Part shown: positions 1 through 64,000 of the stretch, in pieces
Layout of the letters: the number at the start of each line of letters is the position of its first letter
Numbering within the stretch: the first letter of the stretch is position 1
From: Burkholderiales bacterium
Lineage (GTDB): Bacteria; Pseudomonadota; Gammaproteobacteria; Burkholderiales; SG8-39
Length of the DNA: 64,000 nt
Reading direction: 5' to 3'
Assembly: GCA_049651845.1 (NCBI GenBank)
Contig: JBASCW010000037.1
Location: 501-64,500, forward strand
Program-made: the position numbers and the translations under genes
The notes under the pieces: generated by a model
Told to the model about the DNA's origin: nothing
What the model saw: only the letters and a program-made list of their open reading frames with translations
Database searches by the model: none

Positions 1-44
1 TGTCCTGCCGGCTTTGCTGGCGGGTCACGCTGGCCGTTTTCGGG

Positions 45-2021
45 TTGATCCTCCTGGTCGAGAGCGCGATCCTCGTACCGTCGGCGCAACGCTTCGTGCA
101 GACCGAGCTCGACCGGCTCGCCGATCATGCGGTGATCGCCCTCGAGCCCGCGCTGCTGGTCGGCGGCGCGGCGCGGCTGGCGGAGTTCGGCGCGATGGTC
201 GGCCAGTACCGCCTCGCCGGCATCGCGCTCTACGGCCGCGATGGGCAGCCGCTGCTGCGCGCGGGCGAGCATGAAGGGCTGCAGTACAGCGAAGAGCTGG
301 CGCGCGCGGCCAGCATGATGGCCGAGCGCATCGGCCGCTCGGCCGACGGCCGGCGCCTCGACATCGCCTGGCGCAGCGCCCGCGCGGGCGAACCGCTGGT
401 GATCGCGCGCCTCGATTCCGCCCACGTGCGCGGCGAGCTGTCCTCGTACCTGATGCGCATCGGCGGGCTGGTGGTGCTGATCGTGCTGGTGGTCACAGCC
501 GGCACCATGCTGGTGCTGCACCTCACCGTGCTCAGGCCGCTGATGGCGCTGCGTCGCAGCGCAATGGCCGCGGGCCGGGATCCCGGCGGCGCTTCATGCC
601 ACGCGGTCGGCTCCGCGCGCCGCGACGAGATGGGCGACGTACTCCGCGCGCACGACGAGATGTTGCGCAAGGTCGAGGATTCGAAGTTGCGGGACCGGGC
701 GATCGCCGAGGAACGGGCGCGCTATGTGTCCCACCATGACGCGCTCACCGGCCTGCCGAACCGGGCCGCCTTGATCGAGTTCTTCGATCGCAGCCGCGAG
801 CGCGACGAAGGCGGGCGGCAGGCGTCCCTGTTTCTGGTGAATCTGCTGAATTTCCGTGAAGTGAATGCGGGCGAGGGGGCGCGCCGCGGGGACGAGATCC
901 TGCGGCGGCTGGCGGCGAGCCTGAAGCGCGCGGCCGATTCCGGGGACTTCGTCGCCCATCTCGGCGCGGACCGATTCGCGATCGCGCGCGTCCATGCCGA
1001 CACGGGCGGCGACGCCGGCTACGCGGAACGGGTCTTGAGTGCGGCCAAGCGGGCTTGCGCGAGCGTCGGCGCGGAGTCGATCCGGGTGCGCGTCGGCATC
1101 GCCGCCTCGAGCGTGCGCGATCTCGATGCGGCGGGCCTGCTGTGCCAGGCCGAGTTCGCGCTTTCGCGTACGCACGCCGAGGACAGCGGGGAGTACCAGT
1201 TCTATTTGGCCGGGCAGGCCGAGGAGGCGAGCGAACGCCAGCGCCTGGCGCGAGAACTGGAGCGCGCGATCGGCGGCGGGGAGTTATTTGCGGTCTATCA
1301 GCCGAAGCTTTCGCTGATGGGTGGCAGCGGTGCGCGAGTCATGGCCGCCGAGGCGCTGCTGCGCTGGACCAGCGCCACGCGCGGCGCGGTCAGTCCCGGC
1401 CGATTCATTCCGCTCGCCGAGGCCAACGGCCTGATCATTCCGATCGGCGACTACGTCCTGCAGGCGGCGTGCGCGCAGATGCGCACGTGGCTCGACCGCC
1501 ATGGTTGGTCGCCCCGGCTGGCGGTCAACCTTTCGGCGCGGCAGTTTTCGCTGCCGGATCTCAACGATCGCCTGGCACGGGTGCTCGCCGAGCACCGCCT
1601 TGCGCCGAGCATGCTCGAGGTGGAGATCACCGAGACCGCGGCGATGCGCGACGTGGCAAGCACCGCGGAAACGCTGGCCGCATTGCGGCGCCTGGGCGTG
1701 CACGTCTCGATCGACGATTTCGGCAGCGGCTACTCCTCGCTGCTCTACCTGCATAAATTTGCGGTGGACGCCATCAAGATCGACCGTTCGTTCGTCGAAA
1801 GCATCGGCGTGGATCCCCAGGGAGAGGCCATCTGCGACGCGGTATTGCGCCTGGGCCAGGCGCTGGGCACGCGCGTGATCGCCGAGGGCGTGGAGACGGA
1901 GGCGCAACTGGATTTCCTGCGCCGGCGCCGGTGCGATGAGGCTCAGGGCTACCTGATCGGCAAGCCTGTGGCGGCCGAGGAGTTCGAGCGATCCTGGCTC
2001 GCGGCGCGGGCGGCTGCCTGA
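45..2021 (+). CDS. Membrane-anchored GGDEF/EAL c-di-GMP signalling protein (degenerate GGDEF, canonical EAL)
   Basis: 658-aa ORF with a TM helix and HAMP-like linker. The GGDEF position reads GADRF. EAL-domain signatures are EALLRW, DDFGSGYSSL, KIDRSF and EGVETE. The frame stays open back to base 3, so the true start may lie outside the window. Confidence 0.85.
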   Translation: MILLVESAILVPSAQRFVQTELDRLADHAVIALEPALLVGGAARLAEFGAMVGQYRLAGIALYGRDGQPLLRAGEHEGLQYSEELARAASMMAERIGRSADGRRLDIAWRSARAGEPLVIARLDSAHVRGELSSYLMRIGGLVVLIVLVVTAGTMLVLHLTVLRPLMALRRSAMAAGRDPGGASCHAVGSARRDEMGDVLRAHDEMLRKVEDSKLRDRAIAEERARYVSHHDALTGLPNRAALIEFFDRSRERDEGGRQASLFLVNLLNFREVNAGEGARRGDEILRRLAASLKRAADSGDFVAHLGADRFAIARVHADTGGDAGYAERVLSAAKRACASVGAESIRVRVGIAASSVRDLDAAGLLCQAEFALSRTHAEDSGEYQFYLAGQAEEASERQRLARELERAIGGGELFAVYQPKLSLMGGSGARVMAAEALLRWTSATRGAVSPGRFIPLAEANGLIIPIGDYVLQAACAQMRTWLDRHGWSPRLAVNLSARQFSLPDLNDRLARVLAEHRLAPSMLEVEITETAAMRDVASTAETLAALRRLGVHVSIDDFGSGYSSLLYLHKFAVDAIKIDRSFVESIGVDPQGEAICDAVLRLGQALGTRVIAEGVETEAQLDFLRRRRCDEAQGYLIGKPVAAEEFERSWLAARAAA

Positions 2022-2038
2022 GCTGAGGCCGTCGAGCC

Positions 2039-3195
2039 TCAGCGCGCCTGTGCAGCTGGCTGGCCGAGAACGACCAGGCTCACGGGCGCCGGAACGCCGT
2101 CCACCGTGCGCTCGGCAGGCAGGCGGCGCGGTTGCGCGGGAACGTAGCCCTGCGCGAGCGCGTGCTCGTAGCAGGCGAGGCTCGCGAGCCCGGGCACGCC
2201 TTCGACCTTGGTGTGATTCTGCAGCTTCGCGGCGCGATTGACGGGGTCGCCGATGATGGCGTGTTCGAGCCGCCCCTCGTCGCCGATGACGCCGCAGGTG
2301 ACCGTGCCTGCATCTACACCGATGCCTACGCCGGGTGCAGCTGGTATTCGCGCAGCAGCTCGATGAGCTCGGCGGGCGGCAACGCCGCCGCGAGCCGCGT
2401 GAAGCCGCGCAGGTCGATGAACACCGCGGCCGCGTCGCGCTGCTCGCCGTCGCCCGGCTGCAGCAGCTCATCGGCGCGCATCAGGCGCCCGGCGATCTCG
2501 GGCGAGAAGAAACGCGACAGCTGCGTGGCGGCGGCCTGGTCGGTGACGGCGCGGAAAAGCAGCATGCGGGCGCGCGCCACCGAGACCGACAGCACGAGGG
2601 TCACGATCAGGATAGAGATGACGCGGTCGATCTCGCCGCCGATCAAGATCCGGGAGGAATTCATGTACTCGACGTAGTCGCGCGTCACGAGCGCGGCGCC
2701 GCCGGGCTCGGCGAGGGCGTAGCCCAGCAGGATCAGCCAGCCGGCGGCCGCGGTAAGTCCGGCGAACAGTACGTGGCCCGGCGTGATGGTCAGGGCGCGC
2801 AGGACGATGAAGATGAAGACGTAGAGCAGCGTCGGCGCTTTCAGGTAGAACGCGGCCGGCTGGCCGTACTGGATGTGGAAGCTCCAGATCGTGATCATCA
2901 GCATGGCGACGTCCACCACCACGGAGCCGAGCTTGAGCGCGAACGTAAGCCGGTTGCGGTAGGCAAGGTGCAGGCGCAGCGCCGTGAAGCAGGCGTAGAT
3001 GCCGAGCGCCCAGGGAACGGGACGAAACACGGCGTCGTCGGGCGAGGTGCCGGGCGCAACCAGGTACAGCGTACCGAGGACCGCGACCAGGGCCGCCTGG
3101 ACCCAGCCGATCAGTATTTCACTGTCGCGGCGCAGGTTCTCGAGCGTGCGCTCCGCGCGCGCGGGCAGCCGGGCGTCGGGGGGCGATGCGGGTCA
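2039..3195 (-). pseudogene. Disrupted class III adenylate/guanylate cyclase with multi-TM N-terminal domain (paralog of 37966-39285)
   Basis: ORF 2326-3030 aligns with the membrane domain and first catalytic strand of the intact paralog (HIQYGQPAAFYLKAPTLLYVF, VFIDLRGFT) but stops at REYQLHPA*. The cyclase C-terminus (GIGVDAGTVTCGVIGDEGRLEHAIIGDPVNRAAKLQ) resumes in another frame from 2326 down to the TGA at 2039. About 60 residues of catalytic core are missing in between. Upstream homology (RRDSEILIGWVQAALV) has no start codon before an in-frame stop near 3195. Confidence 0.7.
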
Positions 3196-3852
3196 GGATG
3201 CCGAAGCGGGATGCCGGCGCGTTCGGCGTCCCTGCCGCCCCGTTGTTGGCGACCACTTTGCCTCCGGCATCGTCGAAGGATCGCATCGCCGGCGCGCAGG
3301 TATGCGTGCTGGCGAATACGTCTACCGCGGCTTTCGCGAACGCGTCGGCGCGCCATTCGTGCTGTTCTGGATCGTCGAGCGCGCCGGCGTCGAATCTCCA
3401 ACCGGCGAGCGACTCGGCATCTGCGTGGACGACGCCGATGCGCGCGGCGCCCACTCGATAGCGTGCGATCGTTGGCAGTCCGGCAAGGCGGGCGAGGAGG
3501 TCCGGATGACGCGCCGCTGTTCGCTTGAGCGCCGCATGGATCTGGTTCGAGCGTTCGACGGTCCCCTGATCGACCCGCTCGGGATAGGCGCAGCCGTAGC
3601 CAGCGTCGTTCGAATTCAGGTCAAGCTCGGCTTCGACATTGCCGAGAATGGCATCGTGCCGCAGCACGCGCTCATTGACGGCCCGAAAGCCGGTGTTATC
3701 GATATTGAACCAGTTGAAATCGCCGTTGAAGCAGAGCGTTACGTGGCCTGGCTCCGCGCGCACCATCGCCTCGATCGCGTCGAGCGCGGGCAGATTGCCG
3801 TACAGACCACCGATGACGTAAAGCGTCTCGGCCGGAGTAGAAGAGGGAGTAC
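3119..3852 (-). pseudogene. Metallophosphoesterase-like remnant
   Basis: Only the C-terminal ~245 aa of track ORF 3119-4717 looks protein-like (TLYVIGGLYGNLPALDAIEAM, CFNGDFNWFN, GVVHADAES, VFASTHTC). There is no ATG/GTG/TTG upstream of the first strand. The last ~20 codons are Arg/Ala-rich and overlap, out of frame, the 5' homology of the cyclase remnant. Confidence 0.4.
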
Positions 3853-4668
3853 CAGCTGCTGGTTGAAGTCGCAGTCGTAGAGATAGCCCTGCCAGTCCGC
3901 GCTGATCAGGTTGCGGCACATGACGTGCTCGAGGTTCTCGTTCCGGTGCGCCTTGTGCAGCGTCGTCATGTAGGCATTGAACTGCCCTTTGGAGATCAGC
4001 GTGCTGCCGAACCGCTGGATCGGCATATTGGCGAGGGTAAAGAGCCGGTTGAATACGATCCCGAACTTGCGTCCGAGATGCGCCTTGTAATCGGCTTCCT
4101 GAGCCGCCTGCGGTGGCGGCAGGGCTGCGCCCTGCGGGTTGTAGACAAGGTTTAGGACCAGCCCGCTTTCTGGACGTCCATAGCCCAGTGCATTCAACCG
4201 CTGCAGGCCCCTGATACTTCCGTCGAACGTGCCCTTGCCGCGCTGCTTGTCGACGTTCTCTTCGAGGTAGCAGGGCATCGAGGCGACCACTTCGACGCGA
4301 TGGGCGGCAAGAAAATCGGCGAGATCTTCGAATCCCGGCTCCTCCAGGATGGTCAGGTTGCAGCGGTCGATGACCCGCAGGCCGCGCGCCCGCGCGGCAT
4401 TCACCAGGCGCCGGAAGTGCGGATTGAGTTCCGGTGCGCCGCCGGTGAGGTCGATCGCCGTGACCTCCGGGCTGGCGGCCAGGAACGCGATCACCGCGTC
4501 GATGGTCTCGGCCGTCATCTCCTCCTTGCGGTTCGGTCCCGCGTTGACCTGGCAGTGCACGCAGCTCTGGTTGCAGCGGTAGCCGAGGTTCAGCTGCAGC
4601 GTCTCGACGGCGCGGCGCTTCAGAGCCGGAAACTGGGTGCGAGTCAGAAGGTGGAGGGTAGCGTGCAT
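3739..4668 (-). CDS. Radical SAM/Cys-rich-domain protein of the ArsS (arsenosugar biosynthesis) type, probably 3'-truncated
   Basis: CxxxCxxC radical SAM motif (GYRCNQSCVHCQ) and a DUF3641-like segment up to WQGYLYDCDFNQQL. After about 3853 the sequence becomes an Arg-rich tail without the terminal Cys cluster I expect for this family. The other frame there starts to encode the phosphoesterase remnant. Confidence 0.6.
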   Translation of the reverse strand: MHATLHLLTRTQFPALKRRAVETLQLNLGYRCNQSCVHCQVNAGPNRKEEMTAETIDAVIAFLAASPEVTAIDLTGGAPELNPHFRRLVNAARARGLRVIDRCNLTILEEPGFEDLADFLAAHRVEVVASMPCYLEENVDKQRGKGTFDGSIRGLQRLNALGYGRPESGLVLNLVYNPQGAALPPPQAAQEADYKAHLGRKFGIVFNRLFTLANMPIQRFGSTLISKGQFNAYMTTLHKAHRNENLEHVMCRNLISADWQGYLYDCDFNQQLVLPLLLRPRRFTSSVVCTAICPRSTRSRRWCARSQAT

Positions 4669-4771
4669 GGATTTCGGTCCAAGGTCGTCTTCGTGCTTTG
4701 GCGTCTCGACCCGGCAATTGCTTACAACAAAATCAAGAACCCCAGTGCGCGCTCCGCACAGAAGAACTCGA

Positions 4772-7198
4772 TCACTTCAAGCCAGTGCGCACGCGCAGCG
4801 GCAGCTTCGCCGGCGGCAAGCACACCTCTTCGTTGCAGGCCTGTGCGCTCACCGTGCCGGTCAGAGTCTCGCTTCGCGCAAGCGCGCCCTTCGGCACCTG
4901 GGCGACGATGGACACGTCGCCCTCGTAGACCTTGATTCCGGCGCGCGCGAAGGCCGGGCGAAACACCTTCGGCGCCGGATAGACGACGCGGGACGGCGTG
5001 AGTCCGGCGAAGGTCACGGCGGTGGGAATGAGGTAATCATACGACGCGGGGTTCGCGTTCACGTGATAGCCGCCGGCGACCTTCACCGTGACGACGATCT
5101 CGTCGTGCTCAGGGGCGCCGCGCACGCTCGCCGCGACCCTGACGTGCGCGGCGGTATCGGGAAACTCCGGAGCGGCTACTGCGACCTGGACCGGTGGCGC
5201 CTTCGAGACTGGCGCTACGCCGCGTTTCGGCGCCAACCCCAACGCCGCCGCCGCGACCAGCACCGGCCAGGCGTCGGGTTGCGCGTCGACGCGCGCGCGA
5301 ACGCTTGCCATGACCCGCGTCGCAGCCGCGCGATAGCGCTCCGGACCGTCCGCGGCGCCCAGCCGCAGGAGCAGCGCGACCGCGGCCGACGTCCCCGATG
5401 GATAGGCGCTGTCGCCGCTGTCGATGGGGGCCATCACCAGCGCGTGCTCCGCGGGCGTGGTCGAGAGGCTGCCGTCCTCGCGCGCGAATCGCCTGAGCAT
5501 ATCGTCGGCAAGTTGCGCGGCGCGTTCGCGCCATGCGCGGTTGCGGGTCGCATCGGCGAGCGCGAGAAAGCCCGCGGCGAGCAGGGCGTAGTCGTCGAGA
5601 AAAGCATCGCCCCGGGCGTGCCCCCGGTAGATCTCGTGCCGCAATCGGCGCGTCAAGGGATCGTAGGCAAGCGCCCAGATTCGCTGCGCGGCCCGTTCCG
5701 CGATTCGGACATAGCCGGGCTCGCCCAGTGAACGGCCGGCGCTCGCAAGCGCCTCGATGGCCATGCCGTTCAGGGCGACGATCATCTTCTCGTCCCGCGC
5801 CGGCTGGGGCCGCAGCTCGCGCGCCTCGAGCAGCCTTGCGCGCAGCGGCGCCGAACGGGCGAGGATGTCGGAGGGCCGTGTGTCGGAGGGCGGCGGCAGG
5901 CGCAGCCGGAGGACGCCGCGTTCGTCCTCCGGCCCGAGCGCCGCTGCGCTCGGCACCGGGAGCGGAGCAAGGCTGTACAACTCGAGCAGCCGCTTTGCGT
6001 CCTCGGCGCCCAGTGCGGCCTCGATCTCGGCCAAGCTCCAAAGATAGCTCGCGCCTTCGTGGCCGCCGACCTCCGCGTCCTCGGCGGTGTAGAAGCCGCC
6101 CTCTGGCGCGCTCATGCGCCGTTCGAGGTATCGGGCGGTGTTGGTCGCTACCTGCCGGTAGAGCGGCCTGCGCGTCATGCGCCAGGCGTCGGCGTACAGC
6201 TTGAGCAGCTGTGCGTTGTTGTAGAGCATTTTCTCGAAGTGCGGAACCGACCAGGCGCGATCGATGCTGTAGCGGTGGAACCCCCCGCCGACGTGATCGT
6301 GCAGGGCGCCGAGCGCGATCGCATCGAGCGTCGCGCTCAGGCGGGCGAGCGCCGCGCGATCCGGGTCGGCGCCGTGCGCAGCAGCCAGCATCCCGAGCAG
6401 CGGCTCCTGCGGGAACTGCGACTGGCTGTCCTCGAAAGGAAAGCCGCCGTGCCTGGCATCGAACCGTTCCAATGCACGGCGCTTCGCTTCTCGCAGCCAC
6501 GCCGCGGGGCGCACGATGTTGGAGTTGGTCCGCACGGCGTCCGGGGCGCCGCCCATCGCGGCGAGGGTCCGGTCCGCCTGGGCGCGGATTTCGTGGCCGC
6601 GGGATTCCCAGTCTTCGTGGATGGCGCGCAGGATCGTGACGAAGCCCGGACGGCCAAAGTCGTCGTCGGCGGGCGGGAAGTAGCTGCCGCCGAAGAAAGG
6701 CTTCGCGTCCGGAGTGAGGAAAACGTTATTCGGCCACCCCCCGCGCCCGGTCATGAGCTGGGTGGCGCGCATGTAGATGGCGTCGATGTCGGGCCGTTGC
6801 TCGCGGTCCACCTTTATGTTCACGAACCACTGGTTCATCAGCGCCGCGACCGCAGGGTTCGCGTAGAGCGTCCGGTTCGCGACGTGGCACCAGTAGCAGG
6901 AGCTATAACCGACCGACAAGAAGATCGGCTTGTTCTCGCGCTTCGCTCGTTCTAGCGCCTCCTCGCCCCACGGATACCAATCGACGGGGTTGTGCGCATG
7001 CTGCAGAAGATAGGGCGAGCCCGAATCGATCAGCCGGTTGGGGCGCGAGGTGCGTTCATCCCCCACGCCGGCGCCCGGCGCCATCGCAGGCACGAGCAGC
7101 GCCAGTGCCAAGATCGCTGCCGATGCACGATTCAGAAGCGGGTTGTGAGCGCGATCCAGCCGGCGGGCAGGATCTCGACCATTCTTGCTTCGAGCCAT
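4772..7198 (-). CDS. Secreted YyaL/DUF255 thioredoxin-domain protein fused to a C-terminal DsbD-alpha-like domain
   Basis: Signal-like segment [19 protein letters not shown]255 signature [37 protein letters not shown] (CYWC), followed by a long alpha-barrel-like middle. The C-terminal ~130 aa end in C-N-E-E-V-C-L-P-P (4820-4837), as in DsbD-alpha/ScsB. The track ORF runs to 7795, but that part overlaps ccdA. The first plausible ATG is 7198, so the start is uncertain. Confidence 0.75.
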
Positions 7199-7866
7199 TT
7201 GTCGGTCCCGGTAAGGATTGCTACCCCCAGCGTCCCGATCAGAACCCCGAACGCGGCTTTGATGCCCCCGATGTGCCCGAGCACACAGGTGCGCGCCGCA
7301 GCGAACCCGCGGCGCGAAGCATACGCCGCCGCCACGAGCGGTATGGCGGCGCCGATTCCAAACAGGCCGAGCGCGAGCGCTCCTTTCGCCGCGCCGCCCT
7401 CGCTCGCGACCAGCGTCAACGTCGAGCCGAGCAACGGGCCCGAACACGGGCTCCAAACCAGGCCGAGCACCCCGCCAAGCGCCAGTGCACCCGCCAGCGA
7501 ACTGCCGTCGAGGCGCAGCGAAGCGGCGTTCGCGGACGATGCGATCGGCGTCATCCAGGCAGTGAAGCGCGCGCTGAAGCGCGGCACGAGCATCACGACC
7601 GCGAAGGCGATAAGCAGCCAGGCGCCGCCGAGGCGCACCGAATCGCCGTCGACGCCGAGCGCCGGGCCGAGGGCGCCGAGGGCCATCCCGATCAGCGCGA
7701 AGGAGGCTGCCATGCCGGCACCCATGGCGACCGGCGACCAGGGGCTGGCCTGAACCGCGCCGCCGACCACCAGCGGCAGCAGCGGAAAAACGCAAGGCGA
7801 AAGCGTCGTCAGGCTACCCGCCGCGAGGCTCAGCCCAAGTTGCGCGAGCGAGAATGAGGACTCCAA
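7132..7866 (-). CDS. ccdA: CcdA/DsbD-beta family thiol:disulfide electron-transfer membrane protein
   Basis: 244 aa and highly hydrophobic, with the two conserved Cys motifs [10 protein letters not shown] and [10 protein letters not shown]. Confidence 0.85.
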
Positions 7867-7875
7867 GCGCGGCTC

Positions 7876-8256
7876 CTACAACGCCGAACGCAGCGCCGCC
7901 TCGAGCTTGTCCGCGGAGGTTTCGCCCGCGAGGCGGGCCTTTTCGACCTTGCCCCGGTAGACGATCAGGGTCGACTGGGCACGGACGTTCAGCTTGCGCT
8001 TCAGCTCGCGCTCCTTGTCGTAGTCGACCACCAGCAGCGTCAGGGCGAACCTGCGGTCCGATTCCAGCATGTTGAATACGTCCTCCTGCATGCGGCAGGC
8101 CGGGCACCAGCCGGCGTGGAAATGCAAGGCAACCGGCCTGCCCGCGGCCTGGGCCGAGGCGAGCAATTCGGGCGAGTAGGGCTTGATCTCCAGGGCCGAT
8201 GGGACGGACGCGGCCAACGAGAGAACGATCGCAGCAAGAATATTGAGCAGTTTCAC
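7876..8256 (-). CDS. Secreted thioredoxin-family protein (WCPAC)
   Basis: 126 aa with a signal peptide (MKLLNILAAIVLSLAASVPSA) and HAGWCPAC active site. It lies 9 nt upstream of ccdA. Confidence 0.85.
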   Translation of the reverse strand: MKLLNILAAIVLSLAASVPSALEIKPYSPELLASAQAAGRPVALHFHAGWCPACRMQEDVFNMLESDRRFALTLLVVDYDKERELKRKLNVRAQSTLIVYRGKVEKARLAGETSADKLEAALRSAL

Positions 8257-8321
8257 CGGGATACTCCGTTAGATAAATGCAATTCCACCTGGCTTGTCGT
8301 ATAAGTGCGCGATTCCCATAC

Positions 8322-9056
8322 TCAGGCGCGAACGTAGACCCAGCCGCCCTGCAGCCGCTTGATCACCTGTTCAAGCGCCGACGGTGCGACCGCGATTCCC
8401 GGCAGCAGATCGGCCGGCTGCCCGCTTTCGCGCAACCGCGCCAGGGTCTGGCCGCAGGCGACGAGGCTGAGATTCGCATACTCGCGGCGCAGCGACGCGA
8501 TGCGCTGCGCATGGGGCGAAGCGGTCGCGCGAAACAGATCGAGCCCGGAACTGTTGGCGACGATTTCGACCACGACGTTGCGCCGATCCGCGCGCGCAGA
8601 CCGCAGCAGGTCTTCCACTTCTCCGAGCGCCGTGCCGAGCGCCTCGCGGTTGCCCGAGCTGACGTGTACCAGCACGCGGTTGGCCTCAAGCGAGCGCCAG
8701 TCGCCGCGCAGCGCATGCCAGTCGCCCCGAAGCGCGTAGGCCGACGCGGGGTCGAGCGCGGGTGCGCCGGCCCACCAGGCATTGCCGAACCAGCCGAGAA
8801 TCGCGAACGCGATGCTCGCTGCGGCGAGCGTCTTCCAGCCCGGCCTCGCAACCCGGCGGGCGCGCTCTCGCGGCCCGGGGGGAACCGCATGGGCGTACCG
8901 CACCATGTCCTTCAGCGTGCGCAGCTCGCATATCCGCTCTCGCAGCAGCGCGTCGCGCTCAAGTCGCTCTGTGACACCCGCCCACTCGGCGGCGTCGAGC
9001 TGCCCGTCGACGAACGCGTTCTGCATTTCCTCGGAAACCTTCCGCTCTTCACTCAT
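8322..9056 (-). CDS. Single-pass anti-sigma factor with periplasmic DsrE-like domain
   Basis: The ATG at 9056 overlaps the sigma-factor stop (ATGA). It has a short cytoplasmic N-terminus, a TM helix (WKTLAAASIAFAILGWFGNAWW) and a C-terminal ~120 aa (8325-8681) homologous to the protein at 9765-10232. Shared segments are VLVHVSS/VVIQVSD, VVVEIVA/VDVEIVA, ACGQT/ACENT and GWVYVRA/GWSYVRP. Confidence 0.65.
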   Translation of the reverse strand: MSEERKVSEEMQNAFVDGQLDAAEWAGVTERLERDALLRERICELRTLKDMVRYAHAVPPGPRERARRVARPGWKTLAAASIAFAILGWFGNAWWAGAPALDPASAYALRGDWHALRGDWRSLEANRVLVHVSSGNREALGTALGEVEDLLRSARADRRNVVVEIVANSSGLDLFRATASPHAQRIASLRREYANLSLVACGQTLARLRESGQPADLLPGIAVAPSALEQVIKRLQGGWVYVRA

Positions 9057-9607
9057 TTCACGCTCCGCAATCTGGTTCCCATCAATTCCGACGCGGTCGA
9101 TCTGAGCCGGTCGCGTAACGCCTGCCGCGCACGGCACAGCCGGCTCATCACCGTGCCGATCGGGATCTCAAGGATTTCGCCCACTTCGGCGTAACCGCAG
9201 TCTTCCAGATCGACCAGAGTGACGACCTGTCTCTGGCCGAGCGGCAGCTCGCCGACGGCGCGCCGCACGCGCTGTACCAGCTCCGCGCTTGCACGCGCTT
9301 CCTCGGGCGTCGGGCCGCCATCCGTAATTTCATCCGCGACGCTTTCGATCTCCACGTACTCGCGCCGCGCGCGGGCATGGTCCCGCAGGCAGTTGGCCAG
9401 GATCCGGAACAGCCAAGCCCTGGACCGCGCCGCGTCCCGCAATTGCTCCGCCCCGCGCAGCGCCTTCTCGATCGCAGCGTGGGTCAGGTCATCGGCGAGA
9501 TCGGCATCGAGGCACCACGCATAGGCCATGCGGTACAGCGCCTCGCGCGAGCGTTCGATTTCGCGCCGCACGGCCGCGCCACGCCCGAATATCGATCTGA
9601 TTGCCAT
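9053..9607 (-). CDS. ECF-type RNA polymerase sigma factor
   Basis: 184 aa. Region 2 (DLTHAAIEKAL, WLFRILANCLRDHAR) and region 4 (LPLGQRQVVTLVDLEDCGYAEVGEILEIPIGTVMSRLCRAR). Confidence 0.85.
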   Translation of the reverse strand: MAIRSIFGRGAAVRREIERSREALYRMAYAWCLDADLADDLTHAAIEKALRGAEQLRDAARSRAWLFRILANCLRDHARARREYVEIESVADEITDGGPTPEEARASAELVQRVRRAVGELPLGQRQVVTLVDLEDCGYAEVGEILEIPIGTVMSRLCRARQALRDRLRSTASELMGTRLRSVK

Positions 9608-9764
9608 GCTCCTCCGAGTAAGACGTACCAGCCCGCCGGATTATTCCGCGCAGGAGACCACGGTGAAGAGCGCAATGGAATAAAGAGGCATCCCGGTTCG
9701 TCATGCTGAATGGTAGGGCCGCGGGATTCCGCGCGCCAGGACCCCAGTTCACCAAGGAGGAAAA

Positions 9765-10232
9765 ATGACTACAGCAGCCCCTACGAGACAAGCACTTGCC
9801 GCGGTGCTGGTCGCCGCCGGCGTGGCTTTTACGCCCGCCCTCACGCACGCCCAATCCGCGCCGAATCAGGCGGCAGCGCAGAAGACCGGAAAGTACAAGG
9901 TCGTCATTCAGGTCAGCGACAACGATCCGGCGAAATGGAACCTGGCGCTGAACAACGCGCGCAACGTTCAGGTCGACCTGGGCAAGGACAACGTCGACGT
10001 CGAGATCGTCGCCTACGGGCCGGGCCTGCCCATGCTCAAGGCCGACTCGAAGGTCGCCGGACGCCTCGCCGAAGCGCTCGATCACAATATCGGGCTGATG
10101 GCCTGCGAGAACACCATGCGCAGCACCAAGGTTCAAAAGGACGACATCTACAGCGGCGTCAGTTACGTGGATGCCGGCGTGGTGCACATCATGAAGCGCC
10201 AGCGCGAAGGCTGGTCCTATGTACGGCCGTAG
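9765..10232 (+). CDS. Secreted DsrE/DsrF-like (COG1416-type) protein
   Basis: 155 aa with a signal peptide ending ALTHAQS. The pattern KVVIQVSDND, VDVEIVAYGPGL, MACENT, GWSYVRP is typical of DsrE-like small proteins. Confidence 0.6.
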   Translation: MTTAAPTRQALAAVLVAAGVAFTPALTHAQSAPNQAAAQKTGKYKVVIQVSDNDPAKWNLALNNARNVQVDLGKDNVDVEIVAYGPGLPMLKADSKVAGRLAEALDHNIGLMACENTMRSTKVQKDDIYSGVSYVDAGVVHIMKRQREGWSYVRP

Positions 10233-10245
10233 GCGGGGGCGCGAG

Positions 10246-11310
10246 ATGCGTTCGATGACGGCCGGCGTTCTGGCAGTTGCGGTCGCCGTAGTGGCCGCTT
10301 GCGCTTCCCAGACGCCGCGCGTCGCGCCCGAGCCGCTCGCGGTCGCCCGGGCGCCGATCAGTTTCGACGGCCACGTGGCCGGACGCGCGACGGACCTACT
10401 CTTCCTCGTGGTGAATGATACCAATCCGGCGACGCCGGGCATCGGGCTGGCGGCCGGCGAGCGGCTCATGGTGGCGCTGCCGAAAGAGTTTCAGCGCAAC
10501 AGCGCCTCGGCGCTGCGCGAGGATTCCGACTTCAACCTGGTACTCACGCGCGGCTGGCCGCAGGCCGCGGTGAGACAGCAAGGCCAGTACCGCATCGTGT
10601 ACGACGCGGCGAGCAACTCGATCGGCGTGCACGCGCTGACCGATGTCAGGCCCGAAGGCCCCAACGCGCCGGGGATCAAGGCGATCCACCTGCGCGGCAA
10701 TACGTTCCTCAACCTCGGACCAGGCGATCATGCGGTGCGCGTCTCGCAGCTCGGCGTCGAAGGGAGTGAAAAGCGCGCCTGGCAAGGCAATGCGAGGATC
10801 GAGTTCGACGCGCCCTCGGCACGGCTTGCGCCGACCAATTTTCACCTCGCGCCGGGCACCAACGCGGACTTCCAGAAAGCCGGCGTCAACAAGGATGCGC
10901 CGCACTGGCTGGGACTGCTTCTGTGGGGCGCTGCCGGCGGCCCGCTGAACGACGTCGGAATTGCGCCGCGCGACCTTGCCCGCCATCCCCGTTACACGGG
11001 CGGCCTTCTGGTACAGGACGCGAACGGCGACGGCAGGCTCGATGCGTCGCAGGACAAGGTCGTGGGCGGAATCATCGGCGCGGCGCCGGCGGGTGCGAAG
11101 GGGCAATCGGCGACCAGCCCGGTCGGCGTCGACGGGAAAGCGATTCTCTCCGGGAAGGCAACGCGTCACGAAAAATTTCCCGGCGGCGGCAAGCCCAACC
11201 CCGGGCTGCTGCCGGTGAGTTTTCACACCGGCGACAAAGCCGGGCCGTATCGTCCGACTTTCGAATTGATCGGCGGAAACACCTTCCAGTACACGATCGA
11301 AGCGCGCTGA
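10246..11310 (+). CDS. Lipoprotein of unknown function
   Basis: Lipobox at MRSMTAGVLAVAVAVVAAC followed by a 335-aa non-repetitive mature part. No family recognised. The start was chosen at the ATG preceding the lipobox. Confidence 0.55.
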   Translation: MRSMTAGVLAVAVAVVAACASQTPRVAPEPLAVARAPISFDGHVAGRATDLLFLVVNDTNPATPGIGLAAGERLMVALPKEFQRNSASALREDSDFNLVLTRGWPQAAVRQQGQYRIVYDAASNSIGVHALTDVRPEGPNAPGIKAIHLRGNTFLNLGPGDHAVRVSQLGVEGSEKRAWQGNARIEFDAPSARLAPTNFHLAPGTNADFQKAGVNKDAPHWLGLLLWGAAGGPLNDVGIAPRDLARHPRYTGGLLVQDANGDGRLDASQDKVVGGIIGAAPAGAKGQSATSPVGVDGKAILSGKATRHEKFPGGGKPNPGLLPVSFHTGDKAGPYRPTFELIGGNTFQYTIEAR

Positions 11311-11322
11311 AGCGGCCTGCTG

Positions 11323-11616
11323 GTGGCCGCTCGTCCTTCGCAGCCCGGAGTGCGCCTTGCGCTGGCGCCGGCCGTGCTGGCCGCACCGGTGCTGTTCGTC
11401 TGGGACATGGCGGTTTGGGCGCTGGTCGAGGCTGGCGCGTCCGAGCGGGCGGACCTGGTGTTCGGCAAGACCCGGGCGCAAGCGCCGTTCCAGATTCTCA
11501 TGCTTTCGATTCCGGCGCTCGCTGCTGCGATCTGGGCGATGAAGGGCCTCGCGCCCACGCGCCTTGCGCACTCAGGGGCCGGCGCGGCGCTCTGGCCGAG
11601 CCTGCTGCGGTGGTAG
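11323..11616 (+). pseudogene. Possible fragment of an NrsF/DUF1109-type membrane anti-sigma factor
   Basis: 97-aa hydrophobic ORF. Its end (ILMLSIPALAAAIWAMKGLAPTRLAHSGAGAAL) resembles the central helices of DUF1109 proteins, but it is less than half the usual length. This is a weak call. Confidence 0.25.
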
Positions 11617-11685
11617 CGAGCCCGGCAAGTGGTTCGATGTAAGGAAACCGCTCGCGCCCAGGTCTAGTCCTGAGAAGCCTTCGAA

Positions 11686-12363
11686 TTGCATACGATGATC
11701 GAGCGTTGCTCGCGAATTTTCTACGTTTTGCTCGTGATCTCCGTCAACGTCGCAGCACCGGCGCCGGCGATTGCCCAGAGCACCGATGCGGAGATGAGCA
11801 AGATCAGCGGCGACCCCGCGGCACCGAGGCGGCACTTCAGGCTAGTGGATCCCGCAAAGCTTCCGGCGCAAAAGGCGAGCGAGATTTACGCGCTCGTCCG
11901 GCAGGCTTTGCAGGGTGGATACGCACGCTCGGGAAACGCGATCGCAGGCGGCTATCAGGGTTGGCGCCGCATGAATACCGCCCCCTACCTGTCCGCCACG
12001 CACGGCAATCATTATCTGAATAACTACCTCAACGATATCGGCGCCGCCGCGTATGGCCGCTTCGAGAAGGCCGGCAAGCTTCCGGTAGGCACCGTCATTG
12101 CCAAGGACAGTTTCTCCATGACGCGCGGAGGCGAGATTCTTCTGGGCGGACTGTTCGTGATGGAGAAAATGCCTGGCGGATTCCTTGACGTGACCGATGA
12201 CCGGAAGTACACGGTCATCCAGGCGGATGGCACGCTGTTCGGGGAGACCAGTGGCAGGGGATCAGACCGCGTCGAGTACTGCAACGCGTGTCATTTGGCG
12301 AAGAAAAGCCAGGATCATCTGTGGTTCCTGCCCAAGCCCTACCGCGTACCGGCGCACAACTGA
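11686..12363 (+). CDS. Cytochrome P460-family haem protein (secreted)
   Basis: Signal peptide (APAPAIAQS) and a single C-terminal haem motif CNACH followed by DHLWF. The central GKLPVGTVIAKDSF resembles the P460/c'-beta fold signature. Confidence 0.6.
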   Translation: MHTMIERCSRIFYVLLVISVNVAAPAPAIAQSTDAEMSKISGDPAAPRRHFRLVDPAKLPAQKASEIYALVRQALQGGYARSGNAIAGGYQGWRRMNTAPYLSATHGNHYLNNYLNDIGAAAYGRFEKAGKLPVGTVIAKDSFSMTRGGEILLGGLFVMEKMPGGFLDVTDDRKYTVIQADGTLFGETSGRGSDRVEYCNACHLAKKSQDHLWFLPKPYRVPAHN

Positions 12364-12371
12364 GGCGTCGC

Positions 12372-12521
12372 TCAGTTCTCGTCCTTCTCGAGCACCTCGG
12401 GTACTTTATGCGATGCGCGGCTGAGAAATTCGATCTGGCGGGAGAAGTTGATGCACCCCTTGCACATCATCAGGTGCATTCTCAACAGCGCCCGATCCAG
12501 ACGCCCGAGCGGCTCGTCCAT
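12372..12521 (-). CDS. Mini zf-HC2-type (anti-sigma-like) ORF
   Basis: 49 aa containing HLMMCKGCINFSRQIEFL (H-x3-C-x2-C). It may be a remnant and its context is degraded. Confidence 0.25.
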   Translation of the reverse strand: MDEPLGRLDRALLRMHLMMCKGCINFSRQIEFLSRASHKVPEVLEKDEN

Positions 12522-12533
12522 CGCGTGCCAGCG

Positions 12534-12710
12534 GGCATCGAGGCGCCGCTGCGGACATACCTCACGGAAGATGCAGATGGTAGGACGAGCGTCACCTGGC
12601 GTGCTCCGAGTGCCGTGTTCGCAGCCTACGGCAGCGCCGAGCTGAACGCGATGGCGCGCGAGCTCGACCCGGTCTTCGAGAAGATCGTCGGCGACGCGAT
12701 CGGCAACTGA
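12534..12710 (+). pseudogene. 3' fragment of a DUF302-domain gene
   Basis: Only the last ~58 aa (GIEAPLRTYLTEDADGRTSVTWRAPSAVFAAYGSAELNAMARELDPVFEKIV) look like DUF302. The upstream part of the ORF is antisense to the zf-HC2 ORF and not protein-like. Confidence 0.35.
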
Positions 12711-12722
12711 AAGGACCAGGCA

Positions 12723-13682
12723 ATGGAAAGAATGTACAGATTTGTCTGCGCTGCGCTGGTGGCGGTGCTGTTCGGACCTGGCGCCGCCATCGCAGAGCCA
12801 ATGCGCAACGGCTTCGACCTGGCCGGCGCGCTTGTCCCGGTAGAGGGGATCCTGCAGGGCGGGCCGCCGAAAGACGGCATCCCGGCGATCGATCGTCCTG
12901 CCTTCGTGGGTGCGCGCGATGCCACCGATCTGCGCCCCGGGGACATGGTTCTCGGCATTTCTCGCGACGGCCTTGCCAAGGCGTACCCGATCCGCATCCT
13001 GAACTGGCACGAAGTGGTCAATGACCGATTCGGCGCCGACAACATCGTGGTGACCTTCTGTCCTCTGTGCGGATCCGGCGTCGCGTTCGAATCCAAAGCC
13101 GGGAGCCGCGCGTTGCGCTTCGGCGTCTCGGGACTGCTCTACAACAGCGACGTGCTGCTTTACGACCGCGAGACGCAGTCGCTATGGTCGCAGATCCGGG
13201 CGCAGGCGGTCACCGGGCCATTGAAGGGCGGACATCTCGAGGCGGTACCGGTCCTGCACACCACCTGGGCTGACTGGCGTGCGCGGCATCCGAATTCACT
13301 GGTGCTGGGCCAGAAGACGGGATATTCACGCGACTATGACGGCGATCCCTACGCCGGGTACGAAAAGTCCGCAGACCTGATGTTCCCGGTGCGCTTTCGC
13401 GCCGAGGGCTACCACCCGAAGGAGCGGGTGCTCGGCATCGTTCTGGGCGGCAAGGCAAAAGCGTATCCGTTCGTCGAGCTGGCGAAGGGCGCGGGCGAGG
13501 TCGCCGACACGGTGGGTGGGCGCGTGATCCGGGTTCGATACAGCCGCGAGCACCAGTCGGCCGAGGCCTTCGACGCCAAAGGCCAGCCGATGGTCGCCAC
13601 TACGCTGTTCTGGTTCGCGTGGGCGGCATTTCATCCCGGCACGGAGATATACCGGGCGCCCGGCGCGAAAGGCGGCAAATGA
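12723..13682 (+). CDS. Secreted DUF3179-domain protein
   Basis: Signal peptide plus DGIPAIDRP, AKAYPIRILNWHEVVND, VTFCPLCGSGVAF, GLLYNSDVLLYDRETQSLWSQ. Confidence 0.75.
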   Translation: MERMYRFVCAALVAVLFGPGAAIAEPMRNGFDLAGALVPVEGILQGGPPKDGIPAIDRPAFVGARDATDLRPGDMVLGISRDGLAKAYPIRILNWHEVVNDRFGADNIVVTFCPLCGSGVAFESKAGSRALRFGVSGLLYNSDVLLYDRETQSLWSQIRAQAVTGPLKGGHLEAVPVLHTTWADWRARHPNSLVLGQKTGYSRDYDGDPYAGYEKSADLMFPVRFRAEGYHPKERVLGIVLGGKAKAYPFVELAKGAGEVADTVGGRVIRVRYSREHQSAEAFDAKGQPMVATTLFWFAWAAFHPGTEIYRAPGAKGGK

Positions 13683-13982
13683 GTTGCGCCCGCCATCAAT
13701 CGTAAGGATTCCGGCCGTTCAGTGTCTGCCGAGGCTGCTGGCGGATCGGTGATCCATCGGTGGGTACCAGTAAGGCGGTCGTCGACGCGGACGAATCGGA
13801 CCACCGTCGAATGCGGCGTTCATTTCGCCTTCGCCTGGCTCGCTTTCCTACACGACGCGAGATCGTGCGCGCTCTACCGTAGCGAATAGAAACTGCCCGC
13901 GCGGCGTTCTAAGTAGGTAGGACGAAGGCCGCCAGATTCGGGCGGGTCATGGAGAGCAGCGATAAAAACGCCACTTTGGCAT

Positions 13983-14573
13983 GTGGGAGAGCGATGGACG
14001 CGCTGGCGCTTCGAGCGGCACGCGAAGGAGCAGCTCGCGCCGCTGTACGGCATGGCGCTGCGCCTCACGGGGCGGCACGAGGACGCCGAGGACCTCGTGC
14101 AGGACACGATCGTCAAGGCCTACCAGGCCTACGGCGGGGCCCGCTTCGAGGGCCCGGCCGGCTTCCGGGGCTGGCTGTTCACGATCCTGGCGAACGGCTT
14201 CCGGGACAGATACCGCCGGCGTGGCCGCTCGCCCGAAGTCGCGCTCGAGCCGTCGGAGGACGATCCAGACGCAAAAGTGATCGAGCTGGTTCCGGATTTT
14301 GCGCCGGGCCCGGAAGCCCGGGCCGAGACCACGCTCTTGCGCGAAGCCGCGCAGGGCGTCATGGAGCGCATGGCTCCCGAGATCCGGCTTGCCGTGACGC
14401 TCTTCTTCGTCGAGGGTTGTACTTACCAGGAGATCGCCGATATCACCGGATGCCCCATCGGCACGGTCATGTCGCGGCTCTGGCGGGGGCGCCGAATCCT
14501 GCGGGATAAACTCGCCCGCTTCGGTGAAGAGGAATCTGTGCCCGCGCGGCGCCGAAAGGTGGAAGGATCATGA
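13983..14573 (+). CDS. ECF-type RNA polymerase sigma factor
   Basis: 196 aa with AEDLVQDTIVKAY, WLFTILANGFRDRYRR and TYQEIADITGCPIGTVMSRLWRGR. GTG start. Confidence 0.85.
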   Translation: MGERWTRWRFERHAKEQLAPLYGMALRLTGRHEDAEDLVQDTIVKAYQAYGGARFEGPAGFRGWLFTILANGFRDRYRRRGRSPEVALEPSEDDPDAKVIELVPDFAPGPEARAETTLLREAAQGVMERMAPEIRLAVTLFFVEGCTYQEIADITGCPIGTVMSRLWRGRRILRDKLARFGEEESVPARRRKVEGS

Positions 14574-15400
14574 ACCCGATGATACCGAAGTGCGGCGATG
14601 TATCGAGCCGGCTGCATGGGTACGCCGACCATGCGCTGCCCGCCGCAGAACGCCGTCTCATCGAGGCGCACCTCGAAGGCTGCCCGACGTGCAGGGCGGA
14701 GCTGGCGCAAATCGAGGCGGTTGAGACGCGCCTTCGGCATCTGTGGCGGGTGCAGAGCGCGCCGGCGCCGGAGCTGTGGGAGCGAATCCGGATGCGCCTC
14801 GCGCCGCCGGCTTCCGTCCGGAGGCCCCTTATTCCATGGCCTGGGCGCGGATGGCAGCGGGCGGCCGCTGCGTTTGCGGTGGTGGCCGCTGTCGCCGGGA
14901 CGACCGTGGTCGGATACCACCTGGTGGAAACCCGCCACGCCGAGAGCCGGTTCGTCGCGGCGCCGATCGAGGAGCTGAAAGCGTTCGTCGACAGCCGCAG
15001 GCCGATGGATGTCGCGACCACCGACCTTGGCGAGCTGCACGGATGGTTCAGGGGCAAGATCGATTTCTCGATTCCGGAGCCGAGGACCCGTGGCGACGTG
15101 CGCCTTGTCGGAGGGCGGCTGTGCTTCTTTCTCGAGCGGCGCATCGCCTCGATGATGTACGAGGCGGCCGGCGGCCGCGTCGTCTCGCTGTACGTAATCC
15201 CGGCGCACTTGGAGACTCTCGACTCGGACTCCAGGCACGTCGTCGCCGGGGAGCCGGTCAGCTTGAAGCGGCTCGGCGGCTATACGCAGGTCATGTGGCA
15301 GCGCGACAAGCTCGTGTATGCCCTGGTCGGAGACATGCCGGCGGCGCAACTGATGGAGCTCACTTCGGAGTTCCTGCATTCGACGCGGGAGCCCGCATGA
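14570..15400 (+). CDS. Membrane anti-sigma factor (zf-HC2 N-terminus)
   Basis: 4-nt overlap with the sigma gene. HLEGCPTCRAEL zinc-finger motif, one TM helix (AAAAFAVVAAVAGTTVVGY) and a ~170-aa periplasmic domain. Confidence 0.7.
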   Translation: MNPMIPKCGDVSSRLHGYADHALPAAERRLIEAHLEGCPTCRAELAQIEAVETRLRHLWRVQSAPAPELWERIRMRLAPPASVRRPLIPWPGRGWQRAAAAFAVVAAVAGTTVVGYHLVETRHAESRFVAAPIEELKAFVDSRRPMDVATTDLGELHGWFRGKIDFSIPEPRTRGDVRLVGGRLCFFLERRIASMMYEAAGGRVVSLYVIPAHLETLDSDSRHVVAGEPVSLKRLGGYTQVMWQRDKLVYALVGDMPAAQLMELTSEFLHSTREPA

Positions 15401-15996
15401 ACCGGCTGCGCCGCCTGCTCATCGCCGCCATCGCGCTCGCGCCGCTCGCCGCGCGCGGGCAGCCGCGCTTCGTCGAGCTCGAGCGCGCGCTGCCGGTCGA
15501 GGCAGCGGACAGGATCGAGGTTATCGAGTTCTTCTGGTACGGCTGCATCCACTGCTACAACTTCGAGCCGCTGATGGAGAGCTGGCTGAAGAAGGTGCCG
15601 CCGGATGTGCAGGTCCGGCGCGTGCCGGCAGTGTTCAACGAGCGCATGGCGCGCGATGCCGCGATCTTCTACGCCTTCGAATCGCTCGGCGTGGCCGCCA
15701 GGCTGCACCGGCCACTCTTCGACGCGATTCATCGCGGCCGGCTGCGCACCGACCAGCCGCATGCGCTCGCCGAATGGCTGCAGCGCAACGGCATCGACGC
15801 CGGAAAATTCGACGACATGTCGAAATCCTTCGGCGTGCAGAGCAGGGTGCGCCGGGCGGCGCAGCTTTCGTCCGCGTACAAGATCGACGGCACGCCCGCG
15901 ATGGCGGTCCATGGCCGCTATGCCGTGAGCTCCAGCCCGGACATGCTGCGCACCGTCGAGCACCTGATCGAGACGGTCAGGAAGCCGAAGCCGTAG
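15397..15996 (+). CDS. dsbA: DsbA-family thiol:disulfide oxidoreductase (CIHC active site)
   Basis: The ATG overlaps the anti-sigma stop. It has a signal peptide, the motif EFFWYGCIHCYNFEP and a C-terminal KIDGTPAMAV cis-Pro-loop region. Confidence 0.8.
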   Translation: MNRLRRLLIAAIALAPLAARGQPRFVELERALPVEAADRIEVIEFFWYGCIHCYNFEPLMESWLKKVPPDVQVRRVPAVFNERMARDAAIFYAFESLGVAARLHRPLFDAIHRGRLRTDQPHALAEWLQRNGIDAGKFDDMSKSFGVQSRVRRAAQLSSAYKIDGTPAMAVHGRYAVSSSPDMLRTVEHLIETVRKPKP

Positions 15997-16044
15997 CGAA
16001 TAGTTTGGCGCGCTGCGTCGTTCTAGTGGGGAGGAGGCAAGCCC

Positions 16045-16632
16045 ATGAGCGACCAAGAACACCACGACTGCCCCGGTCTTTGCATGAGCCGCAGGGAGGC
16101 CCTGAAGCTGGGGGCCGGCGGCGTTGCGGTCGGTGTCTTCGGACTGCCTGGGGACGCGGCCGCAAAGTCGAGCGATGTCCTGGCCTATCCGCGAAAGCGC
16201 GTCGCCCAGATCAGCCGGCTGGAAGAAGGCGCTCCGCTCGCCTTCACCTATCCCCTCGAACAGCAGCCGAATTTCATCGTCAGGCTCGGGGCACCCGCCC
16301 AGGGCGGCGTGGGGCCGGGCCGCGACATCGTGGCGTTCAGCTCGCTCTGCACGCATATGGGCGGCAACCTGCGAGGCCGCTATCGCCATGACCTCAAGGC
16401 GATCGGCCCCTGTCCGTTTCACTTTTCGACCTTCGATCTGACGAGAAGCGGCATCCCGGTGCACGCCAGCGCCACGCAGCTCTTGCCGCAAGTCGTCCTC
16501 GAGACGGCGGGCGACGACATCTTCGCGGTCGGCGTGCACGGCCTGATCTACGGTTTCCGGCACAACCTGAAGGACGGGACGCTAGCGGCCGGCGCTATCC
16601 CTGCGGGTGCGTCGAAAACCGCGCGCGGTTGA
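16045..16632 (+). CDS. Tat-signal Rieske [2Fe-2S] small subunit, arsenite-oxidase AioB-like
   Basis: Twin-arginine signal MSRREALKLGAGGVAV. Rieske ligands CTH (in CTHMGG) and CPFH (in GPCPFHFSTFD). It sits immediately upstream of the Mo subunit, as in aioBA. Confidence 0.8.
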   Translation: MSDQEHHDCPGLCMSRREALKLGAGGVAVGVFGLPGDAAAKSSDVLAYPRKRVAQISRLEEGAPLAFTYPLEQQPNFIVRLGAPAQGGVGPGRDIVAFSSLCTHMGGNLRGRYRHDLKAIGPCPFHFSTFDLTRSGIPVHASATQLLPQVVLETAGDDIFAVGVHGLIYGFRHNLKDGTLAAGAIPAGASKTARG

Positions 16633-16646
16633 ACAAGGGAGAAACC

Positions 16647-19268
16647 ATGTCCGAAAACAGCCAGCATCGCACCCGCCGTCAATTCCTCCTCGCCGCGAGG
16701 ACGACCACCGGGGACTACGGCGCCTACGATATTCCGCAGGACGAGGTGCCCATCCCGCCGGCGAACGCGCAGGTGCTGCCTACCGCCTGCGAATACTGCA
16801 TCGTGGGCTGCGGCTACAAGGCGTATGTCTGGCCGGTCGATGCCCCCGCCGCCGGCGCCAAGGCCTCCGATAACGCGTTGCAGGCGAGCTATCCGGTGAA
16901 GCCGGCAACCGGGCAGTGGATCAGCCCGAACATGCACAACATCGTGCGCCGCGACGGCAAGCTGCATCACGTCGTCATCCTGCCCGACGGCGAGAGCGTC
17001 GTGAACAAGAAAGGCAATCACAGCATTCGCGGCGGCGCGATGGCGCAGAAGGTCTATAACCCCGAGAAGCCAACCGCGGACCGATTGCAGACGCCGCTCT
17101 TGCGCGTGCGCAACATGCTGCTGCCCGTGTCGTGGGATACCGCGACGAGCATCGTCGCCGAATTGTCCAAGCACGTGATCGAGAAGCACGGCGCCGCGGC
17201 CTGGGCGGCGCGCTTCTACAGCTACCACTTCTGGGAAAACACCTACGCCATCACCAAGCTCGTATTCGGCTCCATCGGCACGCCCAATGCCGCCGAGCAC
17301 GACAAGCCGACCGCGCAGAACGACGCCGCCGGGCTCGATGACGCGGGCGTGGACGGGTTCTCGTCCTCGTACGGCGATTGGAAGCTGGCCGACGTCATCT
17401 ACATCAGCGGCAACGATCCCTACGAGAACCAGACCATTCTCTTCACCGAGTGGATGGCGCCGGGCGGCGCGAAAATCGTATTCGTCAACCCGCGCAAGAG
17501 CCCGACCGCGGCCTACGCCGAGCGCACCGGCGGCGTTCATTTGCAGTTGCTGCCCGGAACCGATTCGCTGCTCAACAACGCGATCGCGCGCATCGTTCTC
17601 GAGAACGGTTGGGAGGACGGCGACTGGATCGGCCGCGTAATCGCGAGCCGGGAGGATATTCAGAAGGAGACTTCGAGCTGGCGCCGGACGCGGTTCGGGT
17701 TGAGCTTCGCCGAATACAAGGAATGGCTGCTCTCGGACGACGAATACAAGCTCGACAACGCGGCGAGAATCACGGGCGTTCCGGCGGAGAAAATCAGGCT
17801 CGCCGCCGAGATGCTGGCGCGGCCCTTGGGCAAGGTGCGCCCGAAGACCTCGTTCCTGCTGGAGAAGGGCAACTACTGGTCCTTCAACTATCCCAACTCG
17901 GGCTCGTTGTCGGCGCTCGGTCTGATCTGCGGTGCGGGCGGCCGCCCCGGGCAGGTCATGTCGCGCGTCGGCGGCCATCAGCGCGGCATGATGAGCGGCG
18001 CGGCATACCCCCTCGCCAAATCGCCCACCGTCTATCACGACGTCCGGCCCGGCGACCCGGGCGGCGGCAAGATCCCCCTCAACGTCGATGAAATGGCGTT
18101 CAAGGGCAACACGCGCCTGACCTGGGTGATCGGCACCACCTGGGTCACCGCCATGGCGTCGGGGCAGTCGCACCGGGACCGCATCGCGGCGCTGACGCGC
18201 AATCACCCGGCGCAAGTGACCTCTCTGGACAAGGACGAGGCGATCGCCGAACTGAAGAAGCGCGCCGACAGCGGCGGCATGGTTCTCATCCAGCAGGACG
18301 TGTACGCCAACGATCTGAGCGAGTATGCCGACCTGGTGCTGCCGGCCTCCGGCTGGGGCGAGCAGGACTTCGCCCGCGCGCAGGGCGAGCGCCGCCTGCG
18401 GATCTATTCGAAGTTCTACGACGCCCCGGGCGAGGCGAAGGCCGACTGGTGGATCGTCGCGCAGGTGGCGAAAAAGATGGGCTTCAAAGGCTACGACTGG
18501 TCGAGCTCCAACGAGGTCTTCGAGGAAGCCGCGGCGCGCTCCAAGGGCGGGGCTTACGACTATACGGCGGTGGTCGAGTTCGCCCGCAAAAACGGCAAGC
18601 GCGCGCACGAGCTGCTGCGCGAGATGAGCACCACCGGCATCCAGCTTCCCGCGCGCATCGAGGACGGCAAGCTCGTCGGCACCACGCGCCTGCACGACCA
18701 GACCTTTCCCGCCGGCAAAGAGGCGAACAAGATCGTCAAGCAATTCAATACCGCGAGCGGCAAGGCGATCCTGGTCAAGGGCGACTGGCGCATCGCAAAG
18801 CCGGTTCGAGAGAAGTACGCGCCGCGCGAAGGCGAGTTGTGGATGATCAACGGCCGCATCAACGAACTGTGGCAGACGATGTATGACGACCTGCGCAAGT
18901 CCTACGTCAAGCGCCGCTACCCCTCCAATTTTCTGTTCATCAACCCGGTTGATGCCAAGGCGCGCCAGGTCGAAAGCGGCGACCTGGTGAGCGTGGAGAA
19001 CGACTATGTCGTCAACATCATGGGCGAGGTCACGAAGGGCGCGCTGTCCCTGGTGGCCTACGTGACCGACGAGGTCGCCGCCGGGGTAGGCTATACCTAC
19101 TCGTTTTACCCGGGGCAGAACTCGAACACCATTGTGCCGTCGGTGACCGATCCGATTACCGGGGTCTACAACTACAAGATCGGCAAAGGGCGCGTGCGCA
19201 AGATCGGCGAGACGCCCCTGAAGCACGTCGATGGCGGCATGTCGTTCGTGCCGCGCAGCATCGGTTGA
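16647..19268 (+). CDS. Molybdopterin (bis-PGD) oxidoreductase large subunit, arsenite-oxidase AioA-like
   Basis: RBS AAGGGAG 5 nt before the ATG at 16647. AioA-type 3Fe-4S motif IPPANAQVLPTACEYCIVGCGYKAYVWP. SRVGGHQRG, and a C-terminus (GKGRVRKIGE, MSFVPRSIG) co-linear with AioA as I remember it. Confidence 0.85.
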   Translation: MSENSQHRTRRQFLLAARTTTGDYGAYDIPQDEVPIPPANAQVLPTACEYCIVGCGYKAYVWPVDAPAAGAKASDNALQASYPVKPATGQWISPNMHNIVRRDGKLHHVVILPDGESVVNKKGNHSIRGGAMAQKVYNPEKPTADRLQTPLLRVRNMLLPVSWDTATSIVAELSKHVIEKHGAAAWAARFYSYHFWENTYAITKLVFGSIGTPNAAEHDKPTAQNDAAGLDDAGVDGFSSSYGDWKLADVIYISGNDPYENQTILFTEWMAPGGAKIVFVNPRKSPTAAYAERTGGVHLQLLPGTDSLLNNAIARIVLENGWEDGDWIGRVIASREDIQKETSSWRRTRFGLSFAEYKEWLLSDDEYKLDNAARITGVPAEKIRLAAEMLARPLGKVRPKTSFLLEKGNYWSFNYPNSGSLSALGLICGAGGRPGQVMSRVGGHQRGMMSGAAYPLAKSPTVYHDVRPGDPGGGKIPLNVDEMAFKGNTRLTWVIGTTWVTAMASGQSHRDRIAALTRNHPAQVTSLDKDEAIAELKKRADSGGMVLIQQDVYANDLSEYADLVLPASGWGEQDFARAQGERRLRIYSKFYDAPGEAKADWWIVAQVAKKMGFKGYDWSSSNEVFEEAAARSKGGAYDYTAVVEFARKNGKRAHELLREMSTTGIQLPARIEDGKLVGTTRLHDQTFPAGKEANKIVKQFNTASGKAILVKGDWRIAKPVREKYAPREGELWMINGRINELWQTMYDDLRKSYVKRRYPSNFLFINPVDAKARQVESGDLVSVENDYVVNIMGEVTKGALSLVAYVTDEVAAGVGYTYSFYPGQNSNTIVPSVTDPITGVYNYKIGKGRVRKIGETPLKHVDGGMSFVPRSIG

Positions 19269-19279
19269 GGAGAGCCGAC

Positions 19280-20026
19280 ATGAGAATCGCCCGTCAACTC
19301 CTTCTTGCCGGCCTCACGGGACTCGCCGCGCTCCAGGCGGATGCGCAGACCCGATCCACGGCGCCGGCCGTAACCCCGGCCGGCAAGGCAATCTATGCGC
19401 GCGAATGCGCCGCCTGCCACGGCGTGAAGGGAGACGGCGACGGCCCAGGGGCGCATATCGTCAATCCGGCGCCTCGTGATTTCACCCTCAACGTGTTCAA
19501 GTTCCGCACCACGCCGAGCGGCCAGCCGCCAACCGACGCGGATCTCTTCAAGATCATCACCGATGGTGTCGCGGGCACGGCCATGCCCAGCTTCCGCGAG
19601 CTGCCGGAGAGCGAACGCTGGTCGCTGGCCGCCGTCGTCAAGCAGTTCGCCGCCATCGGTGTGCGCGCCAAGCCGATCGCGATTCCCGCCGAGCCGCAAG
19701 CCACGGCGGCGCTCCTGGAGCAAGGCAAGACGGTCTACGGTGCGCTCAAGTGCGCCAACTGCCATGGCACGGAAGGGCGGGGCGACGGGCCTTCCGCGCT
19801 GACCCTGAAGGACGACGCGAAGCAGCGCGTCTGGGCGCCTAGCCTGACTGCCGGCGCCTTCAAGAGCGGCCGCGATCCGAAAGCTCTCTATGCGCGCATT
19901 GCGACCGGGCTCGACGGCACGCCGATGCCGTCTTACGCGGCCGAGGCGAAGCCCGAGGAAATCTGGGCGCTGGTGCACTTCATCCAGAGCCTGTCGAAAA
20001 CGCCCGCCAGGGAGAAACGCAATTGA
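19280..20026 (+). CDS. Periplasmic dihaem cytochrome c
   Basis: Signal peptide and two CxxCH motifs (CAACH, CANCH). Each is followed by the G-TAMP/GTPMP Met-loop pattern. RBS GAGGAG lies upstream of the ATG at 19280. Confidence 0.85.
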   Translation: MRIARQLLLAGLTGLAALQADAQTRSTAPAVTPAGKAIYARECAACHGVKGDGDGPGAHIVNPAPRDFTLNVFKFRTTPSGQPPTDADLFKIITDGVAGTAMPSFRELPESERWSLAAVVKQFAAIGVRAKPIAIPAEPQATAALLEQGKTVYGALKCANCHGTEGRGDGPSALTLKDDAKQRVWAPSLTAGAFKSGRDPKALYARIATGLDGTPMPSYAAEAKPEEIWALVHFIQSLSKTPAREKRN

Positions 20027-20766
20027 GGCCCTGCCTTCGACCCTTGGCGGTCGCGATGGCATTTGGCTCCTGCGCCCTGATCGGAAGCGCACACGCGTAC
20101 CAGGCCGGAAGCGTCGTCGACGGTGGATCGATTCGCGGCACGGTGAGATTCGATGGCACGCCGCCGCCATCGAAGAAGCTGCCGATCAACAAGGACAACG
20201 AAGTGTGCGGCCCCGGCCCTTTCGAGCACAAGGAGGTCGATGTCGGCGCCAACGGCGCGCTCAAGGGCGTCGTCGTCTACCTCGAGAAAGTGGAGAAAGG
20301 CAAAGTCTGGCCGAGCGCGAGCTACTTGCTCGACCAGACAAAATGCGCGTTTACGCCCGCGCTTCAGGTCGTGCGTAATGGCGCCAGCCTTACCATCCGC
20401 AACAGCGATCCGGTGCTGCACAACGTTCACCCCTACGAGATCGTCGGCAAGTCGCGCCGCACACTGTTCAACCTGGCGCAGCCGACACAGGGCCAGACCA
20501 ACACGATGAAGATCGACGCGAAGCGCGGGCGCGCCATCGAACTGTCGTGCGATGCGCACAACTGGATGAGCGGCTGGGTCTACGTCGTCGACAATCCCTA
20601 CTACGCGCTCGTCGGGGCCGATGGCAAATTCGAAATCGGCGGCGTGCCGCCGGGCGAATACAAAGTCATGGCTTGGCATCCGACGCTCGGCACCGTCAGC
20701 CAGACGGTGAAGGTGGCGGCCAAGGGCGCGGCGGACGCCGCGTTCGCTTTCAAACCCGGCTCGTAA
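20023..20766 (+). CDS. Secreted cupredoxin-like (type-1 copper) protein with carboxypeptidase-regulatory-like beta-sandwich segments
   Basis: Signal peptide. Candidate T1Cu ligands are His in DPVLHNVHPY and C-x2-H-x2-M in SCDAHNWM (amicyanin-like spacing). The C-terminal DGKFEIGGVPPGEYKVMAWH is CarboxypepD_reg-like. Confidence 0.55.
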   Translation: MRPCLRPLAVAMAFGSCALIGSAHAYQAGSVVDGGSIRGTVRFDGTPPPSKKLPINKDNEVCGPGPFEHKEVDVGANGALKGVVVYLEKVEKGKVWPSASYLLDQTKCAFTPALQVVRNGASLTIRNSDPVLHNVHPYEIVGKSRRTLFNLAQPTQGQTNTMKIDAKRGRAIELSCDAHNWMSGWVYVVDNPYYALVGADGKFEIGGVPPGEYKVMAWHPTLGTVSQTVKVAAKGAADAAFAFKPGS

Positions 20767-22175
20767 TGACGGGGCAGAGCGACGCGCGCGCCCAGTCGCT
20801 GGACGCTCTGGTGGACGCGCCGCTCGTGCGCCTCTGGCTGCTGTGGGGAATGTTCTGGCTCATGCTGACGCCCACCGTCGGCGCCACGATTTCCTCGCTG
20901 TTCAATTTTCCGGACTATCTCGGAACCTCGCTGATGCTCGGCTTCGGGCGGCTGCGTCCGATCCACGTCAACGGCGTCATCTTCGGCGCGTTCTCGACGC
21001 TCTTCATCGGCCTGTGCTACTACCTGCTGCCGCGCCTGTGCGGCGTGCGCGTCGTCTGGGAGCGGCTCGGCTACGTTCTCGTGTGGGCGTGGAACCTCGG
21101 GCTGGCCGCCGGACTGGCGTCGCTCGTGTTCGGCATGAACCGCGGCCTTGAGGCCGGCGAGCTGCCCGCGTTCGCGTCGACGGTTCTCTTCGCCGCCATC
21201 GTGACGCTGACGGTCCAGTTCACCGCTACGGTGGCGCGGCGGCGCGACGAGCAGCTCTACGTCAGCCTGTGGTATCTCGTCGCTGCCTTCGTCTGGACGT
21301 CGCTCAACATGGTGCTCGGCGTCTTCATCCTGCCGAACGCCATCACCGGCATCAACAGCGCCGCCTTTCATGGCCTGTACATCCACTACATCGTCGGCCT
21401 CTGGATCACGCCCGCGGGCTACGTGCTGATCTACTACTTCCTGCCCGCGGCGGTGCGCAATCCGATCTACAGCCACAAGCTCTCGCTCATCGGCTTCTGG
21501 TCGCTGGCGCTGTTCTATCCGTTCGTCGGCATCCACCACTACCTTTACAGCCCGATCGCGGATTGGGCCGAGACGCTGGCCATCATCACCTCGATGCTGT
21601 TGATCGTGCCGGTCTGGACGGTGCTGCAGAACTTCTTCGGCACCATGATCGGCCGCTGGCAGTCCTTCGGGCGCAATCTGCCGGCGAAGTTCCTGATCAT
21701 GGGCTCGCTCATGTATCTCATCGGCTGCTTCCAGGGCTCGGTCGAGGCGTTGCGCTCGATCCAGCAGCCGACCCACTTCACCGACTTCGTGATCTCGCAC
21801 TCCCATCTCACGGTATTCGGCACCTTCGTGGTCTGGGCCGTCGGCGGCCTCGTCTACGTCTGGCCGAAGATTCACGGCCAGGAGCTCTACTCGTTCAAGC
21901 TGGGCAACTGGTCGTTCTGGCTCATCACCCTCGGCATCTCGACGATGGGAATCGTGCTCTCGGCGCAGGGGCTGCAGCAGGGCTTTATGTGGATGGCCGG
22001 CGTGGAGTGGCTCGATTCGATCAATGCGATTCGCGCCTTCTGGGTGGTGCGCACGCTCGCCGGCCTGTCGATGGATCTTGGCATGACCTTGCTCGTGTAC
22101 AACCTGTTGCGCACGGCGATGAAGTCATCGCCGGCCGCGTTCCCCGCGGGCGCCGCGCAAGGAGCCGCGCCGTGA
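20766..22175 (+). CDS. ccoN: C-family (cbb3-type) haem-copper oxidase catalytic subunit, divergent CcoN
   Basis: 469 aa, about 12 TM. Co-linear with CcoN: RLRPIHVNGVIF (haem b His), GLYIHYIVGLW (CuB His), LFYPFVGIHHYLY (Tyr plus HH with cbb3 spacing) and ISHSHLTVFG (haem b3/b His pair). Confidence 0.85.
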   Translation: MTGQSDARAQSLDALVDAPLVRLWLLWGMFWLMLTPTVGATISSLFNFPDYLGTSLMLGFGRLRPIHVNGVIFGAFSTLFIGLCYYLLPRLCGVRVVWERLGYVLVWAWNLGLAAGLASLVFGMNRGLEAGELPAFASTVLFAAIVTLTVQFTATVARRRDEQLYVSLWYLVAAFVWTSLNMVLGVFILPNAITGINSAAFHGLYIHYIVGLWITPAGYVLIYYFLPAAVRNPIYSHKLSLIGFWSLALFYPFVGIHHYLYSPIADWAETLAIITSMLLIVPVWTVLQNFFGTMIGRWQSFGRNLPAKFLIMGSLMYLIGCFQGSVEALRSIQQPTHFTDFVISHSHLTVFGTFVVWAVGGLVYVWPKIHGQELYSFKLGNWSFWLITLGISTMGIVLSAQGLQQGFMWMAGVEWLDSINAIRAFWVVRTLAGLSMDLGMTLLVYNLLRTAMKSSPAAFPAGAAQGAAP

Positions 22176-23869
22176 GAATGAGCGCGCGCAACGTGGCGCT
22201 GGTGGCGGGTCTCTTCTTTATCACGCTCGCTACGTTCACCCAGGGGCTGCTGCCGATGCTGGAGCCCCAGTCGCGCACCACCCGGGTCACGGCGGTGGTG
22301 CGCACCGAGCTGGGTGAGCTGAAGTGGACGCATGCCAACGCCACCGACTACACCCCGCTCGAGGCCGAGGGCCGCAAGATCTACATCCGCGAGGGCTGTT
22401 CGTATTGCCACTCGCAGTACGTGCGGCCGGTGACGGGCGAGACGCGGCGCTGGGGGCCGGTGAGCCAGGCCGGCGAGTACGCGTTCGATCTGCCGCACCT
22501 TTTCTCGACGCGGCGCATCGGGCCTGATTTGACGCGCGTCGGCCTCAAGGTCAGCGACGAATGGCACCTGGCCCATTTCTGGGACCCGCGCATGATCGTT
22601 CCAGATTCGATCATGCCGCGCTTCGCGGGGCTCTTCGACAGCCCGAAGGCGAAGGTCCGCGTGGTGACGGACGCGGCCGGACTGCGCAGCCTCGAGCGCA
22701 CCGAGGTCACGCAGGCATTCTTCGATTTCTCGAAAGCCGCGGACCCGCGGGCGCGGCTCATGCTCACGCCGAGCCCCGCAGGGCTGCTGTTCGTCCCCGA
22801 GCGTGCAAGGTACCCGGTCATTCATACGCCGAACCAGGAATTCAAGGGCAACGCGGTGAGGCTGGTCGTGATCACCGACGAACTCAAGGCGCTGATTGCC
22901 TATGTGCAAAAGCTCGGCATGAACCGGGGCAAATGGCGCGATCTGTTCGAGCCGCAGTCGTTCGAGGTGTCGCAAGTCAACATGCATCGATCCGAGGAGT
23001 GGATCGGCTACGGCAAGCAGGAGTACGCGCGGCGTTGCGCCGGCTGCCATGGCGTGGACGGCGACGGCAACGGCCCGGCGGCCACCTTCATGTACAAGAC
23101 CCGGCCGCGCGATTTCACCAAGGGGGTGTTCAAGTTCCGCGACACGCCGTCCAGCTCGCTGCCGACTGACGGCGACCTGCTGCGCACGATGACGCGGGGG
23201 GTGCGCGGCACGGCAATGCCCCCGTGGCACGAGCTTCCGCAGAACGCGCGCCTCGCGCTGCTGCAACACCTCAAGCACGAGCTGGCGGTCGATCGCAGCG
23301 ATCCGGGCAAGCCGTTCGCCTACTTCCAGGAAGATCGCCCCCAGCCTCCCATTCCTATCGGCGAACCGCCCGTCCCATCCGCGGAGATCCTCGCGCGCGG
23401 TGCCGCGATCTGGAAAAGCGCCAAATGCTGGGAGTGCCACGGCGGCGCGGGCAAAGGCGATGGCGAGAAAGCGGCCGGCTTGCTCGATGACGCCAAGTTT
23501 CCCATCCCGCCCGCCAACCTCAGCACCGGCCAGCTCAAGTCGGGCCCGCATGTGCGCGATATTTTCCGCACCATCTCGACCGGCTTGAGCGGCACGCCGA
23601 TGCCGTCCTACGCCGATTCGTTCAGTGAAGAAGAGCGCTGGGCGCTCTCTTACTACGTGCTGTCGCTTTCGGCCTTTCTCGATCCGCTGACGCAGAAGCC
23701 CCTGCCGCTTTCGCCTGCGGACAGGAAGGAGCTCAACGATGCAAGCACCAAGGCGGACTCCTCCGAGAAGGCCTACCGGCCGCAGCTCCTCGGCCCGGCC
23801 GAAGGACCGGGCAGCGCCTATGCCAAGCGGCGCGGCATCGAGCAGCCGGGGGTGTCGTGGAAGAAGTAA
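22172..23869 (+). CDS. Fusion of CcoO-like monohaem subunit with a CcoP-like dihaem cytochrome c domain
   Basis: N-terminal TM anchor plus the CcoO signature GRKIYIREGCSYCHSQYVRP, RRIGPDLTRVGLKVSDEWHLAHFWDPR, SIMPRF. The C-terminal half has two more haem motifs (CAGCH, CWECH) and resembles the cytochrome at 19280-20026. The GTG at 22172 follows AAGGAG, and an ATG at 22178 is an alternative start. Confidence 0.85.
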   Translation: MRMSARNVALVAGLFFITLATFTQGLLPMLEPQSRTTRVTAVVRTELGELKWTHANATDYTPLEAEGRKIYIREGCSYCHSQYVRPVTGETRRWGPVSQAGEYAFDLPHLFSTRRIGPDLTRVGLKVSDEWHLAHFWDPRMIVPDSIMPRFAGLFDSPKAKVRVVTDAAGLRSLERTEVTQAFFDFSKAADPRARLMLTPSPAGLLFVPERARYPVIHTPNQEFKGNAVRLVVITDELKALIAYVQKLGMNRGKWRDLFEPQSFEVSQVNMHRSEEWIGYGKQEYARRCAGCHGVDGDGNGPAATFMYKTRPRDFTKGVFKFRDTPSSSLPTDGDLLRTMTRGVRGTAMPPWHELPQNARLALLQHLKHELAVDRSDPGKPFAYFQEDRPQPPIPIGEPPVPSAEILARGAAIWKSAKCWECHGGAGKGDGEKAAGLLDDAKFPIPPANLSTGQLKSGPHVRDIFRTISTGLSGTPMPSYADSFSEEERWALSYYVLSLSAFLDPLTQKPLPLSPADRKELNDASTKADSSEKAYRPQLLGPAEGPGSAYAKRRGIEQPGVSWKK

Positions 23870-24015
23870 CGGCGCTTCAGTTCCTCGTCGCCCTGTTCAT
23901 GAGCCTGGCAGGACTGTGTGCCTTCGTCTGGGCCGTCCTCTCGGGCCAGTTCGTCGGCATCGAGGACGCCAAGCATCACGCCTATTCCAGGGAGGTGACC
24001 GAGCATGGCGAATGA
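23857..24015 (+). CDS. ccoS: CcoS/FixS-like cbb3 oxidase maturation mini-protein
   Basis: 52 aa, not in the ORF track (too short), with a GTG start overlapping the previous stop. One TM helix followed by FVWAVLSGQFVGIEDAKHH, matching the CcoS pattern (A-F-x-W-A-x-x-x-G-Q-F-D-D-x-E). Confidence 0.6.
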   Translation: MEEVTALQFLVALFMSLAGLCAFVWAVLSGQFVGIEDAKHHAYSREVTEHGE

Positions 24016-24181
24016 CGTTCCGCCGCATGAAGCGGTCGAGAAATACGCCGACGGCGATATCGAGGTGCGCCACGGCCGGGTCGATCATTGGCTGGTCCTG
24101 GTCTATGCCGTGCTGTTCGTGTGGGCGATCTATTACGGGTTCGAGTTCTGGGGCGGCCTCGGCCCCGGCCTCGACTATTAG
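24005..24181 (+). CDS. Mini membrane protein resembling the N-terminal anchor of CcoP (FixP_N-like)
   Basis: 58 aa: MANDVPPHEAVEKYADGDIEVRHGRVDHWLVLVYAVLFVWAIYYGFEFWGG. The D-G-I-x-E, W and aromatic-rich helix pattern resembles the CcoP N-terminal domain. It overlaps ccoS by 11 nt. Confidence 0.4.
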   Translation: MANDVPPHEAVEKYADGDIEVRHGRVDHWLVLVYAVLFVWAIYYGFEFWGGLGPGLDY

Positions 24182-24190
24182 GGTGCCGCG

Positions 24191-24289
24191 ATGAACGGTG
24201 TCAGCGTGCTGATGGCGATCACGATCGCGAACGGAATGTTCCTGCTGCTGGAGCTGGCCCTGAACGTATTCGGCTCCCTGTTTGGCTGA
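24191..24289 (+). CDS. Hypothetical 32-aa single-helix ORF
   Basis: MNGVSVLMAITIANGMFLLLELALNVFGSLFG fits exactly between neighbours. Support comes only from position and hydrophobicity. Confidence 0.2.
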   Translation: MNGVSVLMAITIANGMFLLLELALNVFGSLFG

Positions 24290-24290
24290 G

Positions 24291-24383
24291 ATGTCGCTCC
24301 CGGAGGCGATCGCGTTCGCGGTTTTCCTGGTGATGACCCCGGCGTTTTTCGCCTGGGTCGCTTACCTGGCGATCCGCAAGTAG
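24291..24383 (+). CDS. Hypothetical 30-aa single-helix ORF
   Basis: MSLPEAIAFAVFLVMTPAFFAWVAYLAIRK starts 1 nt after the previous stop. Support comes only from position and hydrophobicity. Confidence 0.2.
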   Translation: MSLPEAIAFAVFLVMTPAFFAWVAYLAIRK

Positions 24384-24390
24384 CGCAACG

Positions 24391-25086
24391 ATGCCGGCAC
24401 TCGGCTACGCGCTGACTTTTGTCGCCGGCGTGGCGGGCAGCCTCCACTGCATCGGCATGTGCGGTGGTTTTACCTGCGCGTTGCGCGGCGCGTCGCGCGA
24501 CAGCGCCGCCTGGCTGCCGCGGCAGCTTCTCTACAACTGCGGGCGCGTCACGACCTATGCGTTTCTCGGCGCGCTCGCCGGCGCGCTCGGCCGGAGCCTG
24601 CATGGCCGGCTCGACCTGGCGCAGCGCTCGCTCTCCGTGCTCGCCGGTCTGCTCATGGTGGTGATGGCGCTGCAGCTTTCCGGTTTTCTTGGCCGGCGGC
24701 ACGGTACCGGCGGTTTCGCTACCCTGAATTTCACAGCCGCACTGGGCGGCCTGGTGCGAACGCCGCATGCGGCGGGGCCGCTCGCGCTGGGTGTGGCCAA
24801 CGGTTTCCTGCCCTGTCCCCTGGTCTACGCCTTCGCGCTGCAGGCGGCCGCGGCGGGCGGCCCGGTGCCGGGCGCCTTGATCATGGCGGCGTTCGGGCTC
24901 GGCACCTTTCCCGCCATGTTTCTGATGGCGGGCCTCGGCGGATGGATCGGCGCCGTCTGGCGCCGTCGCGGGGTGCGCCTCGCTGCCGTGTTCATCCTGC
25001 TGCTCGGGATTGGAACGACCGTGCGCGGACTGCTGCCGGCCGAGGCGTTGCACGGCCCGTCTGGCGCCCATTCGCATCCCATGTGA
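24391..25086 (+). CDS. DsbD_2/TauE-like membrane protein with HCxGMCGG motif
   Basis: 231 aa, about 6 TM, with SLHCIGMCGGF in the first helix. This type is commonly found beside CcoI-class ATPases. Confidence 0.55.
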   Translation: MPALGYALTFVAGVAGSLHCIGMCGGFTCALRGASRDSAAWLPRQLLYNCGRVTTYAFLGALAGALGRSLHGRLDLAQRSLSVLAGLLMVVMALQLSGFLGRRHGTGGFATLNFTAALGGLVRTPHAAGPLALGVANGFLPCPLVYAFALQAAAAGGPVPGALIMAAFGLGTFPAMFLMAGLGGWIGAVWRRRGVRLAAVFILLLGIGTTVRGLLPAEALHGPSGAHSHPM

Positions 25087-25087
25087 C

Positions 25088-27178
25088 ATGGAAACCGCCC
25101 GCAATTCCTTCTGTGCGCACTGCGCGCTGCCGATCGGCCGCCGGCCCGATCTGCGCCAGGTGAGCGGCGAGGCGCGCGTCTTCTGCTGTTATGGCTGCGC
25201 GATCGCCTTTCAGGTACGCCACGGCAACCACGAGGAGGCGGACGCCGCTTCGTTCCTGGTGCGCCTCGGCACCGGCGCCTTTCTCGCCATGAACGTCATG
25301 ATGTTGAGCTGGTTGTTCTACGGCGACTTCCCGGACCTTGACGGGGCGCTGCCGCGCGCCGGGATCCTGTGGGTGGTATGGCTGCTCGCAACTCCCGCGG
25401 TGGCGATCCTGGGGTGGCCGTTCGCGAGCGAGGCATGGCAAGAGGCGAAAAACGCCCGCGTCGGCGCGTCGGGGCTCGCCGTTTTCGGTGTCGCCTGCGC
25501 TTATCTTTACTCGACCTTCGTTCTCTTGCGCGGCGGCGAGGAGGTGTACTTCGACACGGCGACCATGGTGCTGGTCCTCTTTACTCTCGGCCGCTACCTG
25601 GAGGCCGCGGGGCGCGCCCGCGCGGCGCGCGATCTTGCGCCGATGCTCGAGGCGGAATCGCGAACGGCACGTGTCGGCGATGTCATCCGCGTCGCGCCTG
25701 GAGAGCGTATCGCGGTCGACGGTGTCATCGTCGAGGGACGCGCATTCGTGGACGAGGCGGTCATCTCGGGTGAGAGCCGGCGGCTTGAAAAGTCCGCGGG
25801 CGCAAGCGTGACCGCCGGCAGTTTGAATCTGGACGGCCATTTGCTGGTGCGCTGCGAAGCGGCCGGCGGCGACACGCGCTGGGGACAGATCTGCCTCGCG
25901 GTGCGCTCGGCGCTCAGCGCGCGCTCGCCGCTGCAGGGCGTTGCAGATCGTATTTCCGCGGCCGCTGTGCCGCTCGTGCTCGCGGTTGCGGCTGTGGTCG
26001 TCGCGGCCGGCGTATCTTCGCTTGGGTTCGACGAGGCCATGTTGCGCGGCGTTGCGGTACTCGTTGTCGCCTGTCCCTGCGCGCTCGGCCTGGCGGCGCC
26101 GCTCGCGGCAGCGCTTGGCGTGGCGAGACTGACGCGGCAGGGATGCATCGTGCGCAGCGGCGGCGTGCTCGAGTCCCTCGCCCGCGCGCACACCATCCTT
26201 TTCGACAAGACGGGAACCTTGACCTCGGGCACGCCGCGTCTGGTTGCGATCCAAACGAACGGCGTCGCGGCAGATTTGCTGCTGCGGCGCGCGGCGGGAC
26301 TCGAGCAGGGTTCCGGGCACGCCCTCGGACGAGGGATCGCATCAGCCGCCGCGGCGAGAGGGCTTCTGCCGCTCGCCGCACGCGACGCGCGCAGCATACC
26401 CGGCTGCGGCGTCGTTGCGACGGCCGAGGACGGCTCGACCGCCGCAGGGAGCGCGAAATGGCTGGCCGAGCTTGGCTTTCAGCCGGCCGGAGGCGGCATC
26501 GCAGAAGCGGCCGCGAGCCATGCGGCAAGCGGTTTCGCGCTGGTCCATGTCGGCTGGGCGGGCGCGGAGCGCGGCCTGATCGCGTTCGAGCATGAGCTGC
26601 GGCCCGAGGCCGAGGCGACCCTCGCAGCGCTCAGGCAGCAGGGCATTCGCTCGTTCGTCGTCAGCGGCGACCTGGCCGAAGCGACGCGGCGCACTGCCGA
26701 TGCCGCGGGCGCCGACGACTGGGTGTCCCAGGTCCCGCCCGAAGCGAAGGCCGAGCTGGTCGCGCTGTTGCGGCGCGAGCGCGGCGTCGTCGCCATGGTC
26801 GGTGACGGCATCAACGACGCAATGGCGCTTGCCGAAGCCGATGTCGGCATTTCCATCGCAAGCGCGACCGACCTCGCCCGGGAGACCGCCGACCTGGTGC
26901 TGCCGCGCAACAGCTTGGCGCTGCTGCCCTGGGCCGTCAGAATGGCAGGCGCGGTGCGGCGCACCATCGTCTCGAATCTCGTCTGGGCGTTCGGCTACAA
27001 CGCGGTCGCCGTCGCGCTTGCGGCGAGCGGTTTGCTGCAACCGATAGGAGCCGCTGCGCTGATGGCGGGCTCGAGCCTTCTGGTGATCGTGAATTCCCTG
27101 CGCCTGGAGCGTTTCCCGGCGCCCGAGGAAAAGGAAGCGGCCGTTGAAAGCGGATTGCCGGATGTTGCCCATGTTTAG
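25088..27178 (+). CDS. ccoI: Copper-translocating P1B-type ATPase, CcoI/FixI-like
   Basis: N-terminal Cys-rich region (CAHC, CCYGC), CPC motif (VVACPCALGLA), the phosphorylation site DKTGTLT and the hinge VGDGINDA. Confidence 0.85.
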   Translation: METARNSFCAHCALPIGRRPDLRQVSGEARVFCCYGCAIAFQVRHGNHEEADAASFLVRLGTGAFLAMNVMMLSWLFYGDFPDLDGALPRAGILWVVWLLATPAVAILGWPFASEAWQEAKNARVGASGLAVFGVACAYLYSTFVLLRGGEEVYFDTATMVLVLFTLGRYLEAAGRARAARDLAPMLEAESRTARVGDVIRVAPGERIAVDGVIVEGRAFVDEAVISGESRRLEKSAGASVTAGSLNLDGHLLVRCEAAGGDTRWGQICLAVRSALSARSPLQGVADRISAAAVPLVLAVAAVVVAAGVSSLGFDEAMLRGVAVLVVACPCALGLAAPLAAALGVARLTRQGCIVRSGGVLESLARAHTILFDKTGTLTSGTPRLVAIQTNGVAADLLLRRAAGLEQGSGHALGRGIASAAAARGLLPLAARDARSIPGCGVVATAEDGSTAAGSAKWLAELGFQPAGGGIAEAAASHAASGFALVHVGWAGAERGLIAFEHELRPEAEATLAALRQQGIRSFVVSGDLAEATRRTADAAGADDWVSQVPPEAKAELVALLRRERGVVAMVGDGINDAMALAEADVGISIASATDLARETADLVLPRNSLALLPWAVRMAGAVRRTIVSNLVWAFGYNAVAVALAASGLLQPIGAAALMAGSSLLVIVNSLRLERFPAPEEKEAAVESGLPDVAHV

Positions 27179-28058
27179 AGCGTATTTCCTTGCGTTGGCC
27201 GCGACCCTCGTGGTTGCCCCGGCATGGTCCGCAACGGAGCCTGCGGCGGTGGTTCTGGAGTACGCGCGCGCCCTGTATGCGCGGGACTTCGAGCGGGCTT
27301 ACCGGCTCGTTTCGCCGCGCGACAAGGCGGTCAAGCCGCGCCCGGTCTATCTTCAGGAGAACCGCGCGCTCGAGGGCGAAGCGCTGGAGTTTTCGCGGCT
27401 GCTGGCGTCGATGGTCGCGGTCAGCAGGATCAGGACGAACCGCACGGGCGATCGGGCGACGGTGACCTTCCGGGCGCTGCTGCCGGACGCAAACGCGGAT
27501 CGCGTGCGCGAGATGACCAAAGGTTTCGACGCGGCCGCCTTGAACAAGCTCAGCGCCTCGGAGCGCGAGGCGCGCATGCGCGAGCTCAAGCGCCTTTCCG
27601 GCATGCGACGGCTCCCCACCATCGAGAGCGCCAACGAGGAGTGGCATCTCGTCCGGGTGGACGGCCGGTGGTGGCTCGATCTCGACTGGGGTGGCGCGGT
27701 CCGCGTGCGCTTCGGCGCCGCGACGTTCGCCGGGCTGGGATGGGAATTCGCGCCGTTGCAGGAAGAGGTGCGAGCCCGTCCCGGCGAAACCCTTCAGGTC
27801 GTCTACCGGATCAGGAACGCCACGGCCGGCACGGTAACGGCGAAGGCACGCCATGTCGTTACGCCCGGCGCCGGCGCCAAGCACCTCGACATCGTGACCT
27901 GTTTCTGCTTTCTGGAGCAGACGCTCGGACCGGGACAAGTAGTCGAGCTGCCCGTGGTCTTTCGCGTGAGCTACGACGCGCCGGAGAACATCGGCCCGAT
28001 CGAAGTCCGCTACGAGCTCTATCCGGCGGAGGCGTTTCCAAAGGACGCGGCCTCATGA
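27162..28058 (+). CDS. Secreted two-domain protein with C-terminal Cox11/CtaG-like copper-chaperone domain
   Basis: Signal peptide MLPMFRAYFLALAATLVVAPAWSA. The C-terminal ~110 aa carry PGETLQVVYRIRNAT, DIVTCFCFLEQTLGPGQ and PVVFRV, including the CFCF copper motif at 27900-27911. The N-terminal domain is unassigned. Confidence 0.55.
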   Translation: MLPMFRAYFLALAATLVVAPAWSATEPAAVVLEYARALYARDFERAYRLVSPRDKAVKPRPVYLQENRALEGEALEFSRLLASMVAVSRIRTNRTGDRATVTFRALLPDANADRVREMTKGFDAAALNKLSASEREARMRELKRLSGMRRLPTIESANEEWHLVRVDGRWWLDLDWGGAVRVRFGAATFAGLGWEFAPLQEEVRARPGETLQVVYRIRNATAGTVTAKARHVVTPGAGAKHLDIVTCFCFLEQTLGPGQVVELPVVFRVSYDAPENIGPIEVRYELYPAEAFPKDAAS

Positions 28059-28585
28059 GGCTTCTCCTCTGTGCGCTGCTGATTGGGCCTTTGGCGGTCT
28101 TCGAGGCTGCCGCTGGCGGCCGGATCGAAGTGCGGGTGACCGATCATCGTGCGGGAATCGAGAATTTTCGCAGTCTCACGATTTCGGTATCGGAGGTGTG
28201 GTTGCACCGCTCCGGCCGCGCGCGCCGCGACGGCTGGACGGCGGCACTGAAAGATTCGCGCCCGGTGGACATCGTGCCCCTCAAGGACGGTAAATGGGAG
28301 AAGGTCGGCATAGGCGCGCTTCCCGCCGGCAAGTACGACGCCATCCGCGTCGATGCCATCGTACGTGAGGCCCGGCACAAGGGCACAAATGCGGTAGCCA
28401 TGGACCCGATGAGCACCGTGATCGCCTTCCATGACGAAGTCGAGATCAAGAAGGACGTGCTGCTGCCCGTGCTCCTGGACTTCCATGTCGAGGACCAGAC
28501 CGATCATGCGCCGCCCCGGTACGTTCTCAAGCTGCGCCACGTCGCTATCGGGCAGGACCCGCCCGTTACGGGAGGGGGACGGTGA
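28055..28585 (+). CDS. Secreted DUF4382-like protein
   Basis: ATGA overlap with the previous gene, plus a signal peptide. The pattern RIEVRVTDH, ISVSEVWLH, VDIVPLKDG, LPAGKYDAIRV resembles DUF4382. Confidence 0.4.
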   Translation: MRLLLCALLIGPLAVFEAAAGGRIEVRVTDHRAGIENFRSLTISVSEVWLHRSGRARRDGWTAALKDSRPVDIVPLKDGKWEKVGIGALPAGKYDAIRVDAIVREARHKGTNAVAMDPMSTVIAFHDEVEIKKDVLLPVLLDFHVEDQTDHAPPRYVLKLRHVAIGQDPPVTGGGR

Positions 28586-28649
28586 ATCGGCGCCATGGGT
28601 TGCTCGTGGTTTGCCTGTGAGCCTCCTGGTCAGCCTGCATAACCTCTCC

Positions 28650-29381
28650 ATGCTCCGTCCAATCGCCGTCCTGCTCTGTCTAATCCCCGCGTGCGTCTCA
28701 GCGAACGAGGCGGCGATTCGCAAGATCCTCGAGCCGATGCTGGGCGGGGCGAGAATCGAGGCGGTCGAGCCGGCGCCGGTCGCCGGGCTTTTCGAAGTCC
28801 GGGTACAGACGGCGGAGGGGCTTCGCATCCTCTACACCGATGCGACCGGCGCCTATATCGTCCAGGGGAGCATCGTCGAGCCGCGCACCGGCCGTGACCT
28901 GACCGAAGAGAAGCTGCGCAAGCTCAGCGCGATCAAGTTCGAATCACTGCCCCTCGAGCGGGCGGTGACGATCAAGCGCGGCAACGGCCGGCGCGTTCTG
29001 GCGATGTTCTCCGATCCCTACTGCCCGGCGTGCAAGCAGTTCGAAGGGGCGCTGCAGCAGGTCGAGGACATCACGATCCACGTCTTCATGTTCCCGGTCA
29101 TCCGGCCGGCTCTGGCCGAGCACTCGAGCGCCGTATGGTGCGCGCGCGACCGCGGCACCGCCTGGCTCGACCTGGTGCTTCGCGGCAAGCGGCCGGGCGC
29201 GAATACCGCGTGCGCGAACCCGATCGAGCGCAACCTGGAGCTGGGACGCTCGCTGCGCGTGAACGCCACGCCGACCCTGATCCTCGCCAACGGCGAGCGC
29301 TACAGCGGCGGCCTGCCCATTCCGGAGCTGACGAAGCTGCTCGATCAGGCGGCCGCATCGCAGTCCTCCAGACCTCGCTGA
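28650..29381 (+). CDS. DsbC/DsbG-family periplasmic disulfide isomerase (CPAC)
   Basis: Signal peptide, an N-terminal dimerisation-like domain and a thioredoxin fold with FSDPYCPACKQFE and VNATPTLILANG. Confidence 0.75.
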   Translation: MLRPIAVLLCLIPACVSANEAAIRKILEPMLGGARIEAVEPAPVAGLFEVRVQTAEGLRILYTDATGAYIVQGSIVEPRTGRDLTEEKLRKLSAIKFESLPLERAVTIKRGNGRRVLAMFSDPYCPACKQFEGALQQVEDITIHVFMFPVIRPALAEHSSAVWCARDRGTAWLDLVLRGKRPGANTACANPIERNLELGRSLRVNATPTLILANGERYSGGLPIPELTKLLDQAAASQSSRPR

Positions 29382-29385
29382 ATCC

Positions 29386-29880
29386 ATGAAGGTGCTCGGG
29401 TTCGCCGGCTGGTCGGGGAGCGGCAAGACCACGCTCATCGAGAAACTGATCCCGCGTTTTGTGCGGCGCGGCCTGCGCGTGTCGCTGATCAAGCATGCGC
29501 ACCATAGCTTCGATGTTGACCAGCCGGGCAAGGATTCCTACCGCCACCGCCACGCCGGGGCGGCCGAGATCCTCGTTACCTCGTCGCGCCGCTGGGTGCT
29601 GATGCACGAGCTGCGCGGCGCGCACGAGCCGGCCTTCGAGGAGCAGGTGAAGCGCCTCTCGCCGTGCGATCTGCTGCTCGTCGAGGGCTTCAAGCACGCG
29701 CCAATCCCCAAGATCGAGGTCTGGCGCGCCGCGACCGGCGAGCCGCTGCTGCATCCCGGTGACCCGCAGGTCGTGGCGGTCGCCTCGGACACGAAGCTCG
29801 ACATCCGTCTGCCGCTGCTCGACCTGAACGACGACGCGGGGATTTCTGAATTCATTCACAAGAAGCTCGAACTGGCGTGA
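29386..29880 (+). CDS. mobB: Molybdopterin-guanine dinucleotide biosynthesis adapter MobB
   Basis: 164 aa with Walker A GWSGSGKTTLIEKL, LIKHAHHSFDVDQPGKDSYRH and LVEGFK. Confidence 0.85.
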   Translation: MKVLGFAGWSGSGKTTLIEKLIPRFVRRGLRVSLIKHAHHSFDVDQPGKDSYRHRHAGAAEILVTSSRRWVLMHELRGAHEPAFEEQVKRLSPCDLLLVEGFKHAPIPKIEVWRAATGEPLLHPGDPQVVAVASDTKLDIRLPLLDLNDDAGISEFIHKKLELA

Positions 29881-30440
29881 GCAGGCTCGGCATTGCGCTC
29901 ACAGCCTGCATGGTGATCGCCGCGATCTCGATAGGGGTCTACTCCTTTTCGGATAGCACGGCATCACGCGCAGGCAGCCTGCCGTTCGCGCGCGGGAGTG
30001 CGCCGAAGCCGATCGCGGAGCTGCGATTTCAGGACGGCGCGGGCCGGCCGCGCTCCCTCGCCGGCTTTCAGGGCAAACTTGTGCTGGTCAACATCTGGGC
30101 GACCGGGTGCGGCCCGTGCCGCGAGGAGATGCCGGCGCTCGAGCGCCTGCACGCCGGGCTGGGCGGGCCCGATTTCGAAGTGGTGGCGCTCTCGATCGAT
30201 CAGTAAGGGCCGCAGGCCGTGCGCAGGTTCTTCGACGAGATCGGCATCAAGGCGCTGCAGCTCTACATTGATCCGTCGGCGCAAGCGGCGTTCAAGCTGG
30301 GCGCCCCGGGCGTGCCCGCGACCCTGCTCGTCGATCGTTCGGGCCGGGAGATCGGCCGCCACGCGGGGCCGGCGAAATGGGATGCGCCCGAAATCGTCGA
30401 GGATCTGGCGCGGTGCTTGAGGGAAGGAAAGCCGCGTTGA
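29877..30440 (+). pseudogene. TlpA/ResA-like membrane-anchored thioredoxin interrupted by one in-frame TAA
   Basis: Track ORFs 29877-30206 and 30219-40 are in the same frame. Read together they give VNIWATGCGPCREEMP...VVALSIDQ*GPQAVRRFFDEIGI...GVPATLLVDRSGREI, a normal TlpA-type sequence apart from the stop at 30204-30206. Confidence 0.7.
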
Positions 30441-31063
30441 CGGAGACCTCGACTCTTGGAGCGGTAACGGCGTTCGCGGCCGGCACCGTGTCGTTCCCTT
30501 CGCCCTGCGCGCTGCCGCTCGTACCGGCCGACATGTCCTGCGTCACCGGCCAGTCCCTCGCCCCGGGCACCGGCGCTGCGGGAGGGCAAAGCGCGCGCGC
30601 GAATGCTGCGCTGCTGAGCCTATGCTTCGTGCTGGGATTCTCCGCGGTCTTCGTCGCGCTCGGGGCGAGCGCAACCGCACTCGGCCGGCTACTGCTCCAG
30701 TACCGCTACGAGGCGGCAATCGCGGGCGGGGCGCTCGTCATCGTCTTCGGCATTGCCATGCTGGTGGGCGTCGAGCGCATTCCGTTCCTGCGCCGCGACC
30801 TGCACTTTCAGACACGGGTTGCGACCGGCAATCCCGCGTCGGCCTTCCTCCTCGGGCTGGCGTTCGGTTTTGGATGGACGCCGTGCATTGGCCCGATCCT
30901 GGGAGTCATCCTCACGGCCGCGGCGGTGAGCGAATCCGCCTCGGCGGGCATCCGCCTGCTCGGTGCATATTCCGCAGGACTCGGAGCTCCGTTCCTCCTT
31001 ACGGGCTTGGTGCGGAGTCCGCATCCGGCTACGGGCGCGTGCGAGGATTTCACTGATCCCTAA
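30437..31063 (+). pseudogene. CcdA-like membrane protein, degenerate and probably 3'-truncated
   Basis: TTG start overlapping the previous stop. It carries the motifs SFPSPCALPLVP and GWTPCIGPILG. The last expected helix is replaced by a non-hydrophobic tail (RSPHPATGACEDFTDP). Confidence 0.5.
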
Positions 31064-31182
31064 AGGCGGTCCGCCATGGCTGCTTGCGCCACGGTCGCCT
31101 TCGTCGCCTTGGGCCGCGCCGAGGCAGGCGTGCTCAACTCCCCGGTGTACGAGCATTGGTTCGAACGATTCGCCTGCAACGC

Positions 31183-31545
31183 CTACCGCACCGGCAGCTT
31201 GACCCTGACCGATTTTCCGCCGTACCCCTTGGGCTTGTGGCGCGCGCGGACCACTACTTCCGTGATGTTCGCCGGCACGCGTACGCCATACAGGTCGCGC
31301 GTGAACGGCTGCTCGGTTTCGTGCGGATGCAGCAGGATGCGCTGCCCGAGGACCTTGCCGTCCGGCCCCAGCACTTCGAACGCATCGGCGTAGTAGTCCC
31401 AGCCCTTGTCGACGCTGTGCACGGTGACGTCGAAGTCGTAGACACCGGGCGCGCTGCGCCGGACCTTGACGTCCACGACGTCGGCTTCGCCCGCGTGGGC
31501 GAGCGGCGCCGCAAGCGCCAGCAAAAGGAAAACGAACCGCCTCAA
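31183..31545 (-). CDS. Small secreted Cys-free protein of unknown function
   Basis: TTG start, signal peptide RRFVFLLLALAAPLAHA, and a 100-aa mature part with His-containing segments (VTVHSVDKGW, LLHPHETEQPF). It is the last gene of the Trx-CcdA operon. Confidence 0.45.
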   Translation of the reverse strand: MRRFVFLLLALAAPLAHAGEADVVDVKVRRSAPGVYDFDVTVHSVDKGWDYYADAFEVLGPDGKVLGQRILLHPHETEQPFTRDLYGVRVPANITEVVVRARHKPKGYGGKSVRVKLPVR

Positions 31546-31583
31546 GCGGCCGGGCTGCTGCCCGCGAAAAAATAGGACGGCGT

Positions 31584-32312
31584 TCAATAGCGCGTCGTCA
31601 GGTCGTTGAGCCAATCCGGATAGAGTCCGACGGCCCAGGCCTCGAAGGACTTGTCGAATCCGCTCAGGATCGCGATCCCCAGCAGCACGAAAATGATGCC
31701 GAGCACGGACTTCCCGAGCTTGCCCGCCGAGAGCATGCGGCCGCGCATCCGGACCATGCTGGCGCGCGAAATCGAGCCGAGCGCGACCAGCGGGGTGCTC
31801 GCGCCCAGGCCGAAGATCACCATGAGGAGGGAAATCTGCGCCAGGTTCTGGCCCTGCGACGCCAGCGTTGTCGCGGCCCCGAGCGTGGGGCCGACGCAGG
31901 GCGACCAGACCACGCCAAGCACCATCCCGATGACGAACTGACCCGTCAGGCCGTTCAGGTTCAGCCGGGAGATGACGCTGTCGCCCGCGGCGCTCAGTCC
32001 GGATGCGGCCGTCGCAATGCGCTGCTGAAGCCCGGTCGACAGCAGAAGGATTCCGAACGCGATGAGGATGACGGCCGCGATATTGCGCAACAGCGCCCGA
32101 TCCAGGCCGAGCGAGGCGCCGAGCACGGCAACGAAAACGCCGACCGAAGCAAACGCGACCGTAAGGCCAAGCGCGAGTGCGTAGGGTCCGAGCCGGTGCG
32201 CCGCCAGCGCGGTGGCGACGACGATAGGCACGAGGGGAAGCACGCAAGGCGAGAGCGTCGTCAGTATCCCGGCGGCGTAGCCCAGTCCGTAAGTGCCCGG
32301 CCCGAACTCCAT
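31584..32312 (-). CDS. ccdA: CcdA/DsbD-beta family membrane protein (second copy)
   Basis: 242 aa with LSPCVLPLVP and WSPCVGPTLG. Paralog of 7132-7866. Confidence 0.85.
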   Translation of the reverse strand: MEFGPGTYGLGYAAGILTTLSPCVLPLVPIVVATALAAHRLGPYALALGLTVAFASVGVFVAVLGASLGLDRALLRNIAAVILIAFGILLLSTGLQQRIATAASGLSAAGDSVISRLNLNGLTGQFVIGMVLGVVWSPCVGPTLGAATTLASQGQNLAQISLLMVIFGLGASTPLVALGSISRASMVRMRGRMLSAGKLGKSVLGIIFVLLGIAILSGFDKSFEAWAVGLYPDWLNDLTTRY

Positions 32313-32336
32313 CGGCGTGCTTCTCCCAGCCGTTTC

Positions 32337-32720
32337 TCAGAGCGCCTTGGCGAAGACCGCCGCGAGGTCGGCTTTCCGGGTCTGCCCGGTCGAGCGCGCG
32401 ACCTCCTTGCCTCCCTTGAATACGACAAACGTGCTTTGCTGGGATACGCGGAGCGCCTTCTTCAGTTCTTTTTCCTTGTCGAAGTCGGCCACGAACAGCG
32501 TGACATCCTTCATCTTCGCGTCGCGCATCAGCTCCAGCACGATCGGCTTCTGCGTCTTGCAGGTCGGGCACCAGTCGGCGTAGAAGTCGACGATCACCGG
32601 CCGGCCTTCGGCGATAGCCCTGTCGAACGCCGCCTTGTCGTAGGGCTGCTCGCCTGCCGCGGCGCCGATGGAAAAAAGCAATGCGAGAGTCGCGCATGCG
32701 CGCTTGAGCCAGATTTTCAT
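32337..32720 (-). CDS. Secreted thioredoxin-family protein (WCPTC), second copy
   Basis: 127 aa with a signal peptide and YADWCPTCK. Clear paralog of 7876-8256. ATGA overlap with the upstream gene. Confidence 0.85.
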   Translation of the reverse strand: MKIWLKRACATLALLFSIGAAAGEQPYDKAAFDRAIAEGRPVIVDFYADWCPTCKTQKPIVLELMRDAKMKDVTLFVADFDKEKELKKALRVSQQSTFVVFKGGKEVARSTGQTRKADLAAVFAKAL

Positions 32721-33439
32721 TTTGCTTGCTCCTGTAAGGTCTTGCTGTTCAGAAGATGGTCCGCCAGCTCCGCGAATCCATCCACCACGAGGGTGCAGGC
32801 CGGATTTGCGTTCGGGTCGGGCGGACCGCCGGGGCCCCATTCCTCGGGACGGCGCACGAACGCGGTCTGGAATCCGCAGGCGCGTGCGGCGTCGAGGTCG
32901 AAGTTGTGGCAGGCGACCATGAGGATTTCGGCGGGCTCGAGCTGCAGCCATTTCGCAGCCGTGCGATACGCCTCCGGCCGCGTCTTGTAGATGCCGATCA
33001 TTTCGCAGGAGATGATGGCGTCCCAGTCGATGCCGTTTTTCTTCGATACGTCGATCACCAGCGACGTGGTGAGCAGCGTAAAGGAGGCGACCACGTAGCG
33101 CTTGCGCAGGCGCGCCGCCGCCGCCGGAAAATCAGGCCAGGCGTCGAGCGCATGCCAAGTGCGCCAGATCGCGTCGCGATCGGCTGCGGTCAGCGCATCC
33201 AGCTTGAACTCGGCGATGACTTCGTCGAGTTTTGCGCGGTGCACGTCGTCGAAGTTGTAGGAAGGATGCTCGGCGTTGACGATGCCCTTGAGCGAGCGCC
33301 GCCGGTATTCGTTGGTGATCGCCGCCCAGTCTGCCTTCAGGCCGCGCGCGGCGCCGGCCTTGGCGAACGCGCCGCTGATGCCTCGGTGCCAGTCGAGAAT
33401 CGTGCCGCCCGTATCGAAGGCGAGGGCCTTGAGCGTCAC
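32717..33439 (-). CDS. HAD-superfamily hydrolase, haloacid dehalogenase type II-like
   Basis: GTG start overlapping the upstream stop. AFDTGGTILDW nucleophile motif, SFTLLTTS, and MVACHNFDLDAARACG. Confidence 0.7.
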   Translation of the reverse strand: MTLKALAFDTGGTILDWHRGISGAFAKAGAARGLKADWAAITNEYRRRSLKGIVNAEHPSYNFDDVHRAKLDEVIAEFKLDALTAADRDAIWRTWHALDAWPDFPAAAARLRKRYVVASFTLLTTSLVIDVSKKNGIDWDAIISCEMIGIYKTRPEAYRTAAKWLQLEPAEILMVACHNFDLDAARACGFQTAFVRRPEEWGPGGPPDPNANPACTLVVDGFAELADHLLNSKTLQEQAK

Positions 33440-33963
33440 GCTTCGCCGCGCGCGGGGTAGTTCTTGCTCAGCGCAAAGTCGATCGCGCCCAGGATGTCCT
33501 TGAAGTGCGGGCGGGCGAAGGGCATGGTGGAGACCGAGGCCCAGTACAGGGTGGCGTCGGGCTTGACGAGAAAGATGCCCGGCTCGGCGAACAGCGCCGG
33601 CTCCTCGATGCCCGCCGAGGTCATCCCCCGGCCCGTCGATACATAGAGTCCCCACTCGCGCGCCTTGTCGATGCCCACGCCATAGCCGACGGCGAGGCCC
33701 GGCAGGCCCCATTTCGCCTTCGCTTCGGCTGCGCGCTCCTGCGAGTCGGTGCTGGTGATGACGGTGGAAACGCCGCGCTTGTCGTAGTCGGCGATCATGC
33801 CGTTCAGTTCGGAGGTGTAGCGGTGGCAGATCGGGCAGTGCAGGCCGCGGTAGAACACGATCATGGTGAAGTTCTGCGGCTTCTGCGCGGCGAGCGACCA
33901 GCGGCCGCCGCCGACGAGGTCGAACTCGAGCGCGGGGGCGGGTTTGCGGGGCAGCAATGCCAT
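33436..33963 (-). CDS. Peroxiredoxin/redoxin-like thioredoxin-fold protein (CPIC)
   Basis: RBS GAGGAG 6 nt before the ATG at 33963. FYRGLHCPICHRY motif and no signal peptide. Confidence 0.6.
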   Translation of the reverse strand: MALLPRKPAPALEFDLVGGGRWSLAAQKPQNFTMIVFYRGLHCPICHRYTSELNGMIADYDKRGVSTVITSTDSQERAAEAKAKWGLPGLAVGYGVGIDKAREWGLYVSTGRGMTSAGIEEPALFAEPGIFLVKPDATLYWASVSTMPFARPHFKDILGAIDFALSKNYPARGEA

Positions 33964-34205
33964 GAGAATCTCCTCGGAAGCCATAACTTTACTTGGTTGG
34001 GCTCGAGCCGCGCGCAGAACGTGCGCCACGCCGTAGCGCGGCCCCTCGGTGATCGGGCGCCGGTAGCGGTAATGTAGCGGGCGGACGCGCCCGGGCGCGT
34101 ACTGAGCGGTCATCGAGTAAAGTCGGGACTGTGGCGACAACCTTACATCGGCGCAGGCTGCCGGGCGCCGCAGGCGCCGCGCCGGCAAGTCGCCGCAAGC
34201 GAGGG

Positions 34206-34925
34206 GTGTTTCTCGCGCAGCTGTCCTGGAACGCGGCGGAGAAACTTTTCAGCGCGGGCCGGCCGGTGCTGATCCCGCTCGGCGCCGCGGCGAAAGAGCA
34301 CGGCCCTCACTTGCCGCTGGGCAATGATTTTCTGCTCGCCGAGTACCTCGCGGCCGCGGTGGCGGCGCGCGCGGAGGTGCTGATCGCCCCCACGCTCAAC
34401 TACGGCTACTACCCGGCGTTCGTCGAGTATCCGGGATCGGTGTCGCTGCGCCTCGAGACGGCGCGCGACCTGATACTCGATATCTGCCGCGGCTATGCGG
34501 GTTTCGGCGCGCGCAGTTTTTATGTCCTCAACACCGGCATCTCCACGCTGCACGCACTGCGCCCGGCCGCGAAGACCCTGGCGGCCGAGGGCCTGCTGCT
34601 GCGCTACACGGACCTCTCCCGCATCCTCGCGCCGGTGGAGGCCAGGCTCTCGGAGCAGGCCGGCGGCAGCCACGCCGACGAGATCGAAACCTCGATAATG
34701 CTGTTCATCGCGCCGCGGTCGGTGCGGATGCGCGCCGCGGTCAGCGAGTACCGCCCCGGCAAGGGGCCGCTGACGCGCGATCCGCGCAACCGGGCCGGTG
34801 TCTACTCGGCCTCTGGCGTCTGGGGCGATCCGACGCTGGCGACACGGCGCAAAGGCAAACTCCTGGTCGAGGCGCTGGTGCGGGGAATCGTCGAGGATCT
34901 TCGCGATCTCAACGCCGCCGCTTGA
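34206..34925 (+). CDS. Creatininase-family amidohydrolase
   Basis: Motifs PLGAAAKEHGPHLPLGND, YGYYPAF and GGSHADEIETS. The GTG start at 34206 was chosen and is uncertain. Confidence 0.7.
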   Translation: MFLAQLSWNAAEKLFSAGRPVLIPLGAAAKEHGPHLPLGNDFLLAEYLAAAVAARAEVLIAPTLNYGYYPAFVEYPGSVSLRLETARDLILDICRGYAGFGARSFYVLNTGISTLHALRPAAKTLAAEGLLLRYTDLSRILAPVEARLSEQAGGSHADEIETSIMLFIAPRSVRMRAAVSEYRPGKGPLTRDPRNRAGVYSASGVWGDPTLATRRKGKLLVEALVRGIVEDLRDLNAAA

Positions 34926-34937
34926 CTCCGGATGCCG

Positions 34938-35966
34938 CTATCCGCGCCAGGGCGCGGTGATTGCGCGCCGGATCGCGGCCTCGGGCGCGGCGTCGTCCAG
35001 ACTCACCCCGCTGCCATCGGCGCGCACGCCGAGCCTGCGCCAGAGCGCTTCCAGATCGACCGGCGCGGGCGCGTCCTTCATCTCGGCGTAGAACTCGGCA
35101 AGCACCGGGACGCCGGTCGCGCGGTCGCCGATCGCAAGCAGCGGCGCCAGGGCGGAAGAGGATTCCATGCTTCCGGCGTCGAGGATCGCGCGCAACGCGT
35201 GCTGCAGACCGAATCGGTTCCCGGTACGGCGGCGGATTTCCAGGTCGGCCAGCAGGCAGTAGAGCGCGCCCCCCCAGTACGTCCGTCCCCAGGTCGGGGT
35301 GTTGTCCAGGCCCCGGTCGCCGGGCTGCGGCAGGCCCTGCGGCAGGCCCGCGACCAGGTCGGCCCAGACCTTCTGGGCGGAAAGCTGGCCCGCCTGCGCG
35401 CGCGCGATCGCTTCCACATACGAGGCGAGGCCTTCTTCGATCCAGTGATGCCGGTCCGGGACCGAGGGGAAAGCGAGGTGTACCATCTCGTGCACCAGCA
35501 CCCAGTCGCGCGCTAGATCGGCGCCGTTCGAGCGCTCGCCGAGCCCGACGCGCACCGCCGCGCCGCGATGCGCCCAGGCGCGGCCCGGGCCCACGCCGCG
35601 CCCTACTCTGGGAACGACGAGGATCCGCGCGCTGGCGACCGGGAAGCGGCCGTAGTAGGCGGCCACGGCACGCGCCGAAGTATGAATCCAATCGCGAACC
35701 TGACCCTGAGACAGATCGAGCGCCCCAGGCGCAAACGCGACGGCGAGGATCGACCCGGAAACCTCCAACCGCGTTGCGGGGAGCCGGTCGAAGGCGTCGT
35801 AGGGCATCCGCGAGCCGAGAAAAATCGCATTTGATTCAATCGCATCGGTGGGCCAGGCCACTGCCGGTGGGGTGGCGAAGACCAACGCGGCCAGCAGGCG
35901 CGCAGTCCCAGTTGTAAGAAACGACCTTACGCCCCCGACCTTGCCTTGCCTGTACGCCGTGCGCAT
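34938..35966 (-). CDS. Secreted HExxH zinc metallopeptidase-like protein
   Basis: Signal-like N-terminus (ARLLAALVFATPPAVAWP), HEMVH plus a downstream EEGLASY. Family not resolved. Confidence 0.55.
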   Translation of the reverse strand: MRTAYRQGKVGGVRSFLTTGTARLLAALVFATPPAVAWPTDAIESNAIFLGSRMPYDAFDRLPATRLEVSGSILAVAFAPGALDLSQGQVRDWIHTSARAVAAYYGRFPVASARILVVPRVGRGVGPGRAWAHRGAAVRVGLGERSNGADLARDWVLVHEMVHLAFPSVPDRHHWIEEGLASYVEAIARAQAGQLSAQKVWADLVAGLPQGLPQPGDRGLDNTPTWGRTYWGGALYCLLADLEIRRRTGNRFGLQHALRAILDAGSMESSSALAPLLAIGDRATGVPVLAEFYAEMKDAPAPVDLEALWRRLGVRADGSGVSLDDAAPEAAIRRAITAPWRG

Positions 35967-36016
35967 GTGCGCGGTCGCCGGGTGCGTATTTGCGGGGCCC
36001 GGCTTGCCGGGTGTTT

Positions 36017-36028
36017 TGGGATATCCCA
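36017..36028. promoter_or_regulatory. Perfect 12-bp palindrome upstream of the RiPP precursor gene (candidate operator)
   Basis: TGGGATATCCCA ends 21 nt before the bufA ATG, in the 83-nt divergent intergenic region. Confidence 0.25.
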
Positions 36029-36049
36029 CCATCGATAAGGAGAGTCTAA

Positions 36050-36301
36050 ATGAGAGTCAATAAGCTTACCGGCATCGCCCTCGCCACCGCCGCCGCGGGC
36101 ATCTTCGCGATGACCGCCGCGGTCCCGACGGCTGCGCAGGCGGCCAAAGTGAAATGCGAAGGCGTCAACGCCTGCAAGGGGCAGGGCGACTGCAAGGGCG
36201 CGAAGAACGCCTGCAAGGGCCTCGCCGAATGCAAGGGCCTGGGCTTCAAGGAAATGACCAAGGACGAATGCGACAAGGCGAAGATGGCGATGAAGAAATA
36301 G
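36050..36301 (+). CDS. bufA: Secreted Cys-rich RiPP precursor, bufferin-like (6-Cys type)
   Basis: RBS AAGGAG. Sec signal peptide ending AAQA. The core is [51 protein letters not shown] with Cys at residues 36, 42, 48, 55, 61 and 74. It sits directly upstream of the DUF692 and DUF2063 genes. Confidence 0.7.
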
Positions 36302-36365
36302 GGCCGGATTCTCGCTGCCGACCCAGGGGCCGCCGGCGGACCGCGCCGGCGGCCCATTCCCGTCC

Positions 36366-37196
36366 ATGACCGCACTCACCGGGTTCGGCCTGGGATTGCG
36401 TCCCAGGCATTACCAGGCCATCCTCAAGTCCAGGCCGCGCGTGGACTGGTTCGAGGCGCTGTCCGAGAATTACATGATTCCGGGCGGGCGGCCGCTGCAC
36501 TACCTCGAGCGCATTCGCGAGCGCTATCCCGTGGTGCTGCATGGCGTGTCGCTATCGATTGGCAGCACCGATCCGCTCGACCGCGCCTACCTGAAGCAGT
36601 TGAAGGCACTCGCCGCGCGCGTCGAGCCGGTGTGGATCTCGGACCATCTGTGCTGGACCGGCGTGGCGGGCCGCAACCTGCACGACCTGATGCCCCTGCC
36701 GTATACCGAGGCGGCGCTGCGGCACGTCGCCCGGCGCGTGCGCGACGTCCAGGACTTCCTCGGGCGGCGCATCCTGCTGGAGAACGTGTCCAGCTACGTG
36801 AGCTACCGTTCTTCCGCGATGACCGAGTCGGAATTCCTCGCGGCGCTCGCGCGCGAGGCCGACTGTGACCTGCTGCTCGACGTGAACAACATCTACGTGA
36901 GCGCGTTCAACCACGATTTCGACCCGGTCGGGTTTCTCGACGGCATCCCGCCGGCGCGCGTGCGGCAGATCCACCTCGCCGGACACGACCACTGCGGCGA
37001 CCTGATCATCGATACGCACGACGCGCCGGTGATCGGAGCGGTGTGGGATCTCTACGCCGAAGCGGTGCGACGTTTCGGCGCGGTGCCGACGATGATCGAG
37101 CGCGACGACCGCATTCCGCCGCTCGGCACGCTGCTGCGCGAGCTGGACCGCGCCCGCGCGATCGCCGCCGGAGTCATGCAGAAGAAGGCCGCGTGA
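36366..37196 (+). CDS. bufB: DUF692 / MNIO-family (MbnB-like) iron oxidase
   Basis: 276 aa with [56 protein letters not shown] and IHLAGH. These are the typical DUF692 TIM-barrel signatures. Confidence 0.85.
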
Positions 37197-37984
37197 GCGA
37201 GCTCGCGTCGCTGCAGCGCGCGTTCCAGCGCCACGTCTATCGACCCGGGCGCGCCATGGAGGCCGCGGTGCTCGCGACCGCACGCGCGGGCGCTGCCCGG
37301 CGACTGGGCGTCTACGCCGATGCTTACCGCCTGCGCCTGGTGGAAGCGCTCGCCAACGACCATCCCGCGTTGCAGGGATTACTGGGAGAAGCGGGCTTTG
37401 ACCGCATGATGCGCGCATACATCGCCGCGCGACCGTCACGCCACGCCAATCTGCGCTGGTACGGAGGCGGGCTGGCGCGCTACCTCTCGCGTTCGCGGCA
37501 GTGGCGCCGCCGGCCGCAGCTCGCCGAGCTGGCGCGCTTCGAATGGGCACTGGGGCTGGCGTTCGACGCGGGCGATGCGCCCGTGACGACGGCCGAGGAG
37601 TTGGCGCGCATTGCGCCAGAGAAATGGCCGGGAATGCAGCTGCGCCTGAATCCTTCGGTGCAACTGGTCGATCTGCGCAGCAACGCGCCGCAAACCTGGC
37701 GCGCGGCCACGACCGGCCGCAGACCGCCGGCCGCGCGGCTGGCGCCGCGGCCCACGCGCTGGCTGGTCTGGCGCAAGCAATTCGAGCCTTTTTACCGAGC
37801 GTTGCCCGCGGATGAGTCCTGGGCGCTGGCGGCGGCGGCGCGCGGGCACGATTTCGCCGCGCTGAGCGCAGGCCTGCGCCGGTATTCGGGCGCCGCGAAC
37901 GCAGCGCAGACCGCCGCACAGATGCTGCGCAATTGGCTGAGCGAAGGCCTGATCTGCGGCGTCGACTACGCCGACAAGGTGTAG
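37193..37984 (+). CDS. bufC: DUF2063-domain partner protein of the MNIO enzyme
   Basis: GTG start overlapping the bufB stop. It carries [26 protein letters not shown] and [11 protein letters not shown], typical of DUF2063. Confidence 0.75.
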
Positions 37985-39285
37985 ATCTCGGTCGGCGCCG
38001 TGCGCCCGCGCACGGTGACCGAATCCATGCGCCGGAACGCGAAGCCGTTGCCGGCGGCGCGCACCGTGCTTTCGGTGGCGAGGATGTAGGTGCCGTATTT
38101 CTTGTTGAGCTGCTCTAGGCGCGCGGCGATGTTCACTTCGTCGCCGTGTACCGTGTACAGCAGCCGGTTGTACGCGCCGACCGCGCCGGTGACGATGCGG
38201 CCGGTATTGATGCCGCAGCGCGTGCGCATGCGCACCTTGCCGCCGAACAGATGCTCGCGGGTCGCCTGCCGGATGGCGAGCGCGCAGCGCACCGCGTGCG
38301 CGGCGTGGTCGGGATCGGGCTTGACGGCGTTGAACGTGACCAGCATCGCGTCGCCCTGGAACTGCGTGATCGCGCCACCCTGGCTCTCGACCGCCGCGGA
38401 CACGGCTTCGAAGTACTCGTTCAGCAGGGACACCAGGCGCTCGGGCGCAACCTTCTCGGAGATGGTCGAGAAGCCCTCGATGTCGGTGAACAGCACGCTC
38501 GCCTCGCGCACTTCGCCATCACCGGGCTTCAGGCCGTGGTCGGAGGCGGAGATGCGGTCGGCGACCTCCGGTGCGACGAAGCGCGACAGGTCCTTCGCCA
38601 GCACGCTGTCCAGCACCGCGCGATAGAGAACGCGGCGCGCGCGCACCAGGCCCAGCGCCAGCACCGCGGTGACGGTCAGGATCGAGATCACCTTGTCGAT
38701 CTCGGCGCCGACCAGCACGCTGTTGGAGGTCATGTAGTGGACGTAGTCGCGGGTCACGGTCATGTCCCCCGACGTCGCGGCGTAGCCGAGCAGCAGCAGC
38801 CAGCCCGCGGCGGCGGCGATTCCGGCAATGGCGACGTAGAGCGGCTCGAAGCGCAGGGCCCGCAGGGCAATGAACAGGAACACGTATAGCAGCGTCGGCG
38901 CTTTCAGGTAGAACGGCGCCGGTTGCTCGTACTGCAGGTGAAAGCTCCAGATCAGGCCCATCAGCAGGGCCATGTCGATGCAGATGCCGAGCACGACCAG
39001 CGGCGGGCTGAGCCACTGGCGATGCGCCGCTGCGAGCCGCAGCAGCGCAAAACCGAGGAACGCCGCCAGCACCCAGGGCACGGGCAGGAAGCGCGTGCCC
39101 GCGGAAGTCTTTGCCGACAGCGTGTAGAGCACGAGGAAGAACAGCACCAGCGCAAGTTGCACCCAGCCGATCAGGATCTCGCTGTGGACCTGCTGTTCTA
39201 CGATCAGCCAGCGGACGCGTTCGGGCGGGGTGCCCTTCGGCCCCTCGCCCAGGACAAACTCGGAGAAACGCCGCCACATTTGCAA
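37966..39285 (-). CDS. Class III adenylate/guanylate cyclase with multi-TM N-terminal domain (intact copy)
   Basis: 439 aa, about 6 TM, then VLFTDIEGFS, FQGDAMLVTF, GINTGRIVTGAVG and YTVHGDEVNIAARLE. Its 3' end overlaps bufC by 19 nt (convergent). Confidence 0.85.
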   Translation of the reverse strand: MQMWRRFSEFVLGEGPKGTPPERVRWLIVEQQVHSEILIGWVQLALVLFFLVLYTLSAKTSAGTRFLPVPWVLAAFLGFALLRLAAAHRQWLSPPLVVLGICIDMALLMGLIWSFHLQYEQPAPFYLKAPTLLYVFLFIALRALRFEPLYVAIAGIAAAAGWLLLLGYAATSGDMTVTRDYVHYMTSNSVLVGAEIDKVISILTVTAVLALGLVRARRVLYRAVLDSVLAKDLSRFVAPEVADRISASDHGLKPGDGEVREASVLFTDIEGFSTISEKVAPERLVSLLNEYFEAVSAAVESQGGAITQFQGDAMLVTFNAVKPDPDHAAHAVRCALAIRQATREHLFGGKVRMRTRCGINTGRIVTGAVGAYNRLLYTVHGDEVNIAARLEQLNKKYGTYILATESTVRAAGNGFAFRRMDSVTVRGRTAPTEIYTLSA

Positions 39286-39322
39286 TAGGTCGGCTCGAGC
39301 GGTTGGAAATTACTGCTGTGCG

Positions 39323-40675
39323 CTACTTCACCAGCCGCGTCGACGGGTAGGCGGCGAACCAGCCGAACCAGAACGCGCGGTGCGCAGGCAGGCGTCTGAG
39401 GCGCGCGCCCCCGGGTCCGGTCAGTTCGTCCTCGGTCAGCTTCCAGGCGCCGCCGGCGCTGTCGCGCACCGTGGCTTCTCCGTCCCAGCTCGCGAATCGG
39501 TGCTGGGCGCTCTGGTAAGCGCGGTTGGCGCCGGAAGCGTCGGTCAGGACGACGAAGGCCTGCCCGCCGATGCGGTCGTGATGGACGCGGTTCGCCGCGA
39601 GGAAATCCGCCGCGATGGCGAGCTGCTCGCCTCGCTTGCCGGGTGAGCGCAGCGCCAGCACTTCGGCCTTGTTGGGCAGGCGCGGGTCGAGCTTCGGCAC
39701 GCCGAACATGAGTTGATCCGTGGCGAAGTAATCGCGGTAGGCCGCGCCCTCGCTGTAATCGCGCTGGTGCCCGGTATCCAGCGAAAGCACCGTGGTCTCC
39801 GGATGGCGCTTGCGCCACGCGCCCCAGGTGGTCGTCACGACGCGCAGGGTCTCCAGCTCGATCCCCTTGCCGACCAGCGGCCCGACCACCGGCTCGCCGC
39901 CGAGCGTGGACCAGAGGGACTTGGTGGCGTGGTCGTACATCAGCTTGTTGGAGCGGTACAGGAATCCGCTGGTGCCGAGCTCGTGATGGACGCCGTTCAC
40001 GGTGACGTCATATAGGATCATCGAGCCGCACAGCGTGCAGTAGACGCCGTTCAGCTCGCGGCCGCCGATGCGGTCCTTGACCATTTCGTGCCAGGCGAGG
40101 ATGCGCTTGGGGTAGGCGCGCACGTCGCCGCCGATGGCGACACCGAACACGACATCGCCGTCGGCGAGATAGGTCGCCTGCGCGGCGCGGATCATCCTCG
40201 GGTCCTTCAGCGGTGGGATGCCGTCGCGCAACACGCCGCCCCAGCGGATCTCGTCCAGGCGGATGGTCGTCTTGCGGTCCTTGGCGAAATACTCGCGAAA
40301 GCGCGGGTCCACTTGCTCGTAGAGTCCGGCCTTGAACTCCGCATAGCCGGGAAACCCGCCCGCATCGCGCGCCCAGATCCACTCGTAATGTGCGTTCAGG
40401 TCGTCGCGGGGCCGTCCGGTGACGCGCGCCACCTGCGCGAGCGCTTCGGTCTGGACCAGCAGGGACGGCGCGAATACGGCCGCTTCGAGCAGCGGCGCAG
40501 CGTAAGCGTCGCGCCAGCTGCCTCGAATCGTTGCCAGCGCCGTACGCGCTGCATCGGTGTTGCTGTTTAGCACCCCCAGAAACGTTTGCACCGTAACCGG
40601 CGACGGTGCCTGCGCGTTGGCCACCGATGCCGCAACGCAAAGAAGCAGAGTGCCCAGCGTGGTGCGCGATCTCAT
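39323..40675 (-). CDS. Secreted DUF3179-domain protein with ~170-aa N-terminal extension
   Basis: Signal peptide MRSRTTLGTLLLCVAASVANA. The DUF3179 core has DGIPPLKDP, AYPKRILAWHEMVKD, VYCTLCGSMILY and GFLYRSNKLMYDHATKSLWS. Confidence 0.75.
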   Translation of the reverse strand: MRSRTTLGTLLLCVAASVANAQAPSPVTVQTFLGVLNSNTDAARTALATIRGSWRDAYAAPLLEAAVFAPSLLVQTEALAQVARVTGRPRDDLNAHYEWIWARDAGGFPGYAEFKAGLYEQVDPRFREYFAKDRKTTIRLDEIRWGGVLRDGIPPLKDPRMIRAAQATYLADGDVVFGVAIGGDVRAYPKRILAWHEMVKDRIGGRELNGVYCTLCGSMILYDVTVNGVHHELGTSGFLYRSNKLMYDHATKSLWSTLGGEPVVGPLVGKGIELETLRVVTTTWGAWRKRHPETTVLSLDTGHQRDYSEGAAYRDYFATDQLMFGVPKLDPRLPNKAEVLALRSPGKRGEQLAIAADFLAANRVHHDRIGGQAFVVLTDASGANRAYQSAQHRFASWDGEATVRDSAGGAWKLTEDELTGPGGARLRRLPAHRAFWFGWFAAYPSTRLVK

Positions 40676-40746
40676 GGAATTGCCCGCGATGCCTGTCCCG
40701 CTTGGTCGTGCAGCGGTGCAGGACATTACGCCGTTATGATGGCCGC

Positions 40747-42801
40747 ATGCGCATGCTGTCGAACCGCAACCGGCCGGTGCATCTTGGACCGTTCCCGATG
40801 GAGCGCGTGGCGCGCGCAACGGCCGCGCCGGATCTCGCTGGCGTGGCCGACCGCTTCCCGGTGCGCAGCGAAACGCCGCTCGGCCGAATCGTCAACGACT
40901 ACATCGCGTTGTTCGAGCGGTACCGCACGGAGGCGCCGGCGCCCGGGCGGGCGCCCTATCCGCCGGACCCGCAGCGGCTCGCCAATGAGCTGAAGGCGAA
41001 CTGCTACTTCCTGAATGCCTCGCTCGCCGGCTGCTGCGCCATTCCGGACTCGGCCTGGACCGGGCCGCGCAGCGAAGACCATCGCCATGCGCTGGTTATC
41101 GCGGTCGAGTTCGGCCGCGATCCCGAGCCCGACAACCCGGCCGCCGGCTGGGTGCGCGGCAGCGAGTACGACTGCGCGCTGCTGCGCGCCGCGGAAATCG
41201 CGTTGATCTCGGCTGCCTTTCTGCGGCGCCTCGGCTTTTCGGCGACGGCTCACACGCGTGACTGCACCGAGGTCTCGCATGCGCAACTGCTGGTCGCGGC
41301 CGGCCTGGCGCGATGGCAGGACGGCGGGGTGGCCGCGCCCTTCATCGGCGCGCGCTTCGCCTCCTGCGTCGTCACCACCGCAGAGCCGCTCGCGGCGGAC
41401 AGCCCTCTTGGGGCAGCAGCGAGCGTTCTCGATGGGGGCCTGGGCTGGTGGATCGGCGCGGGCGGCGCCGAGACCTGGTGGGAGCGCGCGCTGGCCGCGC
41501 GACGGCCCGCCGACGGCAGCCGGTTCCCGATGGAAAAGATCCGGCGCGTCGAACAGCCCACCACGCTGATCCTGGAGGACGAGGTGCCGCGCGTGCCCAA
41601 GCGCGCGAACTTCTTCACGCGTGCCCTGCACGGCGACCTGGGTGACAAGGCGCAGCGCGAGCGCTGGCGCTTTGCCTACAAGACGCCGATTGCCGATGCG
41701 TACGTGAAGCTGATTCGGGCAATGATTCCGCTGCAGAATGGCATTGCCTTTCCGCACAAGGCGAAGAATACCGACGATCCGGTGGCAAACGCGCTCGGCA
41801 TCAAGTCACTCATGTACTACCTTGGCGCCGACATGGCAGGCGCCTGCGAGGCGAAGCGCTACGCCTGGTACTCGCACCAGGAGGACGGCGCGCCGATCGA
41901 CGCCTACCATCGCAGCGCGATGGTGATGCTCGTGGACCAGGGCTTCGAAACCATGGAGGGCGCCTCGGGCGACGACTGGATCTCGGGCGCGCAGTCGATG
42001 CGCGCCTATATGCGCGGCGGCGAGATCTGCGGCATCGTCGCCGCCTTCATCCGCAGTCTGGGCTGGAGCGCGCGCTCGCAGACCAATGCCGATTCCGACG
42101 TGCTGCAGTTGCCGCTGGTCCTGCTCGCGGGCCTGGGCGAGCTGTCGCGCATCGGCGAGCTTGTGCTCAATCCCTTCGTGGGGCCGCGTTTCAAGAGCGC
42201 CGTGGTGACCACCGACATGCCGCTGCAATGGGACCGGCCGATCGATTTCGGCCTGCAGGACACCTGCAGCCGGTGCATGAAATGCGCGCGCGAATGCCCC
42301 TGCAGCGCGATCCCGTTCGGCGACAAGGTGATGTTCAACGGCTATGAGATGTGGAAGCCGGACGTCGAGCGCTGCACGCGCTATCGCGTCACCAACCCGC
42401 ACGGCTCGGCCTGCGGGCGCTGCATGAAGACCTGTCCCTACAACCACGAAGGATTGCTCGCGCACCGCTTGCTGCTCTGGGCGGCCATCCGCCTGCCCTG
42501 GACGCGCTCCTGGATCGTGCGGCTGGACGACGCGGTCGGCAACGGCTCGATCAATGCGGTGAAGACCTGGTGGACCGACCTGGAGATCGTCGATGGCAAG
42601 GTGGTGCCGCCCAAGGCAACGAACCGGCGCAACTTGTCCGTCGGCAAGGCTGCCAAGGCGCATGAAATCGCTTACTATCCCGCCGCCGCAATGCCGCCGC
42701 CGGATGCGAAAGCACCGGTCCCCGTGGACCGCAAGGCGGCACTTGCCATGAACCCCGAGTCGCCCGCCGCGGCGCGGAACCGAAACAGGAGCAGAACATG
42801 A
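40747..42801 (+). CDS. Reductive-dehalogenase-like protein with duplicated core domain and 2x[4Fe-4S] C-terminus
   Basis: 684 aa. Two internally similar segments: (CYFLNASLAGCCAIP...FLRRLGFSATAHT...PFIGARFASCVVTT) and (MYYLGADMAGACEAK...FIRSLGWSARSQT...PFVGPRFKSAVVTT). These are followed by CSRCMKCARECP and CGRCMKTCP. This matches my recollection of NpRdhA-type catabolic dehalogenases. Confidence 0.55.
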   Translation: MRMLSNRNRPVHLGPFPMERVARATAAPDLAGVADRFPVRSETPLGRIVNDYIALFERYRTEAPAPGRAPYPPDPQRLANELKANCYFLNASLAGCCAIPDSAWTGPRSEDHRHALVIAVEFGRDPEPDNPAAGWVRGSEYDCALLRAAEIALISAAFLRRLGFSATAHTRDCTEVSHAQLLVAAGLARWQDGGVAAPFIGARFASCVVTTAEPLAADSPLGAAASVLDGGLGWWIGAGGAETWWERALAARRPADGSRFPMEKIRRVEQPTTLILEDEVPRVPKRANFFTRALHGDLGDKAQRERWRFAYKTPIADAYVKLIRAMIPLQNGIAFPHKAKNTDDPVANALGIKSLMYYLGADMAGACEAKRYAWYSHQEDGAPIDAYHRSAMVMLVDQGFETMEGASGDDWISGAQSMRAYMRGGEICGIVAAFIRSLGWSARSQTNADSDVLQLPLVLLAGLGELSRIGELVLNPFVGPRFKSAVVTTDMPLQWDRPIDFGLQDTCSRCMKCARECPCSAIPFGDKVMFNGYEMWKPDVERCTRYRVTNPHGSACGRCMKTCPYNHEGLLAHRLLLWAAIRLPWTRSWIVRLDDAVGNGSINAVKTWWTDLEIVDGKVVPPKATNRRNLSVGKAAKAHEIAYYPAAAMPPPDAKAPVPVDRKAALAMNPESPAAARNRNRSRT

Positions 42802-43760
42802 TTCGCGCTGTGCTGATCGCCGTTGCCACGCTCATTGCCGCGCTTCCCGCGCTCGCCCAGGACTGGCCCGCCAAGCCCGTGCGCTTCATCGTGCCGTTCC
42901 CGCCCGGCGGCTCGGTGGACCCGCTCGCGCGCCTGCTCGGCGTCAAGCTGGGCGACTCGCTCAAGCAGCAGTTCATCGTGGAGAATCGCCCCGGCGCGGG
43001 CGGCTCGGTCGGCACGGCGGTGGCCGCGAAGGCGCCGGCCGACGGCTATACGTTCCTGTTCGTGTTCGATTCGCACGCCGTGAACCAGGCGCTGATCGCC
43101 GGCCTGCAGTACGACACGGCGAAGGACTTCGCGCCGGTGATGCTGGTCGGCACCGCGCCCTACGCGATCGCCACGCAGGCAGCCAAGCCCTGGAAGTCGT
43201 TCGCCGAGGTCGTGGCCGCGTCCAAGGCCAAGCCCGACTCGGTGAGCATCGGCTCGATCGGCAACGGCACGCTGGGGCACCTGGTGCTGGTGCAGGCGCA
43301 GCAGCAGGCCGGAATCAGAATCACCCACGTGCCGTTCGCGGGCGGCGGGCCGATGAACCAGAACATCCTCGGCGGCCAGATCGACATGGGCATCGGCTCG
43401 GTGGCGCTGCTCACGCCGCAGGTGAAGGGCGGCAAGATGCGCGCCATCGCCACGGCGGGCGAGAAGCGCGCGACCTCGATGCCCGACGTGCCCACGCTGA
43501 TCGAGCAGGGCTTCCCGGGGCTGACCGCGCATGCCTGGTGGGGGATCTACGCGCCGGCGGGCACGCCCAAGCCGATCATCGACAAGTTCCACGCCGAGCT
43601 GGTCAAGGCGCTCGGTCAGGCGGACGTGCGCAAGACGCTCACCGAATCGCTCGGCATGGACCTGGTGGTGAGCAGCCCCGAGGCGCTGCAGAAGTGGACG
43701 CTCGAGCAGATGGCGCGCTGGGGCAAGATCGTCAAGGACAACGGCATCAAGGCGGATTGA
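42798..43760 (+). CDS. Bug/TctC-family tripartite tricarboxylate transporter substrate-binding protein
   Basis: ATGA overlap with the upstream gene. Signal peptide, WPAKPVRFIVPFPPGGSVD and DGYTFLF. Confidence 0.85.
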   Translation: MIRAVLIAVATLIAALPALAQDWPAKPVRFIVPFPPGGSVDPLARLLGVKLGDSLKQQFIVENRPGAGGSVGTAVAAKAPADGYTFLFVFDSHAVNQALIAGLQYDTAKDFAPVMLVGTAPYAIATQAAKPWKSFAEVVAASKAKPDSVSIGSIGNGTLGHLVLVQAQQQAGIRITHVPFAGGGPMNQNILGGQIDMGIGSVALLTPQVKGGKMRAIATAGEKRATSMPDVPTLIEQGFPGLTAHAWWGIYAPAGTPKPIIDKFHAELVKALGQADVRKTLTESLGMDLVVSSPEALQKWTLEQMARWGKIVKDNGIKAD

Positions 43761-43847
43761 GGTCTTGCGACTCGCACGCCTTAAGGCGCCGGAATAGCCC
43801 TGGCCGAACAGCCGATTCCCCGCGGGCTCGGGATTTTCCTGCTGCTC

Positions 43848-44696
43848 GTGATGGCCACGGTGTTCGGCTCGAACCACGTCGCCGCGCGCGTCGCCTTCGA
43901 TCACGGCGCGAACGTGGCGACCGCCGTGGCGTTCCGCGCGACGGGCACTGCGCTTTTCGTGCTTGCCCTTCTTTTCCTGAACGGCATCTCGCTACGAGTT
44001 CAAAGACGCACCTTTCTGCGCTCGCTGGGAATCGGCGTGCTCATCGCGGCGCAGAGCTACTGCCTGTATTCGGCCGTGGCGCTGATCCCGGTGGCGCTCG
44101 CGCTGCTCGCATTCCAGACCTTCCCGATGCTGCTCGCGCTGATCTCCTGGCTTGCGGGCGCCGAGCGTCCGACGCGCCGCGTGCTGATCGCCATGCCGGT
44201 GGCGCTGGCCGGGCTGTCGCTGGCGCTCGACGTTTGGGCCAAGGGCGGCGATCTTGCCGGGCGCTGGTCGGAAATCGGCGCCGGCGTGCTCTGGGCGATG
44301 GGCGCCTCGGTCTCCTTCGCGCTGGCGATGTTCCTCACGACGCGCTGGCAGGCGGGCATGGACGGCCGCCTGCGCAGCTTCTTCAGCATGAGCGTGGTGG
44401 CGGTCGTCGTGCTTGCGGGCGGTGCGCTCGGCGGCGGCTTTGCGCTGCCGCACGACGGCACGGGCTGGCTGGCGCTGCTGCTGCTCACCGCGTTCTACGG
44501 CACGGCGATCACGTCGATGTTCGTGCTGCTGCCGCGGCTGGGCATGGTCAATAACGCGGCGGTGCTCAATTTCGAGCCGATCGCGGTGCTCGGCATCGCC
44601 TGGCTGGTGCTCGGCCAGGCGATCGCGCCGCCGCAGATCGCGGGCGCCTTCATCGTGGTGGGCGCCATCATGTGGATGGGAGCGGGCAAGAGATGA
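43848..44696 (+). CDS. EamA/DMT-family transporter
   Basis: Hydrophobic 282 aa with a duplicated 5-helix pattern. The frame is open upstream (LAEQPIPRGLGIFLLLV) with no canonical start, so the real start may be non-canonical. Confidence 0.7.
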   Translation: MMATVFGSNHVAARVAFDHGANVATAVAFRATGTALFVLALLFLNGISLRVQRRTFLRSLGIGVLIAAQSYCLYSAVALIPVALALLAFQTFPMLLALISWLAGAERPTRRVLIAMPVALAGLSLALDVWAKGGDLAGRWSEIGAGVLWAMGASVSFALAMFLTTRWQAGMDGRLRSFFSMSVVAVVVLAGGALGGGFALPHDGTGWLALLLLTAFYGTAITSMFVLLPRLGMVNNAAVLNFEPIAVLGIAWLVLGQAIAPPQIAGAFIVVGAIMWMGAGKR

Positions 44697-45325
44697 CGAC
44701 GCACCTGTGCATCGTGCGCCACGGCGAAACCGCCTGGAACGCCGAGCACCGCGTGCAGGGGCAGCTCGACGTGCCGCTCAGCGCGGTCGGCCAGGCGCAG
44801 GCGCTCGCGGCGGCGAAGGTGCTCGCGCGCGAATCGTTCGACGCCATCTACTCGAGCGATCTCTCGCGCGCGCGCCAGACGGCGGCGCCGACGGCAGACC
44901 TGCTTTCCCTGGAAATCATCGTGGAAAAGGATCTGCGCGAACGGCATTACGGGATATTCGAGCGCCTGACCTACGCCGAGGTGAAGGCGCGCTTTCCCGA
45001 GGACTACGCGCGCTTCGAGGCGCGCGATCCCGACTACGGCTTCAGGACCGGGGAAACCCTGAGGGATTTCTCAGTCCGCAGCGTCGCCATCCTCTCGAGG
45101 ATCGCGCGCGAGAACGAAGGCCGCAGCATTCTCGCGTTCACGCACGGCGGCGTGCTCGACAAGCTCTACCGCCACGTGACCGGCCTGCCGCTCAGCGCGC
45201 CGCGCGACTTCGGCATCCCCAACGCCGGCCTGAACCGCGTCCAGGTCACCGCCGCTGGCTGGCAGATCGTTCTCTGGGCCGACGTGGCGCACCTCGAGGG
45301 CGCGCTCGACGACCTGCCCGACTAA
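44693..45325 (+). CDS. Histidine phosphatase (phosphoglycerate-mutase-like) family protein
   Basis: RHGETAWN catalytic motif, SDLSRARQTA and FTHGGV. ATGA overlap with the upstream gene. Confidence 0.8.
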   Translation: MTTHLCIVRHGETAWNAEHRVQGQLDVPLSAVGQAQALAAAKVLARESFDAIYSSDLSRARQTAAPTADLLSLEIIVEKDLRERHYGIFERLTYAEVKARFPEDYARFEARDPDYGFRTGETLRDFSVRSVAILSRIARENEGRSILAFTHGGVLDKLYRHVTGLPLSAPRDFGIPNAGLNRVQVTAAGWQIVLWADVAHLEGALDDLPD

Positions 45326-45377
45326 AAGGGGGTCAGAGCAACATTTCAGGTTCTGAAAAGTTGCTCTGACCCCCTTT
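45325..45377. terminator. Long near-perfect hairpin between convergent genes (bidirectional terminator or REP-like element)
   Basis: AAAGGGGGTCAGAGCAACATTTCAG-GTT-CTGAAAAGTTGCTCTGACCCCCTTT forms a 25-bp stem with one mismatch. It starts at the last base of the stop codon of the + gene and ends 3 nt before the stop of the - gene. Confidence 0.6.
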
Positions 45378-45379
45378 AT

Positions 45380-47455
45380 CTAGCGGACCACTTTGAAGAG
45401 GTTGTTGAAGCTGTCGGTCCAGGGCTCGAGGCCCTTGATCGGCTCGATCTTCTCGGCGCTGGCGAAGCGCTTGTCGGCGACGAGATGGTCGTTCTCGGTG
45501 ACCAGCACGTAGGAGGTGCCCGAGTACTTGTCCTCGGACGGCTCGTCGTCCATCAGCAGGATCTTCATGCCCTCGGCCTCGGCGACCAGCTTCAGCTGCG
45601 GCGCGAGGTTCACGAAGCGGTTGGTGACGTTGTAGACGATCACGCCGCCGGGCGCGAGGTGGCGCCGGTAGGCGCGCAGCGCCTCGTGCGTGAGCAGGTG
45701 GATCGGGATCGAGCCGCTGGAGAACGCGTCCACCGAGATCAGGTCGAAATTCTGCGGCGGGTCGCGCTCCATGTTGAGCCGGCCGTCGCCGGTCAAGAGG
45801 TCGATCTTCGCGGGCGAGTCCTTGAGGTACCAGAACTCCTCCTGCGCGATCCTCACCACCTCGGGGTCGAGCTCGTAGACGCGGAAATAGTCGCCCGCCT
45901 TGCCCCAGGCGATGAACGAGCCCACGCCCAGGCCGATGATGCCGATGCGCCGCGGCCGGCCGCTGTAGAAATCGAGCGCCTTGGCGATGCCCGAGCCCGG
46001 CCCGAAGTAGCTGATCGGCTCCCTGCGCTTGTCCGGGTCGACGTACTGCCAGCCGTGGTTGATCACGCCGTGCAGCAGCGCGCGCGAGGCGAGCGCCTCG
46101 CTGCCGCGCTCGTATTCCTTGACGCGCAGCGTGCCGTAGAAATTGCGCTTCATCACCACCACGTTGCCGCGGATGTAGTCGTAGTACTCCCACGCATGCC
46201 AGCCGACGTACCCGGTCACCGCGAGCGCTGCCGCGGCAGCAACGTATAGAAGATTCTTTTTTCTTGAAGAACCTACTTCAACGCGTGTGGATCTCCAACT
46301 GAGCCACGCAGCGATGAGGCCGCAGGCGATGAGCGCGAGCGGCAGCTCGAGGAAGGTGCTGAAGATGCGCGGCGCGACCAGGCCGACGAACAGGCCGCCC
46401 GCGGCGCCGCCGATCGAGATCATCAGGTAGAAGCGCGTCAGGTACCTGGGCGCCGGCCGCATCGCCGCGAGCTCGCCGTGGCAGAACATGCAGGCGACGA
46501 ACAGGCCCGTGCAGTACAGCGCGATCGAGGCGCGGATGTTCATCACGCCCAGGTTCTGCGACAGGTAGTAGGCCATCGCCGCGGTCAGCGCGAACAGCAG
46601 CGGCAGGCCCCAGGCGCGCGCGTACCAGCCGCTCGTGCGCCGCCCGCTGCCGACGTCGAAGACGAGGATGAACGACAGCAGGTACAGCACCAGCGGCAGG
46701 ATCCAGACGAACGGCACCGAGGCCACGTTCTGGGTGATGTGGCTGGTCACCGCGAGCAGCAGCAGCGAGCCGAGCGCCGAGAGCACCAGCCAGAACAGGT
46801 AGTCGACCGCGCGCGGCGCGGGCTCACCGCCGGTCTGCGGGTTCATCACGGTCTCGACCGGGTTGGTGATCGCCGGCTTGCCCGCGGCGAGCCACGCCGA
46901 GGCGACGCACAGCAGCGCGAACGCGACGTAGACGCCGCTCCAGGCGTAGGACTGCGCCTGCAGCGTGATCGCCGGCTCGATCAGCGGCGGGTAGGCGATC
47001 AGCGCGACCAGCGAGGCGAGGTTGGAGAGCGCGAACAGGCGGTACACCGTGGCGCTCGGGAAGCTGCGCGCGAACCAGGCCTGCACCAGGGGACCGGTGG
47101 TCGAGAGCAGGAAGTAGGGCAGGCCGATGGTGGTCAGCAGCAGCAGCAGGATGCGCGGCGCGGGCTCGGTGTCCGGCGCGGGTTTCCAGGACTCGGCTGC
47201 GAGGATCGGCAGGAAGGCGAGGCTTGCGGCCAGCAGCACCGTGTGCACGAGCGCCTGCGCGCGCGGTGTGAAGCGCCGCGCGAGCGCGTCCGCGTAGGCG
47301 TAGCCGCCGAGCAGCGCCAGCTGGAAGAACACCATGCAGACGGTCCACACGGAGGCGTTGCCGCCGAACCAGGGCAGGATCTGCTTGGCGATGATCGGCT
47401 GCACGAGGAACAGCAGGAACGCGCTGGTGAAAACGGTGGCGGCGAAGAGAAACAT
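45380..47455 (-). CDS. Fused multi-TM / spermidine-synthase-like methyltransferase-fold protein
   Basis: 691 aa. The N-terminal ~400 aa are polytopic (FLLFLVQPIIAKQILPWFGG). The C-terminal domain has GIIGLGVGS, YELDPEVV, DLISVDAFS and GGVIVYN. Confidence 0.8.
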   Translation of the reverse strand: MFLFAATVFTSAFLLFLVQPIIAKQILPWFGGNASVWTVCMVFFQLALLGGYAYADALARRFTPRAQALVHTVLLAASLAFLPILAAESWKPAPDTEPAPRILLLLLTTIGLPYFLLSTTGPLVQAWFARSFPSATVYRLFALSNLASLVALIAYPPLIEPAITLQAQSYAWSGVYVAFALLCVASAWLAAGKPAITNPVETVMNPQTGGEPAPRAVDYLFWLVLSALGSLLLLAVTSHITQNVASVPFVWILPLVLYLLSFILVFDVGSGRRTSGWYARAWGLPLLFALTAAMAYYLSQNLGVMNIRASIALYCTGLFVACMFCHGELAAMRPAPRYLTRFYLMISIGGAAGGLFVGLVAPRIFSTFLELPLALIACGLIAAWLSWRSTRVEVGSSRKKNLLYVAAAAALAVTGYVGWHAWEYYDYIRGNVVVMKRNFYGTLRVKEYERGSEALASRALLHGVINHGWQYVDPDKRREPISYFGPGSGIAKALDFYSGRPRRIGIIGLGVGSFIAWGKAGDYFRVYELDPEVVRIAQEEFWYLKDSPAKIDLLTGDGRLNMERDPPQNFDLISVDAFSSGSIPIHLLTHEALRAYRRHLAPGGVIVYNVTNRFVNLAPQLKLVAEAEGMKILLMDDEPSEDKYSGTSYVLVTENDHLVADKRFASAEKIEPIKGLEPWTDSFNNLFKVVR

Positions 47456-47504
47456 CTGTTGCGAAGACCCGGGGCGTGAAAAAGGCGGTGAATTATAAGG
47501 AAAA

Positions 47505-48476
47505 CTAGACCGCCAGCGGGTCCTCGTTCATCGCCGCGGACTGCTCGCGCAATTCCAGGATGCGGTCCTGCCAGTAGCGCGCCGTGCCGAACCAGGGAAA
47601 CGCGGCCGGGAAGGCCGGGTCCTCCCAGCGGCGCGCCAGCCAGTAGGAGTAGTGCAGCAGCCGCAACGTGCGCAGCGGCTCGACGAGGCGCAACTCGGCG
47701 CGGCGAAAGGCGTGGAACTGCTCGTAGCCGTCGAGCAGCGCCTTGAGCTGCTTCGCCGCCGTCTCGCGGTCGCCCGCGAGCAGCATCCACAGGTCCTGCA
47801 CCGCCGGGCCCATGCGCGCGTCGTCCAGGTCGACGAAATGGGGACCCTCCGGGGTCCAGAGGATATTGCCGGCATGGCAGTCGCCGTGCAGGCGGATGTT
47901 GCGGACGTCGTCGAAGAACGGCTCCACGCGATCGAGCGCTTCGTCGACCACGCCCGCCCACACGTCCTCGAGGTCCTCGGGAATCATCCCGGAATCGAGC
48001 AGCCAGTCGCGCGGCTCGACGCCGAAAGTCGCGAAGCCGAGCACCGGCCGTTCGATGAACGGCTGCGCCGCGCCCACGGCATGAATGCGGCCGAGGAAGC
48101 GGCCGATCCACTCCAGCACTTTCGGGTCCTCCAGCTCCGGCGTGCGGCCGCCGCGGCGCGGGAACACGGCGAAGCGGAAGCTGGAGAACTCGTGAAGCGT
48201 CCTGCCATCCGTTGCGATCGGCGCAACCACCGGAATCTCCCTTTCGGCGAGCTCCAGCGAGAACGTGTGCTCCTCGAGGATCTGCGCGTCGCTCCAGCGT
48301 TGCGGCCGGTAGAACTTCGCCACCACGGTGGTGTTGTCTTCGAGGCTGACCTGGTAGACGCGGTTCTCGTAGCTGTTGAGCGCGAGCAGCCGGCCGTCGC
48401 CGCGCAGGCCGATGCTCTCGAGCGCATCGAGCACCGCGTCGGGCGTGAGGCCGTCGTAGGGACGCGCGCCGGCCAA
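47505..48476 (-). CDS. srkA: Stress-response Ser/Thr kinase SrkA (YihE/RdoA family)
   Basis: LNSYENRVYQV, AKFYRPQRWS, HGDCHAGNILW and VDLDDARMGP. TTG start. Confidence 0.8.
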   Translation of the reverse strand: MAGARPYDGLTPDAVLDALESIGLRGDGRLLALNSYENRVYQVSLEDNTTVVAKFYRPQRWSDAQILEEHTFSLELAEREIPVVAPIATDGRTLHEFSSFRFAVFPRRGGRTPELEDPKVLEWIGRFLGRIHAVGAAQPFIERPVLGFATFGVEPRDWLLDSGMIPEDLEDVWAGVVDEALDRVEPFFDDVRNIRLHGDCHAGNILWTPEGPHFVDLDDARMGPAVQDLWMLLAGDRETAAKQLKALLDGYEQFHAFRRAELRLVEPLRTLRLLHYSYWLARRWEDPAFPAAFPWFGTARYWQDRILELREQSAAMNEDPLAV

Positions 48477-48477
48477 T

Positions 48478-49674
48478 TCAGTCCGCTCCCGGTGGCGCGT
48501 CCATCAGCAGCGGCAGCGCGTTCCAGACTTCGTGCGCGTTGGCGCCGAGCAGCACGCAGGCGCCCGGCGGCCAGGCCTTCAGGTACGAGACGTACAGCGA
48601 GACGTTCGAATAGCCGAGGCCGATGAACGCGCCGCAGCGCGCCGCGAGATAGGCATCCACCATCACCTCGACGCCGGTCCGCACCGGATCGCGCCCGGCG
48701 AGGTAGTGCACTCCGACGTTCGACGTGGCGCGCGTGCAGGGCGTGGCGAGCACGCGCCCGCCGTAGCGCTCGCCGTAGAACGCGCGCACGCGCTCGTCGT
48801 CGGTGAGCAGGAAGATCCTCGCGTCGGAATGCGCACGCAGCTTCTCGTCCAGCGGCTCGAAGTAGGCGCGCAGCGTCGCCTCCAGGTCGCTCACTTCCTC
48901 GATCTTGTCGCTGCCGCGCACGTGCACGGCGACGAGCGGCCCGCCGCCGAAATGCGCCGCCGCGAAGCGCTCGACCTCGGCCGCGATCGGCGGCCGCGGC
49001 CGCAGGTACTTGCGCACCAGCGCGCGGTACGCCTCGGGCAGCGGCGCGCCGGCGAGCGCGTGCGAGGCGGGCAGCCAGGGCAGGATCGCGTTGAGGTTGC
49101 TGTGGAAGTCGCTCACCACCACCTCCTCGTCGCGGTCGAGCAGCTCGATGCTCGCCAGCCGGCTGCCGTCGCCGGTCCAGCGCTGGCGGATCGGCCCGGC
49201 GAGCGAAGCGTCGTCCCACTTGGCGGGAAAGCGCCTGAGCTCGGGCGCATCCAGCTCGCGCAGCGTGGCGCCCGACACCGGCTCGAAGAACCGGTCCCAG
49301 GCGTTGCCCGCCGCGTCGCCCGAGAAGCGGCTTTGCGCTCCCCACCAGGCGATCGGCGTCCGATGGGAGATTTCCGCGAGCAGGCACATGCCGAGCACAT
49401 GGTCCACGTCCGACCAGAAGCCCTGCGACCACTCGCGCACGAGGAGGTAGCGGGCCCCCGAGGATGCGGCGGCGGGCCGCTGCAGCGTGCGCGCAAGTTC
49501 TTCGAGCAGCCGGCGCGCGCGCGCGTTGCCCGGGTCGAGCTGCAGTGCGTTGCGGGCGAGCAACTCGGCGATGTCGCGCCGGCGGCGATGCTGCATGAAG
49601 TCGTCGGCGGCCTCGGCGTACTCGGCGGCCTGCGCCCGGTTGTCCCCGTCGGGCGTGGGGGTTTCGCTTGCCAC
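48478..49674 (-). CDS. Hypothetical protein, possibly a fucosyltransferase-fold glycosyltransferase
   Basis: 398 aa with a TPR-like N-terminus. VAVHVRGSDK, IFLLTDDE and VDAYLAARCGAFIG resemble GT families of the O-fucosyltransferase/NodZ type. The functional call is weak. Confidence 0.35.
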   Translation of the reverse strand: MASETPTPDGDNRAQAAEYAEAADDFMQHRRRRDIAELLARNALQLDPGNARARRLLEELARTLQRPAAASSGARYLLVREWSQGFWSDVDHVLGMCLLAEISHRTPIAWWGAQSRFSGDAAGNAWDRFFEPVSGATLRELDAPELRRFPAKWDDASLAGPIRQRWTGDGSRLASIELLDRDEEVVVSDFHSNLNAILPWLPASHALAGAPLPEAYRALVRKYLRPRPPIAAEVERFAAAHFGGGPLVAVHVRGSDKIEEVSDLEATLRAYFEPLDEKLRAHSDARIFLLTDDERVRAFYGERYGGRVLATPCTRATSNVGVHYLAGRDPVRTGVEVMVDAYLAARCGAFIGLGYSNVSLYVSYLKAWPPGACVLLGANAHEVWNALPLLMDAPPGAD

Positions 49675-49741
49675 GGCGTCATTCTAGGGCTTCCCCGACC
49701 CCCGCTTGACAGCCCGGGGGCGCTGGACAATACTAAACCTT

Positions 49742-50185
49742 ATGGTTAAGTATGAAGAACCCGTCCTCGACCGCGTGTTCTCGGCGCTCGCCGACCCGAC
49801 GCGCCGCGGCGTGCTCGAGGCGCTCGCGGGCGGCAGCTGCGCGGTGAGCGAGCTCGCCGCGCCCTCGGGCATGTCGCTGCCGGGCTTCATGAAGCACCTG
49901 CGCGTGCTCGAGGAGGCGGGCCTGATCGCGCGCGAGAAAGAGGGCCGCGTGGTGAGCTGCGAGCTCTTTGCCGCGCCGATGAAGGCCGCCTCCGAGTGGA
50001 TGTCGCGCTACGAGAAATTCTGGAGCGACAAGCTCGACTCGCTCGCCCGCTACCTGTACCAGCAAGAGGAGCTGCAGACATGGAACAAGCCAGCGTTCAA
50101 ACCAAGCCCTCGCTCGTCCTCCACCGCAGGTTCGCCGTCGCGCCGGAGAAGGTCTGGCGGGCGTGGACCGACCCGCAGGCGATAG
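49742..50185 (+). CDS. ArsR/SmtB-family transcriptional regulator
   Basis: FSALADPTRRGVLEALAGGSCAVSELAAPSGMSLPGFMKHLRVLEEAGLI winged helix. The ORF runs 106 nt into the next gene, so its last ~35 codons (Ser/Arg-rich) may not be native. Confidence 0.75.
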   Translation: MVKYEEPVLDRVFSALADPTRRGVLEALAGGSCAVSELAAPSGMSLPGFMKHLRVLEEAGLIAREKEGRVVSCELFAAPMKAASEWMSRYEKFWSDKLDSLARYLYQQEELQTWNKPAFKPSPRSSSTAGSPSRRRRSGGRGPTRRR

Positions 50186-50535
50186 CCAAGTGGTGGGGGC
50201 CGGGCGGGCAGGACCCGGTCTCGCTCGCCGAGCTCGACCTGCGCGTCGGCGGGCGCTTTCGCATCGTCTTCGGCGGCCCGAAGGGCACCGAACACGAGTG
50301 CGCCGGCATCTACAAGGAGGTGGTGCCCAACCGCAGGCTGGTGTTCACCTGGTGCTGGCCGAACACCACGCCAGAGCGCGTGTCGCAGGTGACGATCCTG
50401 TTCCGCGCCGAGGCCGGCGGCACCGACATGGAGTTCCGCCACGAGCAGTTCTTCGACGAGGCGGCGCGCGACGGCCACCGGCGCGGCTGGACCGAGACCT
50501 TCGCCAAGCTCGACGATTATCTGAAATCAACCTAA
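50080..50535 (+). CDS. SRPBCC / Aha1-domain protein
   Basis: FAVAPEKVWRAWTDPQAIAKWWGP, GGRFRIVF, NRRLVFTW and GWTETFAKLDDYL. Confidence 0.8.
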   Translation: MEQASVQTKPSLVLHRRFAVAPEKVWRAWTDPQAIAKWWGPGGQDPVSLAELDLRVGGRFRIVFGGPKGTEHECAGIYKEVVPNRRLVFTWCWPNTTPERVSQVTILFRAEAGGTDMEFRHEQFFDEAARDGHRRGWTETFAKLDDYLKST

Positions 50536-50545
50536 GGAGATTGCA

Positions 50546-50905
50546 GTGGCCTATGTGGATGGTTTTGTCGTTCCGGTGCCAAAGAAAAAGCGCGCCGCCT
50601 ATGTCGCAATGGCGCGCAAGGCCTGCAGGGTCTGGAAGGATCACGGCGCGCTCGACTACCACGAGTGCCTCGCCGACGACGTGAGCTGGGGCAAGCGCAC
50701 CTCGTTCCCGCGCAGCGTCAAGCTCAAGGCGAGCGAGCAGGTCTGGTTCTCGTGGATCGTCTACCGCAACCGCAAGCACCGCGACCGTGTGATGGCGAAG
50801 GCGATGAAGGACAAGCGCCTCGCATCGATGATGGACGTCAAGAAGCTGCCGTTCGATGCGAAGCGCATGATCTTCGGCGGCTTCAAGGTCGTGGTGAGTC
50901 TGTAA
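50546..50905 (+). CDS. DUF1428-family protein
   Basis: MAYVDGFVVPVPKKKRAAYVAMARKA, FSWIVYRNRKHRD and FGGF. Confidence 0.7.
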   Translation: MAYVDGFVVPVPKKKRAAYVAMARKACRVWKDHGALDYHECLADDVSWGKRTSFPRSVKLKASEQVWFSWIVYRNRKHRDRVMAKAMKDKRLASMMDVKKLPFDAKRMIFGGFKVVVSL

Positions 50906-50916
50906 GGAGAGCGGCC

Positions 50917-51621
50917 ATGCCGGAGCACAAGATGGTCTCGAGAGAGGAATGGCTCGTCGCGCGCAAGGCGCTGCTTGCCCGGGAAAAGGCGTTCAGCCGG
51001 CAGCGCGACGAGCTCGCGCGCGCGCGCCGCGAGCTGCCGCGCGTAAAGGTCGAGAAGGACTACGTCTTCGACGCGCCCGAGGGCAGGCGCACGCTCGCCG
51101 AGCTGTTCGGCGCGAACAGCCAGCTCATCGTCTACCACTTCATGCTGGGTCCCGGCTGGGACGCGGGCTGCAAGAGCTGCTCCTACCTCGCGGACCACTT
51201 CGACGGCATGCTGCCGCACCTGGCCGCGCGTGACGTGAGGTTCGTCGCGGTCTCGCGCGCGCCGCTCGCGGAGATCGAGGCCTTCCGCAGGCGCATGGGC
51301 TGGAAATTCCCTTGGGTGTCGTCGAACGGCAACGACTTCAACTACGACTTCCACGTTTCGTTCCGCAAGGAGGACATCGGCAACAAGCGCAAGGTCGAGT
51401 ACAACTACGCGCTCGGCGACGCCAGCATGGAAGAACTCCCGGGCGCGAGCGCGTTTTGCAAGGACGGGCAGGGCACCGTGTTCCACACCTATTCCACCTA
51501 CGCGCGCGGCCTGGATACGCTGATCGGCGCCTACAACTGGCTCGACATCGCGCCCAAGGGTCGGGACGAGGACGGCCTGGAATTCACCATGGCATGGGTG
51601 CGCCACCGTGACCGGTACTGA
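50917..51621 (+). CDS. DUF899 thioredoxin-like family protein
   Basis: VSREEWLVARKALLAREKAFSRQRDELARARRELP, GCKSCSYLADHFDG, and PGASAF...GTVFHTYSTYARG. Confidence 0.75.
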   Translation: MPEHKMVSREEWLVARKALLAREKAFSRQRDELARARRELPRVKVEKDYVFDAPEGRRTLAELFGANSQLIVYHFMLGPGWDAGCKSCSYLADHFDGMLPHLAARDVRFVAVSRAPLAEIEAFRRRMGWKFPWVSSNGNDFNYDFHVSFRKEDIGNKRKVEYNYALGDASMEELPGASAFCKDGQGTVFHTYSTYARGLDTLIGAYNWLDIAPKGRDEDGLEFTMAWVRHRDRY

Positions 51622-51649
51622 CCGACTACCTGAACAAGACCTGAGAGTA

Positions 51650-52099
51650 ATGGCCATGAACAAGACGCAAGCCGCAGCACAGCAAGTCCAGCCCTATCTC
51701 TTTTTCGACGGCCGCTGCGAGGAGGCGCTCGAGTTCTACAAGAGCGCGCTCGGCGCCAAGGTGGACATGATGATGCGCTTCAAGGACAGCCCCGATCCCG
51801 TGCCGGCGGGCCAGTGCGCGCCGAATTCCGACGACAAGATCATGCACTCCGCGTTCCGCGTCGGCGAGACGCTGATCATGGCCTCCGACGGCGTGGCCGG
51901 CGGCAAGCCGGAGTTCAAGGGCTTCTCGCTGTCGGTGAACGCGAAGGACGAGGCCGAGGCCGACCGCATCTTCGCCGCACTCGGCAAGGGCGGCCAGGTG
52001 CAGATGCCGCTCGGCAAGACCTTCTTTTCGCCGCGTTTCGGCATGGTCGCGGACAAGTTCGGCGTCGGCTGGATGGTGATCGTGATGCCGAGCCCCTGA
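51650..52099 (+). CDS. VOC/glyoxalase-fold protein (PhnB-like)
   Basis: QPYLFFDGRCEEALEFYKSALGA, IMHSAFRVGETLIMASD, and FSPRFGMVADKFGVGWMV. Confidence 0.75.
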   Translation: MAMNKTQAAAQQVQPYLFFDGRCEEALEFYKSALGAKVDMMMRFKDSPDPVPAGQCAPNSDDKIMHSAFRVGETLIMASDGVAGGKPEFKGFSLSVNAKDEAEADRIFAALGKGGQVQMPLGKTFFSPRFGMVADKFGVGWMVIVMPSP

Positions 52100-52116
52100 G
52101 TTACACTGCGGGCCGC

Positions 52117-52920
52117 ATGGGCCCCAGCGACGATCTGGTCGAAATTTCGGACCTGCACTTTTCCTACGGGGATCATTCCGTGCTGAGCGGGCTGTCGCTG
52201 CACATCCCGCGTGGCAAGGTGGTGGCGATTCTCGGCGGCAGTGGCAGCGGCAAATCCACGCTGCTCAAGCTGATCGGCGGGCAGCTGTCTCCGGCGCGCG
52301 GCTCGATCCGCGTCGACGGCCAGGTGGTGGATGAGCTCGGCGCCGACGCGCTCTACGCGCTGCGGCGCAAGATGGGCATGATGTTCCAGTCGAGCGGCCT
52401 GTTCACCGACCTCTCGGTGTACGAGAACATCGCCTTTCCGATCCGCGAGCACTACAACCTGCCCGAGGAGCTGGTGCGCTCGCTCGTGCTCATGAAGCTG
52501 GACGCGGTCGGCCTGCGCGGCGCGCGCGACATGATGCCCGCCGACCTCTCGGGCGGCATGACGCGGCGCGTGGCGCTCGCGCGCGCGATCGCCACCGACC
52601 CGATGCTGGCGATGTACGACGAGCCCCTGGCGGGCCTCGACCCGATCTCGCTCAACGTGATCGTCACGCTGATCCGCAAGCTCAACGACGCGCTCGGCCT
52701 CACCTCGATCGTCGTCACCTATGACGTCTCGGAGTCGCTCAAGCTGGTGGACTACATCTACGTGATCGCCGATGGCCGGCTCATGGGCGAGGGCACGCCG
52801 GACGCGCTGCTCGCCTCGGAAGATCCCTACCTCAAGCAGTTCCTCAAGGCGCTGCCCGACGGCCCGGTGCGCTTCCACTTCCCCGCCAAGCCGCTCGAAG
52901 AGCAGCTCGGGCTGAAGTAG
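52117..52920 (+). CDS. mlaF: MlaF-type ABC transporter ATP-binding protein
   Basis: Walker A GGSGSGKST, signature LSGGMTRRVALARA and Walker B MYDEP. The C-terminal extension DPYLKQFL..GPVRF is typical of MlaF. Confidence 0.8.
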   Translation: MGPSDDLVEISDLHFSYGDHSVLSGLSLHIPRGKVVAILGGSGSGKSTLLKLIGGQLSPARGSIRVDGQVVDELGADALYALRRKMGMMFQSSGLFTDLSVYENIAFPIREHYNLPEELVRSLVLMKLDAVGLRGARDMMPADLSGGMTRRVALARAIATDPMLAMYDEPLAGLDPISLNVIVTLIRKLNDALGLTSIVVTYDVSESLKLVDYIYVIADGRLMGEGTPDALLASEDPYLKQFLKALPDGPVRFHFPAKPLEEQLGLK

Positions 52921-52938
52921 CAAAGCGTCCCGCCGTTC

Positions 52939-53487
52939 CTAGGCTTTGCCGTCCTTCGGGACGAACTTGAGCGCCGCGCCGTTGTTGCACCAGCGCTGGC
53001 CGGTGGGCTGCGGGCCGTCCTCGAAGACGTGGCCGTGGTGGCCGCCGCAGCGCGCGCAGTGGTATTCGGTGCGCGGGTAGAGGATCTTGAAGTCGGTCTT
53101 GGTCTGGAACGCGCCCGGAATGGTCGTGAAGAACGACGGCCAGCCGGTGCCGCTCTCGTACTTCATCTCGGAGGTGAACGCCGGCAGCCCGCAGCCCGCG
53201 CAGACGAACACGCCCGCGCGCTTCTCGTTGTTGAGCGGGCTCGTCCCGGGGCGCTCGGTGTCCTCCTCGCGCAGCACCGCGTAGGCGAGGCCCTGCAGGC
53301 GCTTCTTCCATTCCTCCTTGGACAGCTTGAGCGGTTCCGAGGCGCTCGGCACCTGGACGCCGGGCGCGAGAAAGCTCTTCCAGTCGTCTTGCATCTTCTT
53401 GATCCCTTCCATGGTCTTCGGCTGGGCGTGGACGTGCGCGAAGAACGGGCTCAATGCGATCCAGCCGAGCAGCGTACGACGCTTCAT
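52939..53487 (-). CDS. msrB: Methionine-R-sulfoxide reductase MsrB with signal peptide and N-terminal extension
   Basis: MKRRTLLGWIALSPFFAHVHAQP signal followed by a ~45-aa linker. The SelR domain has two CxxC zinc motifs (CAGCG, CARCG), GTGWPSF and RWCNNG. Confidence 0.85.
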   Translation of the reverse strand: MKRRTLLGWIALSPFFAHVHAQPKTMEGIKKMQDDWKSFLAPGVQVPSASEPLKLSKEEWKKRLQGLAYAVLREEDTERPGTSPLNNEKRAGVFVCAGCGLPAFTSEMKYESGTGWPSFFTTIPGAFQTKTDFKILYPRTEYHCARCGGHHGHVFEDGPQPTGQRWCNNGAALKFVPKDGKA

Positions 53488-53546
53488 GCCTTCCTCCGTG
53501 CGGTCATTATGCCGGTAAGTCGGAGGAGGGCACGAGTGCTTACAGG

Positions 53547-53856
53547 CTAGAAGCGCACGCCGAAGCTGACGCCGGCGCGCGGGCCGACCGGGACGTGCCC
53601 GTAGAGCACGGGCGCCGGCGGCGCGTAGTAGGCCGGCGGGAACGGCGCGTACACGGTCCGCGGGGGCGGCACGACCACCACCGGCCGCGCCGGGTAGTAG
53701 ACATAGGCCGCGCCACGGTATTGATGGTGCTGATGGTGGTGCTTGGCGCGCCAGCCGTGCGCCGGCGCCCTAGTGGGGCGGCGTGGCGAACGCGGGGGCG
53801 GCGGCGAGCAGCGTGCCGCCGGCGGCGAGGGCGACTGCGATCTTCTTGGCGTTCAT
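53547..53856 (-). pseudogene. Frameshifted small secreted His/Pro/Tyr-rich protein
   Basis: RBS AAGGAG plus ATG at 53856 gives MNAKKIAVALAAGGTLLAAAPAFATPPH and then TAG (53770-53772). The shifted frame continues APAHGWRAKHHHQHHQYRGAAYVYYPARPVVVVPPPRTVYAPFPPAYYAPPAPVLYGHVPVGPRAGVSFGVRF to the stop at 53547. Confidence 0.45.
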
Positions 53857-53975
53857 GGACGTCTCCTTTCGCTTGCCTGTGGACGTGCCTATTGGACGCC
53901 CGCCGCGCCCGCCTGTCAGTTAACCAAGTGCAAACTCTGTAACCACTTGTAAACTGTCGCCAAAAGGAGTCACCG

Positions 53976-54950
53976 ATGCTGAGAATTCTTGCTGCTTTTG
54001 CCCTTGCCCTGGCCGTCCCCGCGTTGCACGCGCAGGTCGCCTATCCGACCAAGCCGATCGGCATGATTGCGCCGTTCCCGCCCGGCGGCGTCGCCGACAT
54101 CGTCGGCCGGCCGCTCGCCGCGTCGATGGAGAAGACGCTCAAGCAGCCGGTGCTGGTGGTCAACCGCTCGGGCGCGGGCGGCGCGGTGGGCACCACCGCG
54201 GCGGCGAAGTCCGCGCCCGACGGCTACACGATCCTGATGTCGCTCTCGTCGATCTCGATTTTCCCGGTGTCGGACCCGATGAACGGCAAGCCGGTGCCGT
54301 ATCAGCTCTCGGACTTCGCGCCGATCGCGCTGGTCACGGCCGACCCGACCATCCTCGTGGTCTCCGCCGACGGGCCCTACAAGACGATCCAGGAGTTCAT
54401 CGCATCGGCCCGGGCCCACCCGGGCCAGATGAACTATTCGTCCTCCGGCACCTACGGCACGCTGCACGTGGCGATGGAGATGTTCGCCGGTGCCGCGGGC
54501 ATCAAGATGTTCCACGTTCCCTACCAGGGCGGCGGTCCGGCGGTGACCGCGCTGCTTGGCGGCCAGGTGCACGCGCTCGCCTCGGGGCCGGCGGCCGTGA
54601 TCGGTCAGATCAAGGGCGGCAAGATGCGCGCGCTCGCCGGCTGGGGCGGCAAGCGCCTGCCCTCGATGCCCGAGCTGCCGACATTCAAGGAGCTCGGCTA
54701 CAAAGACGTCGAGTTCTACATCTGGTCGGGCGTGTTCGTACCCGCCGCCACGCCCGCGCCCGTGCAGGCGACGCTGCGCGATGCCGTGCGCGCCGCGGTG
54801 GCCGATCCGCAGTTCGTGAGCGCGATGACCAAGGCCGAGACGCCGATCCAGTACCTCGACGCGCCGCAGTTCCGCGACTTCCTCGCCAAGGACGCCGCGC
54901 GCCTGAAGGTCGCCGTAGAGAAGATCGGCCGCGTGGACGACAAGAAATAG
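53976..54950 (+). CDS. Bug/TctC-family substrate-binding protein
   Basis: Signal peptide, YPTKPIGMIAPFPPGGVAD and DGYTILM. Confidence 0.85.
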   Translation: MLRILAAFALALAVPALHAQVAYPTKPIGMIAPFPPGGVADIVGRPLAASMEKTLKQPVLVVNRSGAGGAVGTTAAAKSAPDGYTILMSLSSISIFPVSDPMNGKPVPYQLSDFAPIALVTADPTILVVSADGPYKTIQEFIASARAHPGQMNYSSSGTYGTLHVAMEMFAGAAGIKMFHVPYQGGGPAVTALLGGQVHALASGPAAVIGQIKGGKMRALAGWGGKRLPSMPELPTFKELGYKDVEFYIWSGVFVPAATPAPVQATLRDAVRAAVADPQFVSAMTKAETPIQYLDAPQFRDFLAKDAARLKVAVEKIGRVDDKK

Positions 54951-54951
54951 A

Positions 54952-54972
54952 AAAGGGGGTCAGACCCCCTTT
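54952..54972. repeat. Short perfect palindrome sharing its arm with the 45325 hairpin
   Basis: AAAGGGGGTC-A-GACCCCCTTT lies between convergent genes and overlaps the last codons of the - gene. Its first 13 nt (AAAGGGGGTCAGA) are identical to the start of the 45325-45377 element. Confidence 0.5.
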
Positions 54973-55634
54973 CTTCTTCCGCTTCGCTTTTTCGTCCTGG
55001 GCCGGCGGTACTGCAGGAGATTTCCGACTTCTCGCTCGAACGGGTCGCGGCGCATGAGCGAGCGCAGCTGCCGGCCGCTCATCAGGTCGTAGTGGCGTGT
55101 GGCTTCGAGGTGGTCCACCAGGTCCCAGGCGCCGTCGTCGGCCGTGACCCAGTCGGCCGGGTCGAGGCGGCGCAGGTCGTAGGGCACCGAGTAGGTGCGC
55201 AGCGTCTTGTGGTCGCGCTTGTTGTAGTACTCGTGCAGGTAGGACATCGCGAGCTCGCGCAGCGACTTGTAGACCGGGTCGCGCCAGCGCAAGCCGATGC
55301 CGTTGGTCTTGGAGATCGCGCCCCAGCGGCCGTTGCGCCGGAACACCGCCACCACGTGGTCGAAATCGCGCACCGCCTGCAGGTCCATGAGCAGCGGCGG
55401 CTCGCCGTGGATCCAGAGCGCGCAGGCGGCGAGCATCGCGCCCTCGATGCAGTGCGCGCGGCGCAGCCTGAGCACCGCGCGCACCGAGTTGCAGGTCTCG
55501 CCCTGCGTCTCGAAGTTCTGCCGCAGGCCGTAGAGAAAGGCCTGGATCTTCTCCGGCGAGCGCAGGCGCCGCAGCGTCGCGAATTCCGCGCGGCTGAGCC
55601 CGAGCACTTCGCGGGAAGCTCTTCTTTTTCGCAT
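54960..55634 (-). CDS. Hypothetical protein, possibly transglutaminase-like cysteine-peptidase fold
   Basis: 224 aa with candidate Cys/His pair in RRAHCIEGAMLAACAL and DFDHVVAVF. The tail is basic. The functional call is weak. Confidence 0.35.
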   Translation of the reverse strand: MRKRRASREVLGLSRAEFATLRRLRSPEKIQAFLYGLRQNFETQGETCNSVRAVLRLRRAHCIEGAMLAACALWIHGEPPLLMDLQAVRDFDHVVAVFRRNGRWGAISKTNGIGLRWRDPVYKSLRELAMSYLHEYYNKRDHKTLRTYSVPYDLRRLDPADWVTADDGAWDLVDHLEATRHYDLMSGRQLRSLMRRDPFEREVGNLLQYRRPRTKKRSGRRKGV

Positions 55635-55689
55635 CGGCTTTGCGATTAGTGTAGCTAAAGTGGCAGCAGGCGTGGGATTTCGACCTCGT

Positions 55690-56106
55690 CAAGTACATGC
55701 CTTCGGGCACCTTCAGCGTCGAGGACTGGGGCGCGCGTTCTGTCTACGAGGGCGCGGCCAACGGCGCGCGCGCGTGCGGCCGGATCCGAAGGGCATGGTC
55801 TGGGTCGCGGAGTGGGATTCAGGCAACCTGAGCCGCTACGATCCGAAGAGCGGCGCGTGGAAGACCTGGAAGGCGTCCGGCGAGCGGCCGCGCGTCTACG
55901 CGGTGTACGTGGACGAAACCGACCGGCCCTGGATCGCGGAGTGGGACAAGCAGCTCATGATGCGCTTTGGCCCGGCCACGGAAAAGTGGGAGTCCTTCGC
56001 GTCTTCGAGCGGTACCGCCAACGTGCGCCAGATCCACGGCCGCAAGGGCGAGGTCTGGACGCCGGAGTCCGCTGCAGGAAAGCCTGTCGTCTACCGCTAC
56101 CGCTGA
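55690..56106 (+). pseudogene. 5'-truncated, frameshifted fragment of a Vgb-like beta-propeller gene
   Basis: The C-terminal repeats GMVWVAEWDSGNLSRYDPKSGAWKTW, RVYAVYVDETDRPWIAEW and GEVWTPES resemble streptogramin-lyase-type blades. Upstream homology (FSVEDWGARSVYEGAANGA) is in another frame across a GCGCGCGCG run, and the gene has no N-terminus. Confidence 0.35.
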
Positions 56107-56112
56107 GCTGGC

Positions 56113-56901
56113 TCAGCTGAAGCGGTAGGCGTCCATCGCCAGCGCGCCCATCTCGATGCCGTCGTAGAGGCGCTCGGCCTTGTAGTCGTCCCCCGCTGCG
56201 CCCAGCGCGAAAAAGAGCGGCAGGAAATGCTCGTCGGTCGGGTGTGCGCGCACGCCGTCGCGCGACAGCCGGCGATAGTCCGCGAGCTCGTCGAGCGCGT
56301 GCGCGTCGATGCGCTCTTTCACCCAGGCCTGGAATTCGCGCGCGTACGCGGCGGGGCCGCCTGTATTTTCCTCACCTGTGCGGTCGCGCAGGTTGTGCGT
56401 CAGGTGCCCGGAGCCGACGATGAGCACGCGCTCCCGCGCGAGCGGCGCGAGCGCGCGCCCGACCTCGATGTGGTGCTGCGTGCCGAGCGCGGTCTGCACC
56501 GCGACCTGCACGACCGGCACATCGGCCTTCGGGTACATGTGGAGCAGGGGCGACCAGGCGCCGTGGTCGAGGCCGCGAACAGGGTCTGTCTTTGCCTTCA
56601 ATCCTGATTCATTCAAGAGATCGACGCAACGAGAAGCCAGATCCGGATCTCCGTTGGCGCGGTATTGGATCCCGTACAGCGGCTTGGGAAAGCCGTAGAA
56701 GTCGTGGATCGTCTCCGGCTTCGCCGCGCCGGTGACGGCCGGAACGTCCGTTTCCCAGTGCGCCGAGGCGATGAGGATCGCCTTCGGCCGCGGCAGCTCG
56801 CGCGCGATGCGCTCCCAGACCCCGCGCACCGCGCCCGGCTGCAGCGCGTGCATCGGCGAGCCGTGCGAGAGGAACAGGATGGGCAGCGCGGCCGCTTGCA
56901 T
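56113..56901 (-). CDS. 4,5-DOPA-dioxygenase-extradiol-like (YgiD family) class III extradiol dioxygenase
   Basis: LFLSHGSPM, SAHWET, IHDFYGFP, GLDHGAWSPL, SGHLTHN and HPTDEHFLPL. Confidence 0.8.
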   Translation of the reverse strand: MQAAALPILFLSHGSPMHALQPGAVRGVWERIARELPRPKAILIASAHWETDVPAVTGAAKPETIHDFYGFPKPLYGIQYRANGDPDLASRCVDLLNESGLKAKTDPVRGLDHGAWSPLLHMYPKADVPVVQVAVQTALGTQHHIEVGRALAPLARERVLIVGSGHLTHNLRDRTGEENTGGPAAYAREFQAWVKERIDAHALDELADYRRLSRDGVRAHPTDEHFLPLFFALGAAGDDYKAERLYDGIEMGALAMDAYRFS

Positions 56902-56912
56902 CGCGCCGCTTT

Positions 56913-57893
56913 TCAGTCGACCTTCGCGCCCGAAGCCTTGACGATCGGACCCCAGCGCCTGATTTCGTCCTGGATCATCGCCGCCATCTGCTCGGGCGTG
57001 CCGCCGACGATTTCGTAGCCGAGGTCGGTCATGCGCTTGATGAAATCCGGCGCCTTGGCGGCCTTCTGCCCGTCGGCGTTCATGCGCACGATGATTTCCC
57101 TTGGGGTGCCCGCCGGCATGGCGAGGCCGAACCAGGCCGTGGATTCGTAGCCGGGCACGCCCGACTCGATCATGGTCGGCAGTTCCGGCAGCGCGACCGC
57201 GCGCTTCGGGCCGGTGGTGGCGAGCGCCCGCAGCTTGCCCGAGCGGATGTGCGATATCGCCGACGGGATGTTGTCGAACATCAGGTTGACCTGCCCGCCC
57301 ATCAGGTCGGTGACCGCCGGCCCGCTTCCCTTGTAGGGGATGTGCGTGATGTCCAGCCCGAGCATGCTCTTGTACATCTCGCACGACATGTGGATCGTGG
57401 AGCCGCTGCCGCTCGAGGCGCAGGTCAGCTTGCCCGGCTGCGCCTTGGCGAGCGCGGTGAGTTCCTTCACCGAGTTGGCCGCCACGCCAGGATTCACCAC
57501 CAGCACGTTGGCGAACGAGGCGAACACGATCACCGGGACCAGGTCCTTGTTCGGGTCGTAGTTGAGTTTGCTGTAGAGGAACGGCGTGATGCCGTGCAGG
57601 CTGCTGGCCGACATCACCATGGTGTAGCCGTCGGGGGCCGAGCGTGCAGCCATCTCGGAGCCGAGATTGCCGCCGGCGCCCGCGCGGTTGTCCACGTTCA
57701 CCGGCTGTCCGAGCGTCTTGCTCAGCTCGACGGCGGCCGCGCGCGCAATGATGTCGGTCGCGCCGCCCGGTGCGTAGGGCACGATGAGGCGCACCGGCTT
57801 GGACGGATAGGCCTGCGCCTCGGCCAGGCTGCTGCCGAGCGCCAGGGTCGCGGCGAGGAGGGGGCGAAGCAGGCGATGCAGGGTGGTTTCCAT
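56913..57893 (-). CDS. Bug/TctC-family substrate-binding protein
   Basis: Signal peptide, YPSKPVRLIVPYAPGGATD and DGYTMVM. Confidence 0.85.
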   Translation of the reverse strand: METTLHRLLRPLLAATLALGSSLAEAQAYPSKPVRLIVPYAPGGATDIIARAAAVELSKTLGQPVNVDNRAGAGGNLGSEMAARSAPDGYTMVMSASSLHGITPFLYSKLNYDPNKDLVPVIVFASFANVLVVNPGVAANSVKELTALAKAQPGKLTCASSGSGSTIHMSCEMYKSMLGLDITHIPYKGSGPAVTDLMGGQVNLMFDNIPSAISHIRSGKLRALATTGPKRAVALPELPTMIESGVPGYESTAWFGLAMPAGTPREIIVRMNADGQKAAKAPDFIKRMTDLGYEIVGGTPEQMAAMIQDEIRRWGPIVKASGAKVD

Positions 57894-57895
57894 GG

Positions 57896-58171
57896 CTACT
57901 TCACCAGGCCTTCCGCCTTGAGCGTTTCCTGCACCTTCGGACGCGCCGCCACGCGCTTGTGGTAGTCCACGATCACCGGCGCCTCGGTGAGCACGCCGGC
58001 CGGCGTTTCGACGGCGGGCACGTAGCCCTTGCTGTTCACCTGCTTGTAGTCGCCGCCTTCATACTGCTTGGCCTTCAGGTCCACCTTCTGCAGTTCGACC
58101 GGGATGCCGAGCTCGCGCATGGCGATGTGGGGCGCGAGCGAGCAGGCGCCGGGGGAGTAGTAGAGCTTCAT
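57896..58171 (-). pseudogene. Glutathione S-transferase with internal in-frame deletion
   Basis: MKLYYSPGACSLAPHIAMRELGIPVELQKVDL...GYVPAVETPAGVLTEAPVIV is a normal beta-class GST N-domain. It joins directly to the extreme C-terminus (DYHKRVAARPKVQETLKAEGL). About 100 aa of the helical domain are absent. Confidence 0.6.
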
Positions 58172-58250
58172 CGGGGTTTTCCTCTCAGTGAGGGCGGACA
58201 TGGGGGGCGAAGCTTAACGCCAGATGGCGGCAAATGAAATTATCCGACCG

Positions 58251-59729
58251 CTAGGATTCGGCCGATTTCGCCGCCGAAGCCCCCGCGATCCTGCCGAACA
58301 CCGCGCCGTTGGTCAGGCCGGTGCCGCCGGGGTAGTTGAACCAGAAAATGCCGCCCACCAGTTCGCCCGCGGCGTAAAGGCCCGGGATCGGTGCGCCGTC
58401 GGACGACATCACCTGCGCGTCGGAGTTGATCTTCAGGCCGCCGAAGCTGAAGGTGATGCCGCAGGTGACCGCGTAGGCCTCGAAGGGCGGCGTATCGAGC
58501 GTATTGGCCCAATTGCTCTTGTTGATGGGAAGATTTTTTGTCGACCTTCCATCCTTCACGTTGGGATTGAAAGCAATGTCGGTCTGGACGGCCGCGTTGT
58601 AGCGCTTGATCTCCTCCAGCGCGGCGGCCTGGTTCGTATCCTCCAGCTTGGCGACGAGTTCTTCGAGCGTGTTGCCTACACGCTTGGTGACCTGCTTGAT
58701 CTTGTATTCGTCGCGCAACTGCGCCTTCACCTTGGCGTCGAAGATCTGCCAGGCGAACTGCCCGGGCTGCGAGAGGATCACGCGCCCGTACTTGGCGTAG
58801 GTGTAGTTGCGGAAGTCCGCGCCTTCGTCGACGAAGCGCCTGCCCTCGGCATTGATGTAGATGCCCCAGGGATAGGAGTGCTTCTGGAACTGGTCGCCGA
58901 CGGCGAGGTCGCCGAACTCGGGCGCGTTGCGTTCCCAGGCGACCGCGTGGCAGCCCGACCAGTTGCCCGTCGGCGCCGCGCCCGCCGCGAGCGCCATGCG
59001 GATGCCGTCGCCGGTGTTGAAGCGCGTGCCGCGCACCTTGGCGAGCTCCCAGCCGGGCCCCAGGTAGCGCGTGCGCCACTCCGGATCCGACTGGAAACCG
59101 CCCGCGGCAAGCACCACCGATCTTGACCTGAGGTCCTGCGTCTTGCCTTTGACTTTCACTCTCACGCCTTTGATGCCTTCGTCGTCAAAGAGCAATTCAT
59201 GCGCACGAGCCTCGAACCAGATGTCGACACCGTTCTTCCTGGCGATCGCCGTGAGCGAATCCACGAGGCCCGGCCCGCCGCCCACGGCCTCCACCGTCAG
59301 GCCGCCCCAGAACTTGAACCTGCCGCCGATGTTGAACGCCTGCCGGCCCCAGGCCGCGGTGAAGCGCACGCCCTTCTTGCGCATCCATTCCACGGTCGAC
59401 AGCGATTCCTTGACCAGGATCTCCGTGAGATCCGGATCGCAGCGGTACTCCGTGACCCGCGCCATGTCGTCGAGGAACTGGTCCTCGGTGTAGGCGCCGA
59501 AATCGGTGCGCGCGATTTCCTCGGGCGACAGGTCCGGGATCGCGCGCTTCAGGTCCTCCACCCCCGCATACGCCACGCGCATCAGGCCGGCCGTGAAGCG
59601 CGAGTTGCCGCCGGAGACGTCCTCGGGCGCCCGTTCCAGGACCAGGATCCTCTTGCCGAATTCGGCAGCGGACAAGGCGGCGCAGAGAGCGGCATTCCCG
59701 GCACCCACGACGATCACGTCGTAGTCCAT
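58251..59729 (-). CDS. FAD-dependent dehydrogenase, tricarballylate dehydrogenase (TcuA)-like
   Basis: DVIVVGAGNAALCAAL dinucleotide fold, GGNSRFTAG and AAGELVGG. The length and co-linearity fit TcuA/fumarate-reductase flavoprotein relatives. Confidence 0.7.
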   Translation of the reverse strand: MDYDVIVVGAGNAALCAALSAAEFGKRILVLERAPEDVSGGNSRFTAGLMRVAYAGVEDLKRAIPDLSPEEIARTDFGAYTEDQFLDDMARVTEYRCDPDLTEILVKESLSTVEWMRKKGVRFTAAWGRQAFNIGGRFKFWGGLTVEAVGGGPGLVDSLTAIARKNGVDIWFEARAHELLFDDEGIKGVRVKVKGKTQDLRSRSVVLAAGGFQSDPEWRTRYLGPGWELAKVRGTRFNTGDGIRMALAAGAAPTGNWSGCHAVAWERNAPEFGDLAVGDQFQKHSYPWGIYINAEGRRFVDEGADFRNYTYAKYGRVILSQPGQFAWQIFDAKVKAQLRDEYKIKQVTKRVGNTLEELVAKLEDTNQAAALEEIKRYNAAVQTDIAFNPNVKDGRSTKNLPINKSNWANTLDTPPFEAYAVTCGITFSFGGLKINSDAQVMSSDGAPIPGLYAAGELVGGIFWFNYPGGTGLTNGAVFGRIAGASAAKSAES

Positions 59730-60685
59730 CAGTCGGCCTTGATCTTCGCGGCGCGCACCACCTCGCTCCATCGTTCCTGCTCCTTCTTGATGAATGCGGC
59801 GTATTCGGCGGGCGTCGAGCCGATGCCCTCGGCATCGTCGGCGGCGAAGCGCTCCTGCACCGACGGTTGCCGCGCCGCCTTGGCCGCCTCCTCGGCAAGG
59901 CGGCGGATGACCGCCTCGGGCGTCTTCGCCGGCTCGTTCAGGCCGTACCACTGCGTGGTCTCGAACCCCGGATAGCCCTGCCCGGCAACCGTCGCGACCT
60001 CGGGCAGGGAGTGCAGGCGCTTCGTGCCGCCGACGGCGATGACGCGCAGCTTGCCGCTCTTCACGTGCGGCATCAGCGGCGGCGTGCCCGCGGCGGCGGC
60101 CTGCGTGCGCCCGGCAATGAGGTCCGTGATGTTGGGGCCGGTGCCCTTGTAGGGCACGTGCTGCACGTCGATGCCGGCGGTCTGCTTGAGGTACTCCATC
60201 GCGAGATGGCCAGCCGAGCCGTTGCCGGCGCTGCCGTAGTACATCTTGCCGGGCTCCTTCTTCGCCAGCGCGACGAACTCGCGCATGTTCCTCGCCGGCA
60301 CGCTTTCGTGCACCGCGAAGATCGAGGGCACGATGGCGAGCAGCGAGACCGCCGCGAAGTCCTTATCGGTGTCGAACGGCCGCTTGGAGTACATGTACGG
60401 ATTCACTGCCAGCGAGCCGATGTGGCCGATGATCAGCGTGTAGCCGTCGGGCTCCGCCTTCGCCACCTCGAGCATCGCCACGTTGCCGCCGCCGTGCTTG
60501 TTGTCGATGACGATCGGCTGGCCGAGACCTTTCTCCATCTCCACGGCCACCGCGCGCGCGACGACCGAGGAGCTGCCGCCCGGCGCGAACGGCACCACCA
60601 GCCGGATCGGCTTGGCCGGCCAGGTCTGCGCCTGCGCCGTGCCCAGGACGGCAAGCGCAAGCAGACAATGCAGGATTCGCTTCAA
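59729..60685 (-). CDS. Bug/TctC-family substrate-binding protein
   Basis: TTG start overlapping the upstream stop. WPAKPIRLVVPFAPGGSSS and DGYTLII. Confidence 0.85.
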   Translation of the reverse strand: MKRILHCLLALAVLGTAQAQTWPAKPIRLVVPFAPGGSSSVVARAVAVEMEKGLGQPIVIDNKHGGGNVAMLEVAKAEPDGYTLIIGHIGSLAVNPYMYSKRPFDTDKDFAAVSLLAIVPSIFAVHESVPARNMREFVALAKKEPGKMYYGSAGNGSAGHLAMEYLKQTAGIDVQHVPYKGTGPNITDLIAGRTQAAAAGTPPLMPHVKSGKLRVIAVGGTKRLHSLPEVATVAGQGYPGFETTQWYGLNEPAKTPEAVIRRLAEEAAKAARQPSVQERFAADDAEGIGSTPAEYAAFIKKEQERWSEVVRAAKIKAD

Positions 60686-61425
60686 AACTGGTACTTCCTC
60701 AGTCCCCCGTCCACGGGAATCACCGCGCCGGTGATGTAGCGCGCGCGCGGCGAGGCGAGGAAGCAGACGAGGTTGGCGATGTCCTCGGGCTGGCCGTACT
60801 CGCCGACCGGGATCTCGTGCTCCGACTGCCACTGCCGGTACTCGGGCGTGTAGTTGCGCAGGATCTGCTCGCTGATGATGCGCCCGGGCGGGATGCAGTT
60901 CACGGTGATGCCGTGCCTGCCGACCTCGCGCGACAGCCCCTTCGCCCAGGAATGCATCGCGGCTTTCGCGCAGAACGCGCCGTTGATGCCCTCGGGCTCG
61001 CTCTTGCCCGTGAGGTTGATGATGCGGCCCCATTTCTTCGCAATCATCGGGTCGATCAGGCGGTCGGCGATCTGGCGCTGGCGCGTGAAGTTCAGCGTCA
61101 GCGCCTCGTGCCACTGCGCCTCGCCGGCATGCAGCTCGAACTTGCGCGAGCCGCCGGCATTGTTGACGAGGATCTCCACCGAGCCCAGTCCGGCGAGCGC
61201 TTGCGACGCGACCTTTTCGGCGGCGTCCTCGGCCATCAGGTCCTGCTCGACGATCACCAGCTTCGCGCCGATTTCCTTTTCCAGCGATTGCAGCAGGTCG
61301 CGCCGGCGCGCGACCACCGCGAGCCTGACGCCCTCGGCGGCGAGCGCCTTGGCAATGGCGCGCCCGATGCCGGCGCTGGCACCGGTCACAAGGGCAGTCT
61401 TGCCCTGGATGCCAAGGTCCATCAA
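60682..61425 (-). CDS. Short-chain dehydrogenase/reductase (SDR)
   Basis: TGASAGIGRAIA cofactor motif, NNAG and a YxxxK-equivalent region (FCAKAA). Confidence 0.85.
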   Translation of the reverse strand: MMDLGIQGKTALVTGASAGIGRAIAKALAAEGVRLAVVARRRDLLQSLEKEIGAKLVIVEQDLMAEDAAEKVASQALAGLGSVEILVNNAGGSRKFELHAGEAQWHEALTLNFTRQRQIADRLIDPMIAKKWGRIINLTGKSEPEGINGAFCAKAAMHSWAKGLSREVGRHGITVNCIPPGRIISEQILRNYTPEYRQWQSEHEIPVGEYGQPEDIANLVCFLASPRARYITGAVIPVDGGLRKYQF

Positions 61426-61441
61426 TGAACTGGAAAAGCTG

Positions 61442-61984
61442 CTACTTCTGCCCGAGAACCGGCGGCCGCCAGGCGAGCGGCAGCGGCCCGGGCGCGCGCA
61501 GCACGCGGATCATGCGCATCGCGGCCTCGCGCCCGTTGTAGTACTTGGGCATCAGCACGGTCTCGGAGAAGCCGAGCGCGCGGTAGAAGCGCCGCGCGGC
61601 TTCGTTGTCGGCGCGCAACTCCAGGTGCACGCTCGCCATGCCCGCTACGACCGCGGATTCCATCAGCCAGTCCACCAGGCGCCGGCCGATGCCGCGCCGC
61701 CGCAACGCCGGCTGCACCGCGAGCAGCACCAGGTGCGCGCGCTCGTCGCCGAAGTCCATGACCGCGAAGGCCGAGATCGAGGGACGCTCGCGCGCGACGT
61801 AGGTGCGCCGCTCGCTCGCGACCAGCACCGCCGTCTCGCGCCGGCGCATCGCGCGCTGGATGCTGGCCGGATCGTAGCGCCAGCCCAGCCCAGATTCGAT
61901 GAAGTCGCGCGACATCTCGGCGATCGCCTGCGCGTCGGCGGGCTCGGCGAGCCGGATCGTGGCCGCGGTGCTCTCTTTCTTCAC
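61442..61984 (-). CDS. GNAT-family N-acetyltransferase
   Basis: LLAVQPALRRRGIGRRLV acetyl-CoA motif and ARRFYRALGF. Confidence 0.8.
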   Translation of the reverse strand: MKKESTAATIRLAEPADAQAIAEMSRDFIESGLGWRYDPASIQRAMRRRETAVLVASERRTYVARERPSISAFAVMDFGDERAHLVLLAVQPALRRRGIGRRLVDWLMESAVVAGMASVHLELRADNEAARRFYRALGFSETVLMPKYYNGREAAMRMIRVLRAPGPLPLAWRPPVLGQK

Positions 61985-62012
61985 GCGAACGATTGTGCCA
62001 TGATTCGAATCG

Positions 62013-63392
62013 TTGATAGAGCGCTATGATGCGATCGTCATCGGTGCCGGGCAGGCAGGCCCCGCGCTTGCCGCGCGCCTGGGCGCCGAGGGACTGAAGA
62101 CCGCGATCGTCGAGCGGCAATTGCTCGGCGGCACCTGCGTCAACACCGGCTGCATCCCGACCAAGACTCTCGTCGGCAGCGCGCGCGCGATCCACATGGC
62201 GCGCCGCGGCGGCGAGTTCGGCTTCAGCGCGGGCGACGTGAAGGTCGACATGAAGGCGGTCAAGGCGCGCAAGGACGGCGTCGTGCGCCAGTCGAGCGAG
62301 GGGCTCGCGGCCTGGATCGCCGGCATGAAGAACGTGACGCTGATCTGGGGCCATGCGCGCTTCACCGCGCCGCGCACGCTCGAGGTGAGCGGCACCTCGG
62401 GGCAGCGCCGCAGCCTGCAGGCCGAGCGGATCTTCCTAAACGTCGGCGGCCGCGCGGTAGTGCCCGAGATCCACGGCATCGACGACGTGCCCTACCTCAC
62501 CAACAGCAGCATCATGGACCTGGACGAGCTGCCCGAGCACCTGGTCGTCGTCGGCGGCAGCTACATCGGTCTGGAGTTCGCGCAGATGTACCGGCGCTTC
62601 GGCTCGCAGGTGACGGTGATCGAGAAATTTCCCAAGCTGCTGCCGCGCGAGGACGAGGACGTGGTCGCCGAGATCCGCGCCATCCTCGAGCGCGAGGGCG
62701 TCGCGATCCGCACCGGCGCCGAGGGGCTCAGCGTAGAGACGAGCGGCGATCGCATCGTCGTGCAGTTTGCGGGCAATACGGTGGAGGGCAGCCACCTGCT
62801 GCTCGCGGTCGGCCGCATCCCGAACACCGACAGCCTCGGCCTGCAGGAAGGCGGCATCGCGGCCGACGCGCGCGGCTTCATCACCGTGGACGAGCAGTGC
62901 CGCACCAGCGCCGAGGGGGTGTGGGCGCTCGGCGACGCGAACGGCCGGGGCGCCTTCACGCACACCTCCTGGAACGACCACGAGATCGTCGCGGCGAATC
63001 TCCTCGAGAAGGATCCGCGCAAGATCTCCGACCGCATCGCCTGCTACGCCCTGTTCATCGACCCGCCGCTCGGGCGCGTCGGCATGAACGAGGCCGAGGC
63101 GAGGAAGAGCGGCCGCAAGCTGCTCGCCGCCAAGATGCCGATGAGCCGCGTCGGCCGCGCGCGCGAGTCGGGCGAAACGCAAGGGTTCATGAAGGTGCTG
63201 GTGGACGCGGAAACCAAGGAACTGCTCGGCGCCGCGATCCTCGGCATGAACGGCGACGAGATCGTGCATTCGCTGCTCGACGTGATGTACGCGAAGCAGC
63301 CCTACACCACGATCTCCCGCGCGGTGCACATCCATCCCACCGTGACGGAACTCGTGCCGACCCTGCTGCAGGGCCTGAAGCCTTTGAGTTAG
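62013..63392 (+). CDS. Class I pyridine nucleotide-disulfide oxidoreductase (RclA/mercuric-reductase-like, no metal-binding N-domain)
   Basis: DAIVIGAGQAGPALA, redox-active disulfide GGTCVNTGCIPTK, a second dinucleotide fold VVVGGSYIGLEFA, and the dimerisation domain HIHPTVTE. Confidence 0.8.
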   Translation: MIERYDAIVIGAGQAGPALAARLGAEGLKTAIVERQLLGGTCVNTGCIPTKTLVGSARAIHMARRGGEFGFSAGDVKVDMKAVKARKDGVVRQSSEGLAAWIAGMKNVTLIWGHARFTAPRTLEVSGTSGQRRSLQAERIFLNVGGRAVVPEIHGIDDVPYLTNSSIMDLDELPEHLVVVGGSYIGLEFAQMYRRFGSQVTVIEKFPKLLPREDEDVVAEIRAILEREGVAIRTGAEGLSVETSGDRIVVQFAGNTVEGSHLLLAVGRIPNTDSLGLQEGGIAADARGFITVDEQCRTSAEGVWALGDANGRGAFTHTSWNDHEIVAANLLEKDPRKISDRIACYALFIDPPLGRVGMNEAEARKSGRKLLAAKMPMSRVGRARESGETQGFMKVLVDAETKELLGAAILGMNGDEIVHSLLDVMYAKQPYTTISRAVHIHPTVTELVPTLLQGLKPLS

Positions 63393-63452
63393 GTCGAGGT
63401 GTCCACTTTATCGAATGAGGCTCCCTGTCCGAGTTGATGGCGTTGTTAGGCA

Positions 63453-63821
63453 CTATTGAAAAGAACTCTGAATAATGAAGCCGAAATGGGGAGACGGATT
63501 GCTAACGATAATCTGTTCCCCTGTCTGCTTCTTGATGACATATCCATCAAAGATCTTTTCCTGGCCGCCTTGCAGGTTGCCATACACCTTCACTTTCTCA
63601 TCAACAGAAAGATTCAGTTTCTTGTTGTCTGGCAACTTGGCTCGAACAAAGATTGAGCCAGAATTGTCTCTTAGAGTAAAACCATTTTCATCAAGGTGGG
63701 TTACAGCTCCCTCGATTGTGCTTGCCGGTGGCAATGCCAAATTCTTGACCGGTGTCGTACCAGCACACCCACTAGTCATTAAAACGACTACAGCCAATAG
63801 AAACAGAAAGCTGTTTTTCAT
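63453..63821 (-). CDS. Small lipoprotein of unknown function, encoded in low-GC DNA
   Basis: RBS AAGGAG. Lipobox LMTSGC. 122 aa with Asn/Lys/Ile-rich composition unlike all other genes in the window. Confidence 0.6.
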   Translation of the reverse strand: MKNSFLFLLAVVVLMTSGCAGTTPVKNLALPPASTIEGAVTHLDENGFTLRDNSGSIFVRAKLPDNKKLNLSVDEKVKVYGNLQGGQEKIFDGYVIKKQTGEQIIVSNPSPHFGFIIQSSFQ

Positions 63822-63847
63822 AGCGACTTCTCCTTATTTGTTGATAT

Positions 63848-63925
63848 GCCTAACGCCAAGCTAACCTGTGAGCTACGAGGCGCGAAGCGCCGACGTAGCG
63901 AGTCAGGTTGAGCGCCGTGTTAGCG
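63848..63925. repeat. attC-like imperfect palindrome
   Basis: GCCTAAC...GTTAGCG outer heptamers, inner arms AACCTG/CAGGTT, GCTACG/CGTAGC and GGCGC-GAA-GCGCC, with unpaired bases. A matching GTTAGGC heptamer lies at 63445-63451, next to the stop codon of the lipoprotein gene. Confidence 0.4.
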
Positions 63926-64000
63926 GGGTTTGACTGCACTATAGAGCGCCATTGTTCCGTAGATGGTGCTGAAGGTTTGTCGCTGCAATACGTCAACAAA

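Follow-up and report, generated by a model that had tools for sequence, protein, structure and literature searches.

A conserved gene cluster joining an Idr-branch molybdoenzyme to a divergent cbb3-type oxidase in a Burkholderiales bacterium

What does a molybdoenzyme of the AioA/IdrA family do when its gene lies in one train with those of a haem-copper oxidase, and in which direction would electrons pass between the two? The question is raised by the 64 kb stretch of DNA analysed here (the window), in which ORF listing, GC3 screening and Pfam and NCBIfam scans gave 21 co-directional + strand genes, tightly packed or overlapping, unbroken from 13983 to 31063. A sequence-only reading had proposed a + strand train of more than 20 genes, and its gene list and order were right; the overlaps it quoted at 14570/14573, 15397/15400, 20023/20026, 20766, 23857/23869, 28055/28058 and 29877/29880 are real. 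The apparent gap at 24182-24390 (209 nt) is coding and holds the two tiny transmembrane ORFs that it had pointed out (24191-24289 and 24291-24383), which are kept in relatives and bring the count to 21. Independent assemblies (L092/L173, L093, L003, L007, L008, L009) show this arrangement as well, and the train is therefore no assembly artefact.

13882..13911, +: ECF-type promoter motif, copy 1 (GCGAATAG-N15-CGTTCTA; 72 nt before the sigma gene)
13983..14573, +: ECF sigma factor (Pfam Sigma70_r2 and Sigma70_r4_2; NCBIfam sigma70-ECF)
14570..15400, +: membrane-spanning anti-sigma factor with zinc finger HxxxCxxC (Pfam zf-HC2; PDB match RslA, 3hug_B)
15397..15996, +: DsbA-like thiol oxidase, window-specific accessory (Pfam DSBA)
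15996..16025, +: ECF-type promoter motif, copy 2 (20 nt before the Rieske gene)
16045..16632, +: Rieske [2Fe-2S] small subunit, IdrB/AioB-like (TIGR02694; Tat-like motif SRREALK)
16647..19268, +: molybdopterin large subunit, IdrA-like, own clade (Pfam Rieske_3 for an N-terminal 3Fe-4S domain, Molybdopterin, Molydop_binding)
19280..20026, +: soluble dihaem cytochrome c (2 CxxCH motifs)
20023..20766 (alternative start 20044), +: two-domain periplasmic cupredoxin, type-1 copper (AF2 model, Foldseek, invariant ligands)
20766..22175, +: CcoN-like catalytic subunit of a divergent C-family haem-copper oxidase (Pfam COX1)
22178..23869, +: CcoO (monohaem)-dihaem cytochrome c fusion (Pfam FixO and 2 cytochrome c domains; 3 CxxCH)
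23857..24015, +: CcoS assembly protein (Pfam FixS; TIGR00847, 29.5 bits, cutoff 28.35)
24005..24181, +: 58-aa transmembrane protein, C-terminal GGLGPGLDY (homologues in most oxidase-clade loci)
24191..24289, +: 32-aa transmembrane ORF (kept in L092, L003, L007, L008, L009)
24291..24383, +: 30-aa transmembrane ORF (kept in L092, L003, L007, L009)
24391..25086, +: DsbD_2-family membrane protein, HCIGMCGG motif (Pfam DsbD_2, E 1e-44)
25088..27178, +: CcoI/FixI-type copper P1B ATPase, CPC motif (Pfam E1-E2_ATPase, Hydrolase, weak ATPase-cat_bd; TIGR01511)
27162..28058, +: secreted Cox11-domain protein, CFCF motif (Pfam CtaG_Cox11, C-terminal; N-terminal domain without assignment)
28055..28585, +: DUF4382 protein with signal peptide (Pfam DUF4382)
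28650..29381, +: DsbC/G-like disulfide isomerase, window-specific accessory (Pfam DsbC_N and Thioredoxin_2)
29386..29880, +: MobB, molybdopterin guanine dinucleotide synthesis (Pfam MobB, E 1e-52)
29877..30440, +: TlpA-like redoxin with an in-frame TAA at 30204-30206 (Pfam Redoxin across both halves, stop masked)
30377..31063 (alternative start 30437), +: CcdA-like thiol transporter, C-terminus apparently truncated (Pfam DsbD_TM)

Control of the train and its variable genes

The sigma gene is present in 11 of the 12 close relatives, and the anti-sigma factor has one predicted transmembrane segment (residues 97-119) and a periplasmic domain of about 155 aa. The ECF-type promoter pattern, which was derived post hoc from its own two sites, has exactly two matches in the 64 kb window and none in 100 shuffles. 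Sites of the form GAA[CT]-N16-CGTT[CT]TA precede sigma or Rieske genes in the relatives, and in L092 the same motif lies 48 nt before the Rieske gene; a possible third promoter-like site was seen there before the Cox11-like gene. The earlier view that an ECF pair rather than AioXSR controls the locus is supported by the candidate motif before both the sigma and Rieske genes, with no aioR or ars genes nearby, whereas canonical idr loci are under sigma-54 two-component control. Judging from these sites, the cluster probably has at least two promoters; the proposed single unit holds in that the cluster is conserved and the molybdoenzyme-oxidase linkage real, but probably not as one 17-kb transcript.

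The thiol-redox genes are not part of the core: DsbA is absent from L092 and from L002-L013, DsbC/G is absent from L092/L173, and the closest relative's train lacks DsbA, DsbC/G, TlpA and CcdA. MobB is also the last gene of the train in L092/L173. The CcdA-like protein, for which a three-frame translation was also checked, matches positions 6-184 of the 219 in the DsbD_TM profile. Maturation genes are present as described before, but several are window-specific additions and one is interrupted by a stop codon, and to speak of all maturation factors was an overstatement, as Pfam and NCBIfam detected no homologue of CcoG, CcoH or CcoQ in the train. In several clade members, namely the window, L092 and L002, thiol-redox genes lie within the cluster or next to it, and upstream in the window are a second block, of ECF, DsbD and thioredoxin genes, and an NrsF-like gene.

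Placement of the molybdoenzyme

The large subunit is 49% identical to IdrA of Azonexus hydrophilus NCP973 (L082), an iodate respirer whose physiology is described in PMC13455634, compared with 32-33% identity to three AioA proteins. The Rieske small subunit is likewise 49% identical to Azonexus IdrB, and scores 124 bits against TIGR02694 (cutoff 95.65). In the phylogeny, the window's large subunit and those of 12 relatives form a clade of 13 members with 100% bootstrap support, outside both the AioA clade and the canonical IdrA clade, the latter also with 100% support. The AioA motifs IHNRPAYNSE and GGHQEGY are replaced by HDKP..ND and GGHQRG, which are common to the large subunit and IdrA. 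These findings indicate, at the level of sequence, that the molybdoenzyme belongs to the iodate-reductase branch of the AioA/IdrA family as a separate clade, so that the former label of AioA-like is correct in the broad family sense only.

It is extremely improbable that this is an ordinary arsenite oxidase (AioAB) locus. Such an assignment would agree with the NCBIfam arsenite_ox_L and arsenite_ox_S cutoffs, which the large and small subunits pass, and with the database names of the relatives ('arsenite oxidase' or 'arsenate reductase (azurin)'); it conflicts with the low identity to AioA, the split from AioA at 100% bootstrap support, the replaced signature motifs, the failure to find aioXSR or ars genes nearby and the IdrP2 genes of the relatives. 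The large-subunit phylogeny, in which the protein does not fall inside the bona fide AioA clade, effectively refutes it.

The oxidase module and its alternation with a peroxidase

The CcoN-like subunit matches P. stutzeri CcoN with an E value of 1e-53 and scores 218 against NCBIfam ccoN, below the cutoff of 583. H207, Y251, H257, H258 and the HxH are conserved: no haem or CuB histidine is missing, and the cross-link tyrosine is present. The CcoO fusion has an N-terminal transmembrane segment. Judged by the conserved residues, the oxidase appears to reduce O2, and the train also encodes CcoS, a copper ATPase and a Cox11 domain. The soluble dihaem cytochrome c, found in 12 of 12 close relatives, aligns with residues 279-498 of the CcoO fusion at 44% identity (E 8e-55), which makes it a paralogue of the dihaem domain within the oxidase. 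For the cupredoxin, Pfam gave a weak CarboxypepD_reg match only; the AF2 model (pLDDT 91.9), with amicyanin, plastocyanin and pseudoazurin as best Foldseek matches, and the invariant residues H133, C176, H179 and M182 show a type-1 copper cupredoxin domain.

The oxidase had been thought private to the locus, but at least 123 species have a member of its clade, mostly next to a different partner; in 47 of 80 related loci the partners are a cupredoxin, a Metallophos protein and a SoxA-like cytochrome c. The version with the SoxA-like cytochrome lies near sulfur-oxidation genes. The DsbD_2 gene (HCIGMCGG) follows the oxidase genes in most clade loci, and the Cox11-like and DUF4382 genes occur only in Idr-linked loci among the oxidase-clade loci compared. 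The pairing of molybdoenzyme and oxidase clades recurs in at least 8 genomes of Alpha-, Gamma- and unclassified Proteobacteria, in two gene orders, and the linkage is not accidental. The Idr-linked CcoN sequences form one clade (88% support), suggesting a single capture, and their tree is broadly congruent with that of the large subunit. It is highly improbable that the locus merely brings together two unrelated neighbours, one operon of Idr-like or Aio-like type and another for an ordinary accessory cbb3 oxidase and its maturation: the occurrence of the oxidase clade without the molybdoenzyme in most genomes and the two or more promoter-like sites (possibly a third in L092) would fit such neighbours, but the repeated adjacency, the monophyly and congruence of the linked oxidases, the overlap of the cupredoxin stop codon with the CcoN start and the confinement of the Cox11-like and DUF4382 genes to the linked version would not.

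In the molybdoenzyme clade, the genes for the ECF sigma/anti-sigma pair, the Rieske and large subunits, the dihaem cytochrome c and the cupredoxin form a core, after which comes one of two things: a single IdrP2-type peroxidase or the divergent cbb3-type oxidase module. Six of the 12 clade relatives (L002, L004, L006, L010, L011, L013) encode a single IdrP2 orthologue downstream of the cupredoxin, 51-54% identical to IdrP2 and 39-42% to IdrP1; neither IdrP1 nor any other peroxidase was found within the 64 kb window. Cupredoxin identity follows the terminal partner, at 54-71% in oxidase loci versus 41-46% in peroxidase loci. The two states are interleaved in the large-subunit tree, where L002, in the peroxidase state, is sister to the window (78% identity), suggesting that the molybdoenzyme should have one job in both. 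Idr loci are marked out by their peroxidase partner (PMC8692401), and an Idr-like enzyme coupled to a peroxidase would most naturally be a reductase. The IdrP2 genes of these closest relatives tie the system to Idr logic, making a flow of electrons from substrate to O2 an assumption only. The same cupredoxin and dihaem cytochrome families are also found in canonical-clade Idr loci with two peroxidases, some of which (L041 type) encode a bc-type complex as electron input; Pfam scans of gene content found no quinol-oxidising input module in the window's cluster.

Direction of electron flow

We tentatively favour, with somewhat less than even confidence, an Idr-type oxyanion reductase whose peroxidase partner was replaced by a high-affinity oxidase, and from this we infer the substrate, the electron-flow direction and the role of the oxidase. 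The locus would be a conserved, ECF-controlled periplasmic respiratory cluster of two modules: an Idr-family molybdoenzyme module (sigma, anti-sigma, Rieske, large subunit, dihaem cytochrome c), and a type-1 copper cupredoxin with a terminal oxidant-reducing enzyme. The latter is a single IdrP2-type cytochrome c peroxidase in the sister loci and, in the window, the cbb3-type oxidase (CcoN, CcoO-dihaem, CcoS and three small membrane proteins, with the DsbD_2 protein, CcoI copper ATPase, Cox11-domain protein and DUF4382). Electrons from the general chain would reach the dihaem cytochrome and cupredoxin, and the molybdoenzyme would spend them on iodate or on another oxyanion of similar chemistry and high potential. 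The oxidase, fed by the cupredoxin, would assume the role of the Idr peroxidase, removing the accompanying oxygen species while conserving energy; this species may be O2 set free by iodine intermediates, or O2 that, if left, would yield H2O2 at the reduced enzyme. In the model of iodate respiration in Pseudomonas sp. SCT, as outlined in PMC8692401, O2 is formed and then respired by a terminal oxidase. The ECF pair would activate its own operon and the enzyme operon through the two matching promoters, and the variable DsbA, DsbC/G, TlpA and CcdA may serve cytochrome and oxidase maturation and periplasmic thiol repair. The ZAS-type anti-sigma factor and recurrent thiol-redox neighbours fit an oxidant-generating periplasmic reaction.

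Several points count against a reductase. The ORFs scanned in the interval from 1 to 58 kb included no chlorite-dismutase-like gene, so that an enzymatic source of O2 is missing. The clade lies outside canonical IdrA, with putative ECF rather than sigma-54 two-component control, and the window has neither IdrP1 nor another peroxidase. A cluster without quinol-oxidising input reads as a self-contained donor-to-O2 chain, and where the oxidase module accompanies a SoxA-like cytochrome near sulfur-oxidation genes, in other loci, its setting looks donor-side. Peroxidase and oxidase remove different molecules, and to regard both as electron sinks accounts for their alternation no less simply.

Some of these points favour the direction proposed in the sequence-only reading, a serious rival that we nevertheless consider less likely: a reduced compound in the periplasm (for example arsenite, antimonite, selenite, sulfite or a reduced iodine species) would be oxidised by the molybdoenzyme, its electrons moving by way of the dihaem cytochrome and cupredoxin to O2 at the dedicated oxidase or, in sister loci, to H2O2 at the peroxidase. 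A linear chain of this kind fits the cupredoxin and terminal enzyme as a swap unit, and a cytochrome homologous to the oxidase's entry domain; canonical-clade Idr loci add an input bc complex, and the window's clade an output oxidase. AioAB represents the same family running in the substrate-oxidising direction, and the layout resembles that of the Acidithiobacillus rus operon, with its dihaem cytochrome c4, cupredoxin and private oxidase. The four AioA substrate-contact positions are chemically kept in the large subunit (H, D in place of E, R and H), and an 'unknown clade' adjoining IdrA includes proteins from arsenite oxidisers (PMC8692401). However, the nearest characterised enzyme is a reductase with the same active-site motifs, a dedicated dehydrogenase feeding only a peroxidase in the six sister loci would be an odd design, none of the 13 clade loci contains ars, aio-regulator (aioXSR) or other donor-specific genes, and a ZAS-type ECF system with thiol-repair genes close by points to oxidant stress and not to a harmless donor.

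That last observation could also be read as a defence regulon rather than an energy pathway, in which the ECF pair would sense periplasmic oxidative stress and induce an oxyhalogen- or oxyanion-directed molybdoenzyme, the peroxidase or oxidase (against H2O2 or O2) and thiol-repair proteins. The ZAS motif HxxxCxxC, the thiol-redox genes of the window, L092 and L002, the upstream second block of ECF, DsbD and thioredoxin genes with the NrsF-like gene, and the proposal that IdrP1P2 are themselves detoxifiers are consistent with this. We regard it as improbable, since for defence alone an oxidase of proton-pumping type, complete with its assembly genes, would be a heavy investment, and the thiol genes are variable rather than core; it largely overlaps with the reductase explanation, differing mainly in purpose.

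As the earlier reading had supposed, no description of a cluster of this composition was found in the literature searched. If the reductase explanation that we favour is correct, the unusual oxidase in the peroxidase's place would bear on which oxygen species iodate-type respiration produces.

Gene content and candidate promoters of the train

All credible genes between 13983 and 31063 of the window (G+C about 68%) lie on the + strand, and Pfam and NCBIfam scans returned the gene order proposed in the sequence-only reading, bearing out the unbroken single-strand train that it described; the overlapping start and stop codons that it quoted were also found in the sequence. The train holds 21 genes with gaps of at most 64 nt, a count that includes two tiny transmembrane (TM) ORFs, which occupy the 209-nt stretch after 24181, the sole apparent gap.

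Genes of the train (all on the + strand) and candidate promoter motifs; window positions, with the databases behind the assignment in brackets
13882-13911, ECF-type promoter motif, copy 1, 72 nt upstream of the sigma gene
13983-14573, +, ECF sigma factor (Pfam, NCBIfam)
14570-15400, +, zf-HC2 anti-sigma factor, one transmembrane segment (Pfam)
15397-15996, +, DsbA (Pfam)
15996-16025, ECF-type promoter motif, copy 2, 20 nt upstream of the Rieske gene
16045-16632, +, Rieske subunit, Tat-like motif SRREALK (Pfam, NCBIfam)
16647-19268, +, large subunit: Rieske_3 (3Fe-4S), Molybdopterin and Molydop_binding domains (Pfam)
19280-20026, +, dihaem cytochrome c
20023-20766, +, 247-aa protein, cupredoxin
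20766-22175, +, COX1/CcoN-like subunit (Pfam)
22178-23869, +, FixO fused to two cytochrome c domains, 3 CxxCH (Pfam)
23857-24015, +, CcoS (Pfam, NCBIfam)
24005-24181, +, 58-aa membrane protein
24191-24289, +, 32-aa TM ORF, conserved in relatives
24291-24383, +, 30-aa TM ORF, conserved in relatives
24391-25086, +, DsbD_2 protein (Pfam)
25088-27178, +, P1B copper ATPase (Pfam, NCBIfam)
27162-28058, +, Cox11-domain protein (Pfam)
28055-28585, +, DUF4382 protein (Pfam)
28650-29381, +, DsbC/G (Pfam)
29386-29880, +, MobB (Pfam)
29877-30440, +, TlpA-like redoxin
30377-31063, +, CcdA-like protein (Pfam)

An assembly chimera was rejected, since the identical gene order recurs in independent assemblies. 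In the closest relative (L092/L173, large subunit 86% identical), the train spans the sigma gene to MobB and lacks DsbA, DsbC/G, TlpA and CcdA, indicating that these four are accessories of the window genome. The reading frame of the TlpA-like gene is interrupted by a TAA at 30204-30206, within a conserved region, and the CcdA-like protein is missing the final part of the Pfam model, its C-terminus apparently being truncated; decay of the train at its 3' end or assembly errors at that place may be the reason.

The sigma factor matched ECF regions 2 and 4 (Pfam, NCBIfam), and its partner carries the anti-sigma signature HxxxCxxC as HLEGCPTC; a PDB sequence search with the periplasmic domain of the latter gave marginal matches only. 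The motif GCGAATAG-N15-CGTTCTA occurs in exactly two copies in the 64 kb window and in none of the shuffled sequences, a statistic that is post hoc because the pattern was read off these same two sites. The form GAA[CT]-N16-CGTT[CT]TA, an arrangement typical of ECF promoters, precedes the sigma and/or Rieske genes in the related loci L092, L003, L007, L008, L009, L010 and L011; in L092 it also precedes the Cox11-like gene, and a weaker look-alike lies near 27090 in the window. The conserved placement of these motifs supports control of the enzyme genes by the ECF pair from candidate promoters, as had been proposed, and tblastn gave no match to AioR in the window. The same motifs suggest two or more transcription starts instead of one, so that the description of the train as one unit holds for the conserved linkage of enzyme and oxidase but probably not for its transcription. 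A scan for sigma-70 promoters and intrinsic terminators between 12.8 and 32.7 kb gave counts at chance level, which are uninformative on transcript structure, and Rfam (e.g. Moco riboswitch) and tRNA scans of the whole window returned nothing, giving no evidence of a riboswitch or an island boundary.

The flanks of the train are rich in periplasmic thiol-redox and oxidant-related genes.

Features flanking the train (window positions; strand where assigned)
4772-9640, -, DsbD/DsbH-like (779-aa), DsbD_TM, thioredoxin, 244-aa protein and second ECF sigma genes
9053-9640, -, the second ECF sigma gene, with its own GAAT-N16-CGTCTTA motif at 9646
11311-11616, NrsF-like gene
11686-12363, cytochrome P460-like protein (weak match)
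12711-13682, DUF3179 protein
31584-32336, -, DsbD_TM gene
33436-34248, -, AhpC/TSA redoxin
36050-36301, secreted Cys-rich precursor, 83 aa
36366-37196, MbnB/TglH/ChrH (DUF692) enzyme
about 37190-37984, downstream partner ORF of the RiPP operon
39323-40891, second DUF3179 gene
52939-53769, -, MsrB

Divergent from the second ECF block, the stretch 9717-13682 holds two proteins without an assigned family in addition to the NrsF-like, P460-like and DUF3179 genes. A like tendency, though with different genes, is seen in other members of the clade: in L092, glutaredoxin, disulfide reductase and thioredoxin genes lie upstream of the sigma gene, and in the close relative L002 a DsbH-like thioredoxin gene follows the peroxidase gene. 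The genes at 36050-37984 form a bufferin-like RiPP operon, which may be copper-related; a DUF692 gene is also found near the idr locus on a Thiothrix plasmid (L091). The sole arsenic-flavoured genes of the window, encoding a radical SAM/DUF3641 (ArsS-like) protein (3739-4776, -) and an ArsR-family regulator (49688-50185), are far from the train. Three TctC (Bug-family) periplasmic receptors are encoded at 42666-43760, 53943-54950 and 56913-58058, which suggests that the host is betaproteobacterial or Burkholderiales-like.

Placement of the molybdoenzyme between AioA and IdrA

The large subunit had been read as AioA-like. It aligns with solved AioA structures (E 1e-84, about one-third identity), and both it and the Rieske subunit pass the NCBIfam arsenite-oxidase models (arsenite_ox_L and TIGR02694, respectively). 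Over 825 aligned columns, however, it is 49% identical to IdrA of Azonexus hydrophilus NCP973 but only 32-33% identical to AioA of Thermus, Burkholderia and Ensifer, and the Rieske subunit is likewise 49% identical to Azonexus IdrB. This strain respires iodate (PMC13455634), and a plasmid search showed that its plasmid encodes two peroxidases, the small and large subunits, a cytochrome c and moaA. Protein searches returned two groups of large-subunit relatives: about 43 clusters at 60-86% identity, from proteobacterial MAGs throughout, and a very large set at 47-55% identity from many phyla.

In a neighbour-joining tree of 81 large subunits (100 bootstraps), all non-AioA sequences split from AioA with 100% support. 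A canonical IdrA clade of 49 sequences, including that of Azonexus NCP973, was also recovered with 100% support, and nearly every locus in it has two peroxidase genes. The window sequence lies outside this clade and forms, with its close relatives L002-L013, a separate clade of 13 (100% support), which is joined with a Dehalococcoidia/Thermoplasmata clade at just 42% support. The label AioA-like therefore stands only for the family at large: the protein is closer to IdrA, outside the AioA clade and also outside canonical IdrA. In PMC8692401, IdrA is delimited by the idrABP1P2 neighbourhood and an 'unknown clade' serves as outgroup; judged by its sequence, the window enzyme is neither AioA nor canonical IdrA in that framework.

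HDKP..ND and GGHQRG take the place of the AioA signatures IHNRPAYNSE and GGHQEGY throughout the non-AioA clades. The window reads AEHDKPTAQND and SRVGGHQRGMM where AioA has IHNRPAYNSE (H195, E203) and R-x-GGHQEGY (R419, H423), so that the substrate-site His, Arg and His are retained, E203 becomes Asp and the surrounding signature is of the IdrA type, common to Azonexus, Thiothrix and other canonical-clade sequences (GGHQ(R/C)G in the idrABP1P2 systems); an insertion of about eight residues after GGHQRG distinguishes the window clade. As in the idrABP1P2 systems of Pseudomonas sp. SCT, Denitromonas iodatirespirans IR-12 and Azonexus hydrophilus NCP973, the periplasmic enzyme combines a Tat-Rieske small subunit (SRREALK) with a 3Fe-4S/Mo-bisPGD large subunit, whose Cx2Cx3C motif (CEYCIVGC, plus Pfam Rieske_3) is found in IdrAB too, and a c-type cytochrome gene adjoins that of the large subunit in both. 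AioAB is built on the same superfamily plan (Rieske_3 domain, no amino-acid ligand region, Tat-Rieske partner) and also passes electrons through cytochrome c or cupredoxin (azurin) to an oxidase, but it feeds the general chain, whereas the window co-encodes an oxidase and has no aioXSR, ars or pst neighbours. AioR, ArsR, ArsC, ArsI and Acr3 gave no tblastn match in the window or in any of the 13 clade loci. Phylogeny, motifs and neighbours together led us to reject a canonical arsenite oxidase, and an ordinary one, as the NCBIfam matches would have it, is a lesser explanation.

NCBIfam holds no curated IdrA-specific model and the window protein passes arsenite_ox_L, which accounts for the name 'arsenite oxidase' in databases and leaves the curated name unable to separate the clades. 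We thus define a third clade between AioA and IdrA, whose members are named 'arsenite oxidase' or 'arsenate reductase (azurin)'; given these misleading names, surveys of arsenic- and iodine-cycle genes probably miscount it.

The 16-member Dehalococcoidia/Thermoplasmata clade of Idr/Aio-like large subunits (L014-L029, L043, L052, L072) probably corresponds to the 'unknown clade' and the Dehalococcoidia outgroup of PMC8692401. In its loci only the Rieske partner is conserved nearby, and there is no peroxidase, cupredoxin or cytochrome gene; several of its large subunits (e.g. P0049, P0055) have their own Tat signal with a lipobox-like Cys. The window large subunit starts (16647-16760) with a Tat-like TRRQFLLAAR stretch without a normal hydrophobic signal region, perhaps the remnant of a Tat signal such as that clade has.

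Carriers and the alternation of terminal partners

For the 247-aa protein encoded at 20023-20766, which had been called a cupredoxin, Pfam reported only a weak CarboxypepD_reg domain. The call is nevertheless borne out by H133, C176, H179 and M182, which are invariant in an alignment of 41 homologues, and by an AlphaFold2 model (pLDDT 91.9) for which Foldseek searches of the PDB returned amicyanin, plastocyanin, pseudoazurin and NirK cupredoxin domains (target TM-scores 0.65-0.72); this identifies the product as a periplasmic protein of two domains with type-1 copper. Between the soluble dihaem cytochrome and the dihaem domain at the end of the CcoO fusion, identity is 44% (E 8e-55).

Conservation was assessed by tblastn of the window proteins against 80 species-representative loci and by ORF clustering. 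The Rieske subunit, large subunit, dihaem cytochrome and cupredoxin are present in all 12 close relatives, and the ECF sigma/anti-sigma pair in 11 of them. What follows the cupredoxin differs: a single cytochrome c peroxidase in L002, L004 (Pelagibius sp. Alg239-R121), L006, L010, L011 and L013, and the oxidase module in the window, L092, L093, L003, L007, L008, L009 and L012, the last being counted by way of its continuation L105 in the same MAG; L005 has neither. The peroxidase is an IdrP2 orthologue (51-54% identity to IdrP2 versus 39-42% to IdrP1); no IdrP1 was found anywhere in the window clade, and no peroxidase homologue at all in the 64 kb window. Peroxidase and oxidase loci do not separate in the large-subunit tree but intermingle, L002, with a peroxidase, being sister to the window. 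We know of no cultured member of the oxidase-linked variant, whose carriers include Methyloligellaceae and Geminicoccaceae from groundwater.

The cupredoxin follows the terminal partner and not the large-subunit phylogeny: it is 54-71% identical to that of the window in oxidase loci versus 41-46% in peroxidase loci, and between L002 and the window the large subunit (77-78%), cytochrome (73%) and Rieske subunit (70%) are much more alike than the cupredoxin (just 42%). This indicates that the exchanged unit is the cupredoxin together with the terminal enzyme. Canonical idrABP1P2 loci have adjacent IdrP1 and IdrP2 genes (the criterion of PMC8692401) and a sigma-54 two-component system; the window has an ECF sigma/anti-sigma pair, a dihaem cytochrome and a cupredoxin as carriers, and a full cbb3-type oxidase module at the position of the peroxidase, which its sister loci retain as an IdrP2 orthologue. 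Among the canonical-clade idr loci, those of an unclassified bacterial lineage (L041, L048, L054, L055, L057) have a dedicated bc-type input complex attached to Idr; besides IdrA, IdrB and two peroxidases, these loci (e.g. L041 6375-17985) encode a cupredoxin, a GltD-like FeS flavoprotein, a Rieske protein and three cytochromes (monohaem c, b and multihaem). In Stieleria marina K23_9 (L079), a cupredoxin gene accompanies idrP1P2BA.

The catalytic subunit of the oxidase matches CcoN of P. stutzeri (3mk7) with E 1e-53, is about 30-35% identical to solved CcoN structures and retains all haem b/b3 and CuB histidines. H207, Y251 (the helix-7 cross-link), H257, H258 and the HxH pair (345/347) are conserved, as are Y223, S240 and Y317; E323 is replaced by Gln and H243 by Gly (P. 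stutzeri numbering). Scores for the NCBIfam models fall below their cutoffs (ccoN 218 versus 583, ccoO 136 versus 201, ccoP 45 versus 180). An NO reductase was rejected on the weaker match to NorB (E 3e-7 versus 1e-53 for CcoN) and on the presence of the cross-link tyrosine and of copper-delivery genes, and we read the enzyme as a divergent O2-reducing C-family oxidase. It shares with ccoNOQP/ccoGHIS systems the catalytic subunit, the CcoO-type monohaem protein, a dihaem domain, CcoS and a CcoI-type ATPase, but its CcoO is fused on one polypeptide to a non-canonical dihaem domain. The earlier statement that all maturation factors are present goes too far: CcoS and the CcoI-like ATPase are there, but no homologue of CcoG, CcoH or CcoQ was detected by Pfam or NCBIfam; in their place the window has three small TM proteins, the DsbD_2 protein and the dedicated cupredoxin.

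The oxidase is also much more widely distributed than the molybdoenzyme coupling. Over 120 protein clusters share 71% identity or more with the window CcoN-like protein, and relatives occur in at least 123 GTDB species, among them the cultured Thiocapsa sp. KS1, Pseudothauera rhizosphaerae and Arhodomonas sp. AD133. Genomic contexts were read from 80 fetched loci. Immediately upstream, 47 of these, loci of the three cultured organisms included, have genes for a same-family cupredoxin, a Metallophos protein of 375 aa and a monohaem SoxA-like cytochrome c of 152 aa; the cupredoxin stands alone there in about 7, and 7 are Idr-linked. The claim that the oxidase is private to the locus accordingly fails, since its clade mostly stands beside the other partner. 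As for co-occurrence in genomes, the linkage recurs, although most loci of the oxidase clade have no molybdoenzyme and six close relatives have a peroxidase; a chance juxtaposition of two units is a lesser explanation. Cox11-domain and DUF4382 genes, which ccoNOQP/ccoGHIS systems do not include, were found among the 80 loci only in those that are Idr-linked. Oxidase loci of Rokubacteria, Methylomirabilota and related groups have a comparable ECF sigma/anti-sigma pair ahead of the cupredoxin. The Metallophos/SoxA-type operon (L084-L087 and L098-L171, e.g. L084 7587-13515) is often near sox and FCSD genes; a PDB sequence search with the Metallophos protein gave marginal matches only. These loci bring to light a widespread subfamily of cupredoxin-linked cbb3 oxidases, whose usual partners are the Metallophos protein and the SoxA-like cytochrome.

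The Idr-linked sequences group as a single clade (88%) in a neighbour-joining CcoN tree (50 bootstraps). Metallophos/SoxA-type loci of proteobacteria surround this clade, within which the branching largely follows that of the large-subunit tree. This argues for a single capture of the oxidase by an Idr-like locus, which would have been followed by co-inheritance and several later replacements by IdrP2.

Direction of electron flow and meaning of the coupling

The architecture of the cluster is well supported. For the molybdoenzyme, we tentatively favour a reductase of the Idr type, to which we give slightly less than an even chance. IdrA is the closest enzyme that has been characterised, and the active-site motifs are of its type. 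Sister loci whose large subunits are 78% identical would be expected to have a common function; half of the sister loci keep IdrP2, which makes a sensible partner of Idr but not a sensible sole sink of a dedicated dehydrogenase. The carrier families also occur in canonical two-peroxidase loci, some of which, of the L041 type, have an input complex. The oxidant-stress flavour of the regulator and neighbours fits the production of HOI or H2O2; a defence regulon is a lesser explanation of the cluster. Two published models of Idr-type iodate respiration disagree on the place of oxygen species: in one, that for Pseudomonas sp. SCT, they are at the centre and O2 is respired by a terminal oxidase, which also speaks for the reductase reading, and in the other they are incidental and are cleared by IdrP1P2 (PMC8692401). 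Under the reductase reading, the oxidase would stand in for the peroxidase, either by consuming O2 that arises from iodine intermediates or by holding O2 off the reduced enzyme, so that no H2O2 would be made. In (per)chlorate reduction, a DMSO reductase-superfamily oxyhalogen reductase likewise needs a high-affinity oxidase to consume periplasmic oxygen (PMC10746228), and periplasmic oxidant stress responses are involved in both; there, however, O2 comes from chlorite dismutase and the general cell cbb3 is not co-encoded, whereas Pfam found no chlorite-dismutase-like gene among the flanking ORFs (1-58 kb) of the window.

The sequence-only reading had instead proposed a dehydrogenase passing electrons from a donor through the carriers to a dedicated oxidase and O2. 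The cluster has no input module, the exchange of peroxidase and oxidase is most easily explained if either enzyme serves as an electron sink, the genes for cytochrome, cupredoxin and oxidase follow one another like the links of a linear chain, and the usual context of the oxidase near sulfur-oxidation genes looks donor-side; we consider this direction a strong rival, somewhat less probable than the reductase reading. If flow were oxidative, the cluster would be a new lithotrophic pathway. The rus operon of Acidithiobacillus ferrooxidans similarly brings together a primary periplasmic/outer redox protein, a cupredoxin, a dihaem cytochrome of the c4 type and a terminal oxidase of its own, but it has an aa3-type oxidase, an Fe(II) donor and no molybdoenzyme, and its sequence relation to the window is one of generic folds only. 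Very improbably, the molybdoenzyme may act oxidatively on a high-potential donor, forming iodate from iodide/hypoiodite or selenate from selenite. This would explain the insulated chain (dihaem cytochrome, cupredoxin, private oxidase, and the H2O2-using peroxidase in sister loci) and, if true, would make the cluster the first dedicated system for biological formation of iodate (or selenate), iodate formation being a step long missing from the iodine cycle of marine waters and groundwater.

The component families are all known. Literature searches for an iodate reductase with a cbb3 oxidase, cupredoxin, ECF pair or CcoO-CcoP fusion found no description of such a composition, in agreement with the earlier statement that none was described, and the supplements of PMC8692401 do not mention the taxa carrying the window clade. 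What is new is the distinct Idr-like clade labelled as arsenite oxidase, with its ECF control and carrier pair, and chiefly the coupling of this clade, recurrent and of a single origin, with a divergent cbb3 oxidase that is cupredoxin-linked and takes turns with IdrP2. The repeated exchange of IdrP2 and a high-affinity oxidase beside an Idr-like enzyme suggests that this enzyme family can hardly do without a partner that reduces an oxygen species, and loci of the window type offer a concrete system for asking which oxygen species is involved.

Follow-up and report, generated by a model that had tools for sequence, protein, structure and literature searches.

A probable Buf2-type bufferin operon with a divergent peptidase-like neighbour in a Burkholderiales metagenome-assembled contig

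The founding member of the Buf2 bufferins is an operon of Caulobacter vibrioides (CCNA_03001-02999), which has the order bufA2-bufB2-bufC2 and no bufD (PMC11626156). In Buf2, CysI and CysVI stay unmodified and the central cysteines each lose 4.03 Da (PMC11626156). Thiooxazoles were established by NMR for Buf1 and EGKCG peptides, whereas Buf2 is characterised by its mass loss and UV signature only (PMC12452194). The published Buf2 data, mass loss and absorbance at 305 nm, come from one member. A first-pass annotation of the DNA analysed here had stated in general terms that bufferin cysteines are converted to thiooxazoles; this holds by NMR for Buf1, and for Buf2 it extends only to those two signals. 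We use Buf2 for the family also called BUF_6/12Cys, i.e., that of the NCBIfam models NF050166 and NF050167, whose members have six or twelve cysteines in the core. Thousands of Buf2 clusters have been catalogued and curated models name them, so a bufferin locus per se adds little; about half of the reference genomes of Pseudomonadota are reported to contain MNIO-PME1 clusters.

The window, i.e., the whole stretch of 64,000 nucleotides to which all positions refer, is part of a metagenome-assembled contig. Its positions 36050-37984 encode bufA2, bufB and bufC, in that order, which very probably constitute a three-gene Buf2-type bufferin operon, alias a 'Cys-Lys' captophorin cluster. The same gene order recurs in about 60 of the 80 genome loci with a BufA2 relative, and the proteins pass the equivalog models of BufA2 (NF050166, Cu_RiPP_BufA2; 79.6 bits for a cut-off of 60) and BufB (NF050167, MNIO_BufB; 391.7 for a cut-off of 310). 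The locus is therefore a further member of the already described Buf2 family and not a new system. The first-pass annotation had read the three genes as a bufferin triad and proposed HMM searches; these give the same assignment, adding matches to PF05114 (383.7 bits) and PF09836 (77.6 bits for a threshold of 27.2). Its expectation that the triad would be left as hypothetical proteins by standard annotation is outdated, since close relatives now appear at NCBI as 'BufA2 family...' and as 'HvfC/BufC N-terminal domain-containing protein'.

The precursor gene bufA2 (36050..36301, + strand) encodes 83 amino acids and starts 7 nt after a Shine-Dalgarno sequence read directly from the DNA (AAGGAG, 36037..36042, + strand), of which the GGAG is invariant in an alignment of seven upstream regions. 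Its GC3 (0.87) is like that of the other genes of the window (67% GC). By inspection, residues 1 to 31 (36050-36142, + strand) look like a signal peptide, with a basic n-region (MRVNK), a hydrophobic h-region and a c-region ending in A-Q-A (residues 29-31), a pattern that is kept across relatives. The remaining core of 52 amino acids (36143-36298, + strand) contains 13 Lys, 7 Gly and six Cys at positions 36, 42, 48, 55, 61 and 74, in the contexts KCEG, ACKG, DCKG, ACKG, ECKG and ECDK; the central four cysteines are thus in C-K-G and the outer two in C-E-G and C-D-K. The first-pass annotation had correctly described the ORF with its strong ribosome-binding site, the signal peptide with likely cleavage after AAQA, and the Lys/Gly-rich core with the six cysteine contexts, with one exception: the spacing of six to seven residues applies to the first five cysteines, the sixth being 13 residues after the fifth. 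The precursor is not a chance ORF, because it has 349 homologues and all six cysteines are invariant in the best 120 of these 349. NF050166 ('BufA2 family periplasmic bufferin-type metallophore') matches residues 9-78, and an NCBI-named BufA2 relative is 78% identical to the precursor; membership was assigned with this model. No Pfam family, PF10048 (DUF2282) included, matches the precursor at E up to 0.01, which places it in the six-cysteine Buf2 class and agrees with the earlier view that it is not of the DUF2282 type. A minority of the relatives carry a precomputed PF10048 match, which fits a distant relationship to that type.

The enzyme gene bufB (36366..37196, + strand) encodes a multinuclear non-haem iron oxidase (MNIO), or 'MNIO family bufferin maturase' in the wording of its equivalog model, in line with the DUF692 assignment made at first pass. 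The other MNIO models score below their cut-offs: HvfB (284.1 for 360), ApyH (88.7 for 400), MbnB (TIGR04159; 62.7 for 325) and ChrH (41.9 for 600). BufB aligns to PDB 3BWW, TglH and MbnB at their conserved His, Glu and Asp positions, and across 79-82 relatives there is no variation at H59, H94, E139, D172, N175, D216, H218, E245 or D247. These residues are presumably the iron ligands and the catalytic Asp, as in published MbnB structures. Residues 245-248 read E-R-D-D, and an Asp is found at the position of D248 in 57 of the 79 relatives. An Asp following the catalytic Asp is reported to be typical of Cys-Lys-type MNIOs (PMC13097082).

The partner gene bufC (37193..37984, + strand) encodes a PME1-type protein with an N-terminal DUF2063 domain (PF09836, also named HvfC_N; residues 7-98) and a predicted RRE-like C-terminal domain. 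Its start codon is the GTG of a GTGA that overlaps the end of bufB by 4 nt, and bufC is translationally coupled to bufB through this sequence; both the DUF2063 assignment and the overlap were already in the first-pass annotation. All 247 homologues of BufC have PF09836. Searches of the PDB by sequence, with the single sequence or a profile, gave no true match, and it was fold comparison alone that found relatives. In an AlphaFold model (pLDDT 86.7), the second half of BufC has strands at 148-203 and 254-259 and helices at 206-250. The top Foldseek matches are 3DEE (NGO1945, E 4e-6) and TglI (8HI7_A, E 1e-5), and comparison with the B1 RREs of lasso peptides (6JX3_B, 5V1V_A) gives a TM-score on the target of 0.63-0.74 at E 0.4-0.65. 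The C-terminal half thus appears to be an RRE-like (winged-helix) domain. The only NCBIfam equivalog for the partner family, that of HvfC (NF050145), gives 38.3 bits for a cut-off of 142, so we filed the protein as PME1/BufC-type and not as HvfC; the low score is consistent with this, and no curated BufC equivalog was passed. Downstream, a convergent gene for a membrane adenylate/guanylate cyclase (37966..39285, - strand; PF00211, 90.5 bits) ends at 37966 and thereby shares its last 19 nt with the 3' end of bufC, and a terminator scan found no terminator-like site between the two, exactly as first reported. The cyclase was rejected as a component of the system, since its position next to buf2 is not a conserved one: it is beside buf2 in none of the related loci, and its only homologue among them, in L004, is about 3.6 kb beyond bufC.

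The locus resembles that of C. vibrioides in its three-gene order without bufD/DoxX, in the Sec signal peptide and six conserved cysteines of the precursor, in the pairing of an MNIO with a DUF2063-RRE partner and of a Cys-Lys substrate motif with an Asp after the catalytic Asp, and perhaps in a predicted ECF-type promoter that appears similar to GTAACC-N16-CGAA. It differs by its host, a Burkholderiales-like betaproteobacterial MAG to judge from the nearest relatives, by a shorter core (52 amino acids instead of 61), by its -35/-10 elements (GTAAGA/CGAC instead of GTAACC/CGAA), by having no nearby sigF-nrsF pair and by an M61-like peptidase gene divergently upstream. The Buf1/gig systems (bufA1BCD in Caulobacter, gigPABT in Cupriavidus and Legionella) have the same MNIO subfamily and the same type of partner; they are under ECF control and yield periplasmic copper chelators with thiooxazoles and an outer disulfide, both of which we would expect here. 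In contrast to them, the locus has no DUF2282 match and six cysteines rather than four, and it lacks a DoxX gene and a neighbouring sigma/anti-sigma pair.

Our inferences on modification, export, disulfide formation, copper binding and regulation at this locus are modelled on C. vibrioides Buf2 and on MNIO-PME1 systems that were reconstituted in vitro. BufA2 would be synthesised with its Sec signal peptide and bound in the cytoplasm by the RRE-like domain of BufC, which would present it to the iron-dependent oxidase BufB. Using O2, BufB would carry out the four-electron oxidation of C42, C48, C55 and C61 (those in C-K-G) to 5-thiooxazoles, the Lys after each modified Cys being read by Asp248, which adjoins the catalytic base Asp247. 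The modified peptide would be exported and then cleaved after A-Q-A, the outer C36 and C74 would form a disulfide, and the resulting 52-amino-acid periplasmic product would sequester excess copper. Its mature form is expected to be about 18 Da lighter than the unmodified core, whose computed monoisotopic mass is 5480.65 Da. On sequence, the distribution of the cysteine contexts, central C-K-G and outer C-E-G or C-D-K, agrees with the modification pattern of Buf2, and D248 of BufB corresponds to the reported Cys-Lys specificity residue (PMC13097082).

The genomic context had been described as one of copper and thiol homeostasis, and the window indeed encodes a copper-type P1B ATPase and CtaG/Cox11, both near the buf locus, together with DsbC, DsbD/CcdA-like proteins, thioredoxins, a peroxiredoxin-like protein and MsrB. 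Clustering of neighbouring genes across loci, which was noisy when based on crude ORFs (spurious antisense ORFs), revealed only lineage-specific synteny, e.g., cystathionine genes in Steroidobacteraceae. The reported absence of DoxX (bufD) also stands: a tblastn search of the window from a DoxX seed yielded no such gene (best E 0.34), and a precomputed Pfam table shows none within 10 kb on either side. This is no departure from the type, because the founding Caulobacter buf2 operon lacks bufD too (PMC11626156).

An ECF sigma factor probably directs the expression of bufA2 from a predicted site, GTAAGAAA-N14-CGACC (35914..35940, + strand), which lies 110-136 nt upstream of the ATG and whose GTAAGAAA part has no other exact match in the window. 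Transcription would then start near 35947. In Caulobacter, the sigma-F site GTAACC-N16-CGAA drives buf1 and buf2 (PMC3511200). The motif upstream of bufA2, GTAAGA-N16-CGAC, appears to resemble this site, with differences at 3 of the 10 specified positions. As no site with at most two mismatches to GTAACC-N16-CGAA was found upstream of bufA2, we dropped the filing of the locus under the sigma-F regulon; the looser motif, specific to the family, emerged afterwards from an alignment. A promoter scan detected no sigma-70-like site. The motif recurs across related loci: in 18 of 79 loci (23%), the 250 nt before bufA2 contain GTAA-N2-N15-17-CGA[AC], mostly at 113-184 nt from the ATG, compared with about 1% of windows drawn at random from these loci, and the motif aligns in L003, L007, L012 and L013. 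There are six matches to the pattern in the window, where 1.32 are expected, and none of 100 shuffles reached six; the site at 53519-53543 precedes the periplasmic msrB and the one at 34122-34146 an operon encoding peroxiredoxin-like, thioredoxin and CcdA proteins. The motif at 35914..35940 overlaps, on the opposite strand, what is likely the start of the coding sequence of the divergent gene; such an overlap with divergent coding sequence exists in four loci, and there part of the conservation could be protein-coding.

The window contains no sigF-nrsF pair. A fragment of NrsF (97 amino acids, 11323-11616, model positions 69-157 of 204) has no sigF beside it, and the two ECF sigma genes of the window (9053-9607 and 13983-14573) are accompanied by anti-sigma factors of types other than NrsF. 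In L003, genes for an ECF sigma and an anti-sigma factor are immediately upstream of bufA2, and in L012 a homologue of the divergent gene lies between such genes and bufA2. The two sigma factors of the window are 27-34% identical to the ECF genes flanking buf2 in L003, L012 and L013, and the anti-sigma factors of the window have no relatives in these three loci. ECF2 (13983-14573), whose start is preceded at 188-213 nt by a GTAAGG-N16-CGAA site, is the better candidate for the cognate sigma factor.

Two predicted RNA structures frame the precursor gene. A small stem-loop in the predicted 5' leader (35992..36017, + strand), with a run of Ts behind it, is the sole terminator-like match of the scan, which by itself is within chance expectation. 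Related loci have an inverted repeat of the CCCGG/CCGGG type followed by Ts at the same place of the leader (CCCAG/CTGGG in L007). The 64-nt spacer between bufA2 and bufB contains a perfect GC-rich hairpin of 12 bp with no U tract (36327..36355, + strand), and a 75-nt stretch across this spacer folds with -40.4 kcal/mol (z = -2.5). Stable folding of the spacer recurs in 48 of 63 related loci (76% with z < -2) in spite of unrelated sequences; many of the displayed folds are long GC-rich hairpins, some of them followed by T runs. The hairpin may act as a partial terminator or mRNA stabiliser that sets the ratio of precursor to enzyme, the probable outcome being more precursor than enzymes.

The divergent neighbour (34938..35966, - strand) encodes a putative exported HExxH protein with, in its predicted model, the fold of M1/M61 zinc peptidases. 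Its start is uncertain: the ATG at 35966 gives a signal peptide, and the gene caller of the record placed the start at 35885. No Pfam or NCBIfam family matches the protein, and Peptidase_M61 appears as sub-threshold matches only, in 14 of 32 relatives. The model has a pLDDT of 93.3, its top Foldseek matches are M61 and M1 aminopeptidases (E 7e-9), and HExxH and a downstream Glu are invariant among relatives. Peptidase-like relatives are beside MNIO-DUF2063(-DoxX) genes in 21 of 62 informative sampled metagenome loci, and among the 26 loci of the metagenome sample with at least 3 kb upstream, 12 have buf genes. The relative is coupled to bufC by a 4-nt overlap in L028 and lies between the DUF2063 gene and DoxX in L085; others are downstream of bufA-bufB-bufC-DoxX. 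A DoxX-peptidase fusion as a Rosetta stone was considered for P0355, which covers both regions, and was rejected: a frameshift seems to lie at the junction, the DoxX part starts with a Met of its own, and the N-terminal extension of the many relatives of 450-500 amino acids is not DoxX. The adjacency of DoxX and peptidase genes stands regardless of this. The literature searched contains no mention of the family. We tentatively suggest, at somewhat less than even chances, that the protein is an undescribed accessory component of Cys-Lys (Buf2-like) clusters, a periplasmic peptidase that trims the N-terminal spacer remaining once the signal peptide is removed or otherwise processes or turns over the metallophore.

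Three other readings concern the class of the locus and its chemistry. The least credible, to the point of being nearly negligible, is that it belongs to the oxazolin/fontiphorin (EGKCG, HvfABC) family. The EGKCG captophorins, i.e., oxazolin (HvfABC of H. influenzae), fontiphorin, gonophorin and bulbicupramide, resemble the locus by a signal-peptide precursor, a link to copper and MNIO-PME1 chemistry that would likewise yield 5-thiooxazoles here, and among the NCBIfam models HvfB is the second-best for the enzyme and HvfC the only match for the partner. Yet both models score below their cut-offs, and the scores and the motif already contradict this reading: those largely unstructured precursors carry Lys-Cys (EGKCG) repeats, whereas BufA2 has none and Lys follows its four central cysteines but never precedes them. 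The NACKG motif is, moreover, not processed by FonBC, and the catalytic Asp of BufB is followed by Asp and not by Phe as in their enzymes. It is very unlikely that the modification is an oxazolone-thioamide as in methanobactin. Such a group is isobaric with 5-thiooxazole and hard to distinguish from it, oxazolin was at first so assigned, and Buf2 peptides have no NMR structure; but oxazolin itself has been re-assigned to 5-thiooxazole, the product in every MNIO-PME1 system examined by alkylation-assisted HMBC or selective labelling (PMC13097082; bioRxiv 10.64898/2025.12.15.693703). Methanobactin MbnABC has in common with the locus the MNIO fold, the iron ligands and, as expected here, a copper-binding heterocycle derived from Cys. 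It differs by its short leader-dependent precursor without signal peptide, its MbnC partner instead of DUF2063 and its dedicated genes for export and uptake, and BufB is far from the MbnB model (62.7 for 325). A similarly slight chance attaches to the export of largely unmodified BufA2, which would then be a plain Cys/Lys-rich periplasmic metal-binding or disulfide-rich protein, with BufB and BufC inactive or acting on another substrate. About 15 of the 80 related loci do have stand-alone bufA2 genes with no adjacent MNIO, as noted elsewhere (PMC12452194). At the present locus, in contrast, intact and translationally coupled bufB and bufC directly follow bufA2, all catalytic residues are present, and the C-K-G context of the central four cysteines fits Asp248 of the enzyme.

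The last alternative accepts the biosynthesis of a Buf2 peptide and assigns it another main role within an ECF stress regulon, i.e., defence against oxidants such as hypochlorite or reactive sulfur, or the handling of other thiophilic metals (Au, Cd, Cr). We consider this unlikely, if clearly less so than the preceding three, and compatible with copper buffering rather than exclusive of it. It would account for the presence of the same promoter-like motif before msrB and the peroxiredoxin-like/thioredoxin/CcdA operon, and for L085, where msrB and msrA directly follow the precursor-MNIO-DUF2063-peptidase-DoxX genes. It is also in line with the response of Caulobacter sigma-F to chromium and cadmium (PMC3511200), that of related sigF systems to hypochlorite (PMC4436054) and the ties of MNIO-PME1 clusters to oxidative and metal stress in the literature (PMC13097082). 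Copper buffering is favoured by the genes for a copper-type ATPase and Cox11 nearby, and by the findings in Caulobacter that Cu, unlike Fe, Zn or Mn, induces bufA2 and that buf2 on its own sustains growth in copper (PMC11626156).

The value of this Buf2 locus is that of a clean and compact example, with an 83-amino-acid precursor and four C-K-G sites, for the unsolved chemistry of the family. If the divergent protein is indeed an accessory component, it would add a step of proteolytic maturation to a class of RiPPs for which the MNIO, its partner and the Sec machinery are currently taken to suffice, and, if it acts on the peptide, it would answer the question raised in the literature of whether the product is further processed after export. 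The conserved ECF-type promoter may tie bufferin, periplasmic MsrB and the thiol-redox operon into one envelope-stress regulon.

The window has a GC content of 67%, in which real genes are distinguished by a GC3 above 0.8. The putative bufferin operon opens with bufA2 (36050-36301, + strand, GC3 0.87), an 83-residue precursor ORF preceded by AAGGAG 7 nt before the ATG. After a 64-nt spacer comes bufB (36366-37196, +, 276 residues) and then bufC (37193-37984, +, 263 residues), which starts at a GTG within a GTGA overlap. The convergent adenylate/guanylate cyclase gene (439 residues) ends at 37966 and therefore has 19 nt in common with bufC; a terminator scan found no terminator-like structure between the two. 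The gene caller behind the database record made identical calls for all three buf genes. The observation of the first-pass annotation at 36050-37984, i.e., an ORF of 83 codons with a strong ribosome-binding site, a DUF2063 gene overlapping a DUF692 gene, and a 19-nt overlap with the cyclase gene lacking a terminator, is thus confirmed. The cyclase gene is itself adjoined by a DUF3179 protein gene (39323-40591, -; PF11376), and a second ORF that looks DUF3179-like by eye (12723-13682, +) lies just upstream of the ECF sigma gene starting at 13983.

The DUF692 and DUF2063 assignments proposed from sequence hold in Pfam searches: BufB matches PF05114 (MbnB_TglH_ChrH) with 383.7 bits and BufC matches PF09836 (DUF2063/HvfC_N) with 77.6 bits, while the precursor has no Pfam match. 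The NCBIfam matches are decisive for the identity of precursor and enzyme. The precursor scores above the equivalog NF050166, "BufA2 family periplasmic bufferin-type metallophore" (79.6, cut-off 60), as expected of the bufferin precursor it was suggested to be, and the enzyme above NF050167, "MNIO family bufferin maturase" (391.7, cut-off 310); BufB passes none of the HvfB, ApyH, MbnB and ChrH models of the same collection. The sole NCBIfam match of BufC is the HvfC equivalog, and because its score (38.3) is far under the cut-off of 142, we ruled out that BufC is HvfC. The AlphaFold model of BufC (pLDDT 86.7) matches TglI and NGO1945 (3DEE), the latter being the structure that exemplifies the DUF2063 partner family; weaker matches are to RRE domains from lasso-peptide B1 proteins. 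These matches support, at the level of the model, a layout with an N-terminal DUF2063 domain and a C-terminal RRE-like domain, which is that described for BufC (PMC11626156).

A search of the protein collection gave 349 BufA2 homologues, and the best 120 of them have exactly six cysteines, each invariant; a relative 78% identical to the precursor, from a Burkholderiales MAG, carries the NCBI name "BufA2 family...". The six cysteines here are residues 36, 42, 48, 55, 61 and 74. Their spacing is 6, 6, 7, 6 and 13, so the earlier description of intervals of 6-7 residues applies to the first five and fails for the sixth. The four central cysteines stand in C-K-G, against C-E-G for the first and C-D-K for the last. 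In the Buf2 of C. vibrioides, the first and last cysteines are unmodified and probably disulfide-bonded, and each central one has lost 4.03 Da (PMC11626156); the sequence contexts of the outer and central cysteines here agree exactly with this division. A 2026 study assigned BufA2 to the "Cys-Lys" group among "captophorins" and reported that MNIOs of that group have Asp instead of Phe after the catalytic Asp, the added Asp being modelled against the substrate Lys (PMC13097082). BufB here reads E245-R246-D247-D248, and 57 of 79 relatives have Asp in the second position (the D248 site). Where His, Glu, Asp or Asn of BufB aligns with a residue conserved in 3BWW, TglH and MbnB, the position does not vary among the relatives.

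In a scan with one genome per species, at least 406 loci have a BufA2 relative, chiefly in Burkholderiales, Steroidobacteraceae and further Pseudomonadota MAGs. Among the best 80 of these loci, bufA2-bufB-bufC occur in the identical order in about 60, the precursor gene stands alone in about 15, and DoxX is found within 6 kb in only 11. Both clusters and stand-alone precursors have been published (PMC12452194), and the arrangement of a six-cysteine precursor, DUF692 and DUF2063 was already seen in Antarctic soil metagenomes in 2021 (PMC8692599). The founding buf2 operon of Caulobacter, like the locus here, is without DoxX, which is dispensable in Buf1 (PMC11626156). Because the same arrangements recur in related loci and in the literature, this is a new but typical Buf2 bufferin cluster of an already known kind, and the bufferin interpretation of 36050-37984 is supported by the NCBIfam models, the BufC fold and the cysteine pattern. 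From characterised relatives we infer with good confidence how the cluster would work; its chemistry, export, metal binding and regulation here are predictions.

Scans upstream of bufA2 found neither a sigma-70-like promoter nor an exact Caulobacter sigma-F site. When the closest loci were aligned upstream of bufA2, a common block emerged, GTAAGAAA...CGACC, which in the window is at 35914-35940. Its conservation must be read with caution, as it overlaps what is probably the start of the coding sequence of a divergent HExxH gene, in which its reverse complement codes for part of a signal peptide. Of 79 loci, 18 have GTAA-N2-N15-17-CGA[AC] in the 250 nt before bufA2, compared with 1% of windows drawn at random from these loci. 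All 18 sites end in CGAC, the majority at 113-184 nt from the ATG, and some of the loci have quite different upstream genes. The motif has the layout expected of an ECF promoter and is similar to the Caulobacter sigma-F site, from which both buf1 and buf2 are driven (PMC3511200). A published survey reports sigma/anti-sigma genes in Buf1 clusters and none in Buf2 clusters. Among close relatives, a tandem pair of ECF sigma genes together with an anti-sigma gene directly precedes bufA2 in one locus (L003, 2013-3771) and lies farther upstream, beyond a homologue of the HExxH gene, in another (L012, 910-2667); the anti-sigma proteins start with MNCLDFRR or MKCLDYRR.

In the window, GTAAG-N16-18-CGA[AC] has 6 matches for 1.32 expected, a number reached in none of 100 shuffles, and three of the other five are upstream of, and directed to, plausible partner genes. 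These copies precede a signal-peptide-bearing, periplasmic msrB (copy 53519-53543, -; gene 52939-53487), an operon of peroxiredoxin-like, HAD hydrolase, thioredoxin and CcdA genes (copy 34122-34146, -; operon 31584-33963) and the ECF sigma gene at 13983-14573 (copy 13770-13795, +). Together with bufA2, they probably form one ECF envelope-stress regulon, judging from sequence. A further copy (40502-40527, +) may precede a reductive-dehalogenase-like gene (40747-42801, +), whose 684-residue product matches subfamily TIGR02486 (178.7, cut-off 160.35), has a 4Fe-4S dicluster region and is followed by a TctC-family receptor gene. The sole sequence in the window of NrsF, the anti-sigma-F factor, is a fragment: a 97-residue ORF (11323-11616, +) covering only the middle of the family (Pfam positions 69-157 of 204), with no sigF beside it and stops on both flanks in every frame. 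This ORF appears to be what is left of a gene from the regulator pair that governs bufferins in Caulobacter.

The bufA2-bufB spacer contains a perfect 12-bp GC hairpin (36327-36355, +), and a 75-nt stretch spanning the spacer folds with -40.4 kcal/mol (z = -2.5). Equivalent spacers fold with z < -2 in 48 of 63 related loci, with unrelated sequences; many of the folds displayed have a long GC-rich hairpin, in some cases followed by T runs. The hairpin is likely to cause partial termination or to protect the 3' end, which would keep precursor levels above those of the enzymes; it would probably set their ratio as an attenuator or stabiliser. The main text of PMC12452194, to which our literature search on this point was limited, does not mention it. 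The predicted bufA2 leader also has a short stem-loop with a T run (35992-36017, +), in which the related locus L007 shows an apparently compensatory change (CCCAG/CTGGG versus CCCGG/CCGGG).

Elsewhere in the window, 16045-22175 (+) holds an arsenite-oxidase-like pair (a Rieske subunit and an 879-residue Rieske_3/molybdopterin large subunit) and, after it, genes for a dihaem cytochrome c and for subunit I of a haem-copper oxidase; an ArsR-type regulator is encoded at 49706-50185. Three consecutive genes (24391-28058, +) encode a DsbD_2 membrane protein, a copper-type P1B ATPase (TIGR01511, 402.6, cut-off 397) and a 304-residue CtaG/Cox11, which suggests copper delivery to an oxidase rather than simple efflux.

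The HExxH gene divergent from bufA2 (34938 to 35966 or 35885, -) encodes a predicted exported protein carrying HEMVH...WIEEG, for which sequence searches of Pfam, NCBIfam and the PDB gave no match. Its model (pLDDT 93.3) matches M61 and M1 zinc aminopeptidases, and 14 of 32 relatives have sub-threshold Peptidase_M61 matches. At 50% identity the family falls into 2,778 representative clusters, with HExxH, a downstream Glu and a TWGRTYWGG block invariant; signal peptides or membrane anchors are present in the relatives. The divergent position recurs in L007, L012, L013, L083 and L089. The homologue overlaps bufC by 4 nt in L028 (7928-8977) and also in L032, and in L085 (5001-6005) lies between the DUF2063 gene and DoxX, followed by msrB and msrA. 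Other homologues lie within bufA-bufB-bufC(-DoxX) operons or are appended to them (L119, L125, L130, L153, L164, L167), and the commonest arrangement has the peptidase as the final gene of bufA-bufB-bufC-DoxX-peptidase clusters with C-K-G precursors. In a sample of 80 metagenome loci, selected by the sole criterion that they encode a relative of the HExxH protein, buf genes are present in 21 of the 62 informative ones and in 12 of the 26 whose upstream sequence reaches 3 kb or more; three other sampled family members have no MNIO nearby. The main texts of the papers searched do not mention such a gene, and one paper describes additional conserved genes as rare. The HExxH gene may be an undescribed accessory peptidase of Cys-Lys bufferin clusters, as a candidate and not as an established component. 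The modest interest of the locus rests chiefly on these regulatory and peptidase leads.
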